Shown piece by piece: positions 1 through 64,000 of a stretch of DNA of 64,000 bases. The position numbers were made by a program, and so were the translations under genes. The DNA lies in assembly GCA_965205865.1 (NCBI GenBank), contig CBDBHR010000025.1, positions 64,001 to 128,000 of the forward strand, written 5' to 3'. The notes under the pieces were generated by a model. The model had not been told where the DNA came from, searched no databases, and saw nothing but the letters and a program-made list of their open reading frames with translations. The DNA comes from a bacterium (GTDB lineage Bacteria > SAR324 > NAC60-12). Position 1 is the first letter of the stretch; each line of letters begins with the position of its first letter.

Positions 1-188
1 CTGCCGATACATCTTGTCATAAAGCGCATAGAATCGGTACTCGGAATCTTGTTTGGCTTTGATATAAAGCTTCCTCTGTAACTTAAAACCCGGAATCACT
101 TCCACGCTGCTCCATTGGCTACAAAGCTGTACGGATAATTACTTTGATGGGACTTTAACTCACTAGAAGATCGGTCGTTACCGCATAC
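1..188 (-). mobile_element. Degenerate group II intron 5' remnant: domain I start fused to the RT/maturase N-terminus, running off the window
   Basis: Minus strand 81..1 reads LQRKLYIKAKQDSEYRFYALYDKMYRQ, typical of intron RT N-termini. 188..100 (ATGCGGTAACGACC..AAAGTCCC..GTAGCCAATGGAGCAGCGTGG) resembles a group II domain I start. Most of the ribozyme is missing. Confidence 0.7.
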
Positions 189-238
189 GGTCAAATCTTA
201 AATTGTCCTTCATAAAAGACAATTTAAGATTTGACCCC
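189..238. repeat. Long palindrome GGTCAAATCTTAAATTGTC..GACAATTTAAGATTTGACC (REP-like)
   Basis: Perfect 19-bp arms; a related palindrome lies at 57606-57668. Confidence 0.85.
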
Positions 239-242
239 TTAA

Positions 243-535
243 TTACGGGGATTTAAAAAAGAGCAGGCAAAACCATTGAAGCTTCGCTTGTCGGGTTTTT
301 TCAGAATCTGGAAAAAAAACTGGACCCGCGTTAACCATCTGAATCATTGAAAAAAAATGTTGACATTGGTTTTACGGGGATTTAAAAAAGAGCAGGCAAA
401 ACCATCGAAGCTTCGCTTGTCGGGTTTTTTCAGAATCTGGAAAAAAGACTGGACCCGCGTTGACCATCTGAATCATTGAAAAAAAGTGTTGACATTGGTT
501 TTACGGGGTTTTAAAAAAGAACAGGCAAAATCATG
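243..535. repeat. 129-bp tandem repeat, about 2.3 copies
   Basis: Units start at 243, 372 and 501 (TTACGGGG..); each full unit ends with TTGACATTGGTT. Confidence 0.95.
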
Positions 536-793
536 AAAGTCCATGGAATTGAAGCAAATCTCTTCTTATGGGCATCGATTGCAACAAAAAGTGTTTGACC
601 TGAGAAAGATTCAATGTTAATTTTTTCCAAGATAGTCTCTGAATCTCTTTTTAAAAAAATGAAAATTAGAAGAAATGCAATTTTTTATCCAAGCAGCTTC
701 TAAATATCTATTTCCCAAGGAGAGAAAGGCAATCAGGTGAGAAGTCGAATTTAAAATAATCTTGAAAAGAGGTTGATATGCGAGTAAACTTAA

Positions 794-971
794 TAAGTCC
801 CAAGTCCCAAGTCCCAAGTCTATCAGACTCCAAGGCCCAAATTTCAAGTTTCAAGTCCCAAATTCCAACTGTACAGGTTCATTGGGTTCTACCCCTTTAT
901 GCTATCTCGACCTCAGGGAGAGATTCTTGAGATTCCTCGTTCCAAGTTCTAAATTCCAAGTTCCAAATTCC
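794..971. repeat. Heptamer tandem repeat tracts (AAGTCCC/AAATTCC)n
   Basis: Degenerate 7-bp periodicity at 794-868 and 940-971. Confidence 0.85.
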
Positions 972-1159
972 GGAAACGGAAGGGCAAGGGGAAATTTGCA
1001 AAATCATGAATCCCAGTCCTTTTTTCGTTCATTTTTTCATCAGGAGATCAACATAAAGCGGAAACGATCCGCCTATTTTTCCCAATCATAAATTGTTATT
1101 GCATTTTTCTGCAGATTGTTTGGATCTGTTTTTTCTGATTTTAAATCAATGAGGATAAA

Positions 1160-1303
1160 ATGAAAAAAATTATTATGAAGAAAATCGTTGCCTCCATCGT
1201 GGGGCTGAGCGTGGCAGGGGCCTTGTCTGCCGCAAAAAACCGATTCGCTCCATGGTGGGGTGAATTATTTTCTATCTCTGTAAAGGAGTTCATATGTATT
1301 TGA
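1160..1303 (+). pseudogene. Orphan signal-peptide ORF (MKKIIMKKIVASIVGLSVAGALSAAK..), paralogous to the start of the downstream SBP
   Basis: GAGG RBS; 1175-1237 is a diverged direct repeat of 1300-1362. Confidence 0.55.
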
Positions 1304-3129
1304 AGAAACTTGTCGCTTCCATCGCGGTGCTGAACCCGGCAGGCGCCTGGTCTGCTGTAAAACTGCAATCATTATTGCTCACCCTCACCCTGATGGTGAC
1401 CGCTTTCTGGGTCAGCCCGGCCGCAGCCCAGAAGTATGTGACCGACCCCACAACTGGTAAGGTCGTGACCGCTCCGGAATATGGCGGGACGTTAACCTAT
1501 CCCTATCAAAGAGTAGGCGATGATCAAGACCCCTTTTTTGCTGGCCAAGAACCGGGCTGGCTCATAGACGGCGTTAATGAGAAACTCGTCTACGGAAACT
1601 GGGAACTTAATAGGGAAGAATTTGACTTTAGAAGCCCTTACACCCCTGTGTTTGCTTTCACAGGGAATCTGGCGGAAAGCTGGGAAACGCCCGACCCACT
1701 GTCTTACATTTTCCATATCCGCCAGGGCCTTCACTACGCCCTTGATCCGGACAGTGAGGCCAGCCGCTTGGTAGCTGGTCGGGAGCTCACTGCCGAGGAT
1801 GTAGAACATTCCTTTCACCGTTTACTGGGCCTAGGCGACTTCACCGAAGACGGACCTAGTCCCTTTGCAAGCAAGCTCGCCGATCTGTCATGGGAATCGA
1901 TAACGGCCACCGACAAATGGACGGTTGTGTTTAAGCTGGAGGAGCCATCCTCCGGTGCGCTAAGGACTATCTTCCAGGACGCTTTGTGGTGGATATTACC
2001 CCCCGAGGTAATCGAGAAATACGGCGACTATAGTGATTGGAAGAACGTGGTCGGCACCGGACCCTTTATGCTGACCGACTACGTCGAAGGCGTCTCTAAA
2101 ACCTATACCAAGAATCCTGACTACTGGGGCTACGACGAAAAATACCCGGAGAACCGCCTGCCCTATATTGACCAGTTAAGGGCCCTCTATATAAAAGACG
2201 AAGCAACGCGTCTCTCGGCACTGCGCACGGGTAAGGTTGATGGAATACTACATGCCGGCATCGTTGACATAAGCTCCCTTGACGTGGTAAGGAGTCTCCA
2301 GAATACCAACCCCGAAATCGAGATATGGGCACATGTCCAGCGGTCGTTTGGTTTTGCTCTGAACATTCGCAACGCGCCCTTTGACGACATCAGGGTGCGC
2401 CACGCAATGCAGATGGCACTGGACCTTCCGACAATTGTCGCTACCTACTATGCCGGTTTAATAAGTTGGGAACCTCGTGGGCTTATTGGCAGCCCGGGGA
2501 ATTACACTCCATTTGCAGAGTGGACCGAAGAGATCAAGCAATACTACCGGTATGACCCGGAAGGGGCCGAAGCGTTACTTGATGAGGCCGGCTATCCGCG
2601 CGGCGCGGACGGCGTTCGATTCAAGGTCGACTATCAGCATCGCGACATCATAGATTTAGGCTATTTTGAAATAGCTCTCGCCTACTTGGCTGAAATTGGC
2701 GTTGATATAACGATTAATATTCTTGACTCGGCGACTTATGGCGCTAACTTAGCAAAACATAATTATGAGATGAGCACTGGCAACTTTGCCTTTGCTCAGC
2801 CCCCTGCCTGGGCCATGGACTCTTATCGCTCGGACGTCGACATTATGCGCGAGTTCTCGGGCGGAGTCGAGACCCCTGAGTTGACCGCCGCGCATGATGC
2901 TTATTACGCCGCTTCCACCGAGGAGGGGCGGATGAAAGCATTTAGAGAGTTTGAAATGGCCCTGGTGAAGCACCACCCTCATATATGGGCTCCCATGGCT
3001 CCACTGTTTCAGGCGAACAATCCATGGGTCAAAGGTTATAACGGTGAATACGCGATGGGAAACTTGCTGCATCATACGATCTACGCCCGCCTCTGGATTG
3101 ACCAGGAGTTGAAGGACAGGACCCAGTAA
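1294..3129 (+). CDS. ABC transporter substrate-binding protein, family 5 (Opp/Dpp-like)
   Basis: PEYGGTL, LAESWE, VGTGPF, KNPDYW and DIRVRHAM motifs; AAGGAG RBS; signal peptide. Confidence 0.95.
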   Translation: MYLKKLVASIAVLNPAGAWSAVKLQSLLLTLTLMVTAFWVSPAAAQKYVTDPTTGKVVTAPEYGGTLTYPYQRVGDDQDPFFAGQEPGWLIDGVNEKLVYGNWELNREEFDFRSPYTPVFAFTGNLAESWETPDPLSYIFHIRQGLHYALDPDSEASRLVAGRELTAEDVEHSFHRLLGLGDFTEDGPSPFASKLADLSWESITATDKWTVVFKLEEPSSGALRTIFQDALWWILPPEVIEKYGDYSDWKNVVGTGPFMLTDYVEGVSKTYTKNPDYWGYDEKYPENRLPYIDQLRALYIKDEATRLSALRTGKVDGILHAGIVDISSLDVVRSLQNTNPEIEIWAHVQRSFGFALNIRNAPFDDIRVRHAMQMALDLPTIVATYYAGLISWEPRGLIGSPGNYTPFAEWTEEIKQYYRYDPEGAEALLDEAGYPRGADGVRFKVDYQHRDIIDLGYFEIALAYLAEIGVDITINILDSATYGANLAKHNYEMSTGNFAFAQPPAWAMDSYRSDVDIMREFSGGVETPELTAAHDAYYAASTEEGRMKAFREFEMALVKHHPHIWAPMAPLFQANNPWVKGYNGEYAMGNLLHHTIYARLWIDQELKDRTQ

Positions 3130-3230
3130 CAGGTCGACTGGAAGTACTTGTGGACCGGGCAGTACTGCCTGGTCCACTCCAGGATACCCCACGTTTCCCT
3201 GCTAATTTTAAAAATAATGAGGTCCGTCCC

Positions 3231-4193
3231 ATGAGTGCCTATCTCACCAGGCGGCTATTGCTGCTGATCCCCACCCTGTTTCTCTTGAGCATCCTCGTCT
3301 TTCTCTCGGTGCGCTTCATCCCGGGGGATGTCATAGACGTAATAGTGGGTAGGATGGATATGGGGGGTGGGTATGGCAGGGTTGACCGTGAAGCTCTTGA
3401 GCATATGCTGGGACTGGACGTGCCGGTCTGGGTGCAGTATGGACGCTGGATGGGAGGGATCTTGCTGCACGGCACCCTTGGCGGATCACTGTATGGCGGT
3501 TGGCCGGTAGAGGAGCGGCTCTTCGATCGTTTGCCCGTCACTCTGGAGCTGGGCCTCATGGCCATCGTCATCGGACTGGTCATCGCGCTGCCCGTCGGCA
3601 TTTACTCGGCGATTCGCCAGGATACGGTCGCGGACTACGCGGGGCGCATCCTCGCAATCCTCGGCCTGGCCACCCCCAACTTCTGGCTGGGCATTATGGT
3701 GATGATCTACCCGGCCATCTGGTGGGGCTGGTCTCCCCCGATGGAACACATGCCTTTTACGGAAGACCCGCTGAGGAATCTCGGCATCTTCATCATTCCC
3801 AGCCTGATTCTGGGAACGGCCCTCTCGGCCAGCACCATGCGCCTGACGCGCACCATGATGCTGGAGGTGCTGCGGCAGGACTATATCCGCACCGCCTGGG
3901 CCAAGGGGCTCCAGGAGCGGACTGTCGTGCTGAGACACGCCATCAAAAATGCCCTCATCCCGGTCGTCACCCTGGTCGGCTTGCAGTTGCCGCTCGTGGT
4001 CGGGGGCGCTGTGATCATGGAGAACCTCTTTAACCTGCCGGGTTTAGGCCGTCTCCTGGTGGACGCCCTCTCAGAGAGGGATTACCCGGTGGTCTCCGGG
4101 GTCAACCTGTTTTTCGCCTGTGTCGTTTTGTTGAACAACCTCTTCATCGACCTCCTTTATGCCTATTTGGATCCCAGGGTGCGGTATGAATAA
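3231..4193 (+). CDS. Opp/Dpp ABC permease (OppB-like)
   Basis: MSAYLTRRLL start, RFIPGD, EAA loop DYIRTAWAKGL, ends LDPRVRYE. Confidence 0.95.
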   Translation: MSAYLTRRLLLLIPTLFLLSILVFLSVRFIPGDVIDVIVGRMDMGGGYGRVDREALEHMLGLDVPVWVQYGRWMGGILLHGTLGGSLYGGWPVEERLFDRLPVTLELGLMAIVIGLVIALPVGIYSAIRQDTVADYAGRILAILGLATPNFWLGIMVMIYPAIWWGWSPPMEHMPFTEDPLRNLGIFIIPSLILGTALSASTMRLTRTMMLEVLRQDYIRTAWAKGLQERTVVLRHAIKNALIPVVTLVGLQLPLVVGGAVIMENLFNLPGLGRLLVDALSERDYPVVSGVNLFFACVVLLNNLFIDLLYAYLDPRVRYE

Positions 4194-4231
4194 TCGTTAT
4201 GCTTCTGGTAAATACAGGTTTGAGATTCGTC

Positions 4232-4578
4232 TGTCAGAAGAAGTCCCGGAGAGACGAAAGGAAGTAGCCCAGCGATTCATCGCTGGGAATAAATGACAGT
4301 CTCCTTTGTCAGCAGAAGTCCCGGAGGGACGAAAGGAAGTAGCCCAGCGATTCATCGCTGGGAATAAATGACAGTCTCCTTCAAAGTCCCGGAGGGACGA
4401 CACAACAATGAGGTTTCATGTTCCATGCAAGCATAATTTCGAATATGATGAGCGTTATATTTAGCAGTAACTCGCTAGATCGAAGAAGTGTCGTCCCTCT
4501 GGGACTAGCTGAGGAGGAGGGAGTTTCCCTTTCCCAGCAATGAATTGCTGGGCTATTCCCTTTTGTCCCTCCAGGACT
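4232..4578. mobile_element. Non-autonomous REP/IS200-type relic: tandem and inverted GTCCCGGAGGGACG..AGCCCAGCGATTCATCGCTGGG units around a transposase C-terminal scrap
   Basis: Two 75-bp direct units, inverted copies at 4489-4578, and 4429-4464 encodes KHNFEYDERYI*. Confidence 0.75.
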
Positions 4579-4600
4579 GTGTTATAGAAAAATCGAGAAC

Positions 4601-5569
4601 ATGAGCAACACCCAAGAAACACCATCAGTAGAAAGTATGCCCAAGCGACGGGGCCGGTTTGCAGATTTCTTCATCAGGCTTCTCAAGGAGAAACCCCTCG
4701 GGATGCTCGGCGGGGTGATCATCCTGCTCTTGATCGGGCTCAGTCTCTTTGCCGATGCGCTGGCGCCTTATCCTTATAATAAAATCCACTTGAGAGACCG
4801 GATGCAGGAGGCCTCGGCCCAATATCTCCTCGGGACCGACCACGTCGGGCGGGACTTGTTGAGCCGCCTGATCCACGGGGCGCGGATTTCCTTAGGAGTC
4901 GGTCTGGCCGCGACCACGCTCAATGTGCTCGTCGCGCTCCTGGTCGGCGGCGTTTCCGGATTCCTGGGAGGGAAACTGGACCTGGCCATGCAGCGCCTGG
5001 TCGATGCCTGGATCGCCTTTCCGGGACTACTGTTGTTGTTGACCATCATGTCCATCGTGGGACAGGGGTTGCTCCAGATCATCATGGTGCTGGGGATCGC
5101 CGGTGGGGTTGAAGGTTCCCGAGTCGTGCGGGGCGCGGTGATCGCCATTAAAGAGAATGATTACTTTCTGGCGGCGAAAGCCCTGGGCAGTCCTTTGCCC
5201 ACCACCCTGAGACGGCATGTGCTGCCCAATATCATGCCGCCCCTCATCATCATCTTCTCCATCAACATTGGTGCCGTCATTATGTCAGAGGCGGCGCTGA
5301 GCTTCCTCGGCTTCGGTCTGCCCCCGAACATTCCCAGTTGGGGAGGCATGCTCAGCCGGGAAGGACGGCTCTACATGGAGATGGCCCCCTGGCTGGCGCT
5401 CTGGCCCGGGCTATGCCTGACGATGGTCGTTTTCAGTCTCAACATGTTCGGCGATGCCATGAGAGATCTGCTCGACCCCCGGCTGCGGGGCGGTGAAGGT
5501 AGCTACGGCGCCGCGAAGAGGAAACGCAAACGAGGTCTCTTGGCCCGACTGATCAATCCGTTCTCTTAG
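4601..5569 (+). CDS. Opp/Dpp ABC permease (OppC-like)
   Basis: LGTDHVGRD, HVLPN, LSFLGFG..PSWG and GDAMRDLLDPR motifs. Confidence 0.95.
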   Translation: MSNTQETPSVESMPKRRGRFADFFIRLLKEKPLGMLGGVIILLLIGLSLFADALAPYPYNKIHLRDRMQEASAQYLLGTDHVGRDLLSRLIHGARISLGVGLAATTLNVLVALLVGGVSGFLGGKLDLAMQRLVDAWIAFPGLLLLLTIMSIVGQGLLQIIMVLGIAGGVEGSRVVRGAVIAIKENDYFLAAKALGSPLPTTLRRHVLPNIMPPLIIIFSINIGAVIMSEAALSFLGFGLPPNIPSWGGMLSREGRLYMEMAPWLALWPGLCLTMVVFSLNMFGDAMRDLLDPRLRGGEGSYGAAKRKRKRGLLARLINPFS

Positions 5570-5620
5570 GAGGAACCCTCTCCCCAATCGAATCGCAAAA
5601 CTTCCGGATAAGGAGTGAAA

Positions 5621-5805
5621 ATGAGCAACTTATTCGATCTCACAGGAGCATTAGGAGACCAAAAGCGAAAAATTAAATTATCTCTGACACACCAGCCGGT
5701 CGGATAGGGGAACCCGAAGACATAACCGGAGCGGCTGTATTTCTTATTTCCGGAGCATCAGACTTTGTGACTGGGATTTACATCCACGTAGACGGAAGAA
5801 GAAAT
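5621..5805 (+). pseudogene. SDR oxidoreductase relic with a large internal deletion
   Basis: RBS and MSNLFDLTG start, followed by the SDR C-terminus [36 protein letters not shown]. Confidence 0.75.
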
Positions 5806-5846
5806 TCTCGAGACATGGCTTGGCCACCAAATCCTGGCCAGCGAGG

Positions 5847-6430
5847 GTAGATCCATTTTTCAATCTTTGATGATTCAATGGAGGTATATATGGTTCTCAA
5901 ACCAGTCCGCTGCCCCTCTTGCCTGGGCACTGAAGTCGTGAAACATGGCAAAAGCTCTGAAGGCAAGCAAAGATATCTTTGTCAGTGTCAATTTTGTTCC
6001 TGTCAAACCTTTATTTTAGATTATTCATATAAGGGTCGCCTGGCAGAAACGAAACAACAAATTATTGAGATGGCCCTCAATGGCAGAGGCATTCGAGACA
6101 CCTCTCGGGTTCTGGGGATCAGCACTGCCACCGTCATTAATGAATTAAAAAAAAGAAGCCGATCTCGATTCGGTGAATCTGAATTTACTCCATCAACTCG
6201 ACCCCAATGAAATAACAATCAAGATTGTCAAAGTTGAAGAGGCTGAAATGGATGAGATGTGGAGTTTTGTAGGAAAGAAACAACAGCAGCGCTGGTTGTG
6301 GCAGGCCATTGATCACAAAACAAGTCAAGTCTAAGCTTATGTCTCAGGAAGCCGAAAAGATGAGGTTTTTCTCAAGTTGAAACAACTCCTCAAACCTTTT
6401 GGCATTCCATGTTTTTATAGCGATGACTGG
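5847..6430 (+). mobile_element. IS1-family element, truncated: InsA intact, InsB with a stop codon
   Basis: CPSC..KHGK..GKQRYLC and RDTSRVLGIS..VINELKK. A-run frameshift site near 6147. InsB AEMDEMWSFVGKKQQQRWLWQAIDH has a TAA near 6332 and is cut after SDDW. Confidence 0.9.
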
Positions 6431-6724
6431 TGAGCCTGCGAGCGAGACCTCGACCCTCGGCTGTGAGGCGGCATGGCCCGCTTTGTGCTTGCCAAAAAGA
6501 AAAAATAAGAGGAAAGATCACCAGAGTCAAGAATCTCCCCTGGCTCACATTATTGTAATGAGAGTCAGTTAAGTTTATGAAAATCATATTCTTTTGCTTT
6601 GCGCTGTCCGCATCGCGACACTCAGTGGAGTAAAGAATTTTGCTAAAAAAGGGGCTTAAGCTGAAGCAGAACACCCGCTGAGGTCTAAGGTGACTGAATA
6701 AAGACAAATCAGAAAGGATTGTTT

Positions 6725-7807
6725 ATGCTTACCAAAAAATGGTCGGAATGGCGCACTTGGGAGAATTGGAAGAAAATGGCCTCTCAGCAGATCGAAGAGC
6801 GTGGCCTTTCTAAAAATCTGGATGAGATTGAAGAGCAGGGATTCACCGTGATCACCCCTGAACAAATGGGCGACCCTCTCCTGTTTGAGCAAACCAGAGA
6901 AGCGCTCTTAAGGGTTGCGGAAGAATTCACCGGGGTGAGGCCCAATGAGGAGACCGGGGAACATGGTTTCACCGACAACATGGGCACTAACCAAGCCCAA
7001 AATTGGTATTTTGGGTTTCTGGAAAAGGATCCGGTCTTTGAAGAAATCATCCAACATCCCTTGACCCAGCCCTTGATTGACTATTATCTGGGGCCCGGTT
7101 GTCTGCTTTCCGCCTTCAACGGGATTCTCAAGTGGAAGGACCCGGTCGGCTATGGGAACACTCTGGGCTTTCATGCCGATACCCACCTCTATCCCTTTGA
7201 ACCCCTCCCCGATCCTCCCATGGTGTTCAATACGAACTGGTGTCTTACCGATTATACCAAAGACGACGGCGCACTGGCAGTCGTGCCGGGATCCCACAAA
7301 TTCCGCCGCCACCCCAGGCCGGGTGAGGGGGTGGATCAGGCGTTCGCCGTCGAAGCGCCCGCGGGTTCGGTCATTGTTTTCCACGGCACCCTCTGGCATG
7401 GGGCCTTCCCCCGGATCAATCCAGGATTGCGGTTGGCAGTCACCGCTTATTACAGTGCCTTCTACTGTCGCCCGCAAGAGCATTTCCCCGGCCGGATTTC
7501 GGAAGAAAGTCTGGCCCGCAATGGGGAGCGGTTTCGTCAACTGCTCAAAATCGATGAATTCTGGAACTTTGAGGATCCTCGTGGCCCCATTCCCCGGCGG
7601 GAGCGAACCTCCGGAAAAACGTATCACCAAATCATGGGTCAGATCGTCAGCCACCATGGGCAAAAGTATCGCGTTGAGATGGATCACTCCATCGTCAATC
7701 ATGCGGGGGGAGTGCGCTACATCCCCATCAATGCCGACGAAAATGAGGAATTACTCGATCAGTCCAAGGAAATGACCGACCTCCCGCCGGGACTAGAAAC
7801 CCAATGA
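6725..7807 (+). CDS. PhyH-family Fe(II)/2-oxoglutarate dioxygenase
   Basis: H-x-D (FHAD), GALAVVPGSH, and GSVIVFHGTLWHG..R. Confidence 0.9.
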   Translation: MLTKKWSEWRTWENWKKMASQQIEERGLSKNLDEIEEQGFTVITPEQMGDPLLFEQTREALLRVAEEFTGVRPNEETGEHGFTDNMGTNQAQNWYFGFLEKDPVFEEIIQHPLTQPLIDYYLGPGCLLSAFNGILKWKDPVGYGNTLGFHADTHLYPFEPLPDPPMVFNTNWCLTDYTKDDGALAVVPGSHKFRRHPRPGEGVDQAFAVEAPAGSVIVFHGTLWHGAFPRINPGLRLAVTAYYSAFYCRPQEHFPGRISEESLARNGERFRQLLKIDEFWNFEDPRGPIPRRERTSGKTYHQIMGQIVSHHGQKYRVEMDHSIVNHAGGVRYIPINADENEELLDQSKEMTDLPPGLETQ

Positions 7808-8150
7808 TAAGGAAAAGCGCAGGATAGTGGAGGTGGGAATGATCAGTGGCAGCCTTCTGAATTGATGATTATTGAAAATCAGCACTTAACAAAAAAAAGG
7901 GATTTCAAGAAAAGGAGGACAGTGAAAAAATCTATGAAACATTTTGCCGTTGAGGCAAGATTATACATGAATGCCTTGAACGCTTCTTTTCAAGAGCTAC
8001 ACGCCATCAATGCCACTCCTGCTTGAAGAATTCATTTTGGGCAAGGAGTGTTGCCTGAAATATTTGTCACAATTATTCTTCTGGATTGATTGCTTTGAAG
8101 AGTTCTTTGTGTTATTATGCTTCTCTTGTCTCAATCGCGAGACGACTATA

Positions 8151-8508
8151 ATGGCATTTGATACTCATACTTGATCAAAGAACCACAGACAGTCGGTTTT
8201 ACGGAAGCCCGAACCCAAGTTCAGGCAGAGACCCTTTTAATGCGCATAGACGATGACTTTGCAAGCAAACATGATATCGCACTGGTCCGCCATGAAACCG
8301 AACTGCTCCGACGGGAAGTCAGGGAATTAGAAACAAGGATGGAGGCTCGAATTTAAAATTTGAAACCGCAATAAAGGTCCGATTCACGGAATCGGATACT
8401 TGATTGAAGGAATTTGAAACCGGAATGGAGCTTCGTTCGACGACACGCCCGGGTGGAATGCCGGTTGTCGGCATCGCCGTGGACGCCCCGTTGGTCAAAC
8501 TGTCATAA
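8151..8508 (+). pseudogene. DUF1640/CCDC90-like coiled-coil protein, frameshifted
   Basis: MAFDTH..GFTEA..QAE..FASKHDI pattern broken by frameshifts. Confidence 0.6.
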
Positions 8509-8625
8509 CCTTCCCACACCACACCTCATTTTTTTCTTTCCATAGACAGAAATCTCACAGGTTGCGTGGTGCAGCAGAAGAACTGTTGCTTCCTTGGAAG
8601 CCGCTCTGCCTGAATATGGAATTGG

Positions 8626-10134
8626 GTGGCCAGCGGTGAACAGGCCGGACTTTTATATTGCGCTGTTATGGATAGCATCATCACCATTCACAATCTTAAT
8701 TTAAAAATAAAATTCAGGAAATTAATGATAAATCACGAAAGGCGCGAAGATGGATGCGTCACTGAAAAATTTAAGGATAGCACATTCCAAAAAACTCAAC
8801 TCTTGGAGGGGCCTATTGGGACAACCTTGATCAAGCTCACCATTCCATTGTTGTTCGCAATGGTTTCAATTCTGCTTTTTAACATCGTAGACACTTTTTT
8901 TATCGGGAAACTCGGGGTCAAAGAGTTGGCGGCCATCAGTTATACTTTTCCCGTAGTCTTTGTGGTGATGAGTATCACATTTGGACTGGGAATCGGCACG
9001 TCGGCCGCCATTTCGCATGCCATCGGTTCATCAAATTATCGACGTATTCGACGGCTTACCACGGACGGTATTATTTTAGCGGCACTCGTCGTGATAGTGG
9101 TTGTCAGTGTGGGCATCATCACGATTGACCCCATATTTCAAATGATGGGAGCTACTCCCGATTTGCTCCCTCTGATCCATGATTATATGAACATCTGGTA
9201 TTTGGGAGTCGGATTTATCATGGTTCCCATTGTGGGAAACAATGCCATGCGGGCGACGGGTGACACTAAAACACCGAGCCTTGTTATAATCGTAATAGGA
9301 GTGGTCAATGCCATTTTAGATCCCTTCTTGATTTTTGGAATTGGGCCTTTTCCTCGAATGGAGGTACAAGGGGCGGCCTTGGCCACTGTCATTGCCTATT
9401 CGATGGCATTTTTCGCAGCATTATGGTTTTTAGGGATTCGCAAAAAAATGCTGGATTTTGCAATTCCCCAGTTAGTCTCCGTTTTCCGTTCATGGAAGCA
9501 GATCCTTCACGTCGGGCTTCCTGCGGCCGGAACACAAATACTCATTCCTCTTTCAACTGTAATTATCACTCGTATAATCGCCGGTTTTGGTCCTGAAGCG
9601 GTGGCAGCCTATGGGGTAGGCACTCGCCTTGAATTTTTAGCCATGATCGGAATATTGGCAATGTCACTGGCATTGAGTCCGTTTGTGGGGCAAAATTGGG
9701 GAGCCAAACAAACTGATCGTGTCCTCGAAGGGGTTCAATTCAGTTTGCAATTTTCATTGATATGGGGTGGTGCGGTATATCTTATTCTGGCCGTGGCCGC
9801 TTTTCCGATTGCTCGTTTTTTTTCAGAAGACGAAAAAGTGATTGCAATAACAGTACAGTTTTTTTGGATCGTTCCACTTGGTTATGGCTTCCATGGAATG
9901 GCCATGTTGGTCAATTCGACGTATAACGCTTTAAAAAAGCCCTTTTATTCTACGGTTTTGATTGTAGTTCAGTTTTTTATTTTGGTGATTCCGCTGGCCT
10001 TTTCAGGTTCTTTATTGTGGAAGGTGCCAGGCATTTTTATAGGAATTGCATTGGCCAATATAATTATTGGTTTACTTGCCTATGGGTACGCCAGGCAATT
10101 CATCCATAAAGCGACCGTCTCTGCCATGACATGA
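8626..10134 (+). CDS. MATE family efflux transporter (true start probably downstream)
   Basis: LLEGPI..NIVDTFFIGKLG..LAA, RATGDTKTP, VGQNWGA; multiple TM segments. Confidence 0.92.
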   Translation: MASGEQAGLLYCAVMDSIITIHNLNLKIKFRKLMINHERREDGCVTEKFKDSTFQKTQLLEGPIGTTLIKLTIPLLFAMVSILLFNIVDTFFIGKLGVKELAAISYTFPVVFVVMSITFGLGIGTSAAISHAIGSSNYRRIRRLTTDGIILAALVVIVVVSVGIITIDPIFQMMGATPDLLPLIHDYMNIWYLGVGFIMVPIVGNNAMRATGDTKTPSLVIIVIGVVNAILDPFLIFGIGPFPRMEVQGAALATVIAYSMAFFAALWFLGIRKKMLDFAIPQLVSVFRSWKQILHVGLPAAGTQILIPLSTVIITRIIAGFGPEAVAAYGVGTRLEFLAMIGILAMSLALSPFVGQNWGAKQTDRVLEGVQFSLQFSLIWGGAVYLILAVAAFPIARFFSEDEKVIAITVQFFWIVPLGYGFHGMAMLVNSTYNALKKPFYSTVLIVVQFFILVIPLAFSGSLLWKVPGIFIGIALANIIIGLLAYGYARQFIHKATVSAMT

Positions 10135-10160
10135 GGCCTTTCAGACGGCTTTTTTTCTTT
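10135..10160 (+). terminator. Putative intrinsic terminator
   Basis: Short GCC..GGC stem followed by a T-tract directly after the stop codon. Confidence 0.45.
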
Positions 10161-10508
10161 CATGAATTTCCAAAACAGAATTGAGCTTTTGGCAGCGCCA
10201 CGCTTGTTAACAAGGGGTGGGCTTTCCCTGTTTGTACTTGAAAAGGAAAGGCATAAAAAAAATATTCAACCTCTTCGGCAACTTCCGTATATAAACTGAA
10301 TTGCAATTGATCGTCTCGCCAAATTGCCCCAGGGGAACAGAGTGGCAAGGGAATAATTTTTTCAAAAAATGGCATAAGCCCGCCTCAGTTTTTTTAATAG
10401 AGAGGAGTATCACGTCAGAAGATAGATAATCTTTTCAGTTGTGCTACTATAAACGTTGTTGACCCCCACACTGTAAAATTAATGAAAGAATTTCAATAGA
10501 GAAGAGCA

Positions 10509-10952
10509 ATGGCAACAATTAAAAAGATCCTCATTCCCACAGACGGCTCAGATACCTCGAAAGAAGCGATGGCGTATGCCGCGGCGTTGGCAAAATCATT
10601 TCAGGCCTCTGTTACACTTCTGATTGTCGCGGATGACCAGTATCTGGATTGGCTTGGGCCCGCCCATTTTACCATTGAAATGATGAAGCAGATTGAAGAA
10701 AACTCCGTTGAGCAGGCAAGAAGAGTTTTGGATGAACTCGAGATTGACGCCTCCTTGAAGGATGTCAAAAAAGTGGTCCGTCGAGGCGTTCCTTTCCAGG
10801 AAATTGTTGATTGTGCCAAAAATGAGCAGATGGACATGATCGTGATGGGAACCCATGGCAGAAAGGGCGTATCTCATATGATGATGGGAAGCGTGGCGGA
10901 AAAAGTAGTACGTCTGGCGCAATGTCCGGTCCTCACCGTCAAAAAAAATTAA
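10509..10952 (+). CDS. Universal stress protein (UspA family)
   Basis: KKILIPTDGS; DMIVMGTHGRKG..GSVAEKVVR..CPVLTV. Confidence 0.95.
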   Translation: MATIKKILIPTDGSDTSKEAMAYAAALAKSFQASVTLLIVADDQYLDWLGPAHFTIEMMKQIEENSVEQARRVLDELEIDASLKDVKKVVRRGVPFQEIVDCAKNEQMDMIVMGTHGRKGVSHMMMGSVAEKVVRLAQCPVLTVKKN

Positions 10953-11069
10953 CGAAAAACTCACCTTGCGTGCTCGAGTTCTGATGCGTATTCGTTGTTT
11001 TTTTTTGCTCCTGCCTGCGCCATCTTCCATCGACCGGATGAGAACCCTCTCATGAAATGCTCGGAAATG

Positions 11070-12416
11070 CTAAATAATCCCATAAGCCAACATCGCTTCC
11101 GCCACTTTGACGAAACCTGCCAGATTGGCACCCTTGACATAATTCACATGATCGGCGCCAGCACCGAATTCCACACATTTTTCATGGATTTGTCGCATGA
11201 TCTCTTTCAAACGACTGTCCAATTCCTCTCGTTCCCAGGAGAGGCGGATACTGTTCTGGGTCATTTCCAAACCTGAAACCGCCACTCCACCGGCGTTGGA
11301 CGCTTTCCCGGGTGCGAAAATGATTTTGGCATCATGAAATATCCGAGTCGCCTGCGGTGTTACGGGCATATTGGCTCCTTCGGCGACGGCAATACACCCG
11401 TTGGCAACCAATCTGTGGGCATCCTCCGCTTCTATTTCATTTTGGGTTGCGCAGGGAAACGCCAGATCACATGGAATTTTCCAGGGACGTTTTCCTGCCA
11501 CGAACTCACATCCAAAATGTTCGGCATATTCTCGAATTCGCCCCCGCTTGATGGATTTCAGATGGATTAAAAACGCCAACTTTTCGGGGTTGAGTCCTTC
11601 TCGATCATGAATGTAACCGCTGCTGTCGGAGAGAGCGATGACCTTACCTCCCAACTGGCAGACTTTTTCAGCTGCATATTGGGCGACGTTCCCCGAACCG
11701 GAGATCACTACCTGCTTGTCTTCGATGGTGTTCCCTTGGTGTTTCAACATCTCCTCCATGAAATACGCTGCCCCATAACCTGTTGCTTCCTTGCGAATCA
11801 AACTTCCTCCGAATTCCAACGCTTTTCCGGTATAGGTACCGGTAAATTCATGAGTCAAGCGTTTGTACTGTCCAAACATATAACTGATTTCCTGAGTACC
11901 CACCCCGATATCACCCGCGGGAACATCAATATTTTCTCCGATGTAATAGGACAACTCCGTAGTGAAGGCCTGGCAAAATCGCATGATTTCCCGGTTGGAT
12001 TTTCCCTTGGGATTGAAATTGGCCCCACCTTTTGCAGCACCCATTGGCAAAGAGGTTAAACTGTTTTTGAAGGTTTGTTCAAATCCAAGAAACTTGAGTA
12101 TACTGAGATTCACCGAAGGATGGAATCGCAAACCGCCTTTGTAAGGACCAATGGAATTGTTGAATTGTACCCGATAGCCGCGATTGACTCGAATATTACC
12201 TCCGTCGTCTTCCCAACACACACGAAAAATAACGATGCGGTCGGGCTCCGTCATGCGTTCGAAAATCCGCGTTTCGAGATATTGAGGATTTTGATTGATG
12301 AAAGGAACCAAATTCTCGGCCACTTCAAATACTGCCTGGTGAAATTCGTGTTCCCCCGGATTTCGCTTTCTCAATCCTGTCATGAACTGTTCTAAATCTA
12401 TTTTTTTTGCATGCAT
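11070..12416 (-). CDS. gdhA: NADP-specific glutamate dehydrogenase
   Basis: GPYKGGLRFHPSVN, DVPAGDIGVG, EATGYG, SGSGNVA, NAGGVAVSGLEM. Confidence 0.97.
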   Translation of the reverse strand: MHAKKIDLEQFMTGLRKRNPGEHEFHQAVFEVAENLVPFINQNPQYLETRIFERMTEPDRIVIFRVCWEDDGGNIRVNRGYRVQFNNSIGPYKGGLRFHPSVNLSILKFLGFEQTFKNSLTSLPMGAAKGGANFNPKGKSNREIMRFCQAFTTELSYYIGENIDVPAGDIGVGTQEISYMFGQYKRLTHEFTGTYTGKALEFGGSLIRKEATGYGAAYFMEEMLKHQGNTIEDKQVVISGSGNVAQYAAEKVCQLGGKVIALSDSSGYIHDREGLNPEKLAFLIHLKSIKRGRIREYAEHFGCEFVAGKRPWKIPCDLAFPCATQNEIEAEDAHRLVANGCIAVAEGANMPVTPQATRIFHDAKIIFAPGKASNAGGVAVSGLEMTQNSIRLSWEREELDSRLKEIMRQIHEKCVEFGAGADHVNYVKGANLAGFVKVAEAMLAYGII

Positions 12417-12527
12417 TGTCTGAGCTCCGTGATAGGTGGACAAAAAGAATTTTTGCAATTTCAGAAAACTCTATCCCTGCGTCACTTTTATCAGGACCAG
12501 ATATAGAATACCAACAAAAATGGGCGT

Positions 12528-14051
12528 TTAAAAATCGAGTTTTTTCAACGCGTCATGGTAAACCGCTTCATATTGTTGGGCCGCCGTATGCCAATCAAAG
12601 CGTTGAGCCATCGCATTTTGGATGAGCTTTTGAAAGTCGTGGGGGCGGTCGTGGTAGAGAGTCAAAGCTTCCTTGATACAATTTTTCAGGGCCGGCGAGC
12701 TTGGATCGTTAAAAAGGAATCCCGTCCCTTCCGTATCAGTATAATGGCGCACAGAATCCTGCAATCCTCCAACAGATCGCACGATGGGCAGAGTTCCATA
12801 ACTCAAACTGTACATTTGATTCAGCCCGCAGGGCTCGAAAAGGGATGGCATCAAGAAAAAATCACTGCCTGCCTCGATCCAATGTGACAACTGATCGTCG
12901 AACCGATTATGCCATCGCATGTTTTGCGGAAAACGACGGGCGATTTCATGCAGTGCTTCCTCGATCCAATTTTCGCCTATGCCCAGAATGATCAGTTGCA
13001 CCTTCCAGTTTAAAATATCCCCCAGTGAGTCCAGCAGATAAGCAAAACCTTTTTGCCGGGTTACCCGCGTGACCATACCGATCATCGGAATATGAGGCGC
13101 ATCCGGCAACTGAAAATACTGCTGAAGTTCTTTTTTGCAGACTGCCTTCCCCTGCAATTCCTCTGCATCAAAATTTGCAGGAATGATAGGATCGGTAGCG
13201 GGGTCCCACTTTTGGTAGTCGCATCCGTTCAAAATACCCGGCAGGTCTTCCTGGCGGTTGAGGAATGCCTCGCGTAATCCGTGTCCTCCCAGGGGAGTCA
13301 ACAGTTCACGGGCATACCCCGGACTGACAGCGTTGATCTTATCCGCCCAGGCAACCCCGCCCTTGAGCAAATTGATCTGGCCATTATCTTCAAAAAGACC
13401 AGGTTTGAAATGTTGCCAACCAATGCCCAAAAATTCCCTCTCAGACGGAGGGAAATGTCCTTGAAAGGAAGCGTTATGCAAAGTGAGAACGGAAACCGAC
13501 TTTTGAAAAAAAGGATTGCCATTCTCATGTTTTTTGAGATAAAAAGGAATGATGGCGGTATGCCAGTCATTGCAATGAATTACGTCTGCCGAAAAATCCA
13601 AAACCTGACATGTACGCAGAACCGCCTTTGAGAAAAAGCCAAAACGCCGGGCATTGTCGGCAAAGGGGACGGTACCGTCACCATATAGTTGATCTCCGGA
13701 AAAGTAAAAATCGTGTTCGATGAAGTAAACGGGCACCTTGGTTAAGCGACGAGACGGCACTTCTCCTTCCAAAAATCCCTGCCGCAGCGCAAACCGAATT
13801 TCCGTGCCGCCCATCCGTACTACCAATGCTTCTGCTGCGGGAAAAACCTCTAATGCTTGGAGGGTTCCCACCCGGTCGATCGGAAAATACGGTGGGAGGA
13901 GCGAACGGTAATATGGCAAAATAACCCGTACATCGTGACCACGCTCTTTGAGGACCAGGGGGAGGGCTCTTCCAAAATCAGCCAGTCCTCCGGTTTTCAC
14001 CAAGCCTTCGACTTCAGAAATTACCAACATTATCTTCAGCTGTTCAGCCAA
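12528..14051 (-). CDS. glgA: Glycogen synthase, carrying an in-frame repeat insertion
   Basis: KTGGL, IHCNDWHT, GILNG, PSLFEPCGLNQM; probable TTG start with AAGGAG overlapping the glgC end. Confidence 0.95.
   Translation of the reverse strand: MAEQLKIMLVISEVEGLVKTGGLADFGRALPLVLKERGHDVRVILPYYRSLLPPYFPIDRVGTLQALEVFPAAEALVVRMGGTEIRFALRQGFLEGEVPSRRLTKVPVYFIEHDFYFSGDQLYGDGTVPFADNARRFGFFSKAVLRTCQVLDFSADVIHCNDWHTAIIPFYLKKHENGNPFFQKSVSVLTLHNASFQGHFPPSEREFLGIGWQHFKPGLFEDNGQINLLKGGVAWADKINAVSPGYARELLTPLGGHGLREAFLNRQEDLPGILNGCDYQKWDPATDPIIPANFDAEELQGKAVCKKELQQYFQLPDAPHIPMIGMVTRVTRQKGFAYLLDSLGDILNWKVQLIILGIGENWIEEALHEIARRFPQNMRWHNRFDDQLSHWIEAGSDFFLMPSLFEPCGLNQMYSLSYGTLPIVRSVGGLQDSVRHYTDTEGTGFLFNDPSSPALKNCIKEALTLYHDRPHDFQKLIQNAMAQRFDWHTAAQQYEAVYHDALKKLDF
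13860..13901 (-). repeat. 42-bp palindromic element, in-frame in glgA
   Basis: CTCCTCCCACCGTATTTTCCGATCGACCGGGTGGGAACCCTC = LLPPYFPIDRVGTL. Confidence 0.85.
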
Positions 14052-15273
14052 TATGGGCTCCTTTTGGAATGACGACGATCCCGTTTTCAGAAACCGTGTA
14101 TTTTTGACGATCTGCTTCGAGATCACTTCCGATGACGATTCCCGCAGCAATTTTTACATCTTTGTCAACGATTGTTCTGGAGATGCGGGCGCCTCTGCCT
14201 ATTTCAGTATTATCCATCACCACGGACTGTTTAATATGAGAAAAACTATGCACCCTCACTCCATATCCGAGGATCGATTCTTCCACGAGGGCGCCGCTGA
14301 CGACGCAGCCGGCACTGACCACCGCATTGATTGCATGTCCGGTGCGGATGACGCTGTAATGGACGAATTTGGCAGGAGGATGAGGCGGACGATAGGTTCG
14401 AATGGGCCATCTGGTATTGTAGAGATTAAAGACCGGGTCAATCCGTACCAAATCCATATTGGATTCCCAGTAGGTATCGATCGAGCCGACGTCCCGCCAG
14501 TAGCCACGGTTTTTTTCTTCCATTCCCGGGATTTGATTTTGGTGGAAATCATAGACAAAAACACGCTTCTGCGGATAGAGTTTGGGAATAATATCCTTGC
14601 CGAAATCATGAGAGGATTGGTTATCTATCGCATCTGCATGGAGTTCCTCGAGCAGCGGATCGGTATTGAAAATATAATTCCCCATGGAAGCCAGCGCATG
14701 TTCAGGATCTCGTGGAATGGTTTTCGGATGTTCTTTGGGTTTTTCTACAAAACCCGTCATCCGCCAATCTTCATCCACTTCAATAATCCCGAAGTGGAAG
14801 GCTTCCGCAATGGGAACCGGGATTGCCGCTACAGTCAATGCCGCTTTTTTCTTTTCATGAAAGCGGATCATTTGACGGATATCCATCTGGTAGATGTGAT
14901 CGCCTCCGAAAATGCAAACGATATCCGGTTCTTCATCATAGATCAGGTTCAGGTTTTGATAGATCGCATCGGCGGTGCCCTCGTACCAACGTTTCCCCGT
15001 CCGCATTTGCGCTGGGACCGGATCAATGAAATTTCCGGTGATCTGTCCTGAAATCCGCCATCCTTGACGCAGGTGCTGCATCAGGGAATGGGATTTAAAT
15101 TGGGTCAGCACAAATATCCGAATCAATTCCGAATTGACAAAATTGGAAATCACAAAGTCTATGATGCGGTAATTTCCGCCAAAGGGAACAGCGGGTTTCG
15201 TACGGACTGCGGTTAGAGGATAAAGTCGGCTCCCTTCTCCTCCTGCCAGGATCATGGAAACAATTCTATTCAC
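14044..15273 (-). CDS. glgC: Glucose-1-phosphate adenylyltransferase
   Basis: ILAGGEGSRLYPLT, KPAVPFGG, WYEGTADAIYQN, HDFGKDIIP; GTG start after GGAGGAG. Confidence 0.97.
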   Translation of the reverse strand: MNRIVSMILAGGEGSRLYPLTAVRTKPAVPFGGNYRIIDFVISNFVNSELIRIFVLTQFKSHSLMQHLRQGWRISGQITGNFIDPVPAQMRTGKRWYEGTADAIYQNLNLIYDEEPDIVCIFGGDHIYQMDIRQMIRFHEKKKAALTVAAIPVPIAEAFHFGIIEVDEDWRMTGFVEKPKEHPKTIPRDPEHALASMGNYIFNTDPLLEELHADAIDNQSSHDFGKDIIPKLYPQKRVFVYDFHQNQIPGMEEKNRGYWRDVGSIDTYWESNMDLVRIDPVFNLYNTRWPIRTYRPPHPPAKFVHYSVIRTGHAINAVVSAGCVVSGALVEESILGYGVRVHSFSHIKQSVVMDNTEIGRGARISRTIVDKDVKIAAGIVIGSDLEADRQKYTVSENGIVVIPKGAHIG

Positions 15274-15278
15274 GGCTT

Positions 15279-15320
15279 CTCCTCCCACAATATCTATTGA
15301 ATGATCGCGTGGGAATCCAC
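15279..15320 (+). repeat. 42-bp palindromic element (degenerate) overlapping the glgC RBS
   Basis: CTCCTCCCACAATATCTATTGAATGATCGCGTGGGAATCCAC. Confidence 0.65.
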
Positions 15321-15351
15321 ATGAGGTCGAGTGCCTTTCCGTCAATCCGTT

Positions 15352-18042
15352 TCAGACCCGCAACTCCGCATTCAATTCCTGCTTGAGTTGCCGGATGATT
15401 TTTTCCCGGATGGGTTCGACGTCCTCATCCGTCAGGGTACGGTCAAATGCCTGGTAAGTCATGGCGAAGGCCAGACTTTTTTTATTACTGCCAACCCGCT
15501 TTCCCCGAAAGACGTCAAACAGATGAACCTTTTCCAGTAGTGGATGTCCTGTTTGCAAAATGAGAGATTCTACCTGCCCGGCAGGTATGGATTCATCCAC
15601 AACAAAAGCCAAATCTTCATAAATAGGGGCGTAGATGGGCATTTCGATCATCATATGGATCTGATTCCAATGGCGCAAGAGTGCTTTCAACTCAAATTCT
15701 GCCAGGCAAACCGGTTGTTCGGGTAATCCAAAACAACGAACCACTTTTGGATGGATTTCTCCCATTTGACCGAGAATTTCTCCCTCAATCATGATGGCGG
15801 CAGATCGACCGGGATGATAAATCCCTCCTTCACTTTTCTGCCAGCTTGTCTTCCGGATATGCAAGCCTTCCATCAATGTGACCAGCACGCCTTTGAGGTC
15901 ATAAAAATCCAGCTTATCCTCGTGCTCACTTTGGCTCACTCCCTCCTTTTGTAAAGGGGGACAGGGAGATTGGGAGTTTTTTGCTCCGTCCAACCAGGAA
16001 GGTGGCAAGCGTTTGCCGGTCATCAGGATCGTCAAATAAGGGATTTCATCAGGCAGGAGTTCCCCCTCTCGGGGCTGATAAATGTTGCCGATTTCAAAAA
16101 CGGCCACCCGCTCCTTGAATCGCAAATTTCTCTTTGTCGTTGTCAAGGCGCCAGGTATGAGCGATTGTCGCATGTGCGTTCTCTCCGCCGATAAAGGATT
16201 TTGCAATGCGAGATAACGTGAGGGTTCCCACCCCCCTTTTTGCGAGGGGGATTTTCGGACAATACTGTGGGAAGGATCCACTCCCCCTTCAGCTAAGGGG
16301 GACGGGGGAATTTGAAGTTCTTTTTGCTCGTCCGGAACCAAACGAGCCTCGTCCTGCGGATCGACGATTGAATAGGTAATGATTTCATCCAATCCCGTCT
16401 CTACGATAATGTCTCGGACTTTCTCCGTACCTGACAACTGCGCATTGCGTTGTGATGCGGAAGGTCGAGTTTTGGGCAAGACATCGTTCATCAAAGTACC
16501 GGGCATTCGATTGTACCCATAGACCCGAGCCACTTCCTCCACCAAATCCGCGGCAAGCCGGACATCCATACGGTGACTGGGGACTGTGACCTGCAATTTA
16601 TCTCGCACAACCACCTGAAATGCCAGTCTTTCCAGGATTTTGACAATTTCCCCCCGAGACAAGTCAACTCCCAGTAAGCGGTTCACGTAGAGAGGATCCA
16701 ATTCGATTTCAATGCTTTCTCTTTTCTTGAGATAAAGATCCCCATAAGCGCTATTGAGGAATCCACCAGCATATTCTTCCATGAGCCGTGCTGCCCGCAC
16801 AGCGGCTTTCAGAGTCAATTCCGGATCCAGGCGCTTGCCAAATCGCTCACTGGCCTCCGTTCGCAATTTCAATAGCTGGCAGGTCCGGCGATTGTTTAAA
16901 AATTCGAAATTGGCCGATTCCAGCAAGATTCTTTTGGTGGTGGAAGACACTTCCGTCTCGGCTCCTCCCATTATTCCGGCAATGGCAACCGGACCTTTGG
17001 CATCGGTGATGAGCAGCATTTGATCGTCAAACTCGTGTTCCACCCCATCCAGGGTGGTCATGCGCTCCCCCGATTGAGCACGACGGACGCGGATCATTGG
17101 CTGTCTCCCTTCTGCGCGCTCTTTCAGAAGGTCATAATCAAAGGCATGGAGGGGTTGTCCCATTTCCAGCATTACATAATTGGTGATATCCACAATATTG
17201 TTAATGGGGCGCATCCCTGCCCTCAACAGACGCTGTCGTACCCAAAACGGAGAAGGTCCTACCCGCACTCCGTCGATCAACAATCCCGAGTATCGCCCAC
17301 AAAGATCAGAGTTCTCGATTTCGAGTTTCACAAAGGACGGGTGTTCAGCAATTTCGTTCGTCTGAGAGGTCCCACCCGACCGGTCGGACAATACTGTGGG
17401 GAGGGACAATTTTTTCAAGATATCCTGGTTGAGAGGAGTTTCCGTCAAGGCGGCTACTTCTCGCGCGATGCCGAAAATTGCCAACAAATGGCTGAAACCT
17501 CCTTTGATATCAAAATGAAATATGGTATCTCCCAGAGATGTTTTCAAAGATGCGCCTACCAGAAGCTCGTCTTCGCTAAACAACATCACCCCTTCGTGGT
17601 CGTCACTGAGCCCCAGTTCTTTTTCAGAACACAGCACCCCTTCGGAAAGAATTCCGCGAATCCTGGCTGGTTTGAGGACTAAGGTTTTTTCCTCCTCACC
17701 GTGAGATTCCACCAGAACGGCGCCCGGAAGAGCCAAAGCCCCTTTGAGAGGCTTAGGGATTTCCTTATTTTCATAGCACCTCAGATTGGGTGCTCCGCAA
17801 ACCACTTGCAACTGCTCAGTTGGTCCATAATTTACTTTTACCAAAGAAAGTTGGTCAGCATTGGGATGTGGCAAGACTTCCAGAATTTCGGCGATAAGAA
17901 AAAGATTTTCTTCCCAATGCGCGCCGATAGTGTCGACCATCTCGATTTCCAAGCCAGCCAAAGTCAGGCGTTCTGCCAGTGCGTTCGGGTCGGAAGTTGC
18001 CACATAATCATTGAGCCAGCTGACAGGAACAGATAACGCCAT
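15352..18042 (-). CDS. pheT: Phenylalanyl-tRNA synthetase beta subunit with in-frame repeat insertions
   Basis: HPNADQL, VVCGAPN, RPINNIVDITNYVMLE.GQPLHAFD, DLVEEVARVYGY, HPGRSA, C-terminal FDX-ACB domain; 896 aa. Confidence 0.97.
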   Translation of the reverse strand: MALSVPVSWLNDYVATSDPNALAERLTLAGLEIEMVDTIGAHWEENLFLIAEILEVLPHPNADQLSLVKVNYGPTEQLQVVCGAPNLRCYENKEIPKPLKGALALPGAVLVESHGEEEKTLVLKPARIRGILSEGVLCSEKELGLSDDHEGVMLFSEDELLVGASLKTSLGDTIFHFDIKGGFSHLLAIFGIAREVAALTETPLNQDILKKLSLPTVLSDRSGGTSQTNEIAEHPSFVKLEIENSDLCGRYSGLLIDGVRVGPSPFWVRQRLLRAGMRPINNIVDITNYVMLEMGQPLHAFDYDLLKERAEGRQPMIRVRRAQSGERMTTLDGVEHEFDDQMLLITDAKGPVAIAGIMGGAETEVSSTTKRILLESANFEFLNNRRTCQLLKLRTEASERFGKRLDPELTLKAAVRAARLMEEYAGGFLNSAYGDLYLKKRESIEIELDPLYVNRLLGVDLSRGEIVKILERLAFQVVVRDKLQVTVPSHRMDVRLAADLVEEVARVYGYNRMPGTLMNDVLPKTRPSASQRNAQLSGTEKVRDIIVETGLDEIITYSIVDPQDEARLVPDEQKELQIPPSPLAEGGVDPSHSIVRKSPSQKGGWEPSRYLALQNPLSAERTHMRQSLIPGALTTTKRNLRFKERVAVFEIGNIYQPREGELLPDEIPYLTILMTGKRLPPSWLDGAKNSQSPCPPLQKEGVSQSEHEDKLDFYDLKGVLVTLMEGLHIRKTSWQKSEGGIYHPGRSAAIMIEGEILGQMGEIHPKVVRCFGLPEQPVCLAEFELKALLRHWNQIHMMIEMPIYAPIYEDLAFVVDESIPAGQVESLILQTGHPLLEKVHLFDVFRGKRVGSNKKSLAFAMTYQAFDRTLTDEDVEPIREKIIRQLKQELNAELRV
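15940..15971 (-). repeat. CCCCCTTT..AAAGGAGGG hairpin repeat, in-frame in pheT (QSPCPPLQKEG)
   Basis: Same family at 16229-16251, 16282-16312 and intergenic 60686-60710. Confidence 0.75.
16220..16312 (-). repeat. Composite insertion in pheT: 42-bp element with nested and adjacent CCCCC..GGGGG hairpins
   Basis: Encodes IPPSPLAEGGVDPSHSIVRKSPSQKGGWEPS. Confidence 0.8.
17364..17405 (-). repeat. 42-bp palindromic element, in-frame in pheT
   Basis: CCCTCCCCACAGTATTGTCCGACCGGTCGGGTGGGACCTCTC = LPTVLSDRSGGTS. Confidence 0.85.
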
Positions 18043-18204
18043 AAATTTTCCTTTTTGAAACAGTAAGCCGTCAATAAAGAAATTGAATTCTTCACTTCAG
18101 ATAAAATTTATTTGAAAACACAAAGGATTTTGTTATACAATCCTTGGGCTTGAGGGACAATGCGAGAATTATGAAAGCTTCCAATAAAAAGGACAAGACA
18201 AACC

Positions 18205-19092
18205 ATGAAACACATTGCTGTAGATTTGGGTGGCACGAAAATCGAAATCATTCTCTGCGGGGAAAATGTGCTGAACATCCTTGAGCGTAAGCGTGTTCCA
18301 ACTCAGCAGTATGAGAGTTACGAGAGATTGTTGCGTCAAATTGCCGCTCTGATCAAAGAGTACCTGGAGTTGAGCGAGGATGAAATGATCATAGGCATGG
18401 GAATTCCCGGTTCAATCTCGCCCCAAACGGGTGCAGTCCTTGGCGCAAACACTCAATGTCTCAACGGCCAACCTTTGCAATCGGATTTGGAATCATTGAT
18501 CGATCACCAGATCTTCATCGAAAATGATGCCAATTGTTTCGCCCTCAGCGAGGCGTTGATGGGCGCAGGTCAGGGATATGAGGCTGTTCTGGGGATCATC
18601 ATGGGCACCGGTGTCGGAGGCGGTGCGGTTTATTCCGGAAAACTGTGGAAAGGCGCGAATGGAAATGCCAGCGAATGGGGCCACCAAACGCTCAAATCAA
18701 ATGGTATCCCCTGTTGGTGCGGACGAACAGGCTGTATGGAAAATTACCTCTCAGGGATCGGAATTGAACGATTTTACAAAATATTATCCGGGCAAGATTG
18801 TTCCCTGCCCGAAATTTATCAGAAATTTGAGGAAGCAAATAATCCTCATGCCCAAGAGGTGATCCAAAACTTGATTTCCGATTTTGCAGACGGAGTGAGC
18901 AACCTGATTACTATTTTTGATCCCAGCATCATTATTGTAGGCGGAGGGGTATCCAATTTACCCATCCTCTATTCCGAAGGAGCCAATGCTGCCAATCAAA
19001 AATCGTTCCATCCGGAGTTCACCATTCCCATCGTGAAAAACAAATTGGGGGATTCCAGCGGGATTTACGGCGCCGCTATGCTCACGGAATGA
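18205..19092 (+). CDS. ROK-family sugar kinase (fructokinase-like)
   Basis: DLGGTKIE, ENDANCFALSE, GTGVGG, EWGH..CWCG..GCME. Confidence 0.93.
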   Translation: MKHIAVDLGGTKIEIILCGENVLNILERKRVPTQQYESYERLLRQIAALIKEYLELSEDEMIIGMGIPGSISPQTGAVLGANTQCLNGQPLQSDLESLIDHQIFIENDANCFALSEALMGAGQGYEAVLGIIMGTGVGGGAVYSGKLWKGANGNASEWGHQTLKSNGIPCWCGRTGCMENYLSGIGIERFYKILSGQDCSLPEIYQKFEEANNPHAQEVIQNLISDFADGVSNLITIFDPSIIIVGGGVSNLPILYSEGANAANQKSFHPEFTIPIVKNKLGDSSGIYGAAMLTE

Positions 19093-19215
19093 GGAGGTTT
19101 CAGAATACCTGGCGGCTTCCCGATTTCACAATCATTTTTTTAGTGCTGCGACAATTCGGTCATCCATGCAAAACTATGCCTTTGGAGAATTCGAAAAATT
19201 TAAAATGGTACGACA

Positions 19216-20502
19216 ATGACTTCAAAATCCAACGAAAATCCAACTTCAACCGAGTTGTCATCCCCACAAACACAATCCCTGCTCCGCCAAGGGCGGGACT
19301 GTTATTTTCCCGTCTATTCTCCCCGTGAAATGATTGTGGCGCATGGCAAAGGGGCGCGACTGTGGGACCTGGAAGGACGGGAGTATATTGATTTGGGAAC
19401 AGGGATTGGCGTGAATGCACTGGGGCATCAAGAACCGGATTTGATTCAAGCAGCCTGGGATCAGTTACATAAAGTATGGCACACCAGCAATATTTATTTC
19501 ACAGAACCTGTTGTGCGTCTGGCAGCGGAATTGATCGAAACCACCTTTGCCGACCGTGTCTTTTTTTCTAATTCCGGTGCCGAAGCCAATGAAGCTGCGA
19601 TCAAAGTTGCCAGGAAATTTTCCAGTTTCCATTCCTCGCGCCAAGCCACTGCTTCCTCCAAACGGGATATTCTCACTTTCAAGGGGTCCTTTCATGGAAG
19701 AACGCTCACCACTGCGACTGCGACTGCGCAAGCGAAATTTCATGAAGGCTTTGATCCCTTACCCGGAGGTTTCTCCTACTGCCCTTTCAATGACTTTGAC
19801 AGGGCGGAAAAATTGATCACTGCGCAAACCTGCGCAGTTTTATTGGAACCTATTCAAGGAGAAAGTGGAGTTATCGCAGCTGCACCCGGCTTTCTCCGGC
19901 ATTTGCAATCCTTGTGTCACCAACGCGATGCCTTGTTGATCTTCGATGAAATCCAATCCGGCATGGGACGTACCGGTCGTTTTTTTGCTTACCAATGGCA
20001 AGATGGGGTGCGACCTGATATTGTCACTATTGCCAAATCCCTGGGAGGAGGACTTCCTTTGGGAGCGATGCTGACCACTGAAACCGTGGCACGGATTTTC
20101 AAGTTCGGGGATCATGGTTCCACTTTTGGAGGCAATCCGGTTGCGGCCGCAGTGGCCCGGGTGGTCCTGCAGAAAATCCGAAATCCTTCCTTGATGGAAC
20201 AAGTGAAAAAACGAGGGGAGCAGTTAATAAAAGGACTAGAGGAACTCCAACACTCTTTAGGGATCTTCAAGGAGATCCGAGGAAAAGGTCTATTTATCGG
20301 CGCTGAATTGCAAGGTCCCTGGGAAGGTCAGGCACGAGATTTGACTGAAGCTTGCCGGAAAAATGGAGTATTGATTCTACAAGCAGGTCCGAATACCCTG
20401 CGTTTCCTTCCACCTCTCAATGTCACTGAGGAGGAATTGCAAAACGGCATGGACCGTATGGCGTTTTGCCTGAAGATTATGGCCTCGCCAAAATGGTCAT
20501 GA
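19216..20502 (+). CDS. argD: Acetylornithine aminotransferase (class III PLP enzyme)
   Basis: NSGAEANEAAIK, SFHGRT, EPIQGESG, DEIQSGMGRTG, HGSTFGGNP. Confidence 0.92.
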   Translation: MTSKSNENPTSTELSSPQTQSLLRQGRDCYFPVYSPREMIVAHGKGARLWDLEGREYIDLGTGIGVNALGHQEPDLIQAAWDQLHKVWHTSNIYFTEPVVRLAAELIETTFADRVFFSNSGAEANEAAIKVARKFSSFHSSRQATASSKRDILTFKGSFHGRTLTTATATAQAKFHEGFDPLPGGFSYCPFNDFDRAEKLITAQTCAVLLEPIQGESGVIAAAPGFLRHLQSLCHQRDALLIFDEIQSGMGRTGRFFAYQWQDGVRPDIVTIAKSLGGGLPLGAMLTTETVARIFKFGDHGSTFGGNPVAAAVARVVLQKIRNPSLMEQVKKRGEQLIKGLEELQHSLGIFKEIRGKGLFIGAELQGPWEGQARDLTEACRKNGVLILQAGPNTLRFLPPLNVTEEELQNGMDRMAFCLKIMASPKWS

Positions 20503-21023
20503 ATCCGCCTGCCGAGGTATACCTGGGGCTGGGTTCCAATTTAGGGGACCGAGTTGCTTTGCTGAAGGGAGCACGCCAAGCTTTGCAAGCACTGCCTTTA
20601 GCAAATTTTCAGACCTCTTCTATTTACGAAAGTGTTCCTTACAAGGGTGCTGAACAACCCTTGTACTACAATCAGGTGGTGAAAGGAAGCACATCGCTTG
20701 ATCCGGATCAGTTGCTGGCAAGTTGCCAGACCATTGAAGAAAAACTGGGACGTATTCGAACTGTACGGTCCATGCGGAAAAGTTGGGAGCCTCGTTTGAT
20801 CGACATCGACATTCTGTATTATGAAGATCTGATTCTGAATACGAATGCCCTGACCATCCCTCATGCCGACTTGACGAACCGTGGATTTGTCCTCATGCCG
20901 CTGGTCGAATTGGCTCCTCATTGGAGCGATCCTGGAACCCGGCAGTCCATGATGGCCTTGTTCCGGATTTGGCAGGCTCAAACAACAGAGCCCCTCCCCG
21001 TGCGAATCGATACTCTTTCTTAA
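20499..21023 (+). CDS. folK: 2-amino-4-hydroxy-6-hydroxymethyldihydropteridine diphosphokinase
   Basis: YLGLGSNLGDR, WEPRLIDIDIL, LTIPH..RGFVLMPL; ATGA overlap with argD. Confidence 0.95.
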   Translation: MNPPAEVYLGLGSNLGDRVALLKGARQALQALPLANFQTSSIYESVPYKGAEQPLYYNQVVKGSTSLDPDQLLASCQTIEEKLGRIRTVRSMRKSWEPRLIDIDILYYEDLILNTNALTIPHADLTNRGFVLMPLVELAPHWSDPGTRQSMMALFRIWQAQTTEPLPVRIDTLS

Positions 21024-21138
21024 TTGAAATGTGCCATTCGCATGGTCCGGAAAAATCAGAGAGATGGACTTGTTAACGGTCTCCGGTTTTTCTTCGATGG
21101 CATCTCTGAAATCGTCATTGGGTTAACCTATTGAGATC

Positions 21139-21624
21139 ATGAAAAATATTATTGGAAGTCTGCTGGTTTTACTTTTTATGGGACAGACGCTCCCGGGGCA
21201 GGAAACATTTCACTACGATACCAGTGGCCTGGCAGTGGAAGAACCGGGTAAAATCAAAGTGTTGGTTGAAAATCCTGGAGAAGAAGGTCAGACATGGGGA
21301 CTGACTGAACAAAGCATTCGCACTGCAATTGCAGGCAAGCTGCAATCAGCAAATATTGTTCCTCTTCCTGAAAAAAACTTCAGCCTGCCTTACTGGCTAT
21401 ATGTGGAAATTCAGCTACTGGATACGGCATTTCAGGTCGGGTTGAATTTCGACCGCCTCGTTTCCTATCGTGTCAAACAAAAAGTATTTCACACATTTGC
21501 TACTGTTTTCATTAGGGAATCGATTGGCATCAACTCCAAAAAAGACGGTCAGTATCCTTTGCAGATATTGAATAAGCTTCTCGATGAGTTCCTCAGTGAA
21601 TTTCAGAAGGCAAATCAAAAGTGA
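21139..21624 (+). CDS. Hypothetical exported protein
   Basis: 161-aa ORF with an N-terminal signal-like peptide. Confidence 0.7.
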   Translation: MKNIIGSLLVLLFMGQTLPGQETFHYDTSGLAVEEPGKIKVLVENPGEEGQTWGLTEQSIRTAIAGKLQSANIVPLPEKNFSLPYWLYVEIQLLDTAFQVGLNFDRLVSYRVKQKVFHTFATVFIRESIGINSKKDGQYPLQILNKLLDEFLSEFQKANQK

Positions 21625-21853
21625 GATGTGGCAATGGATGTTTTTCCAAATCCTGAGTTTTTTCCTTGACACTTCCAGGTAAGGATTGTATTTTTATTGC
21701 CATACCGCAGGAAATCGGGCATGCGCACTGGCTTCCATCAATACGGAATTTCCCCAGTGCGGCTTTTTTTAAGGTGGCTCGCTCGCCGAGCAGTCGTGAG
21801 AATCAAGTCGCGACAATGTTTTTAACCTATAAGAGATGAGGAAATTTTTTTCC

Positions 21854-22657
21854 ATGAAACTAGTTCGATACCAAGATTCATCTGGGGCGGTCCACCATGG
21901 CAGACGCCATGATGACGGTCGAGTGACACGCATCCACGGGGAGATATTAGGGTCATTCATCGATACCGACGATAGCGCCGACCTGCAAAAATTGCTGGCC
22001 CCCATTGAGCCACCTGACATCATCTGCATCGGTCTCAATTATCGCAAGCACGCTGCGGAGGGCAATTCGCCGATTCCCGATTATCCGATTGTATTCATGA
22101 AAAACATAGGAGCATTACAAAACCCTGACGACCCGATCATTCTCCCCCGTCGCCTTTTGAGCGAAGAAGTGGATTATGAGTGCGAGTTGGCCGTGGTGCT
22201 GGCGAAACCCTGCTATAACGTAGCGAAATCGGAAGCCTTGGACTATGTTCTGGGATACACTTGCGCGAACGACGTAAGCGCTCGTGACTGGCAATCACGT
22301 TATGGGGGAGGTCAATGGTGTCGCGGCAAAACATTTGCTACTTTTTGCCCTTTGGGACCATGGATCGTTACTACGGATGAGATTCCAAATCCAAACACCC
22401 TCGGCATTCGCACCATCCTGAACAAGCGGACCATGCAGGATTGGAATACAAATGACATGATCTTTGATGTACCCACTTTGATTGAATTCCTCAGTGGCAG
22501 TACGCGTCTATTGGCAGGGACGGTGATTTTGACGGGAACACCGCATGGTGTGGGCTCTGCTCGTAAACCTCCGCTTTACATGAAATCGGGTGATCGTGTC
22601 ACCATTGAGATAGACGGAATCGGATCGCTATCGAATGACTTGATCGAAGAATGCTAG
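21854..22657 (+). CDS. Fumarylacetoacetate hydrolase family protein
   Basis: ICIGLNYRKHA, VDYECEL, ANDVSARDWQ, ILTGTPHGVG. Confidence 0.95.
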   Translation: MKLVRYQDSSGAVHHGRRHDDGRVTRIHGEILGSFIDTDDSADLQKLLAPIEPPDIICIGLNYRKHAAEGNSPIPDYPIVFMKNIGALQNPDDPIILPRRLLSEEVDYECELAVVLAKPCYNVAKSEALDYVLGYTCANDVSARDWQSRYGGGQWCRGKTFATFCPLGPWIVTTDEIPNPNTLGIRTILNKRTMQDWNTNDMIFDVPTLIEFLSGSTRLLAGTVILTGTPHGVGSARKPPLYMKSGDRVTIEIDGIGSLSNDLIEEC

Positions 22658-22664
22658 GTTTTTA

Positions 22665-24713
22665 TTATTCCAAACTTTTTTCCTTTTTAGTTTCCGACTC
22701 ACTTTCAAGATCATCCGTACTTTCAGTAGATTCGGCACTGTCCGTTTCCCCGGGAGTTATAGTTGCAACCTTCCCGGCAAAGGTCCCTGTTGATTCCTCC
22801 ACAGGCGCTTCGAGTTCTTCGGAGTCAGTTTCTTTTGTATCCTCTACGGGCGCTTCGGTTTCTTCGGGGCTGGTCTCCGCTGATGCTTCGGATTGTTCGG
22901 AAGTCACCACAGCCGTTTCTTCTACTGCCACTTCACTTTCTGCAGCGTCTGCAGAATTCTTTTCATCAAGAGCTTCAGACTCCACAGTAGCCAAATCCGC
23001 AGACCTTTCCGAGGCTCCCTCCTCGTCCAACGCTTCCGACGTCTCGACACCCGGAGGCGGAACTACGGTATTTCTTTCCAGGATACTCAAGCCGAGCCGT
23101 CGCTCTTCAGGATCTATCTTAATCACCCGGGTGTGTACTTCAGTACCAAGGGAATAGAATTCTGCAAGTTTGGCTTTGGGTATAGCCGGGTCGATTTCCG
23201 AGATATGAACCAGACCTTCCACTCCTTCCAAAACCTCCACAAAGATCCCAAAATCGGTGATGTTGACAATTTTTCCGGTAACGTCACTGCCAATTTGATA
23301 TTTCTCATCCAAATTCTTCCAAGGATCTACGGAAAGTTGCTTGATACCTAAAGACAACCGCTCCTGATCGACATCGATATTGAGAATCTTGACTTCGATT
23401 TCGTCTCCTTTCCGCACAAAATCCGCAGGACGTTTTTGACGTTGACTCCAGGAGATATCGGAAACATGAACCAACCCGTCGATTCCTTCATCAAGTCCCA
23501 CAAAAATCCCAAACTCCGTCACATTGCGCACTTTTCCCATCACCACACTGCCAATCGGATAGATTTCCGAGGCCTGTTTCCAGGGATTGGGCAGTGCTTC
23601 TTTCATCGAGAGGGAAACGCGCCTGTGCTCCACATCCAAATCCTTGACGATGGTTTCCACTACCTCTCCCAGATTGACAAAGCGGGAAGGATTGCGGATT
23701 TTTTTAGTCCAGGACATTTCGGAGATATGGATCAAACCTTCAATTCCGGGTTCCAGTTCTATAAAGGCGCCATAGTCGGTCAGGCTGACTATTTTTCCGG
23801 CAACGCGTGTTCCCACCGGAAACTTATCCGAAGCGTTTTCCCAGGGATTCGGTGTTTTCTGTTTCATTCCCAGCGACACTTTCTGGAATTCTTTATCATA
23901 TTTCAACACCAGCACATCCACTTCATCTCCAATCTCAAACATCACGGAAGGATGCACAATACGTCCCCAAGTCATGTCCGTGATATGTAACAAGCCATCC
24001 ACTCCCCCGAGATCCACAAAGACCCCGTAATCGGTAATGTTCTTGACGTGCCCCTTCATTATTGTATTTTCTTGGAGAACTTCCAGTGTTTCTTTGCGAC
24101 GTCGCTCCCGGTCTACTTCCAGAAGCGCCCGGCGAGATAAGACGATATTGCCGCGTTTCTGGTTGAATTTGAGAATCGAGAATTCAAAAGATTCTCCAAT
24201 CAGCTTGTCCAGATTACGAACCGGTCGCAAATCGACCTGGGACCCTGGTAAAAATGCTTTGACCCCGATGTCTACTGACAATCCCCCTTTGATCCGTGCG
24301 GCAATCACCCCGTCAATGGTGCCACTTTCTTCAAAAACCTGGCCGACTTTTTCCCAAATTCTCAGTTTACGGGCTTTTTCTTTGGAAAGCCGGGTCACGC
24401 CATCTTCTTCTTCCAGCGCCTCCACATAAACTTCTACATGATCGCCAATCTCGATCTCGTAGTGGCCTTCCATGTTGACAAACTCTTCAATCGGAATTTG
24501 TCCTTCCGATTTATATCCGATGTCCACGGTCACAAAGTCTTTAGAAATTTTAGTAACCGTCCCTCCAACAATTCCATTCTCTTTGACGTTGCCGGATGTT
24601 TCTTCGTATAGCGCGTCAAAATCAATTTCATCTTCAACAAACAATATGGATTCTTCCTCCGCAGAGGAATCCAGCACTTCATTTGATTCTATTGTGGTTT
24701 CATCCGCATTCAT
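22665..24713 (-). CDS. rpsA: 30S ribosomal protein S1 with a long acidic C-terminal tail
   Basis: Six S1 repeats (VDIGYKSEG, AFLPGSQVD, DGLLHITDM, EGLIHISE and others). Confidence 0.97.
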   Translation of the reverse strand: MNADETTIESNEVLDSSAEEESILFVEDEIDFDALYEETSGNVKENGIVGGTVTKISKDFVTVDIGYKSEGQIPIEEFVNMEGHYEIEIGDHVEVYVEALEEEDGVTRLSKEKARKLRIWEKVGQVFEESGTIDGVIAARIKGGLSVDIGVKAFLPGSQVDLRPVRNLDKLIGESFEFSILKFNQKRGNIVLSRRALLEVDRERRRKETLEVLQENTIMKGHVKNITDYGVFVDLGGVDGLLHITDMTWGRIVHPSVMFEIGDEVDVLVLKYDKEFQKVSLGMKQKTPNPWENASDKFPVGTRVAGKIVSLTDYGAFIELEPGIEGLIHISEMSWTKKIRNPSRFVNLGEVVETIVKDLDVEHRRVSLSMKEALPNPWKQASEIYPIGSVVMGKVRNVTEFGIFVGLDEGIDGLVHVSDISWSQRQKRPADFVRKGDEIEVKILNIDVDQERLSLGIKQLSVDPWKNLDEKYQIGSDVTGKIVNITDFGIFVEVLEGVEGLVHISEIDPAIPKAKLAEFYSLGTEVHTRVIKIDPEERRLGLSILERNTVVPPPGVETSEALDEEGASERSADLATVESEALDEKNSADAAESEVAVEETAVVTSEQSEASAETSPEETEAPVEDTKETDSEELEAPVEESTGTFAGKVATITPGETDSAESTESTDDLESESETKKEKSLE

Positions 24714-24959
24714 AATTTAGGTTGCGTAACTGCGCAGGTTGTAGATTTGCATTCCAGGAACCTATTCAGGCTTTGCCTTCCCAGTTGGTGATTATTCTGC
24801 AAAGAAGAACGTAAAAAGTTGGATATTTTATCACAAGATCATCAAGAGTCAAATGAATTGATGGAAATAGGGAAAAACCGAGTGAAAATCCTCGGGTTTC
24901 TCAGGACCCTCTGCGCATTGTTGCAATTCGTGCTTCAATTTACTTTCGTCCATGTCGCC

Positions 24960-25430
24960 TATGCGGAAATAAGGACGTGGACCCAATAGAACACTCTGAT
25001 TGATGAGTTTGTCAGGCTCTCCGTTTTGATGACCGTCATTGGCGCAGGCATCGAAGCATATACGACCCCAGTTGTTATAATCAATGCGTATGCAATTTTT
25101 TGGAGAGACATTATTTCCCTTTCATGATTGTAGGCGCATGCAAAATCGATTTGTATGAGAGATCGGTCTACGCGATCATAGTTAAAACTAAATTCGGTTT
25201 TGAAGAAGAATTCCCATCGGCGGAGCAGGTTACCAAGGCTGGGAAAATAGTCTTTTCGGATACGCTGAAAAGGTGCGATGGTAATCAACCATCTCATGGA
25301 TGTCACTACAAAAGAGCACACTGAGTTCATCGTGATGGGTCTTTCAGGTCCTGTTGCGCACACCCTTCACACGCTCAATATCTTGTATGGCGTACCGGAA
25401 AATCAGGTTGTCGAAACCCTGGATGGACGC
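24960..25430 (+). pseudogene. Decayed transporter fragment, probably SulP/STAS C-terminus
   Basis: AMVINHLMDVTTKEHTEFIVMGLSGPVAHTLHTLNIL..VVETLD resembles STAS C-termini; upstream frames are broken. Confidence 0.45.
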
Positions 25431-25599
25431 GGCAGGTTGCGAAAGATCTCCTCAATGGTTGACACGAAGGACTTCGCAGGACGCGGTTCGTTTGTCAACC
25501 CATTTCAAAACAAACCATTGACCAATTTTTCAGAGAACACGGAAATTCACACAACTTTCTTTGCTGAAAGTCGATTATCACCCTTGTCCTCAGGAAAAA

Positions 25600-27588
25600 T
25601 CATGTTTCTCCGGAGAAACGGTTTTGCTGGAGAAAAGAGAGGAATTTTTCGGAAGAAGCCATGATCCCGGCATGTTTGGCCAGCACCTGGTTGCTGGCGT
25701 TCAGCACCACGTAGAAAGGCAGGGCGACAGTTTGAAAACGTTCGACTTGCAGGGCCTGATTGGTTTGATAATTGTCTCCTCCATCGGTATAAAGCTGGAC
25801 GAGGACGAAATTTTCTCTGAACGTTTCCAACACCTTGGCATCAGCAAAGATATACTTTTCCATCCATCGGCAATTGACGCAGGTGTATCCGGTAAAATCG
25901 ACAAAAACCAATTTGTCCTCCTGTTTGGCCAATGCCAGAGCAGTCGATAAATCATTCATCCAGGGTAGCGCATGAACCTGATCCAGATTGTATTGGGAGG
26001 AATTCGGCACGGCAATATCGGGAGTTCCGGAGTTGGACAATTGAGGGGGAAGATAGGCATCGACAAACCCATTGAGTGGCATTCCCTGCAGTCCCTGGGT
26101 CAAGTAGCTTCCTAAAAACAAAAAAATGAAAGCAGTAGTAAAACCGGTAGCGCCTGTTTTCTGAACCCGCGCATCGTGAATGGTGATGGACCCCAGTAAG
26201 AACAACCCCACCAGAAAAGCCAGGATGATCCAGGAATACAAGACAAAATCACGATCAATGATTCCCCATTGCCAGACTAAATCCGCGTTACTGAAAAATT
26301 TGAAGGCAGCTGCCAATTCGATCAGCCCCAAAACAACTTTCATATGAGTGAGCCAGGCGCCAGAGCGAGATTTTATCGACTGAATCAAGCGGGGAAGCAG
26401 ACCGAGCAAAAAGAAAGGCAGGGCAAAAACCGTGGAGAAAATCAACATGCCCAGCACTGGCCAAAGCCAATGTCCGCGGGATGCGGCGATCAACATGGTT
26501 CCTACGAACTGGACGGTACAAGTGAATGAAGTGAGAGTGAAAACCAACCCCATCAATACAATGCCAAACGAGCCTCCGGTTTTACGGGAAAACTGATCCA
26601 TACGGTTTGAGAGACTTGCAGGAATGGAAAGACTGAAAAAACCCATCAAACTGAAGGCAAATACCAGAAAGAGGAGGCCGATGGTAAAATTGACATAGCC
26701 ATTGGTAGCTAATTGAATCGCTCCCGTTGCCCCCAGTAAAACAGAGAGTCCCATACCTGTAGCGGTGTATGTGCCTATAATTCCCAAACCAAACAAAGAA
26801 GCAAATTTCAAAACCTGGCTGTAGGACGCTTCTTCCTGCTTGGTGAAAAAAGCCATGGTGACCGGAATCATGGGAAAAACGCAGGGTGTGAGCAATGCCA
26901 GAAAACCCGAAAAAATTGCCAACAGAATAAAACCACCCACACCGCCGGCTAATGCCTCGCTCAGTTCATCTTCCGCATCAAGAGCCCCTGGCAGGGGATT
27001 GATGTCGTAGCGAGGCATTTCGAAATCCGCACGCATCGGACCCGATCCTGACGTGAAAAAAAGGGTCAATCTTTCCGTTTTTGGAGGAAGACAGATTTTG
27101 TCGCTGCATGCCTGATATCGGATGGCCACATTTGAAGAGAAAGGCTGGTTACCGGGAGTGATTTCGGCAAGCTCGAGATTCTGAAAAAAATAAAAAGAGT
27201 TTTCGTGGTAACGGAGTTCCATGCCAATCACCGGATCGAATGCCATCACCGGATTGGTTTCGTACGGAGGACCGATGAGTTCCACATGCTGCCCCGCTTC
27301 CACCAATACATTTGTAGGAAGAGGAGCAAATTCATCTTCTGAAGGTATCAAGGAATACACATGCCAACCCTCGACGACCTTTCCCTTCATCAGTATTCGC
27401 GCGTGTTCACCTGCACGGGGATTTTCCGGTTGCAATGAAAGAGAAAAGGTAGTGACAATTTCCGGAATTTGCACTTCGGAAGATTCGAACTGGGCGGAGG
27501 CCGTCTGTGGCAGAACGAATGAGACGAGCAAAGCAAACCAATGCCATCGAAAATCAACTATTTTTTTATTGAACAATAAATCTTGCAT
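25600..27588 (-). CDS. dsbD: Thiol:disulfide interchange protein (DsbD-like)
   Basis: QACSDKICLPP, LTPCVFPMIP, FTCT, DFTGYTCVNCR thioredoxin domain. Confidence 0.93.
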   Translation of the reverse strand: MQDLLFNKKIVDFRWHWFALLVSFVLPQTASAQFESSEVQIPEIVTTFSLSLQPENPRAGEHARILMKGKVVEGWHVYSLIPSEDEFAPLPTNVLVEAGQHVELIGPPYETNPVMAFDPVIGMELRYHENSFYFFQNLELAEITPGNQPFSSNVAIRYQACSDKICLPPKTERLTLFFTSGSGPMRADFEMPRYDINPLPGALDAEDELSEALAGGVGGFILLAIFSGFLALLTPCVFPMIPVTMAFFTKQEEASYSQVLKFASLFGLGIIGTYTATGMGLSVLLGATGAIQLATNGYVNFTIGLLFLVFAFSLMGFFSLSIPASLSNRMDQFSRKTGGSFGIVLMGLVFTLTSFTCTVQFVGTMLIAASRGHWLWPVLGMLIFSTVFALPFFLLGLLPRLIQSIKSRSGAWLTHMKVVLGLIELAAAFKFFSNADLVWQWGIIDRDFVLYSWIILAFLVGLFLLGSITIHDARVQKTGATGFTTAFIFLFLGSYLTQGLQGMPLNGFVDAYLPPQLSNSGTPDIAVPNSSQYNLDQVHALPWMNDLSTALALAKQEDKLVFVDFTGYTCVNCRWMEKYIFADAKVLETFRENFVLVQLYTDGGDNYQTNQALQVERFQTVALPFYVVLNASNQVLAKHAGIMASSEKFLSFLQQNRFSGET

Positions 27589-27727
27589 AGCATCGAATAT
27601 AGTAATTGTATTTGGAAATTCCTTTCAATATATCGGAATTTCCTTTAAAAAAACAGGAAACGGTTGTTATTATGTGACAAACTAAAAGTTAACAAAAATA
27701 TGAACCACCGATAACCCCCAAAGGAAA

Positions 27728-28657
27728 ATGGCCAAGAAAGCAAAGAAACAAAAAGCAGGGATGCTGAAGCGTAAAAAACGAAAACTAACCCAAAAAACGA
27801 TAGATCGCAGACGGGTCGCAAGTCGCATGCCTCAAAAACCGAGTTCTGAAAAAGAAGTGCTGAAGATTCTGCAACGACTCCCTATTCTGGCCTATGAACC
27901 CGAACTGCTTGATCTTCATTTTGAAGAAGCTTCCCTGCGTTACCAATTGGAACGAGATTATCCGGAACCACAAATTATAAAAAATCTTATCTCTGCAGAA
28001 TTCCTGGCAGAATTTCAAGAGCGTTTAGAAAAAATGAATGTCCGTACCAGCTCAGAGACGCAGAAAAACATGATGGTCAGGGCAATGCTCTACAACCTGG
28101 AGCACGATCAAATACCTCTCTTCGCCAATCCTCTGATCGTGGCAATCTACCTCCGCTCCAAAGCGCAATTTGAAGGATACGCTTTGGCTTTGCCCCAAAT
28201 CTTCAACACCCTGAAATCTTATGATATAAGTCATAAGGAAACCATCGAAAAAATGATCAAATCCCCAGACATGGAGGCAGATATTACCGAAATTGAAGAA
28301 ATAGCGCCTGCAGCACCTCCCATCGATTCCGCATTGGTGGAGATGTATTTTCTAACCCTGAAGGAATTCGAAGAAACAGTGGAAGAACGAATGAGAGAAG
28401 ACCTCGAGGTTTTTATTGAAGATTATGTCAGACGCCCCATCGAAGAATGGACAGCAGAGATGATGGATGATTTTCTAGGCAATTGGTTTATAAAAAACCT
28501 CCATCCGGTGGTTGATGATTTGATCAGCATGCAAAACACGCTGGAACATTTTTTTCAGTTCCTTGCAAAACAAGAGAAAATTTCTGCGGAAAAAATGCAA
28601 ACCATCCTACCTTTATTGCAAGACAAAGTGACTTACAGACAGCGGATGCTGACCTGA
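27728..28657 (+). CDS. Hypothetical protein with a basic N-terminus
   Basis: 309-aa ORF with an AAGGA RBS; no motif recognised. Confidence 0.8.
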   Translation: MAKKAKKQKAGMLKRKKRKLTQKTIDRRRVASRMPQKPSSEKEVLKILQRLPILAYEPELLDLHFEEASLRYQLERDYPEPQIIKNLISAEFLAEFQERLEKMNVRTSSETQKNMMVRAMLYNLEHDQIPLFANPLIVAIYLRSKAQFEGYALALPQIFNTLKSYDISHKETIEKMIKSPDMEADITEIEEIAPAAPPIDSALVEMYFLTLKEFEETVEERMREDLEVFIEDYVRRPIEEWTAEMMDDFLGNWFIKNLHPVVDDLISMQNTLEHFFQFLAKQEKISAEKMQTILPLLQDKVTYRQRMLT

Positions 28658-28901
28658 AGGTCATTTGCTTCGCATGATGAGAACGACGTATCTATTACAT
28701 TAAAAGATAAAGTTCCTTTTTGTCCCGGAAATGATATGATTCTCCCTGATGGTGGTCACATTTTGTTGACGTGGTGGACGCAGCTTCCTCAACTTCGCAA
28801 ATTGCCGTTCAAATATATGGGTTCATGGTGCTGAAGCGCTGTTGGGTATCCGCATCCTCGAGACAAATGAGAAATATTAATTCAGAAAGTTGAAATTGGT
28901 G

Positions 28902-30356
28902 ATGGATGATTCGATACGGGTTTTAATTGTTGACGACGAGCAAAGCATTCGCTGGGTCTTGCAGCAAACTTTCTCCCATCTTGGCTATTCTCTGCGCATG
29001 GCAGAAACAGCTGCGGAGGCGAGACGTCTCATGCGAACACAGCCCATCGATATTGCATTCATCGATATCAACCTGCCAGATCAAGATGGTCTATTACTAA
29101 TGGAAGAGATGCTCCCGCGCTTTCCTGCCTTACTTGCCATTGTGATTACAGGGCAAAGCACTATGTACAATACCGTCACTGCCATGAAAATAGGCGCCTA
29201 CGAGTACTTAGCCAAGCCTTTTGATATTGCAGATGCCGAAGCGTTGGTGCAGCAGGCAGCTGCGGTTGTCCTCAGTAACCGCGCCAATCGAAAGAAAAAC
29301 GACTTTAAAAAAAAGGAAAAAGAAGAATTGCTGATAGGGAATAGCAAATCCATGCATGCCTTGTATAAAGCCGTCGGCCGAGTGGCATCGACGGATCTCA
29401 CAGTTATGATTCTGGGGGAGAGTGGTACGGGTAAAGAATTGATTGCCCGTTCCATTCATCAGCATTCTCTACGAACAAACCAACCTTTCATTGCGCTCAA
29501 TTGTGCCGCCATCCCCTCAGAACTTCTCGAATCCGAATTGTTCGGCCATGAAAAAGGAGCCTTTACCGGAGCAGGAGAGCGCAAACGGGGAAAATTGGAA
29601 TTGGCCCATTGCGGAACTTTGTTTTTGGATGAAATTGGTGACATGCCCCCCAAGCTACAAAGCAAACTGTTGCGCGTTTTGCAGGAAAAAATCTTTGAAC
29701 GGGTTGGTGGACATGAAGAAATCAAAACGGACATGCGAGTGATTGCAGCCACGCATCGTAATTTGGAAAAACTGATCGAAGAAGGGCTTTTTCGCAAAGA
29801 TTTGTATTACCGGCTCAATGTTTTTTCCATTTATATCCCTCCCCTGCGAGAGCGTCGAGAAGATATCCCCGTGCTGACCGAGCATTTTTTGCAAAAAGGA
29901 CAGAAAGAACTGGCGGTTTACAATAAGCGACTGGCCCCCGAAGTGTTGACCAAGCTGCGACAATATCACTGGCCTGGTAATGTTCGAGAGTTGGAAAACG
30001 TGATCAAAAGTCTGATGATCACCAATGTATCTGAAACTATCACCCTCGATACTCTCCCTCACAACATTGGGCAGCAGTCTCTCTATGTGGAGGAAGAAGG
30101 GCAGTTGGAAGAGTTGGTTTATTCCAAAATCAAACCGACAGTGTCCGAATATGTCGAGCAAGAAGGAAACGCCCTGATGGATTTGATCATGCCCCAGTTG
30201 GAACGCCCCTTGTTGAAACTGACCCTGGAAAAGACGAAGTGGAATCAAAACCGCAGTTCCCGGATTCTTGGAATCAACCGCAATACGCTACGGAAAAAAA
30301 TTGCAATGCTGGGATTGCAAAAAGCAGAGGGTTCCCACACTACCGATTCACAATAG
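28902..30356 (+). CDS. Sigma-54-dependent response regulator (NtrC family)
   Basis: Receiver domain, GESGTGKE, GAFTGA, WPGNVRELEN, Fis-type HTH LGINRNTLRKK. Confidence 0.95.
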   Translation: MDDSIRVLIVDDEQSIRWVLQQTFSHLGYSLRMAETAAEARRLMRTQPIDIAFIDINLPDQDGLLLMEEMLPRFPALLAIVITGQSTMYNTVTAMKIGAYEYLAKPFDIADAEALVQQAAAVVLSNRANRKKNDFKKKEKEELLIGNSKSMHALYKAVGRVASTDLTVMILGESGTGKELIARSIHQHSLRTNQPFIALNCAAIPSELLESELFGHEKGAFTGAGERKRGKLELAHCGTLFLDEIGDMPPKLQSKLLRVLQEKIFERVGGHEEIKTDMRVIAATHRNLEKLIEEGLFRKDLYYRLNVFSIYIPPLRERREDIPVLTEHFLQKGQKELAVYNKRLAPEVLTKLRQYHWPGNVRELENVIKSLMITNVSETITLDTLPHNIGQQSLYVEEEGQLEELVYSKIKPTVSEYVEQEGNALMDLIMPQLERPLLKLTLEKTKWNQNRSSRILGINRNTLRKKIAMLGLQKAEGSHTTDSQ

Positions 30357-30368
30357 GAGAGGGAGAAT
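30327..30368 (-). repeat. 42-bp palindromic element (degenerate) spanning the NtrC stop codon
   Basis: Plus strand GAGGGTTCCCACACTACCGATTCACAATAGGAGAGGGAG = EGSHTTDSQ*. Confidence 0.7.
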
Positions 30369-30376
30369 ACGGTTTC

Positions 30377-30610
30377 ATGAATGCGTCGGATTCTCGAAAA
30401 AAATTGATCGTTAAATGTCCCCAATGCGCGAAGCCCATTAACTGGGCAACCGTTTCCTTCCGTCCCTTTTGCTCGAAGCGATGCCAGATTTTGGATCAAG
30501 CAGCATGGGCGGACGGGAAATATCACATTCCCCCCCAACCCGGCGTCTCTGATTCCTCCCACAGTATTGTTCAGTCAACCGGACTGGAACCCTCAGAAGA
30601 AACCAGCTGA
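30377..30610 (+). CDS. yacG: DNA gyrase inhibitor YacG
   Basis: KCPQC..FRPFCSKRCQILD..WADGKY.IP. Confidence 0.9.
   Translation: MNASDSRKKLIVKCPQCAKPINWATVSFRPFCSKRCQILDQAAWADGKYHIPPQPGVSDSSHSIVQSTGLEPSEETS
30553..30594 (+). repeat. 42-bp palindromic element forming the YacG C-terminal tail
   Basis: TTCCTCCCACAGTATTGTTCAGTCAACCGGACTGGAACCCTC = SSHSIVQSTGLEP. Confidence 0.8.
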
Positions 30611-30612
30611 AT

Positions 30613-32568
30613 ATGCGTGATCCTCTTACTGGGCCTATTAAAATTCTTCCGGAGCAACTCATCAACAAGATTGCCGCGGGAGAAGTCGTGGAGCGCCCTG
30701 CTTCGATCATCAAAGAATTGGTCGAAAATGCGATCGATGCCGGAGCGGACCAAATCTCGGTGACCATTAAAAATGGTGGCAAGAACCAGATTACCATTCT
30801 GGACAATGGCAGTGGTATGGACGAAGATAATGCGCGCTTGGCCATAGAACGGCATGCCACCAGCAAAATATACGAAGAAAAGGATCTGGATCAAATCGAT
30901 ACATTGGGATTTCGTGGAGAGGCTCTCGCTTCGATCGCGTCGGTGTCCCAGTTCGAACTGTTGACCTGTCATGATGAAAATCAAGGAGGGACGCGACTGC
31001 TGATCAAAGGAGGCGCATTGGAAGCATTGTCGAAGACAGGATTCCCACGGGGTACAAAAATCACCGTCGAGCAACTCTTTTTCAACACGCCGGCGCGTCT
31101 GAAATTCATGAAAACCACCCCAACCGAATTTCGCCACATTCAAGAAACGATCTTGCATCAAGCACTGGCCTGGCCGCGTATCCAATTCCGTTTGACACAC
31201 AACCAACAACTCGTATTCAGCCTCCCCAAAGGAGATTCTCTGGAACAACGCATTTACCAACTCTTCGGCGATGAATTTCAAGATGGTTTGCTTCCCATCG
31301 AGCACGAGGAAACTTATTTACAATATGAAGGATTTCTTTCAGCCCCCACCCATGCCAAATCCACGAAGCGCTGGCAATACCTCTTCGTCAATGACCGTTT
31401 CGTCAAGTGTCCCCCAGTCAACCATGCCGTTTATGACGCCTATCGCACCTTGCTGACGAAAAACCAGCATCCTGTTTTTTTTCTTAAACTTTTTCTGGAT
31501 CCTTCTGAGGTGGATGTGAATGTCCATCCTGCAAAAACAGAAATTCGCTTTCGTAACAGTCATTTGATTCATACTATCCTGGCCGACCACCTGGGAAAAG
31601 CCCTGATGGAAGCGTCGCACCGGCGACATTTTGGCAATCAAATGCAGGCTGCCATGCCCCTTACAACCCCTCCGCCTCGGGATGCGCGTCCCTCGGCACC
31701 GCCTTCAAATGCTTTCCAACCTTCCGTATTGCCCAACCCCCGGCGTTCCATTCTCCAGGAACAAATGGAAATACCCATTCCCTCGGAATCGTTCTCCGGA
31801 AGCAATGCGCAATCAACTTCTTCCCGGGTTTCAAAACAGGGAAATGAGAAAAAAATCAAAAAATCAAAAAAATCAACCCCGCATTTGTCAGAAGCAAAGC
31901 GTCCCGCTTCTCTGAAAGCCGAATCGGACAAAAAGCAGAATCCCATAACTCCTGTCCCCGAGGAGAGCGTCACGAATCAGGCAATCGAACCCCTCTTGCA
32001 CGTCTTGGGGCAAATCCAACGCCGGTACATTCTTGTGGAAAAAAAAGACCGTATTATGCTGTTCGATCAACATGCGGCGTCGGAACAGGGCAACTATGTT
32101 CTCTATTACGAGGAATTCCAAGTCGGTCGTATTCAAACAGAATCGTTCTTGGTGCCTCTTCTCATGGAACTCAGCCCACAAAATGCGATTTTACTGGAGC
32201 AACATCTCTCCTTTTTTGAGAAATTGGGTTTTAACATCGACTCTTTTGGCAAGACGACTTATTCGATTCGCGGCATCCCCATGATTTTACCCAAGGCTGT
32301 CTGTCAGGCGGCTATTTTATCGGTGTTGGAGGAATTGGTACTCTTCGGAAAAAGCAGGAGACCTGATGAGATAATCCAGCATATTCTCGAAAAAGTGGCC
32401 TGCAATGCTGCCATTAAATCGGGAGAGGTACTAGAGATGGAGGTTATGCAGCAATTGGTTTTCGACTTGGAAAAAATGAATCCCCTGTCTTTCCGTCCTC
32501 ATGGACGTCCGGTTGCGATAGAAATTTCCAAACAGGAACTGGAAAAACGTTTCAATCGTCCGATTTGA
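30613..32568 (+). CDS. mutL: DNA mismatch repair protein MutL
   Basis: IAAGEVVERPAS, GFRGEAL, VDVNVHPAK, DQHAASE, PHGRP. Confidence 0.97.
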   Translation: MRDPLTGPIKILPEQLINKIAAGEVVERPASIIKELVENAIDAGADQISVTIKNGGKNQITILDNGSGMDEDNARLAIERHATSKIYEEKDLDQIDTLGFRGEALASIASVSQFELLTCHDENQGGTRLLIKGGALEALSKTGFPRGTKITVEQLFFNTPARLKFMKTTPTEFRHIQETILHQALAWPRIQFRLTHNQQLVFSLPKGDSLEQRIYQLFGDEFQDGLLPIEHEETYLQYEGFLSAPTHAKSTKRWQYLFVNDRFVKCPPVNHAVYDAYRTLLTKNQHPVFFLKLFLDPSEVDVNVHPAKTEIRFRNSHLIHTILADHLGKALMEASHRRHFGNQMQAAMPLTTPPPRDARPSAPPSNAFQPSVLPNPRRSILQEQMEIPIPSESFSGSNAQSTSSRVSKQGNEKKIKKSKKSTPHLSEAKRPASLKAESDKKQNPITPVPEESVTNQAIEPLLHVLGQIQRRYILVEKKDRIMLFDQHAASEQGNYVLYYEEFQVGRIQTESFLVPLLMELSPQNAILLEQHLSFFEKLGFNIDSFGKTTYSIRGIPMILPKAVCQAAILSVLEELVLFGKSRRPDEIIQHILEKVACNAAIKSGEVLEMEVMQQLVFDLEKMNPLSFRPHGRPVAIEISKQELEKRFNRPI

Positions 32569-32667
32569 TCAGAAATTCGTTTGTAGTTTTTCAAACGCGA
32601 GCAACAATAAAAAGACGGGAGAAAGGATAGAGTGTGACGCCATCCTCCCCTTCCGGCATGTAAATAT

Positions 32668-33210
32668 TCAGTCGTCCAAATGTCCGGTTCCCTGCAGCGT
32701 GTTGCAGTGCACCTGAAGGTTATGTGGATCAAGAAAGTATTTCTTCAACGCATATTCCACAGAACTGAAAGCCAGATTGTTCCAGTTAATTTCGTCCTCC
32801 CGGCAAAGTTGCAATTCCAGGCTTTCAGGTCCGGGATAGAAGTCGAGATTCTTCAGATTTGCCAGGAAAAACATGTAGACCTGGTTGATATGCGGAATAC
32901 TGGAAACCGTCAAAAGCCGAACAATTTCCACATCCGCATTGGCTTCCTCCCGGGTTTCCCGCAATGCCCCTTCCTCCACGGTTTCTTCATTTTCCAAAAA
33001 ACCTGCCGGCACCGTCCAATAGCCTTTCTGTGGCGCGATAGCACGCTTGCAGAGCAGGATCTTGTTTTCCCAGCGCGGCAAACAACCTGCGATGATATTC
33101 GGATTCTGATAATGGATACTGCCGCAAGCATCGCAGATGTAGCGCTCCCGGTTGTCATCCGGTGGGATGCCCAATCGGACGGGTGTTCCGCAGTGACTGC
33201 AATAATTCAT
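32668..33210 (-). CDS. NUDIX hydrolase with N-terminal zinc ribbon
   Basis: YCSHCG..CDACG..HYQNP; Nudix box [20 protein letters not shown]. Confidence 0.93.
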
Positions 33211-33409
33211 CCAATGTCTCCTTTTGTGGATTGGGGCAAGGTTTCAATGGAATGAGGACAACTATTACTAACACGATTCCGACTAAATTCCAGCGAAAAA
33301 TTCTATCTCTTGGAGTAGCCTTCAATACTGTGGGAAATAGCGAGGTCCGCCTTGCGCTTTCCGTAACAGGGCGGTATGCGTATTAGTTTTCGTATATGAA
33401 CTCCTTGAA

Positions 33410-33619
33410 ATGGAAACCAGCAAGCTGCTTACTCTCGCCTGCTTAAAAAATCTGCGGACAGGTGCCATTTGCCAGGTCATTTGCGTGGTTTTTACCAACC
33501 GAATCACCGGTGAATTCATTGCAATGGAAAAGAGAGACGCCGCAGAAGATTTGTTGATTGAAAGCGGATTGCAAACTTTCATGCATCTGATCCGTAAAGA
33601 TCGGCGACAGAAAGATTGA
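33410..33619 (+). CDS. Small hypothetical protein
   Basis: 69-aa ORF co-oriented with the downstream genes; no motif. Confidence 0.3.
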   Translation: METSKLLTLACLKNLRTGAICQVICVVFTNRITGEFIAMEKRDAAEDLLIESGLQTFMHLIRKDRRQKD

Positions 33620-33708
33620 GAACCTGAAAGCATTGTAATACGATGAGCCTACTTGATGGCAACGGTGTTCGATCCGGCAAACAGAGAATAGGGAAAGTTT
33701 TTATACTG

Positions 33709-34371
33709 ATGCGTCTCAATGCCTTTGAAAAGACTATGAATCAGAGAATGATGCGGAATATACCGCAAAAACTGGCGCAGTCTGAAAAATACCTTAACCT
33801 CATTTGGGCAACGATTGCTTTGGGACTTGCTTATGAAACGTTTCAGGATATACGGATCACTGCGGATGCCAATTTGATCATCTGGTTTCTACTGCACAGT
33901 ACTGCTGCCGTATTGTTTTTTATCCGTCATCCTCCCCTTGCCTTTTCTACTTCCCCATTTGCCTATGGAGTTGCCCTCGCCTCCGTCAATTATTATCTCT
34001 TGTATGACTTCACCATCGTTTCTGCCGCACCGGTCGCTGTTGGAGAAATTCTGATATTTTCAGGCGGGGTGATGGGGCTGGTTTCCACCCTTTCCCTTGG
34101 CAAATGTTTTGGCATCCTTCCCGTTTATCGCGGAATTCGCACCAAAGCCGCCTACCAGTTGATACGGCATCCTATTTATGCCTCTTATATCTTGCTTGAT
34201 TCCGGGATCGTCATCGCTTATCCGTCGTGGGACAACGGATTGATCTTTTGCATTGCAATCATGTTGTTTGTTCTGCGAATTCGCTATGAAGAAGAGGTTT
34301 TGGAACAGGCCTCCGAATATCAGGCATATCAAAAGAAAGTGAAATTCAAGTTGATTCCATTGATCTATTGA
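33709..34371 (+). CDS. Isoprenylcysteine carboxylmethyltransferase/PEMT-like membrane protein (start uncertain)
   Basis: SLGKCFGILP..YQLIRHPIYASY..RIRYEEEVL..Y.AYQKKV. Confidence 0.85.
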   Translation: MRLNAFEKTMNQRMMRNIPQKLAQSEKYLNLIWATIALGLAYETFQDIRITADANLIIWFLLHSTAAVLFFIRHPPLAFSTSPFAYGVALASVNYYLLYDFTIVSAAPVAVGEILIFSGGVMGLVSTLSLGKCFGILPVYRGIRTKAAYQLIRHPIYASYILLDSGIVIAYPSWDNGLIFCIAIMLFVLRIRYEEEVLEQASEYQAYQKKVKFKLIPLIY

Positions 34372-34400
34372 CCACTCCCACTCTCCAAACAAGAATAAAA

Positions 34401-34719
34401 CATGGCGCGTCTTATCTTCCATGGGATCCTCCATTTTCTCGTTCCGGGAATTGTTGCTCGTTTTGCCTTCAAAGCACGTTGGTTGAGGGCTTGGTTGATC
34501 ATGAGCAGCACGATGCTGGTCGATCTGGATCATCTTTTTGCCATTCCCGTATTTGATGCCAATCGCTGCAGTATCCTTGTCCATCCCTTGCATTCATACG
34601 AAGCCATTGCGCTTTATGGAGTCCTTTGTTTTGTCCCTCTTCTGCGTCTGCCTGCTTTGGGTTTGTTGATTCATATGGCACTGGATGGAGTGGATTGCAT
34701 ATGGATGCGCTTGGAATAG
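34401..34719 (+). CDS. Small membrane protein (DUF6122-like)
   Basis: HFLVPG..TMLVDLDHL..FDANRCSI..HPLHS..HMALDG.DC. Confidence 0.8.
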
Positions 34720-34878
34720 CCGCGTTTGAACAATCCTTTCTGTTCATATTTCCCTTGAATTTTTCAAATAAGTCGAGTAGTTCTGGCACAGTTTTCTTCA
34801 ACCTTGCCCCAAAGGCATTGCAAACCTTCGTTGCAACTAGTAGCAGTGATTGACTTGGCAAATGACAGAAAAGGTAAG

Positions 34879-35082
34879 ATGGCACGAGGTAAAGTGAAGT
34901 GGTATAACGCCAGAAAAGGATATGGGTTCATCGAACAAGAAGAAGGTGAAGATCTCTTTGTCCACCACTCGGAAATCGAGGGCAGACGTCTGGAATCCGG
35001 TGCAGTTGTAGAATTCGAAATCGGAGAAGGACGCAAAGGCCCTTGTGCTACTAAAGTGAAAGTTATCGATCTGAATTCTTGA
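34879..35082 (+). CDS. Cold-shock protein
   Basis: [22 protein letters not shown]. Confidence 0.95.
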
Positions 35083-35265
35083 TGCCCCTCACCACGAGTT
35101 CATTTTTTAATTCACGTATTGCCTCTTTTCGGCGCACCGTGGCTATTGATTTGTTCGCCGTTCCAGGAGATTGTCGCGGAAAAAAATCCCGGTCTGAGCG
35201 CAAAATTATCCGGTTCTCTACCCCATATCAACCCCGTCCGCAAGCCAACTTATTCTGGAACATAA

Positions 35266-35826
35266 TTGAAAAAAATGTTTGAGATTCTGCCTCACAAAAC
35301 GAAAAAAACTTTGATCTTACTGGCTGTATTTTCAGGTACTGCCATTCTGATTAACCTGATCATTCTTAAAATATTCAATCAAAATAGTCCCTATAGAGCA
35401 GAGCATGGTTTGATTGGAATCATCATACTGATGGCATTCGTTTTCACCTTTGTAGGGGTCAATACGTCCCGGTCGAAAATTGTTTCATTATTTCTTCTCT
35501 CATTGATTCCCTGTTATTTTGGTACTGTTTTCCCCGACTTGGATATAACGTTCTTGGGCATTGGCGGTCATCGCAATCCCTTGTTCCATAGTGGATCGTT
35601 GTTTTTTGTTTTGCTCTTTTTTGCCAGGCGATTCCATTCATTCATGCTGGCGGCAGTCATTACGGCGTTCGGAATCGGTTTAGGTTCGCATTTAATATGG
35701 GATTTTTTCGATCATGCCGACGTTCGATGGATTCCGGGTGGCACTTTGGATCGTCTCTGGCTTAGCGTGAATGGGGTATTGTGTCTTGTTCTGGCAAAGG
35801 TATTTATGTCTTCACGATTTAAATAA
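35266..35826 (+). CDS. Membrane protein, metal-dependent hydrolase-like
   Basis: FPDLD..GHRNPLFHS..SHLIWD motif set. Confidence 0.7.
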   Translation: MKKMFEILPHKTKKTLILLAVFSGTAILINLIILKIFNQNSPYRAEHGLIGIIILMAFVFTFVGVNTSRSKIVSLFLLSLIPCYFGTVFPDLDITFLGIGGHRNPLFHSGSLFFVLLFFARRFHSFMLAAVITAFGIGLGSHLIWDFFDHADVRWIPGGTLDRLWLSVNGVLCLVLAKVFMSSRFK

Positions 35827-35987
35827 CTCATGTCACCTCCAGTGTTCGCGGCAGGAAAAATCCCTCCCGATTCGAGGAAAGACACTAACCCGAATGAGCG
35901 TTGCGGCCGTACGAAACAAGATCAACAAATTGCTCGAAGCAGCCGGACGGCGCTTCTTCCCCACCGCCTAATCCAGCCCATCCTGCT

Positions 35988-36746
35988 TCAGTTTGCTGCC
36001 ATACCATCTCTATCCGGTGTGCTAATCTGGCCTGATTTTCTTCGATTGTAGTAAGCATCATTCACCGCCTTCTTTTCTGTATCATTTAACGTATCCCAGA
36101 TTTTCTCTCGCATGTACCAGGGGATTGGCCCCCGGGAATCCTGCCACCCCCAGGGATCGTCATAGTTGAGCAATTCCCGGAACCGGGCATCATTGCGGTC
36201 CAGAATTTCTTCACTGATGCGGCCGTGAAAGTTTTCCTGAAGCCGGTAATGCGGCCCGGCATAATGGCTAGTGACCGAGAGGCGCAGACCGGGAGTGAGC
36301 TTGGGAAACGCCCCATGCCAGACATTGCCATGAAATACCAGCACCGAACCGGCCGGAGCTTCTACGGGAATTGCATCCTCCACCCCTTCCCCGGGTTCGG
36401 GATGGCGGCAGTATTTGTGGGAGCCCGGAACAATGCATAAGGCTCCATTCTCTTTCCTGTAGTCGGTGAGAATCCAATTCGTATTGAAGACGTGCGGAAT
36501 TGCCGGCAGTGAGCTATACCCCGGATACATCCCCGAATCGGTGCGCATCCCCAGGTTTTCTCCATAACCGTCAGCATCCTGCCATTTGATGAAACAAGTG
36601 AGCGAGGACAAATGGCAATCCTCCCCGAGATAGTATTCCATCAGCGGTAACGTCATCGGGTGTTGGATAATCTCCTCGAAGACCCGGTCTTTCTCCAGAA
36701 ATGCAAAGAGCAGATGCTGACCGTTATTGCTGTGTTGCTGAATCAT
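35988..36746 (-). pseudogene. 5'-truncated duplicate of the PhyH dioxygenase at 41506-42498
   Basis: Near-identical 3' part; lacks about 80 N-terminal aa; H-x-D changed from GLHDD to GMRTD. Confidence 0.85.
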
Positions 36747-37387
36747 CAGGCATGGGTCTTCTCCTTTTTATATAGGGTCATATCCCTAACCCAAACTCAA
36801 AGGCGGTGTGGGACGCAATGGCGGCACCTTGGTAAAGCTCTGAGTTCAATTTGGTGATAGGATGCCTTTCTAGAGAGAATCGTTTATTTTGAGAAAGTTT
36901 GTCTATTCTGTTAAATTTTTCTGCGGTGCCAGTCGTAAAGTTCAGGCTTGTGAGGAGAAAGAAAAACAAGTCGCGGTCTTCATCAGGGTCTCTTGTTTTT
37001 CACAAGAGGGCCAACGATCAAAATAAGCCTTGAACCTTTATGAGGCCTCAAAGAGGGTTAAAAATAGCTGCTTGTCTTTCGTTTTTTTTTTGATAGACTT
37101 CAAGAAATCGCCTTTGGCTGAAGGTTTTATTTCCTAGTATGGCAATTATGTCGGGAAATTAAGAAATATGAAAAAAAATTGCTTTTAATGACAAATCGGA
37201 TTATTTTAAAAAATACGTTTATTTTTTTCTTGATATGAAATATTCTCAAAGAGCCGCTATCGCAGAATAGCTTTTAGCCCTCTGCTGTCAGCTTTCAGTT
37301 GCTGAATTATATTGACTTTACAGGTTTTTTGTAAGTGAAAACGCGCTTCGCGGGCCGCTGTATCAGAGAAAAGATTGCCATAAATGT

Positions 37388-37416
37388 TTGACAACCATTT
37401 GCAAAGCGATTATAAA
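37388..37416 (+). promoter_or_regulatory. Sigma-70-like promoter
   Basis: TTGACA-17 nt-TATAAA upstream of the SBP operon. Confidence 0.65.
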
Positions 37417-37666
37417 ATACTCTCTTCCGGGAATGGAAGGTCAATATTGCGATCCTTAGTATAGCCGCTTCCGGTAGACTAGAGCGACCGTACCATCATT
37501 CCAAATCTCAAGAACGGAAGGGCAATGAGAAATTTGGAATATCATCGACGCATGAGTGTGTCATTTTTTGTTCATTATTTTTTATATGGAGAATCCTATG
37601 TCGAAATCACTTAAGCAGAAAATGAATTTTTATTCCTTCAACCTGAATAAATATAAAGGAGGACGT

Positions 37667-39398
37667 ATGTCTTTAAAAAAACTGTTGATCATTTTTGCAG
37701 GGCTGACCCTGGTGGGGGCCTTGTCTCATGTGTATGCGCAATCCTAATGGGGGCTACATCACTGTTGCGGGACGGAATGTTTCCGCTTGTTGGCAGCCCG
37801 TCCATCTCAGTGTTTGTATTGAGAAATTTGGCCCCATCACTGATTTCCTGTTAGAGTCGGACTTAACAAAGGGGCCGCGAGGTACCGGTGAATTTACATT
37901 CGCTAACATGTCGAACTATTCAATCGATGGTTTAAGAGGCTCTTTGCTGGAATCCTGGGAACAGCCGACTGCCCAAAGTCTGGTTTTTAAGGTGCGTAAG
38001 GGCGTCCGTTTCCATAATAAACCCCCCGCAAACGGCCGAGAATTGAATGCTCGGGATATTGTACGCGATTGGGAAATCCTCACCGCCGATACCAGAGCCG
38101 GCGGCTTGTATGAAGCACACAAACGCATTAAGTGGACCGCCCGGGATGACTGGACGATTGATGTGGAGATGGTCGAACCGGATGTTCCCGGAATCTGGGC
38201 GCAGGATCTCTTGCTGATATCCATTCCGGCACCCGAATGGAAGGAGATCGAAGACAAAATGGATGATTGGCAGACGGTGAAAAACAGTGGGATCTTCACG
38301 GGCCCCTTTATGCTGGAGGATCATGTCGACTTGAGTGTGACCACCTACATAAAGAACCCGGACTATTGGGGGAAGGACGTCTTCAACACGGACGATCAAG
38401 TCCCCTACGTGGACGGCATGAGGATCGTAGATTTTGCTGATGCGGCGGCAAAAATGGCAGCCTTGCGCTCCGGCAAGCTGGACATCATCAGTATGTTTGG
38501 TCTTAGTGGCGAGGAAAAAGATGCGTTAGAGAAGACGAACCCTGAAATAAAATTTATCCCCGGCTTCGTCATGGGCCTCTTCACTTTTGTGAGGGCCGAT
38601 TTGGCGCCTTGGAACGATATCAGGGTCCGCTATGCGGCCCATATGGCCATCAACTACGAAGAAGTTCGTGACGATTTTTACAAAGGCAACGCTTGTTTCC
38701 CCAGTATGCCTCAAAATTGTTCGGTTGGGGAACGCCTGGGAATGGATTGGCTGAAGAAATACCGCCCTGACCTGGCCAAGCTCTTTGAGTATCACCCCGA
38801 TGAGGCCAAAAAACTGCTGGCCGAAGCGGGCCATCCCAATGGCTTTGACACCGAATTGATTGTCTCCCATGACTGGGTCGAACATTTCGAATTGATGGCC
38901 ACTTACCTGGAAGAAGTCGGCATTCGTGTCACTTTGAAGCCGGGGGAGCAAACCATGATGTATTCCAGCATTCACCCGGGACCGGAAGGGCCGGATGATA
39001 AAGTCTACACCGGCATGGGTGCTCATGACTCTGGGTGTAATAACCTCAGCTTGGCGTGTTTGTCCAAGTGGCACGGGGCAGACGCCCCGTTCTTCGGCGC
39101 AGGTTTTGTCAAAGGCACGATCCCGGACAATAAGATGCGGGCCTTGCAGAACGCCTATAATAGCGAGACGGACCCCATCGAGTCCAGGCGTATCTGGACC
39201 GAGTTGTATCTCCTGTGGTATGAACTGGCCTGGGGGATTAATTGGATGGGCGTGAATACGTATAACCACTGGCAGCCGTGGGTTCAAGGATATGAAGGTG
39301 CCGGCGGGTACGAATCGCCCCGACTGAACCTGGTCAAGTACTACTGGATTGACACAGACATGAAGAAGCAAATGAGCGGGCGCGACCCGAATGAGTAA
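37667..39398 (+). pseudogene. Family 5 substrate-binding protein, copy A, +1 frameshift after the signal peptide
   Basis: CAATCCTAATGGG versus CAATCCTATGGG in the 44890 paralog gives a TAA at 37745. Confidence 0.85.
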
Positions 39399-39426
39399 AC
39401 TCGTCTAACCGCTCGATCCACACCAA

Positions 39427-39460
39427 GGGGTTGGATGGATCCATCCAACTCCTTTTTTTG
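39427..39460 (+). terminator. Hairpin + T-tract between SBP and permease
   Basis: GGGGTTGGATGGATCCATCCAACTCCTTTTTTT; a copy lies at 46648-46682. Confidence 0.75.
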
Positions 39461-39484
39461 TGTTAGTTCAAAAGAAAAAATACC

Positions 39485-40438
39485 GTGCAGACCTATATCC
39501 TCCGAAGATTCCTCCTGGTCATCCCCACCCTGCTTATAGTCTCGGTCTTGGTGTTCTTCAGCCTGCGCTTCATCCCAGGGGATGCCATCGACGTCATGGT
39601 CAGTCATCAGCGATTTGTTGCCGATGACGATGCCAGGGCCATGATCCGGAAACATCTGGGGTTGGATTTGCCCATCCATGTACAGTATGGGCGCTGGTTC
39701 AACGGGGTGCTACAAGGAGACCTGGGCAGATCCATGTGGACAGACGCGCCGGTCACCCGAATCCTCCTGGAGGCGCTGCCCGTCTCCCTGGAAGTGGGCC
39801 TCCTGGCCATTTTCTTTTCATTGATCATCGCCTTGCCTGTCGGCGTCTATTCCGGGATACGGCCTGACACGAAGATGGATCATCTCATTCGCAGCCTTGC
39901 CATTTTCTTCATCTGTGTGCCCAGCTTCTGGATCGGGACGATGGTCATGATCTATCCCTCCATCTGGTGGCGCTGGTCGCCCCCGATGTTCTATGTGCCT
40001 TTTCTTAAGGACCCCCTGGACAACCTGGCCATGGTGATCATTCCGGCTCTCATTCTGGGGATGTGGCTCTCCGGGATGACCATGCGCTTGATGCGCAACA
40101 CGATGCTGGAGGTGCTCCGAGCGGACTACGTCCGGACCGCTTGGGCCAAGGGGCTCCGGGAACGGGTGGTGGTGACGCGGCACGTGTTGAAGAATTCGCT
40201 GATCCCGGTGGTCACCATGGTCGGTCTGCAACTCCCCGTCTTGATTGGCGGGGCGGTGGTGGTGGAATACATCTTTGGCCTGCCCGGCATCGGCCGGCTG
40301 GTCGTCGACTCGATTAAGATTCGCGACTATCCCATCATTACCGGCGTCAACGTCTATGCGGCCATCTTTGTGTTAGTGATCAATATCATCATCGACCTCA
40401 GCTACGCCTGGCTCGACCCGCGGATTCGGTTTAAATAG
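39485..40438 (+). CDS. OppB-like permease, copy A (intact)
   Basis: RFIPGD, DYVRTAWAKGL, WLDPRIRFK. Confidence 0.95.
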   Translation: MQTYILRRFLLVIPTLLIVSVLVFFSLRFIPGDAIDVMVSHQRFVADDDARAMIRKHLGLDLPIHVQYGRWFNGVLQGDLGRSMWTDAPVTRILLEALPVSLEVGLLAIFFSLIIALPVGVYSGIRPDTKMDHLIRSLAIFFICVPSFWIGTMVMIYPSIWWRWSPPMFYVPFLKDPLDNLAMVIIPALILGMWLSGMTMRLMRNTMLEVLRADYVRTAWAKGLRERVVVTRHVLKNSLIPVVTMVGLQLPVLIGGAVVVEYIFGLPGIGRLVVDSIKIRDYPIITGVNVYAAIFVLVINIIIDLSYAWLDPRIRFK

Positions 40439-40477
40439 CTGTCAGCTTTCTGCTCTCAGTTTTCGCTTAGCACTGAA

Positions 40478-41419
40478 ATGTTAGTCACGAAAGAGTCAAC
40501 ATACAAAAGAAGAAAACCCATTCGGGAATTCCTATCCCGGCTGTTTCGGGAGAAACCCTTAGGGGCGCTGGGTGGGATCATCGTTCTGGTCTTTTTGTTC
40601 ATCGGTATTTTTGCCGACGCCCTCGCCACCCATGGCATGCTCCAGCGCAACCTGAAGCACCGGCTGGAAGGCCCCTCTGTCCAATTCCCCCTGGGGACTG
40701 ACCAAATGGGCCGGGATCAGTACAGCCGTCTGGTTCAGGGAGCTCGCATTTCGATGGTTGTCGGGTTGGCCAGTTGCGCGATCGCTCTGCTAATTGCCAC
40801 GACCTTCGGCTTGATCTCGGGATACTGGGGTGGCAAATTTGACCTCATCCTGCAGCGCTTTGTCGACGCCTGGTTGAGCCTCCCAGCATTGTTTATCCTC
40901 TTGACGGTGATGGCGCTGCTGGGGCCAGGCTTGATCCAGATGATCAGCGTGTTAGGGGCGTTTTGGGGGATTGCCAACATCCGGACGGTCCGCGGAGTGG
41001 TGCTGAGCGCCAAGGAGAATTTGTATGTCGAGGCGGCCCGGGCGACCGGAGCTCGTCCCCCACGCGTACTCTTGCGGCACATCCTGCCCCAGATTGTCGC
41101 GCCCATCATCACCGTGTTCACCGTGGCTCTCGGGGGCATCATCCTCGATGAGGCCACCATCAGCTTCCTCGGTTTCGGCATTCCGCCGCCCCAGCCCAGT
41201 TGGGGGGGCATGTTGAGTCTGGAAGGCCGCAAGTACATGGAAAGCCAGCCCCTGCTGGCCCTCTTTCCCGGCCTCTGCCTGGCCATCGTCGTCTATGGGG
41301 TCAACATGTTTGGCGACGCCTTGCGCGATCTGCTCGATCCCCGCCTGCGAGGTGCCGGACGCATGGGCAGCGCCAAGATTCCCCTGAGACGAACCCTCCT
41401 CATCAACCCTGACAATTAG
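40478..41419 (+). CDS. OppC-like permease, copy A
   Basis: LGTDQMGRD, YVEAARATGA, GDALRDLLDPR. Confidence 0.95.
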   Translation: MLVTKESTYKRRKPIREFLSRLFREKPLGALGGIIVLVFLFIGIFADALATHGMLQRNLKHRLEGPSVQFPLGTDQMGRDQYSRLVQGARISMVVGLASCAIALLIATTFGLISGYWGGKFDLILQRFVDAWLSLPALFILLTVMALLGPGLIQMISVLGAFWGIANIRTVRGVVLSAKENLYVEAARATGARPPRVLLRHILPQIVAPIITVFTVALGGIILDEATISFLGFGIPPPQPSWGGMLSLEGRKYMESQPLLALFPGLCLAIVVYGVNMFGDALRDLLDPRLRGAGRMGSAKIPLRRTLLINPDN

Positions 41420-41505
41420 TAGGGACGGTGTTCATATACAAAAATCGTTTAATATGGATTTCAGGCAGAAGGGTATCACTACCGCCTAATCCAGCCCATC
41501 CTGCT

Positions 41506-42498
41506 TCAGTTTGCTGCCATACCATCTCTATCCGGTGTGCTAATCTGGCCTGATTTTCTTCGATTGTAGTAAGCATCATTCACCGCCTTCTTTTCTGTAT
41601 CATTTAACGTATCCCAGATTTTCTCACGCATGTACCAGGGGATTGGCCCCCGGGAATCCCGCCATCCCCAGGGATCGTCATAGTTGAGCAATTCCCGGAA
41701 TCGGGCATCATGGCGTGCCAGCATTTCTTCACTGATACGTCCGTGAAAGTCTTCCTGAAGCCGGTAATGCGGCCCGGCATAATGAGCATTGACCGAGAGG
41801 CGTAAACTGGGAGTGAGCTTAGGAAACGCCCCATGCCAGACATTGCCATGAAATGCCAGCACTGAACCGGCCGGAGCTTCTACGGGAATCGCGTCCTCCA
41901 CCCCTTCCCCGGGTTCGGGATGGCGGCAGTATTTGTGAGAACCGGGCACAATGCATAAGGCGCCATTCGCTTTTGTGTAGCCGGTGAGAATCCAATTGGT
42001 GTTGACGGTATGTGGAATCGCCGGCAGTGAGCTATACCCCGGATACATCCCCGTATCGTCGTGCAGCCCCAGGTTTTCTCCATAACCGACAGGATCCTGC
42101 CATTTGATGAAACAAGTGAACGAGGACAAATGGCAATCCTCTCCGAGATAGTATTCCATCAGCGGTAACGTCATCGGGTGTTGGATAATCTCCTCGAAGA
42201 CCTGGTCTTTCTCCAGAAACGCCCAGAGCAGATGCTGACTGTTATTGGTGCCTTGATTCATTTGTGTGCCATGGGCGCCTGTCTCGATGTCATATTTCGT
42301 TCCCGTATCTTCCTCGGCAATCCGGAGGATCGCTTCGCGCATACGCTCTAAAATGCGATCCCCTCCTATCTTTTCAGGAGGAATCACTGTCAAGCCATAG
42401 GCATCCAGTTCTTCCAGATGTTCTGTCAAGCCCCGCTCTTTGATCACGTGGTAGGCTGGGGGGATATGTTTCAATTTTGTCCAATTTTGAGTGGTCAT
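41506..42498 (-). CDS. PhyH-family Fe(II)/2OG dioxygenase
   Basis: GLHDD, GALCIVPGSH, FHGNVWHG..R; AGGAG RBS. Confidence 0.92.
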   Translation of the reverse strand: MTTQNWTKLKHIPPAYHVIKERGLTEHLEELDAYGLTVIPPEKIGGDRILERMREAILRIAEEDTGTKYDIETGAHGTQMNQGTNNSQHLLWAFLEKDQVFEEIIQHPMTLPLMEYYLGEDCHLSSFTCFIKWQDPVGYGENLGLHDDTGMYPGYSSLPAIPHTVNTNWILTGYTKANGALCIVPGSHKYCRHPEPGEGVEDAIPVEAPAGSVLAFHGNVWHGAFPKLTPSLRLSVNAHYAGPHYRLQEDFHGRISEEMLARHDARFRELLNYDDPWGWRDSRGPIPWYMREKIWDTLNDTEKKAVNDAYYNRRKSGQISTPDRDGMAAN

Positions 42499-42683
42499 AG
42501 TAGGCTCCTTTCTAGTTTTATTTTAGTTGACCATAATTTTATACTCTTCTGGATATTAATTGCAAACAAAAAATTTGACATCATTTTGCTTTCAAATTAG
42601 GGGATATGTTTCAATTTTGTCCAATTTTGAGTGGTCATAGTAGGCTCCTTTCTAGTTTTATTTTAGTTGACCATAATTTTATA
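42461..42683. repeat. 140-bp tandem duplication of the phyH start and upstream region; second copy split by the IS and resuming at 44387-44440
   Basis: 42461-42543 matches 42601-42683; 42539-42591 is near-identical to 44387-44439. Confidence 0.9.
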
Positions 42684-44386
42684 CCTAAATCCTGCAATTA
42701 GATGACAATCAAACATGGAAATGGTAATATACTCAAATAGTTAACACCAGAATCAACATTTTAAGAGATCACCATTACCATGAAAAACAAAGGTAGCGCA
42801 AGATCGGCAAGAACGACAGCAAAAAACATCCATATCAGCCAGGGAGGCAGAGACCTGACCGCGCAAGCAGGCAAAAAACTTGATTCCGGTTGTCAAATTT
42901 TTTCACAAAGAAGGGATTGTTTCAAAGACAGAGCAGACCGTAGATCATCGGCGTGGCGCCACGGGTCTTTATGACGCGGTGGACATGGTCATTTTGTCGG
43001 TGGTCGGCATTGTTGGTGGCGCCCGTTCGATTCGTTCGATTGTGACAGTTTGGAACGACCGTGTTTTGAGTCGTGTGGCCGGTTGGCTGAGGATTCCGGA
43101 TGAAACCACATTCGGCCGGATACTGCGTACTTTCACACAGAAAAACATCAATGAGATGGAGAGCTTGAACCATCGGATTCGAGCCGGTATCTGGCGTAAG
43201 GCGCTTCGAAGTGGGACAAGCATCGTTGGGGTGTTACACTGTCTTGTGATTGACGTGGACTCCACTGTGAAAACGGCCTACGGCAAGCAGCAAGGAGTGT
43301 CTGTCGGATATAATCCCCACAAACGCGGTGCAGCTTCGTATCATCCTCTGCTGGCATTTTGCGCAGAGACAAAGGAGATTCTTCAGGGTTGGCTTCGTGA
43401 TGGGAGTGCCTATACCAGCAATGGAGTCGTTGAATTCATGCGGCAACTTCTCGCTCACCTTCCAAATCGGACTCGCACTCTGTTTCGTGGAGACAGTGGT
43501 TTTTTTGTGGGGGATTTGCTGGATTTCCTCGAAGAACGAGGCCATGGCTATCTGATCAAGGTCAAACTCAAGGGGCTTGTCTCGTTGTTGGAAACCCAAA
43601 AATGGCAAAAAGTGAAGGGGCAGCCCGCTTGGGAAGGGTGTGAGTTTTCCCACCAATGTGAAACTTGGAGGAGGTCAAGAAAATTCATGGCCGTACGCAG
43701 GGAGAAAGAGGAGGAACTCAAAGGGATGGCCACCCTCTTTGAGATGAAGGAGTACGATTATTTTTGTTATGTTCTCACTGACGCGCTCACTCCCTGGCAG
43801 GCTCACAAAGAGTATGGCCAAAGGGCGGTCGCTGAGACATGGATTGAGGAAGCAAAAAATCAAACTGCGCTGGCTCAGATTAAAACCGACGATTTTTGGG
43901 CCAACAGTGCCTTGTTCCAATGCGCGATACTCGCTTACAACACGCTGCGCTGGATGGCCCTTTGTAGTGGTAACGCAATACTGCGCCGTTGGGAACCGGC
44001 CACCATGCGCACCTATCTTGTCCGAATGGCAGGAAAATGGACGAGTGGCGCTCGTCAACAAAAACTGAGAGTTCCGGAAAGAACACTTTACAATGCTCAA
44101 TGGGATGCATGGGTCGCTGTTGGAGAGACCTGGATCCTTTGTTTCACTCCAGTGGATACATTTTGCTGAGATGTAGATTCCCAAATCCAGGGAGAAGTAC
44201 GTCTTGAATCTTGTGCCCGCGAAAGCGGGTATCAGATCATCACAAAATATGACGATCTAATGGAGGGCGGAAAAACCTTTATGAGCAAGGACTGATGGAA
44301 ATTCAACTCTCAAATCCTTTTTTTTAAAAAAACCTCTCAAAGAGTGGGGGGAAACTCAATCAAAATATTCAATTGCAGGATTTAGG
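42684..44386 (+). mobile_element. IS1380-family element, copy 1 (transposase frameshifted by a 7-bp insertion)
   Basis: IRs CCTAAATCCTGCAATT; 5-bp TSD TTATA; IDVDST, FRGDSGF and E..IEEAK motifs. Confidence 0.95.
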
Positions 44387-44889
44387 TTATACTCTTTTGG
44401 ATATTAATTGCAATCAAAAAATTTGACATCATTTTGCTTTTAAAGTAAGAAAGGCGATTTTCTTTGAATCGATTTTATCATTTGTAGCCATGAGCTTGAG
44501 AAAAGTACTCTTGATTATCGAGACAGAATAGATGAAAATAATGAAAAATTTCTGTTCACTGTGACAAAAAGTATGCCAATACTTTGATTTTTCAAAAAAA
44601 TGTAGCCCCGCACGCGAAATTTTATTTCTGAGCTAAGCCAGTAAATACAAGGGGTTGATCCATTTTTAGTTCAGAAGGTGGGGCAAAAAAATCAAAAAAA
44701 AGGCCCCAGATGCATTTTTTGTATTGATTTATCTATAATAATTCACTAGGGTCACCATATAGGTTCTTGAGGGAAGAGGAAGTGAGTTGAAGTGAAACCG
44801 ATTCCGCTTCCTCAGGGAATCTTTCTGTATTTCATCCTATCTCAATGAATCAGATGGGGAATTTTATCCTTTAAATAATAGGAGAACAT

Positions 44890-46620
44890 ATGTCTTTAAA
44901 AAAATGGATAACTCTTTTGGTGGGGCTGACCCTGGTGGGGGTCTTGTCTCATGTGTATGCGCAATCCTATGGGGGCTACATCAATGTTGCGGGACGGAAT
45001 GTTTCCGCTTGTTGGCAGCCCGTCCATGTCAGTGTTTGTATTGAGAAACAAAGCCTACTCACTGATTACCTGTTAGAGTCGGACTTAACAAAGGGGCCGC
45101 GAGGTACCGGTGAATTTACATTCGCTAACCAGTCGAACTATTCACTCAAAGGATTAAGAGGCTCTTTGCTGGAATCCTGGGAACAGCCGACTGCCCATAG
45201 TCTGGTTTTTAAAGTGCGTAAGGGCATCCACTTCCATAATAAACCCCCCGCAAACGGCCGAGAACTGAATGCTCGGGATATTGTACGCGACTGGGAAATC
45301 CTTACCGCCGATACAAGAGCCGGCGGCTTGTATGAAGCGCACAAACTCTCCAAGTGGACTGCCCGGGATGACTGGACGATTGATGTGGAGATGGTCGAAC
45401 CGGATGTTCCCGGAATCTGGGCGCAGGATCTCTTGCTGATAGCCATTCCGGCACCCGAATGGAAGGAGATCGAAGACAAAATGGATGATTGGCAGACGGT
45501 GAAAAACAGTGGGATCTTCACGGGACCCTTTCTGCTGGAGGATCATGTCGACTTGAGTGTGACCACCTACAAAAAGAACCCGGACTATTGGGGGAAGGAC
45601 GTCTTCAACACGGACGATCAAGTCCCCTACGTGGACGGCATGAGGATCGTAGATTTTGCCGATTCGGCGGCAAAAACGGCAGCCTTGCGCTCCGGCAAGC
45701 TGGACATCATCAGTATGTTTGGTCTGAGTGGCGAGGAAAAAGATGCGGTGGAGAAGACGAACCCTGAAATAAAATATGTCCCCGGCTTCGTCATGGGCCT
45801 CTTCACTTTTGTGAGGGCCGATTTGCCGCCTTGGAACGATATCAGGGTCCGCTATGCGGCCCATATGGCCATCAACTACGAAGAAGTTCGTGACGATTTT
45901 TACAAAGGCAACGCTTGTTTCCCCAGTTTACCTCAAAATTGTTCGGTCGGGGAACGCCTGGGAATGGATTGGCTGAAGAAATACCGCCCTGACCTGGCCA
46001 AGCTGTTTGAGTATCACCCCGATGAGGCCAAAAAACTGCTGGCCGATGCGGGCTATCCCAATGGCTTTGACACCGAATTGATTGTCGCCCATAGCTGGGT
46101 CGAACATTTCGAATTGATGTCCACTTACCTTGAAGATGTCGACATTCGTGTTACTTTGAAGCCGGTGGAGCAAACCATGATGTATTCCAGCATTCACCCG
46201 GGACCGGAAGGGCCGGATGATAAAGTCTACACCGGTATGGGTGCTCATGACACCGGGTGTAATAACCTCAACTTGGCGTGCTTGTCCAAGTGGCACGGGG
46301 CAGACGCCCCGTTCTTCGGCCAAGGTTTTATCCAAGGCACGATCCCGGACAATAAGATGCGGGCCTTGCAGAACGCCTATAAAAGCGAGACGGACCCCAT
46401 CGAGTCCAGGCGTATCTGGACCGAATTGTATCTCCTGTGGTATGAACTGGCCTGGGGGATTAATTGGATGGGCGTGAATACGTATAACCACTGGCAGCCG
46501 TGGGTTCAAGGATATGAAGGTGCCGGCGGGTACGAATCGCCCAGACTTAACCTGGTCAAGTACTACTGGATTGACACAGACATGAAGAAGCAAATGAGCG
46601 GACGCGACCCGAATGAGTAA
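44890..46620 (+). CDS. Family 5 substrate-binding protein, copy B (intact)
   Basis: AGGAG RBS, signal peptide, LLESWE, TGPF, KNPDYW, DIRVRYA. Confidence 0.95.
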   Translation: MSLKKWITLLVGLTLVGVLSHVYAQSYGGYINVAGRNVSACWQPVHVSVCIEKQSLLTDYLLESDLTKGPRGTGEFTFANQSNYSLKGLRGSLLESWEQPTAHSLVFKVRKGIHFHNKPPANGRELNARDIVRDWEILTADTRAGGLYEAHKLSKWTARDDWTIDVEMVEPDVPGIWAQDLLLIAIPAPEWKEIEDKMDDWQTVKNSGIFTGPFLLEDHVDLSVTTYKKNPDYWGKDVFNTDDQVPYVDGMRIVDFADSAAKTAALRSGKLDIISMFGLSGEEKDAVEKTNPEIKYVPGFVMGLFTFVRADLPPWNDIRVRYAAHMAINYEEVRDDFYKGNACFPSLPQNCSVGERLGMDWLKKYRPDLAKLFEYHPDEAKKLLADAGYPNGFDTELIVAHSWVEHFELMSTYLEDVDIRVTLKPVEQTMMYSSIHPGPEGPDDKVYTGMGAHDTGCNNLNLACLSKWHGADAPFFGQGFIQGTIPDNKMRALQNAYKSETDPIESRRIWTELYLLWYELAWGINWMGVNTYNHWQPWVQGYEGAGGYESPRLNLVKYYWIDTDMKKQMSGRDPNE

Positions 46621-46838
46621 ACTCGTCTAACCGCTCGATCCACACCAAGGGGTTGGATGGATCCGTCCAACCCCTTTTTTTGTTTTATGTGAGTTCACCT
46701 GAGTCCGGAGTAGAAAATCTCTTCCTGAAAATCCTTTCCTCTCTTGATGGGAGCCGTACGTGGAAGCGGCCGACGTGGAGCGGGCTGGGGTGGTGAGGGA
46801 AGGGGGGAACTTTTTCTTGACTACATAGGGAAAACAAC

Positions 46839-47833
46839 GTGCAGACCTATATCCTCCGAAGATTCCTCCTGGTCATCCCCACCCTGCTTATAGTCTCGGT
46901 CTTGGTGTTCTTCAGCCTGCGCTTCATCCCAGGGGATGCCATCGACGTCATGGTCAGTCATCAGCGATTTGTTGCCGATGACGATGCCAGGGCCATGATC
47001 CGGAAACATCTGGGGTTGGATTTGCCCATCCATGTACAGTATGGGCGCTGGTTCAACGGGGTGCTACAAGGAGACCTGGGCAGATCCATGTGGACAGACG
47101 CGCCGGTCACCCGAATCCTCCTGGAGGCGCTGCCTGTCTCCCTGGAAGTGGGCCTCTTGGCCATTTTCTTTTCATTGATCATCGCCTTGCCTGTCGGCGT
47201 CTATTCCGGGATACGGCCTGACACGAAGATGGATCATCTCATTCGCAGCCTTGCCATTTTCTTCATCTGTGTGCCCAGCTTCTGGATCGGGACGATGGTC
47301 ATGATCTATCCCTCCATCTGGTGGCGCTGGTCGCCCCCGATGTTCTATGTGCCTTTTCTTAAGGACCCCCTGGACAACCTGGCCATGGTGATCATTCCGG
47401 CTCTCATTCTGGGGATGTGGCTCTCCGGGATGACCATGCGCTTGATGCGCAACACGATGCTGGAGGTGCTCCGAGCGGACTACGTCCGGACCGCTTGGGC
47501 CAAGGGGCTCCGGGAACGGGTGGTGGTGACGCGGCACGTGTTGAAGAATTCGCTGATCCCGGTGGTCACGCGTTCAGCTGGGCTATTGGCCGCGCTGCGG
47601 CCGCCCAGCCTCTCTGCGGTCTGCAACTCCCCGTCTTGATTGGCGGGGCGGTGGTGGTGGAATACATCTTTGGCCTGCCCGGCATCGGCCGGCTGGTCGT
47701 CGACTCGATTAAGATTCGCGACTATCCCATCATTACCGGCGTCAACGTCTATGCGGCCATCTTTGTGTTAGTGATCAATATCATCATCGACCTCAGCTAC
47801 GCCTGGCTCGACCCGCGGATTCGGTTTAAATAG
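46839..47833 (+). pseudogene. OppB-like permease, copy B, frameshifted by an insertion at 47570-47616
   Basis: 47 bp replace CATGGT of copy A (net +41). Confidence 0.85.
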
Positions 47834-47872
47834 CTGTCAGCTTTCTGCTCTCAGTTTTCGCTTAGCACTGAA

Positions 47873-48814
47873 ATGTTAGTCACGAAAGAGTCAACATACA
47901 AAAGAAGAAAACCCATTCGGGAATTCCTATCCCGGCTGTTTCGGGAGAAACCCTTAGGGGCGCTGGGTGGGATCATCGTTCTGGTCTTTTTGTTCATCGG
48001 TATTTTTGCCGACGCCCTCGCCACCCATGGCATGCTCCAGCGCAACCTGAAGCACCGGCTGGAAGGCCCCTCTGTCCAATTCCCCCTGGGGACTGACCAA
48101 ATGGGCCGGGATCAGTACAGCCGTCTGGTTCAGGGAGCTCGCATTTCGATGGTTGTCGGGTTGGCTAGTTGCGCGATCGCTCTGCTAATTGCCACGACCT
48201 TCGGCTTGATCTCGGGATACTGGGGTGGCAAATTTGACCTCATCCTGCAGCGCTTTGTCGACGCCTGGTTGAGCCTCCCAGCATTGTTTATCCTCTTGAC
48301 GGTGATGGCGCTGCTGGGGCCAGGCTTGATCCAGATGATCAGCGTGTTAGGGGCGTTTTGGGGGATTGCCAACATCCGGACGGTCCGCGGAGTGGTGCTG
48401 AGCGCCAAGGAGAATTTGTATGTCGAGGCGGCCCGGGCGACCGGAGCTCGTCCCCCACGCGTACTCTTGCGGCACATCCTGCCCCAGATTGTCGCGCCCA
48501 TCATCACCGTGTTCACCGTGGCTCTCGGGGGCATCATCCTCGATGAGGCCACCATTAGTTTCCTCGGCTTCGGTATTCCGCCGCCCCAGCCCAGTTGGGG
48601 GGGCATGTTGAGTCTGGAAGGCCGCAAGTACATGGAAAGCCAGCCCCTGCTGGCCCTCTTTCCCGGCCTCTGCCTGGCCATCGTCGTCTATGGGGTCAAC
48701 ATGTTTGGCGACGCCTTGCGCGATCTGCTCGATCCCCGCCTGCGAGGTGCCGGACGCATGGGCAGCGCCAAGATTCCCCTGAGACGAACCCTCCTCATCA
48801 ACCCTGACAAATAG
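47873..48814 (+). CDS. OppC-like permease, copy B
   Basis: Protein identical to copy A except the last residue. Confidence 0.95.
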   Translation: MLVTKESTYKRRKPIREFLSRLFREKPLGALGGIIVLVFLFIGIFADALATHGMLQRNLKHRLEGPSVQFPLGTDQMGRDQYSRLVQGARISMVVGLASCAIALLIATTFGLISGYWGGKFDLILQRFVDAWLSLPALFILLTVMALLGPGLIQMISVLGAFWGIANIRTVRGVVLSAKENLYVEAARATGARPPRVLLRHILPQIVAPIITVFTVALGGIILDEATISFLGFGIPPPQPSWGGMLSLEGRKYMESQPLLALFPGLCLAIVVYGVNMFGDALRDLLDPRLRGAGRMGSAKIPLRRTLLINPDK

Positions 48815-49078
48815 TAGGGACGGTGTTCGTATACAAAAATCGTTTAATGTGGGTCGCAGGCGGAATGGGATTCTTGGATTGACATAACTGCAGAGTTTCC
48901 GTAGTATTTGAAAATGATGGAATTTGAGCGGGATGAAAATAAGAATCTGAATCTATCAGAGATTGGAAGCAGAAGCGAATTCAACCCGATCAAGCTGCAA
49001 CAACATTGCTTCGAGTGATTGAACACAATCCCAAAGCCGTAGAAAAAGCTTTAAAAATTGCGCAAATAACGGAGCCCC

Positions 49079-50110
49079 ATGAGCCAAAAACGACAGGTGA
49101 CCAATGAGCACAGAAAACAACAAGATTGGCATGAATGGAAGATACAATCACTGGCCTATCAGCAGATCCAGGAGCGCGGCCTTATCCAAAACCTCAAGGA
49201 ACTCGAGGAGGAGGGATACACGGTGCTCACCCCGGAGCAAATCGGGAATCCCCGTATTCTCGGGCGAGCCCGAGCGGCCATCCTGCGTCTTCTGGAAGAA
49301 CATACCGGCGTGAAGCACGATATCGAAACCGGTGCGCATGGCGCCATAGATACCTGGGCTCACAGCCAAGGTCAGTATTTGCTCTATGGATTTCTTGAGA
49401 AGGATCCGGTCTTTGAAGAAATCATCCAGCATCCCATGACGCTGCCCTTCATGGAATACTTCCTGGGCCCGGATTGCCTGCTCTCTTCACTGACGTGCTT
49501 CATCAAATGGCAGAATGCGGAGGGCTATGGTGCTGGACTGGGCCTTCATGCTGATGATGGGATGCCTTTCTTTGCTCCCCTCCCTGACCCACCTCAGGTG
49601 TTCAATTCTAACTGGTTTCTCACCGACTACACCAAAGACAATGGCGCCTTTTGTGTTGTCCCCGGATCCCACAAACTTCGCCGTCAGCCCAATACGGGGG
49701 AGGGAGTGGAAGATGCCATCCCGGTCGAAGGACCTGCCGGCTCCGTTGTGGTCTTCCACGGTAATCTCTGGCATGGGGCCTTTCCCCGCCTGAATCCCGG
49801 CTTACGGATCAGCATTAATCCTTTTATGGTAGGGTATCACTACCGCGTCCAGGAGAACTTCCAGGGCCGGATCAGTGATGTGATGCTGGCGCGCAACGGG
49901 GTGCGGTTTCGCAAACTACTCAACATCGATGATATCTGGGGACATGACGATTGGCGTGGCCCGATTCCCTGGCATGAGCGTGCCTCCGGAAAGACCTGGT
50001 CGGAACTCATGAGGGATCCCGTCCAAATCAATGGCAAGGACTATCGCATCGTTTTAGATCGCAACAAACGGCCTTCAGAGTTGGCCTATGTTACCGTCGA
50101 GGCGGATTGA
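49079..50110 (+). CDS. PhyH-family Fe(II)/2OG dioxygenase
   Basis: GLHADD, VVPGSH, FHGNLWHG..R; paralog of 6725 and 41506. Confidence 0.92.
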   Translation: MSQKRQVTNEHRKQQDWHEWKIQSLAYQQIQERGLIQNLKELEEEGYTVLTPEQIGNPRILGRARAAILRLLEEHTGVKHDIETGAHGAIDTWAHSQGQYLLYGFLEKDPVFEEIIQHPMTLPFMEYFLGPDCLLSSLTCFIKWQNAEGYGAGLGLHADDGMPFFAPLPDPPQVFNSNWFLTDYTKDNGAFCVVPGSHKLRRQPNTGEGVEDAIPVEGPAGSVVVFHGNLWHGAFPRLNPGLRISINPFMVGYHYRVQENFQGRISDVMLARNGVRFRKLLNIDDIWGHDDWRGPIPWHERASGKTWSELMRDPVQINGKDYRIVLDRNKRPSELAYVTVEAD

Positions 50111-50681
50111 CCATCCAGGCCAGCGGGCGGTGCTTTTCCAACTCCCGACATTTTTTTGTAGCATACTTCTCTCCGGGATAGGGGACTGCAATGACCTTCA
50201 TCTCAAAACCCCTGGCTCGCTGGGCCATATGCCGTCCAATACCTCCCATGCCCACAATGCCAATGGTTATCCCGCCAATTTCAATTATCATGGGACTGAG
50301 TTGCGCCAGGTGCCACTCGTGTTTATCCTGGTATCGCGTCGAATAATGGAGATACCGTGTTAACCCGAGCAGGAGGGCAAAACCATGGTCGGCGACTTGG
50401 GAGGCGTACACGCCGGCAGCATTCGTGAGGAGGACATCGCTGTCCCGCATGGCGGGAAATAATTGTATCTCCACTCCGGCACCAGAGAACAGAATCCATT
50501 TTAAATGGGGAAGGTGCGGGAAAGTCTCTGCCGAACAAAAACCATAATAGACTTCTGCGTCTTTTCCTGCGGCAAGGCGTTCTTCCTGGTTCGAGACAAA
50601 AACAACCGGATTTTCTCCTGCCGCCTGCAAAATCAATTCGCGCAGTTCTTGTGATAAAGGGCAATCAATCAGAATTTTCAT
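50091..50681 (-). pseudogene. D-2-hydroxyacid dehydrogenase, C-terminally truncated
   Basis: LTNAAGVYASQVADH and GIVGMGGIG; ends shortly after the Rossmann motif. Confidence 0.8.
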
Positions 50682-50738
50682 AGGCTCATCTTTTTTTTAT
50701 GTTCATTGGTACATGTCATTTGAGTGTCCCATAGCTTC

Positions 50739-51445
50739 CTATTCCACCAGGTGCGACTTGAGCACGTCTGGGTCAAACTCAATGCCGAGCCCCGGACCCG
50801 TGGGAGGAAGGATATAGCCGTTCTCGAACACCAGGGGCTCCTTGAAGATTTTCTTGTGTAAGGGGCCCAGGTTGGCTTCCTGAATGAGGAAGTTGGGGGA
50901 ACAGGTATCGATCTGAATGGCGGCGGCAAAGGCGACCGGCCCACAATACATGTGCGGGGTGATCATGGCATAATGGGCTTCAGCCATGCCGGCAATCTTC
51001 TTCGCCTCGGTGATGCCTCCACACTGACCGACATCGAGCTGCAGGATCTGTGCGGCCTGTTTTTCCAGAACTTGAGCGAATTCATACTTGGTCACCAGCA
51101 GTTGGTAGATGGGCAGGTTTGCCGCCTTGCCCTTGATGTCCCAGAGGGCCATGTCAATGGCACTGATCACCGGGGTTGCGTACAGACTGGGATGTCGCAG
51201 ATCGTGCCAGGCGCCGTACATCTTGTCCCAGATGAGTTCACTATTGAGCGGGTTCTCGCCGAGGACAAACTAGCCGACCAACTCCTCGATCAGGCTGACC
51301 TGAGACTTCAGATCCCGGAGGCGATTGGAATAGGAGGCGCCAGCAATGCGCTCTCCGATCCCCGTAATCCCTTCGTCGGTCTTCAGCTCCAGGAAGAGGA
51401 AATATTTAACGCCGATGTAGGGCGCTTCCGCCTTGACGACCATGG
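50739..51445 (-). pseudogene. Mandelate racemase/enolase-superfamily dehydratase with a stop codon and internal deletion
   Basis: ELKTDEGITGIGE..(stop)..SAIDMALWDIKGK..IYQLL joined to VTKYEF..GGITEAKKIA..PTGPGLG. Confidence 0.85.
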
Positions 51446-51448
51446 TTT

Positions 51449-51850
51449 TCAGTCACTGAGCTGGTGTGGGTAGCGGCCGAGGGTCTCATCCGGTCGCAGC
51501 CCCACCTCCTCTAACGCATTGACCACCATCGCGTGCGCCTCTCGGTCCGAGCGCGTCAGTCCGTACTTCTTGATCGGGGTTGTGAGAACGTGATCGACCT
51601 TGTAGGCGGTGTCCTCTGGCTGCCCCCACCGGGTCGTAGTGCGGATGACACGACACAAGGTGCCCGTCGCTCAGGACCTGCAGTTGTGGCGCCACCTGCG
51701 GACATACGTTCAATACTTTTGACTGCTTCCACCGGCTCGGCACCACCCCCGGTGAGGCCGGTGTCCGTCGCGGCAGCGGTTGGCAGCTGCAGCTCGTGGT
51801 GCAGATGACGCGATACCAGGAGTCCGTCGCTCAGAGCCTGCAGTTGCGAC
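51449..51850 (-). pseudogene. Scraps of oligopeptide ABC ATPase genes
   Basis: ALEEVGLRPDETLGRYPHQLS and two copies of a C-terminal piece (CPQVAPQLQVLSDGHLVSCH). Confidence 0.7.
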
Positions 51851-51851
51851 C

Positions 51852-52660
51852 ACATAGGAAAATCAAAAATTACACAAAACGATAGCACCTGGGAATAAGT
51901 TTGTAAAGGCAATTTTTGGGAGTCTTTTTTTGATTTTTTGGTAGGTTTCTTGACGGGATGGGTGGTCTGGAATGTTTCGCCGCTGGGCGGACCGGAAATG
52001 CTGGATTTGAGACAAGGGGATCCCTGAGGTTTAAAGGCCCCATTCTGCATCACAAAAATAAGCTTCATCTGGAGGAAAGTCCCCCTAGTCATAGGAGTCT
52101 TCAAACTCATAGCGCATGATAGCAGGGAGAGGAGGAGCCCTTTCGGTTTCTTCTTCGATATGTTTTAAAATTTTTTTGACTTCTCGATGATTGGTAATAA
52201 AAGCGATGCTTTTCATTGCTTTGCCACAATTGGGACACAAGAGAGGATCCACTGAAGATTTTATGGATCAGGCGTGCCCAACTTGCGCTGGTTTTAGCCT
52301 TCCCTTTAATCTTTTCCATTTCCATCGGTCTTTCCCCTCTTTTTTCTTTTTTTCCTTGCCTCGATAAGAACTGCTATAGATGCCATAATAAAATGTGATC
52401 GTTTCGTAGGGTGAGGGAAGATGTCCTGCCAAAAGGGCCATAAACTCAAAGACCTCGTAGTGAGCTTTTTTGGTGGAGGAGGTTCTATTTTGTTTCTCAT
52501 AAACCGTCACCGTGTTGTCCTCGAGATTAAACTCAACCCTTTCCACAGAGATCGCTGCCCGGCTCATATATCTGGCGATGGTTTCAAGGCGATCCCCATG
52601 ACGCCCGTTTACTTTTTGTTTTCCATGGACTTGGAAACCGGAGTTATGATTCCAGGACAT
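51852..52660 (-). mobile_element. IS91-like (Y2 rolling-circle) transposase 3' remnant with a putative oriIS end
   Basis: SGFQVH..LETIARYMSRAAISVER..YYGIYSS..WARLIHKIF; TTTGATTTTCCTAT on the minus strand near 51855-51868. Confidence 0.75.
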
Positions 52661-52810
52661 TAAAAGATTAAAAGGTCGATAAGTTCATCAAAATATATCA
52701 ATTCAGGTGATTGCAATTGAAACAAAGCTAATAAAAAACTGAACCGAAGCCTGAACACCGCGCATTTTGCTCCGATTGTTGTGGATTACAAGCACGTAAT
52801 TTATCTTTCA

Positions 52811-54506
52811 CCTAAATCCTGCAATTGAATATTTTGATTGAGTTTCCCCCCACTCTTTGAGAGGTTTTTTTAAAAAAAAGGATTTGAGAGTTGAATTTCC
52901 ATCAGTCCTTGCTCATAAAGGTTTTTCCGCCCTCCATTAGATCGTCATATTTTGTGATGATCTGATACCCGCTTTCGCGGGCACAAGATTCAAGACGTAC
53001 TTCTCCCTGGATTTGGGAATCTACATCTCAGCAAAATGTATCCACTGGAGTGAAACAAAGGATCCAGGTCTCTCCAACAGCGACCCATGCATCCCATTGA
53101 GCATTGTAAAGTGTTCTTTCCGGAACTCTCAGTTTTTGTTGACGAGCGCCACTCGTCCATTTTCCTGCCATTCGGACAAGATAGGTGCGCATGGTGGCCG
53201 GTTCCCAACGGCGCAGTATTGCGTTACCACTACAAAGGGCCATCCAGCGCAGCGTGTTGTAAGCGAGTATCGCGCATTGGAACAAGGCACTGTTGGCCCA
53301 AAAATCGTCGGTTTTAATCTGAGCCAGCGCAGTTTGATTTTTTGCTTCCTCAATCCATGTCTCAGCGACCGCCCTTTGGCCATACTCTTTGTGAGCCTGC
53401 CAGGGAGTGAGCGCGTCAGTGAGAACATAACAAAAATAATCGTACTCCTTCATCTCAAAGAGGGTGGCCATCCCTTTGAGTTCCTCCTCTTTCTCCCTGC
53501 GTACGGCCATGAATTTTCTTGACCTCCTCCAAGTTTCACATTGGTGGGAAAACTCACACCCTTCCCAAGCGGGCTGCCCCTTCACTTTTTGCCATTTTTG
53601 GGTTTCCAACAACGAGACAAGCCCCTTGAGTTTGACCTTGATCAGATAGCCATGGCCTCGTTCTTCGAGGAAATCCAGCAAATCCCCCACAAAAAAACCA
53701 CTGTCTCCACGAAACAGAGTGCGAGTCCGATTTGGAAGGTGAGCGAGAAGTTGCCGCATGAATTCAACGACTCCATTGCTGGTATAGGCACTCCCATCAC
53801 GAAGCCAACCCTGAAGAATCTCCTTTGTCTCTGCGCAAAATGCCAGCAGAGGATGATACGAAGCTGCACCGCGTTTGTGGGGATTATATCCGACAGACAC
53901 TCCTTGCTGCTTGCCGTAGGCCGTTTTCACAGTGGAGTCCACGTCAATCACAAGACAGTGTAACACCCCAACGATGCTTGTCCCACTTCGAAGCGCCTTA
54001 CGCCAGATACCGGCTCGAATCCGATGGTTCAAGCTCTCCATCTCATTGATGTTTTTCTGTGTGAAAGTACGCAGTATCCGGCCGAATGTGGTTTCATCCG
54101 GAATCCTCAGCCAACCGGCCACACGACTCAAAACACGGTCGTTCCAAACTGTCACAATCGAACGAATCGAACGGGCGCCACCAACAATGCCGACCACCGA
54201 CAAAATGACCATGTCCACCGCGTCATAAAGACCCGTGGCGCCACGCCGATGATCTACGGTCTGCTCTGTCTTTGAAACAATCCCTTCTTTGTGAAAAAAT
54301 TTGACAACCGGAATCAAGCCTGCTTGCGCGGTCAGGTCTCTGCCTCCCTGGCTGATATGGATGTTTTTTGCTGTCGTTCTTGCCGATCTTGCGCTACGTT
54401 TGTTTTTCATGGTAATGGTGATCTCTTAAAATGTTGATTCTGGTGTTAACTATTTGAGTATATTACCATTTCCATGTTTGATTGTCATCTAATTGCAGGA
54501 TTTAGG
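52811..54506 (-). mobile_element. IS1380-family element, copy 2, intact 460-aa transposase (53028-54410)
   Basis: Same IRs as copy 1; 5-bp TSD TTTCA. Confidence 0.95.
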
Positions 54507-55189
54507 TTTCAATTTAACATTAACACGGCCCGGTTATTTCGGTCGTTAGCGCAGCGAGCGAAGACTGACACATTTTGCGGGGGCTAGCTGTCCGAATGAG
54601 TTCTCCGTCTGGTCAGACCCAGCCAGTCTGACGAAGCGGCATTCCACGACAACTAAGGAGTGGGAATGTCGGACCCCTCGTGAGAGAAAACCTCAGATAG
54701 TGATCTGGATGAGGTGGGAGGGAAATGGTATTTCACCGCATCGCTTCCCAATGAAAATAAACCGAAGCGAGGAAAATGAACCATTTTGACTGTGGCCCCT
54801 TTGCAGAACATGATGGGGATAATGGGGCACTATTACTCTCCCTTGACGAGGCATCGCATTCCTTCTAAAGGATTCATCATTGATGTGAGAGAAAATGATC
54901 TCACATTTTTAAATAAATCTGTCCCCTTTTTTACACTCTTTTCCTCCACCTGCCTGGCCACTTTGTGCCATTCTGAGTCCCAGGAAATACTGCTGAAAAT
55001 CCGCATCATTTGAGCAATGCGGCCTTTTTAGGCAGATGCTTCTTGAGCAAGCAGAAGGAAAAAAAGATAAATGATCAGCTTCAACCTAATTACAAACAAT
55101 TTAGGTATCGTCTAAATATTGCAATTTATGCCATATGGCTTTATTATTATGGAAATGTGTCTTTATTATCAAGACGTTAGAGAAGAGAA

Positions 55190-55618
55190 ATGCAAAAAAA
55201 AATTCAGAACCGCCTCATGTATGGTGCCGTGATTGGGATTACGACCGCTGACAATCATAAAGTGATTCAGTTTCTCAAAGAAGGGTTACCCATTTCCTCA
55301 TTTACCAAACTTCAGAATGCGTTGGCCATCTCCAGTAAACAACTGGCGAGCGTGGTCAACATTTCCCTACGGACAATCAATCGACGTCAAAAGGAAGGGA
55401 ATTTACGTCCTGATGAATCTGAAAGGGTCCTGAGAATTGCCAGACTTTTTGATATGGCCAGAGAGTTGTTTGAGGATGACCAATTGGCCCGGCAGTGGTT
55501 CAAGTCTCCGAAACGAGCATTGGATGGGAAGACTCCTCTGGATTTTGCTGTTACCGAGCCGGGGGCTCAGGAAGTCGCAGATTTACTGGGGCGACTGAAG
55601 CATGGAGTGTTCTCTTGA
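55190..55618 (+). CDS. Xre/MbcA/ParS-type antitoxin
   Basis: ISLRTINRRQKEG..ESERVLRIARL..WFKSP..LDGKTPLD..LGRLKHGVFS. Confidence 0.92.
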   Translation: MQKKIQNRLMYGAVIGITTADNHKVIQFLKEGLPISSFTKLQNALAISSKQLASVVNISLRTINRRQKEGNLRPDESERVLRIARLFDMARELFEDDQLARQWFKSPKRALDGKTPLDFAVTEPGAQEVADLLGRLKHGVFS

Positions 55619-55895
55619 AAAAAGCCTGGCGCATGGTGGCTCCTCAATATGTGGATCAGGCATTTGATGGAGAAGGCGCGAGGATTTATGGGAGACGGTG
55701 CAACAGTAAAGGAACTTCCATGGTCTATACTGCGAGTTCTTTATCGCTTGCTGCAATGGAAATTTTAGTCCACTTGGATTCAGATGAAATATTGAACCGT
55801 TATGTTTGTATTCCAATCGAGTTCCCCTCTAAACTGTCGCTCCTATTCAATCAGCAGGCTCTTCCCAAAAATTGGAGGAACAGGGTCGCGCCTCT
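55615..55895 (+). pseudogene. RES-domain toxin, truncated
   Basis: AFDGEGARIYGRRCNSKG..VYTASSLSLAAMEILVH..LPKNWR, then interrupted by the repeat. Confidence 0.85.
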
Positions 55896-55985
55896 TCACA
55901 TCCTCCCGGGGTATTGTTCAATCGATCGAGCGGGAACCCTCCCACAGCTAATTTTGAATCAAACGAGCGGAAGTCCTCTCCTTCG
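55895..55985 (+). repeat. Tandem dimer of the 42-bp element; near-identical inverted copy at 58355-58443
   Basis: TCCTCCCGGGGTATTGTTCAATCGATCGAGCGGGAACCCTC-CCACAGCTAATTTTGAATCAAACGAGCGGAAGTCCTC. Confidence 0.85.
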
Positions 55986-55989
55986 GGTT

Positions 55990-56178
55990 CAAGGTTGGCG
56001 CGCAATGCCTCCGAACTCCCTTGTCCGTTACCTCTTCCGCGACTCGCGCCGCGTTGTCGAGGTCGATGTCCGCGACGATCAGGTTTGCGCCCGCATCGGC
56101 GAATGCCAGGCAGTTGCCGCGACAGATCCCGCTGCCCCCGCCCGTCACGAGCCCGACCTTCCCTTCGAAACTGTCCAT
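55990..56178 (-). pseudogene. SDR oxidoreductase N-terminal fragment
   Basis: FEGKVGLVTGGGSGI..FADAGANLIVADID, cut at the repeat. Confidence 0.8.
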
Positions 56179-56247
56179 AACCCCTTTCTTGTCTTTATGA
56201 AAAAAAGCGCATTAAGTGATTTTTTCAATTAATTATCTCTTCACAAC

Positions 56248-57318
56248 TCAGAGTGTGGGGAGTCCAGCTTTTACTCGGGCGTCATTGTTCAGCGGTGTGT
56301 CCGCACCACCGTTGGTGATCTCCCAGCTGATTTCAGGAGCCTCCTCGAGGATATCTCCAATTTCCGCAAGATCTTTCTCAGAGAAATCATTGACGTACCG
56401 CGTATTGGCTTCCACCTGTTCAGGAGACTTGCCGCCTACCAGCGCCACCGATATTTCCGGACGACGAAGTACCCACCCGGTAGCAAGTTCGGTCATAGTC
56501 GCTCCCTTCCGATCTGCTACCAGCTTTAGCTGACTGACTGCATGGCAGAACCGTTCAAATTTCTCCCCATGAAAGTCCACGAAGTCAGAGCGTTCATCGT
56601 TGTCAGCAAACACGTGCCCCGGTTGGTACCGTCCACTAAGCAGACCCTTGCCCAGCACCGAGTGCGCCAAGATGCCGACACCGCGTACCGCGCACCAAGG
56701 CAGGATGTGAGCTTCGACGTATCGCCTGGAAAACATCGAGTACCGGATCTGCAGGGTGTGAATGCGCACACCCGTGGCCCATGCCTCTTCCAGCTGTTCC
56801 ACGGTCGTATTGTTGAGGCCGATGTATTGGATGAGGCCTTCTTCCTGGAGCGTCTTCAGAGCCCCCATGCGCTCTTGTATCGGAGTGCTCTCGTCATAGA
56901 AGTGCAGCTGATAGAGCGGGATAGCGTCCAACTGCAGGTTGCGCAGCGACTCTCCGCACTTGGTACGGATCCTCTCTGCCGTGTGCGGCGGCATCGAGAC
57001 CTTCGTCGTCACAAATCCCTCAAGCGTGGGATCATTCTTCAACGCCAGCCCGATAACCGTTTCGGATCCGCCCTGATGATTGGTCTTGCTTCCATAGGTG
57101 GGGGCGTTTTCGTAGTAGTCGGCCGTGTCGATGAAGGTCACTCCAAGTTTAACTGCAGCCTGCACCGTTTCGATGCCCTTCTGGCGCTCAACCTCCCCAA
57201 AGGCGCCGCCGATCGGCCATGCCCCAAAACCTATCTCGCTGACGAACGGACCATCCGGATAAAATAGCCGGCGTTGCGCGACTGTGGCCGCCGTTTTTTG
57301 ATTCCCGTTTGTTTCCAT
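56248..57318 (-). CDS. Aldo/keto reductase
   Basis: VSEIGFGAW, FIDTADYY, LYQLH, GLLSGRY. Confidence 0.93.
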   Translation of the reverse strand: METNGNQKTAATVAQRRLFYPDGPFVSEIGFGAWPIGGAFGEVERQKGIETVQAAVKLGVTFIDTADYYENAPTYGSKTNHQGGSETVIGLALKNDPTLEGFVTTKVSMPPHTAERIRTKCGESLRNLQLDAIPLYQLHFYDESTPIQERMGALKTLQEEGLIQYIGLNNTTVEQLEEAWATGVRIHTLQIRYSMFSRRYVEAHILPWCAVRGVGILAHSVLGKGLLSGRYQPGHVFADNDERSDFVDFHGEKFERFCHAVSQLKLVADRKGATMTELATGWVLRRPEISVALVGGKSPEQVEANTRYVNDFSEKDLAEIGDILEEAPEISWEITNGGADTPLNNDARVKAGLPTL

Positions 57319-57427
57319 AGGTGCTCCTAAATTTATAGAATTTAAATTTTGGATGGTCTCCCTCTTGAGTGTTGTTACCCTGAAAACCAGGGGAAACGCA
57401 CCGGAAAACACCGTCTATTTGCAAAAT

Positions 57428-57486
57428 ACCAACACTCCGGAGGGTGAATTTTGCTGAGAACAGGCACCAACACTCCAGAGGGTGAC
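57428..57486. repeat. 20-bp direct repeat ACCAACACTCCRGAGGGTGA, two copies
   Basis: Two copies about 39 bp apart upstream of the AKR gene. Confidence 0.7.
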
Positions 57487-57605
57487 TACCGAAATTTTGG
57501 GGATACGGTAACGGTTTCCATATTAGGCTCCTGTGATCGATATTAGAATGGTATTACTAATAATCTATCACCATATCATAATACGTTCAATCTTAAAAAG
57601 ATTAA

Positions 57606-57668
57606 GGGATCAAATATTAAATTTTCTTTTGAAAAAGACAATTTAATATTTGATCCCTTTTGACCCCT
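57606..57668. repeat. REP-like palindrome related to 189-238
   Basis: GGGATCAAATATTAAATT..AATTTAATATTTGATCCC. Confidence 0.8.
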
Positions 57669-57864
57669 TTTCAAACCGTTTAGTTTTGAGAAAATTCCCC
57701 TGAAAATATAGTTTTCTGTCAGGCGCTAACTCCAATCATTTCTAATACTTTCTATCCATTTCTTGATTTGGAACCTATTCTGAGATATTTTGAATACTGG
57801 GATAATATTCAAATCTTTGTTTGAGTTTCAGAGGGCTCACTTATTTTACAGATTAAATTTTTAA

Positions 57865-58125
57865 TGTTGGATTGAGAATTGAAGCTCTCGAAGCAGAAAA
57901 TAAGCAACTCCGGGACCGGCTGGCTCTCAACAGCCAAAACTCGAGTAAGCCACCATCCACCGATGTAAGTCGCAAGAGCAAAAGTTTTTGATTTCCCCTC
58001 TCTGCAATGAGAGGTTACCGAACACCAAGTGGAACAAAAAATTTACTCGATCGTTTGATCCTCTATGAAAAGGAAAGCTTGTTATTCATGCATGACTTTC
58101 AAGTTCCTTTTGACAACAACCAAGG
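57865..58125 (+). mobile_element. IS66-family transposase remnant with internal deletion
   Basis: IEALEAENKQLRDRLALNSQNSSKPPSTD and [19 protein letters not shown]. Confidence 0.8.
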
Positions 58126-58210
58126 AGCATGCTTACCCATGATTTACCTCCCTGGCAAAGCGTTTACGATCATGATCGCCGTTGGAAAAAACGCTGGACT
58201 GTGGAGCGAA
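58126..58210 (+). mobile_element. IS5-family transposase scrap
   Basis: [23 protein letters not shown]. Confidence 0.6.
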
Positions 58211-58354
58211 CATTCGCTTTTTGGCTCATGCCGGAGATGGACCACAATATATTTTTATAGCTGATCACCATTGTTGCGCAATTCTCCTGATCCAAACTTG
58301 CTATAGGCTTTGCGCCGCGTAGTAGTGCTGAAATCATGCCTTGTTGTTTCAGGG

Positions 58355-58725
58355 AAGGAGAGGACTTCCGCTCGTTTGATTCAAAATTAGCTGTGGAAGG
58401 ATTCCCGCTCGATCGATTGAACAATACCCCGGGAGGATGTGAAAACGATGGATCCTTGCCGGGAATCTTTTTTCAACGTTATTGAACTGAACGGCTTCTG
58501 ACTGTCCCCGGATTTGAGCAGATTTATTGTTTTTTTTTGCGAATCCTGCATTTATTTTATATTAGGGGGTTGACATTGCGTTGTTGTTGTACTACAATCA
58601 TGCCATCATTGAGTTGTTTTAGTGAATGAGAAGGTTCCCGATCGATTGAACAATATCGTGGGAGGACTTAAAAACGATTGATCTTCCCCGGGAATCTTTT
58701 TTAATGATATTGATCTAAACGGGTT
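58355..58725. repeat. 42-bp element copies (58355-58443, 58630-58666) within a ~95-bp direct repeat bracketing a promoter
   Basis: 58397-58495 is similar to 58631-58725. Confidence 0.8.
58570..58598 (+). promoter_or_regulatory. Sigma-70-like promoter
   Basis: TTGACA-17 nt-TACAAT. Confidence 0.75.
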
Positions 58726-58852
58726 TTTCAGAGACCTGAATAGTTACCATATTTTTTATTCATTTTTTCATAAGGAGAGTACCATGTTGAAATCACGCAA
58801 GCGGAAATGGTCCGCCTATTTTCCCCAATCATTCTCTATAAATGGAGGACAT

Positions 58853-60613
58853 ATGAGTAATATCTTTAAAAAAATGATGACCTTGTTGGTTGTGTTGTTG
58901 GTAGCAGGCGTGGTGTCTGCTGCGGAAATGGTGACGTTGAAACTGAAGAAGCTCGATGGCACAGAGATCACCAAAGAAGTGGAGAAACCGCAATATGGCG
59001 GTTCCATTACCGATCTCATGAGAGCGGGAGAACCCTCCTTTGACCCGCTGCTTTTGGTGGCGATGGCCCATGCCGTCCCACCGATGTATGACGGGCAATT
59101 CGATACGAACTGGTATCGAGGGCCTGCCGGCACTGGCGAGTTCACCTATAACACCACAGTGACGCCCCCAGCGTCCCTCAAAGGCGGTGTCATCGAGACT
59201 TGGGAACAGCCCTCGCTCACTAATATGATCTTTCATATTAGAAAGGGTATTCACTACTGGAACAAAAGTGACGTGCTGCACCCCAATGATCTATTGGAAT
59301 CGGCCTATGGCCGGGAGTTAGATGCGTCTGATGTCGAATATAGCTGCAATAATATGTTTGTGAATGATAAGTCCCCCCTGAATGGGTATGGTGGGGGAAA
59401 ATGCAAGGCTACGGACAAATGGACGGTGGAATTCACATGGGATGAACCGGACGGCCTCGGGAAAATGATCCGTTTTTATACCTTTCAACACGGAGTATAC
59501 CCGAAGGAAACCGAGGGCATCAACCTGGGTGACTGGCAGAATGCCATCGGGTCCGGCCCCTTCATCCCGACAGGCTTTACCGCTGGCAGTATTGCCACCT
59601 ACAAAAAGAACCCGAACTACTGGGACCATGACCCCCTTCATCCCGAAAATCAGTTGCCCTATCTCGACGGCATGAAAATGATTGTGTTTTCAGATTGGCC
59701 GACGCACATCGCGGCCCTGCGCGCCGGCAAGATTGACAAAATTGCCCCCTGGTATGGGGTCATGCCGAATTATGTGGCAGAGCTGTCAGAGAGCAACCCT
59801 GAGTTGATGCACGTCCCAACCACAGGAGATCAAAGGCCGATCGAGGTGCGGCTCGATGTCAAGCCGTGGGACGATATCCGGATACGAAAAGCCGCCATGC
59901 TTGCCCTCGATCACCAGGGTATCGTCGACGAATTCTTCGAAGGCAGCGGGGAGATACTAACCAGCTACAGCTTCAAGGTGAGCGACCCCTTTCACCATTC
60001 ATTAGAGGAACTCCCTCCGGATCTCCAGGAAAATTACGGGTATGACCCGGAAAGAGCCAAAAAGCTACTTGCCGAAGCCGGCTTTCCCAATGGGTTTGAT
60101 ACCTCCATCACCTGCAAGGACGACCAGTGTGAGTTGGTTGAATTGTATGCAGCCTACCTTTCCGCTGTCGGGATTCGGGCCGAAGTGATACAAATGGAAG
60201 CCGCTGAGCATAACTCCATGTGGAATCAATATAAGTGGCCCGAGTTGGCCAGTCAGGACTCAGGAAGCCCAGGAATCGCAGAGTGGTTGGCTTTCGCCGG
60301 AGAGATCAACCCAGGCCAGGGCCATGTGAGGCCCATCGAAGACCCGGAATGGGAAAAAATGTGGCAGAGCTATTCCACAGATACGGACCGTGACAGCCAA
60401 CTGGTGAAATGGAAAGAGTTGAATATCTACACGCTCCGCAAACTGTGGAATATCCAGACAGTAGCCGCAGTTCCACACAACTACTGGCAGCAATGGCTGA
60501 GGAATTACAGTGGGGAACAGGGCGTCCATGAGACCTTCTGGTATATTAACAAGTTCATCTGGATTGACTGCGACATGAAGAAAGAAAGAAGTGGCCGGGA
60601 CTGCAACGATTAG
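58853..60613 (+). CDS. Family 5 substrate-binding protein (alternative in-frame start at 58784)
   Basis: GGAGG RBS, signal peptide, KPQYGG, GSGPF, KNPNYW, DIRIRKA. Confidence 0.95.
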   Translation: MSNIFKKMMTLLVVLLVAGVVSAAEMVTLKLKKLDGTEITKEVEKPQYGGSITDLMRAGEPSFDPLLLVAMAHAVPPMYDGQFDTNWYRGPAGTGEFTYNTTVTPPASLKGGVIETWEQPSLTNMIFHIRKGIHYWNKSDVLHPNDLLESAYGRELDASDVEYSCNNMFVNDKSPLNGYGGGKCKATDKWTVEFTWDEPDGLGKMIRFYTFQHGVYPKETEGINLGDWQNAIGSGPFIPTGFTAGSIATYKKNPNYWDHDPLHPENQLPYLDGMKMIVFSDWPTHIAALRAGKIDKIAPWYGVMPNYVAELSESNPELMHVPTTGDQRPIEVRLDVKPWDDIRIRKAAMLALDHQGIVDEFFEGSGEILTSYSFKVSDPFHHSLEELPPDLQENYGYDPERAKKLLAEAGFPNGFDTSITCKDDQCELVELYAAYLSAVGIRAEVIQMEAAEHNSMWNQYKWPELASQDSGSPGIAEWLAFAGEINPGQGHVRPIEDPEWEKMWQSYSTDTDRDSQLVKWKELNIYTLRKLWNIQTVAAVPHNYWQQWLRNYSGEQGVHETFWYINKFIWIDCDMKKERSGRDCND

Positions 60614-60794
60614 GACTGGCCTGAACCTTTCCCCCCTCACCCTCCAGGGGCCATGCGTGTCGGGTTAAGGCGTAATCCTCATATTTTCCCCCTTTTGCAA
60701 AAAGGGGACTTTCTCTTAACCTGACACCAATATCCCTGGTAAAAGAGGGAGAAAATAAGACAGGTGTTCGTCACTTTCAGAAGAGAAAAATCGG

Positions 60795-61829
60795 ATGCAA
60801 TCGTATATTATCAGAAGACTGCTCCTGGTGATCCCCACCCTCCTCATTGCATCGGTGGTCGTCTTCTTCAGCGTGCGTTTCATCCCAGGCGATGCCATCG
60901 ACTTGATGGTGCCCAATTTTGCCCAGTTCAATACAGGACGTGAGGATGTGTGCGGGGGCTCTTTCATTAGCGATAAAAAGAAGGAGACGGATTCGACAGA
61001 CAGTGAGGACTGCAAGGACCCCCGTGACGCGCTGAGGAGCCATCTGGGGTTGGACCAGCCCAGTCATGTTCAGTACGGGCGGTGGTTGGCCGGGTTGATG
61101 CAAGGGGACCTGGGAAAATCCATCTGGACCAATATTCCCGTCCTGGAAGATATCCTGATCCGACTTCCTGTTTCCATTGAATTGACCCTCCTGACCATCA
61201 TATTGTCCTTAGTAATTGCGTTGCCCGTGGGGATCTATTCCGGGATTCGGCCTGAGACCAACTCGGATTATCTTTTGCGGAGTTTTGCCATCCTCCTGAT
61301 CACCGTGCCCTCATTCTGGGTGGCGACGTTGGTCGTGGTACTCCCGGCCCTCTGGTGGCAATGGACGCCCCCGATTGCCTACATCCCGTTTTTTGACGAC
61401 CCCATCGGGCACCTGAAAATGATGCTCCTCCCGGCGGTCGTCATGGGGATGTTGTTCTCCGGAGGGACCATGCGTATGACCCGCACCATGATGCTGGAGG
61501 TGCTCCGGCAGGACTATGTGAGGACCGCCTGGTCCAAAGGGCTTCGGGAGCGGGTGGTGGTCTTGAGGCATGCGCTGAAGAATACCCTCATCCCGCTGGT
61601 CACCATCCTGGGATTGCAGATCCCCTACATGATTGGCAGTGCGGTGATCATCGAGCAGATTTTTTCGCTTCCCGGCATCGGCCAACTCATGTTCAACGCA
61701 CTGACGCGTCGCGATTATCCGATGGTTTCCGGCATCAATATCACCCTGGCGTGCATGGTACTCCTCATCAACCTGCTCGTGGACCTCAGCTACGCCTGGC
61801 TGGACCCGCGGATCCGGTTAAATAAATAA
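60795..61829 (+). CDS. OppB-like permease with an extended first loop
   Basis: RFIPGD, DYVRTAWSKGL, WLDPRIR. Confidence 0.95.
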   Translation: MQSYIIRRLLLVIPTLLIASVVVFFSVRFIPGDAIDLMVPNFAQFNTGREDVCGGSFISDKKKETDSTDSEDCKDPRDALRSHLGLDQPSHVQYGRWLAGLMQGDLGKSIWTNIPVLEDILIRLPVSIELTLLTIILSLVIALPVGIYSGIRPETNSDYLLRSFAILLITVPSFWVATLVVVLPALWWQWTPPIAYIPFFDDPIGHLKMMLLPAVVMGMLFSGGTMRMTRTMMLEVLRQDYVRTAWSKGLRERVVVLRHALKNTLIPLVTILGLQIPYMIGSAVIIEQIFSLPGIGQLMFNALTRRDYPMVSGINITLACMVLLINLLVDLSYAWLDPRIRLNK

Positions 61830-61895
61830 CGGCTAGTTTTTTATCGTAGGAAGTCCTCTCCTGGGAGGGGAATCCCTCTTAATTAGAAAAAACAT

Positions 61896-62858
61896 ATGGC
61901 CTTAGAAACTGAATTGTTGAGCGCCGAAATAAGCACCTCTACGAAAATAAGTGGGCTGCGGGTTTTTTTTATCCGGTTGTTCCGTGAGAAAAAAATAGGA
62001 GCCCTCGGGGGCTTGCTGGTCTTGATATTTCTGCTCGTCGGCATTTTTGCGGACTTTTTGGCCCCTCACAGTATCGATAAATTCAGTATTCGCCACAGAC
62101 TGGACGCACCCTCCGCGGAATTCATCCTGGGGGCAGACCAACTCGGACGAGACGTTTTCAGCCGGGTCATCCACGGTGCCCGAATCTCGATGACTGTGGG
62201 GTTGGGCGCCAGTGGTCTCCATATTGTGATTGCGGTGCTGCTCGGCCTGATTTCCGGCTACTGGGGCGGGAAGTTTGACATCCTCCTGCAACGGCTGGTC
62301 GATGCCTTTATGACCTTTCCCGCGCTGTTCATCATCATCACCTTCATGGCGGTTTTGCCCCGGGGGATGGTGTCGGTCATCATTGTGATCGGAGTGTGGT
62401 GGGGGATCAACGGGACTCGCATCATTCGAGGCGTGGTGCTCAGTGCTAAGGAAAATGTGTATGTGGAGGCAGCCCGGGCGGTGGGCTGTGGCACCTGGCG
62501 CATCCTCTGGCGGCATATCCTGCCTCAATTGGTCGCACCCATCATTGTCATGTTCACCATTGCCCTCGGTGGCGCCATTCTCACCGAAGCCGAAATCAGT
62601 TTCCTCGGATTCGGCATTCCGCCACCCCAGCCCAGTTGGGGCGGCATGCTCAGTCTGGAAGGCCGCAAATATATGCTGCGAGCCCCCTGGTTGGCCTTGT
62701 GGCCCGGGGTCTGTCTGGCCATTGTGGTCTTTGGCATCAACATGTTCGGCGATGCTGTGCGCGACCTGATCGACCCCCGACTCAAAGGGGGTTCCGGACG
62801 CTTCGGCGCTGCGAAGAAAGCTGTCCGAAAGTTTTATAAGCAATTGCAAAAGATCTAA
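61896..62858 (+). CDS. OppC-like permease
   Basis: LGADQLGRD, YVEAARAVG, GDAVRDLIDPR. Confidence 0.95.
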   Translation: MALETELLSAEISTSTKISGLRVFFIRLFREKKIGALGGLLVLIFLLVGIFADFLAPHSIDKFSIRHRLDAPSAEFILGADQLGRDVFSRVIHGARISMTVGLGASGLHIVIAVLLGLISGYWGGKFDILLQRLVDAFMTFPALFIIITFMAVLPRGMVSVIIVIGVWWGINGTRIIRGVVLSAKENVYVEAARAVGCGTWRILWRHILPQLVAPIIVMFTIALGGAILTEAEISFLGFGIPPPQPSWGGMLSLEGRKYMLRAPWLALWPGVCLAIVVFGINMFGDAVRDLIDPRLKGGSGRFGAAKKAVRKFYKQLQKI

Positions 62859-62942
62859 TAAAATGAAAGGAACCCCATGACTACCCAAGATTGGAAAAGC
62901 CTAATTGATCAAAAGAGTCTCGGTGATAAAAAGGGATAAATC

Positions 62943-63140
62943 ATGAATAAGAAACTAAGGTTCGGAATAGTCGGAACCGGCTTAATCGCTGGTTTCATTG
63001 CTAAATCGATAACCACATCGAAGGGGGCCACGCTTACAGCAGTTTCTAGTCGCAAGCAGGAAAGCGCTCAGGCTTTCGTGAGCGATATTGAGGGTGCTGC
63101 AGCGGTCGAAGGGGTTGAAAACCTGCTAGCTCGACCCTAG
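62943..63140 (+). pseudogene. Gfo/Idh/MocA oxidoreductase N-terminus truncated by an IS
   Basis: LRFGIVGTGLIA..LTAVSSR..ENLLARP, then the IS end. Confidence 0.85.
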
Positions 63141-64000
63141 CCGAAAAGGGTTTCGAAAATAGTAAATGTAACCAATTTGATTCTATTTGATTCAATATGA
63201 CGAGAAAACGATTTTTTTGTTTTTTATTCGCCCACAGCACAGTTTTTATAGGGAAAAAATCTTTTTTGGACATACTTTCCTCGCCCCTGCTCATATTTCA
63301 CACTCCCCCATTGAATATTTAGGCCGCTTGTTTGAGTTGTCTTTTTTTCAACTCAATCATTTTGCAAAAATTATAGGTTAATGCTTTTTCCAGCAACTCT
63401 GCCCGAACGTTTTCAATCCCTCTGCGCATAACTTGTCCGAAATGGAAACGATGCTTAAGATGAAACATCAACGACTCTGCAGCAGATCTTCCATTTCGTG
63501 ATTCCAAATAGATTTCACTTTCCCATTCTTCAATCGGGGTCATCTTTTTTCCCTTTGCCCCACTAATACTAAAAACCTTAACGCCTTTGCCCATCCACTT
63601 TTCTCTGATCGCCTGATTGGCATATCCATCATCAAGGCTCACTTCAGAGGGAATGGTGATGGTGCATCGCAAATGTTCAACAAGGGCAGGGTCGAGTTGC
63701 CCTGAATCAGCAGCATTGCCCTCCGGAGTAATTAACACGGAAATAAAACCATTTCCGCTCCTTCCTAATTGAGGCTTATATCCGATAAGCGCTTCTCGAT
63801 CTCCCTTTTGAATATAAGCCGAGCTCTGATCGGAAAGACTCAATACTTTCTCAGTAGAAGGAACCTTCTTTTCTTCAAAAACTCTTTGATGACAGTAGAT
63901 GATTACCCGTTGCAAATTAGAAATATCTTCATTCATCATTTCAATGAGGCGAATCAAACGCGTTTTCCGAGAAGGGGGGAGAAGAGCTTTTTGGGCACGG
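63136..64000 (-). mobile_element. IS with DDE transposase (IS5/ISNCY-like), partial at the window edge
   Basis: EKVLSLSD..YIQKG..IGYKPQL..GNAADS..SLDDGY..RSAAESLM..LK; ORF ends at 63319. Confidence 0.85.

Follow-up and report, generated by a model that had tools for sequence, protein, structure and literature searches.

A genus-restricted 40-nt repeat in leaders of transporter binding-protein genes and in frame within housekeeping genes of a SAR324 bacterium

Among the described systems that come near to the repeat analysed here are the Rickettsia palindromic elements (RPEs), which are summarized in PMC10969869 (citing Ogata et al., 2000 and 2002) as being about 100–150 bp long and belonging to ten families. 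REP sequences, the subject of PMC3733652 and PMC3116915, are imperfect palindromes of 20–40 bp, with a GTAG or CGTC tag at one end as defined in PMC3733652, and the pneumococcal repeats BOX and SPRITE (rho-independent terminator-like element) are named in PMC10969869. The present repeat was initially noticed in a window of 64,000 nucleotides from a SAR324 bacterium (contig CBDBHR010000025.1, positions 64,001 to 128,000), in which a preliminary description listed ten sites, and the repeat was found at all of them. That it recurs is confirmed. A frequency no higher than in shuffled sequence had been named as an argument against it; an iterated nhmmer profile gave 212 matches in the 4.74-Mb genome and none in the block-shuffled genome (E≤0.01), and a degenerate 40-nt pattern, allowing 3 mismatches at most, gave 71 matches compared with 0 for the reversed pattern. 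The spaced arms alone were weakly enriched (7 matches, 3.1 expected), and only the full profile was decisive. When the window was searched again with the profile, the listed copies were recovered, but the 13-nt piece at 33323–33335 was not. The strongest window matches (E 7e-10 to 6e-15) are 13859–13900, 30551–30597, 55895–55945, 58393–58443 and 58625–58671, and the weakest are 30324–30350 (E 0.007) and the two halves of a split copy at 16215–16279 (E about 1). The features of the window are as follows.

11025..11053, plus strand: partial copy (3′ half), absent from the preliminary list; profile E 0.027
13860..13901, minus strand: copy inside glgA (ORF 12528–14150, minus strand, Pfam GlgA domains); profile E 7e-10
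15279..15320, plus strand: intergenic copy, flanked by the pheT stop and the glgC start; profile E 4.7e-5
16228..16320, minus strand: 93-nt (31-aa) insertion in pheT, holding element copy 16220–16277 and two hairpins
17368..17403, minus strand: clean 36-nt (12-aa, LPTVLSDRSGGT) insertion in pheT; full 40-nt copy 17364–17405
30327..30368, minus strand: copy over the 3′ end of an NtrC-like sigma-54 activator gene (28890–30356)
30553..30594, plus strand: in-frame copy in the yacG C-terminal tail (SSHSIVQSTGLE); profile E 4e-8
33323..33335, minus strand: 13-nt fragment resembling the left part of the element, too short for a copy; no profile match
55895..55983, plus strand: two-unit leader fragment at a junction, one unit and a diverged second unit
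58340..58783, minus strand: two tandem leader units upstream of SBP_bac_5 gene 58784–60613

The conserved unit comprises 40 nt, CCTC-N32-CCTC, and the net gain per insertion is exactly 36 nt, so that the initial size of about 42 bp had to be corrected; a natural example of the 40-nt element (G000:C30:672753-672792) is CCTCCCACGGTATTGTTCAATCGATCGGGTGGGAACCCTC, and the repeating unit is 36 nt. The two CCTC ends (GAGG on the other strand) are direct and not inverted, and tandem copies follow each other head-to-tail with a 36-nt period. Among 35 isolated copies CCTC is present at the right end in 27 and at the left end in 17, and TC is retained in 30 and 29, respectively. The element had also been called palindromic, and four outer pairs are indeed well kept, but the inner ones are weak, the consensus fold of a single unit amounts to −3.35 kcal/mol, and the single unit is barely palindromic.

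The glgA copy lengthens the starch-synthase catalytic domain by about 12 residues (LLPPYFPIDRVG), a gain missing from the orthologs of two other genera (G004 and G009). The copy at 15279, first grouped with those inside pheT, actually occupies the gap that separates pheT from glgC; its GGGAGGAG end stands 5 nt ahead of the likely GTG start of glgC (orthologous GlgC proteins begin MS(T/N)ILSMILAGGEG) and therefore resembles a Shine-Dalgarno site. In pheT itself, the clean 12-aa block sits between the tRNA-binding and B3/4 domains and is missing from 15 relatives, the same-genus sister species G001 among them; the 31-aa insertion is missing from all 15 relatives aligned, and a G/C-rich hairpin belonging to another repeat family splits its element copy, while the same insertion contains a second such hairpin. 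The copy at 30327 supplies the stop codon of the NtrC-like regulator and the ~8 residues before it (EGSHTTDSQ); an orthologous copy is found in G001 (match 857998–858033), and four other genera have different, shorter tails. The 12-aa block of the YacG tail is common to G001, in a diverged form, and absent from G004, G016, G007 and G009. The early claim that peptide blocks are added to conserved proteins is thereby borne out by ortholog alignment, with clean 12-aa insertions in PheT, GlgA and YacG, and the counter-argument proposed at the time, the same segments in orthologs of unrelated taxa, found no support: the blocks of all three proteins are absent from other genera. In a structural model of PheT (mean pLDDT 72) three large insertions appear as low-confidence coils, residues 216–227 (the 17368..17403 insertion), 573–604 (the 31-aa insertion, pLDDT <50) and 679–713, although low pLDDT is a weak sign of a loop, being expected at lineage-specific insertions with shallow alignment. 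One RNA-library contig, which may be DNA carry-over, covers pheT, the two insertions included. In the contigs of four runs from as many other studies (one an RNA library, three DNA or of unknown type) all six window copies examined are retained, with no presence/absence polymorphism and no 36-nt gap or joint at these six.

The main and best-conserved home of the element is a leader, whose flank modules abut 122 of the 212 matches. A co-oriented downstream gene is present at 61 of 71 leader loci, with distances that peak at 100–120 nt; SBP_bac_5 genes make up 30 of the 40 downstream genes tested, the window's own (58784) is likewise of this family, and in G001 15 of 21 leader-downstream genes encode binding proteins of three families. 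Conversely, 42 of 133 SBP_bac_5 matches have an upstream copy, in the G-rich sense in 42 of 42, and between co-directional genes the orientation of the element is 40 to 8. The gene map behind these context statistics is a crude ORF map that covers 75% of the genome. This link of the repeat to a promoter-bearing leader of ABC-transporter binding-protein genes is new here. The leader is about 235 nt long, with a sigma-70-like promoter upstream of the element, and the element is one half of its terminator-like hairpin, the other half being a short inverted copy. The branched hairpin is followed by a U-run about 85–105 nt ahead of the start codon; 91.4% of cells pair, compared with 50–69% with slid partners, and six pairs carry compensatory changes. 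Promoter, hairpin and U-run are present and conserved, and judged by its sequence the hairpin with its U-run looks like an attenuator or terminator, with whose pairing the unit's own arms would compete. No match of element or leader was found in Rfam 15 (window at the gathering threshold; 58250–58800 at E≤10). The only Rfam matches of the window, to Acido-Lenti-1 at 4242–4578, concern a different repeat.

The copies that had been noted at 58.3–58.7 kb are present, but they belong to such a leader, which precedes the binding-protein gene at 58784 and holds copies 58355–58443 (two units) and 58625–58671 (one unit). Each of its leader units reads, on the plus strand, promoter-like site, small hairpin, G-rich element, complementary short inverted copy and U-run; the promoter-like site TTGACA-17-TACAAT at 58570–58598 has 11/12 matches. 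Similarly, the dimer initially placed at 55900–55978 does consist of two units but is really a leader fragment at a rearrangement junction, where a RES-domain toxin gene, truncated at profile position 97/157, abuts an antisense dehydrogenase fragment; about 93 nt of it are near-identical to 58355–58443, in inverted orientation.

One may ask whether the leader, as a cis-regulatory RNA or DNA, is the sole functional entity, the gene copies being rare break-repair filler and the unit not self-propagating. The leaders are far better conserved than the genes they precede (83% identity, compared with 48% for the proteins downstream), their hairpin is maintained with the compensatory changes mentioned above, and their sense orientation at the repeat-carrying binding-protein genes is strict, while the gene copies are of greater age and divergence and are fixed (their profile scores average about 35, those of leader-linked copies 43–51). 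This explanation is nevertheless very unlikely, as repair filler would not keep one 36-nt register, and there are at least 8 independent lineage-specific gains of 36 or 37 nt with the same ends. PheT shows one exact 36-nt gain in the window's genome (G000) and three in G001, with no shared site, and counted over both species five independent insertions have entered pheT alone. RecC shows two exact 36-nt gains in G000 compared with empty orthologous sites, and G001 has one 36-nt and one 37-nt gain near a tricorn-protease gene. The empty sites come from a species about 20% diverged in DNA, at which distance junctions are not readable to the base, and a GGAG/GAGG-like motif occurs at some of them only. 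Older copies, in YacG, at the NtrC end, in RecB and in the tricorn protease, are common to both species, and the orthologous copy at the recC/recB junction has one unit in G000 and two in G001. Insertions continued in both species after their split. The 36-nt arrays and the strong local clustering likewise point to a property of the unit itself: 20 of 49 non-leader loci have another such locus within 5 kb, whereas 1000 trials of random placement gave 4.55 on average and never more than 14.

Genome-wide, about 20 Pfam-supported genes carry element copies, and of 20 spanning ORFs scanned, 17 have Pfam families, which in most cases flank the copy on either side. The preliminary description had the repeat read in all three frames of one strand; the in-frame reading stands, but both strands and all six frames are used (16 copies opposite to the gene, 8 in the same orientation). 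Element copies are depleted from coding DNA, with 22% of them and 77% of random positions in open frames of at least 150 aa. Copies near the N-termini of a DUF255 protein, a Schlafen-like protein and a 5′-nucleotidase may precede the true starts, and copies embedded in an IS66-like ORF are passengers.

It may also be proposed that the repeat is a classical non-autonomous element of REP/REPIN or MITE type, moved by a transposase encoded elsewhere, e.g., an IS200/IS605-like Y1 (HUH) enzyme. In such a case the element would insert on the 3′ side of its target, CCTC/YYTC, leaving no duplication, and each inserted copy would offer its CCTC right end as a further target, so that arrays arise. The discrete block with sharp ends and both orientations, the gain of exactly 36 nt, the target-like left tetranucleotide beside a conserved right end, and the clustering of solo copies, as in local hopping, all agree with this, and the leader's full unit with its short inverted copy recalls REPIN doublets. 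The genome also holds 15 Y1_Tnp matches; the nearest copy, however, is 1.7 kb to more than 50 kb away, mostly more than 5 kb, and a link to a Y1 (IS200/RAYT-like) transposase was dropped. Inverted copies, of which 16 pairs lie within 5 kb, do not regularly enclose any gene, the unit has no terminal inverted repeats and a weak hairpin, no longer parent with a transposase was found, and no GTAG or CGTC tag is present in the element copies read directly. Nor is there an orientation bias relative to GC skew (21 to 20; the skew is weak in this genome). Movement by such a transposase is thus regarded as unlikely, and the genome-wide search agrees with the initial remark that no cognate transposase is evident. 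A 4-nt CCTC ‘duplication’ is indistinguishable from target preference. Among the inverted-copy pairs no cargo recurs, two cases excepted, in both of which the inner ORF measures 1521 nt. A group II intron link was dropped as well, since none of 38 domain-V matches adjoins a copy; two of them, within about 400 nt of copies, are weak (31 bits) and lie beside leaders.

The explanation that is considered probable is that of a genus-specific 40-nt repeat mainly at home in a transporter leader, whose 36-nt unit is copied precisely into new sites with no dedicated enzyme evident. The unit would be copied repeatedly as a precise block, giving head-to-tail arrays within leaders, and also to new sites, often a few kb from another copy. 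Insertions into genes would survive in linkers, tails and loops, because the block amounts to 12 codons and is free of stops in most frames, and would persist as 12-residue coils in PheT, GlgA, YacG, AlaS, RecB, RecC, PurL and others. Copying could proceed by template switching or slippage during replication, with the CCTC (or TC) microhomology found at either end of the unit acting as primer. We infer microhomology template switching as the preferred mechanism; it would account for gains of exactly 36 nt, for arrays with the same period, for a left end that varies beside a conserved right one, and for the clustering of nearby copies. The gene copies may stem from donors other than the present-day leaders, because the gene-copy core is of the TTTGATCG type and differs from the present leader core TTCAATCG. 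A bolder version can be put forward only tentatively: the 36-nt unit may be enzyme-free selfish DNA born of a regulatory RNA leader, a structured attenuator common to dozens of ABC-transporter binding-protein genes, and shed by CCTC-microhomology template switching as exact 12-codon half-hairpin copies, which seed leader arrays and new surface loops in essential proteins, while the leader may represent an undescribed cis-regulatory class that, in a symbiont genus, has one third of the 133 members of a binding-protein family under its control.

The repeat was described early on as lineage-specific, and it is confined to the window's genus, one of the 12 genera of the family, and to 2 of the family's 45 genomes. 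The profile model gave 73 matches in the sister species compared with 0 in four other genera, and among 185,579 species genomes the record of the sister species was the only other match. Plasmid and phage collections gave no match to the leader. In JGI metagenome contigs 5 matches to a 19.5-base half-pattern were read as chance, because none carries the element's left half.

These observations extend the Rickettsia phenomenon of selfish DNA in genes to a 12-codon unit in an unrelated, uncultured lineage, with unusually clean evidence in the form of exact 36-nt gains at different sites of one gene in two sister species. The link to the leader suggests a source for the in-gene insertions and a route to testing enzyme-free spread. 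For annotation, the repeat accounts for lineage-specific 12-aa blocks and altered C-termini in conserved proteins, and it points to a candidate regulon with more than 40 genes for binding proteins.

Compared with REP and REPIN sequences, as far as these are described in the sources named at the outset, the present element shares the size class of 20–40 bp, the high copy number and the mostly intergenic location, and the inverted pair of its leader would fold into a long hairpin as a REPIN does (91% paired). It differs in the missing tag, in having no RAYT-like gene flanked by copies, in the weak hairpin of the single unit, in the many in-frame copies inside genes and in its strictly sense position upstream of one gene class. 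BOX and SPRITE are modular intergenic repeats with a variable number of sub-units and terminator-like hairpins, which can affect the expression of neighbouring genes. They are not known to enter housekeeping genes in frame as blocks of 12 codons, or to form a fixed leader for a single class of genes, and they have no sequence relation to the present element, for which Rfam gave no match. Heterocyst-forming cyanobacteria, studied by Elhai and co-workers, reportedly carry small dispersed repeats (about 20–30 nt) with precise insertions, sometimes nested or inside genes, and with no known enzyme; compared by description, they differ in sequence, host group, unit size and the link to a promoter-plus-hairpin leader. 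With RPEs, as outlined in PMC10969869, the element shares the absence of an own gene, the presence in intergenic DNA as well as, in frame, within unrelated housekeeping genes, and the restriction to one lineage, and the extra peptide, here a predicted translation, falls at sites that the protein tolerates. In contrast to RPEs with their long palindromic arms, again compared by description, the present unit has 36–40 nt and 12 residues and is barely palindromic, it forms 36-nt tandem arrays and is mostly a structural module of a transporter-gene leader, and its host has a free-standing 4.7-Mb genome and not a reduced intracellular one. By analogy, the element is best regarded as a variant of the phenomenon known from Rickettsia palindromic elements, very small in size and unusual in its regulatory home.

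The motif is present at every site that the preliminary description had named, and the genome scan bore out its reality. A nucleotide profile built on eight window copies and iterated once over the genome holding the window (G000; 4.74 Mb, 30 contigs) gave 212 matches at E ≤ 0.01, against 0 in the same genome shuffled by 1-kb blocks. It recovered all listed copies but the 13-nt fragment at 33323, and picked up an additional partial copy at 11025-11053. A degenerate 40-nt pattern (at most three mismatches) matched 71 times in G000 (38 forward, 33 reverse) and its reversed control 0 times; the arm motif by itself was unconvincing (7 matches vs 3.1 expected). The length had been put at about 42 bp, but the unit is exactly 40 nt, CCTC-N32-CCTC, common to 41 ungapped isolated copies in unrelated flanking DNA, and its net gain relative to empty orthologous sites is exactly 36 nt wherever such sites exist. 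In arrays the units are arranged head-to-tail with a period of 36 nt, CCTC being common to adjoining units. Among the 35 copies left once duplicates were collapsed, CCTC stands at the right end in 27 and at the left end in 17, and TC is retained in 30 and 29, respectively. The proposed palindrome survives in four well-kept outer pairs (TCCC/GGGA), but the inner pairs are few and poor and the fold as a whole is weak (-3.35 kcal/mol, RNAalifold). No Rfam family matching the element was found.

The window holds other repeats as well. Three full-length Rfam matches (47-56 bits; gathering score 37), a repeat different from the element, sit in an ABC operon, between its permease genes:
4242-4287, minus strand: Acido-Lenti-1
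4317-4362, minus strand: Acido-Lenti-1
4533-4578, plus strand: Acido-Lenti-1
Three repeats spaced 261 nt (65-100% identical) at 23193-23822, inside a 682-aa ORF (22665-24713, minus strand), resemble a repeat within the protein. An identical 85-nt sequence occurs twice in direct orientation, at a distance of 140 nt (42460-42544 and 42600-42684), in the spacer between ORFs 41506-42498 and 42880-44169.

The element had been called lineage-specific, and its distribution agrees with this. The pattern is present in two of 45 genomes of the family, belonging to one of 12 genera: 71 matches in G000 and 4 in G001, the same-genus sister species. With a sequence-only covariance model at least 73 matches were obtained in G001 (150 of 1778 candidates scored) and zero in four genomes belonging to three other genera. 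An exact scan covering 185,579 species by one genome each (G000 itself possibly absent) returned the record of G001 as sole match, and the plasmid and phage collections searched gave none. Five metagenome contigs matched a looser half-pattern; the remainder of the element is missing from them and they were read as chance.

Inside conserved genes the element adds peptide blocks, as had been proposed, and in ortholog alignments of GlgA, PheT and YacG its 12-aa blocks face gaps in other genera. The most detailed case is the following gene, whose product was aligned with 15 relatives:
15352-18042, minus strand: pheT, 896 aa
Two blocks, one of 12 aa (LPTVLSDRSGGT) and one of 31 aa, are missing from all 15 relatives, G001 included. 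The former is a clean 36-nt gain in the codon alignment, and the second insertion (93 nt, 16228-16320) is made of a single element copy together with G/C-rich hairpins from a different repeat family, which both split it and lie next to it. In G001, pheT has separate 36-nt gains at three different sites, all recognisable as the element in opposite orientation, which brings the total to five independent insertions across the two species. In an AlphaFold2 model (16 sequences; mean pLDDT 72, pTM 0.53) the PheT insertions form low-confidence coil (residues 216-227, 573-604, and 679-713) flanked by confident elements, a placement that would fit loops, if tentatively. The GlgA block is missing from the orthologs of G004 and G009, genomes of other genera; the GlgA query gave no match in G001. 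The 12-aa block in the YacG tail, and the element-encoded C-terminus (about 8 residues and the stop) of an NtrC-like regulator, are common to G000 and G001 in diverged form and missing from four other genera. The copy at 15279 lies between pheT and glgC, its GGGAGGAG end 5 nt before a likely GTG start.

Blocks of other kinds occur in the same genes. The G/C-rich hairpin repeats (CCCCCT-loop-AGGGGG) lie within or beside the element inside pheT (16228-16320, ~15933-15989); a further pheT block of this kind measures 14 aa (19 aa vs other genera; residues ~686-704), and a 15-nt G/C-rich gain is found upstream of recC. GlgA has a second lineage-specific block (13600-13660 region; 9 aa, LEGEVPSRRLTKV), missing from G004 and G009 and without element match.

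Genome-wide, 48 contiguous loci fall within open frames of at least 120 aa. Twenty spanning ORFs, chosen as the longer ones plus one member of a repeated ORF, were scanned against Pfam, and 17 had families, listed here with the position or arrangement of the copies in some:
lipoamide dehydrogenase: between lipoyl and FAD domains
PurL
RecC: two sites
RecB
AlaS: between catalytic and editing parts
DAO oxidoreductase
Arg-tRNA-protein transferase
5'-nucleotidase
SNF2-type helicase: two two-unit arrays
Lhr
tricorn protease
MFS transporter: central loop
integrase
cupin protein
Schlafen-like protein
DUF255 protein
IS66-like fragment, several copies in the genome
For three copies close to N-termini, the true start may be further downstream. 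ORFs are read through, as described earlier, but not in the three frames of one strand only: gene copies are in both orientations (16 opposite, 8 same) and use all six frames. Outside the window, copies in RecC, RecB, the recC/recB junction and the tricorn protease were compared with G001. Both RecC copies are 36-nt gains in G000 only, the RecB and tricorn copies are common to both species, and the junction copy is a single unit in G000 and a double one in G001; further gains confined to G001 were also seen.

One near-consensus copy sits in an ORF of 162-182 aa that recurs in the genome and has a DUF6444 (IS66 N-terminal) domain, and therefore the element is also carried along by an IS fragment. 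This ORF is found at the following place, with four or five more:
contig 17, 4232-4780
contig 23, 449-991
contig 25, 140456-140998
contig 25, 257213-257701
contig 28, 64384-64872

Coding DNA is depleted of copies (47/212 within open frames of at least 150 aa, vs 77% of random positions) and most matches (122/212) adjoin the flank modules of a longer unit, termed the leader, which was exposed by 33 pairs of element matches spaced 228-245 nt. In gene sense the leader carries TTGACA-17-TA(G/C)AAT and a small hairpin ahead of the element, which is in its G-rich sense. A spacer separates the element from a short copy of it in inverted orientation, and after this come six U in a row, a second hairpin, ~25 bases that vary, AGGAG and the start codon. 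A co-oriented gene follows at 61 of 71 leader loci, most commonly at 100-120 nt. Forty-four of these genes lie within 400 nt; three were unscanned, the window's own gene is SBP_bac_5, and the 40 scanned with Pfam comprise 30 SBP_bac_5, 5 transposases, 1 outer-membrane protein, 1 PhoU-like protein and 3 unassigned. In G001, 13 of 21 leader-downstream genes are SBP_bac_5 and two more encode binding proteins from other families. G000 has at least 133 SBP_bac_5 matches, 42 of which have an element copy within 1.5 kb upstream, in G-rich sense in all. On a crude ORF map, intergenic loci fall between divergent genes in 31/88 cases and convergent genes in 9/88 (background 558 and 565 of 3158), and copies between co-directional genes are split 40 to 8 by orientation. 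The leaders are 83% identical (median, 200 nt) vs 48% for the proteins behind them, with no correlation between the measures. The leader hairpin is 91.4% paired in 35 leaders of both species, vs 50-69% with partners slid by 1-3 columns, and both partners are altered in six pairs. The structure is conserved, though covariation is modest.

In the window, a 129-nt unit ending in a TTGACA-containing motif is repeated in tandem about 2.3 times (243-540) upstream of the SBP_bac_5 gene 1294-3129, and may represent a different leader type for this gene class. Large near-identical duplications (35958-41775 vs 41476-48814; 93-100%) cover an ABC-transporter operon segment (binding protein, two permeases), to which the operons at 1294-5569 and 58784-62858 are more distant paralogs. 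At 55190-56232 an Xre-type antitoxin gene precedes a RES-domain toxin gene, whose match ends at profile position 97/157, exactly where a two-unit leader fragment starts; past this are the N-terminal part of a short-chain dehydrogenase, in antisense, and a complete aldo/keto reductase gene. Fragments resembling the N-terminus of an IS66-family transposase (57870-58230) just upstream of a leader, and a complete gene for a DDE (group 1) transposase (53028-54410), have no link to the element.

The gene insertions are old and fixed in the species of G000, because all six window copies are retained, with no 36-nt gap, in contigs of four runs from other studies (one an RNA library, whose 3018-nt contig covers pheT), because gene copies score below leader copies in the profile, and because their core is of TTTGATCG type vs TTCAATCG in present leaders.

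As to how the element spreads, the earlier view that no cognate transposase is evident was upheld in G000, where group II introns show no association with element copies and inverted copy pairs none pointing to an enzyme; GC skew reveals no bias of orientation. A Y1-type enzyme acting in trans and cutting after CCTC is possible, and the 15 Y1_Tnp matches in G000 are likewise not associated with copies. The non-leader loci cluster, 20 out of 49 lying at most 5 kb from the next one (random placement: mean 4.55, maximum 14, 1000 trials), and the 11-33 kb stretch of the window is one such cluster. Five features lead us to infer that copying would proceed through template switching or slippage at CCTC/TC microhomology: the register is exactly 36 nt, units form arrays, the right end is conserved where the left one varies, loci cluster, and no enzyme was found.

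Among known systems, the element differs from both REP/RAYT and MITE in the features testable here. It resembles Rickettsia palindromic elements in behaviour but differs from them in size and palindrome, so far as their description in PMC10969869 goes. It is of interest for its 12-codon size, for the evidence of exact gains across two sister species, and for its association with a conserved leader of transporter genes.
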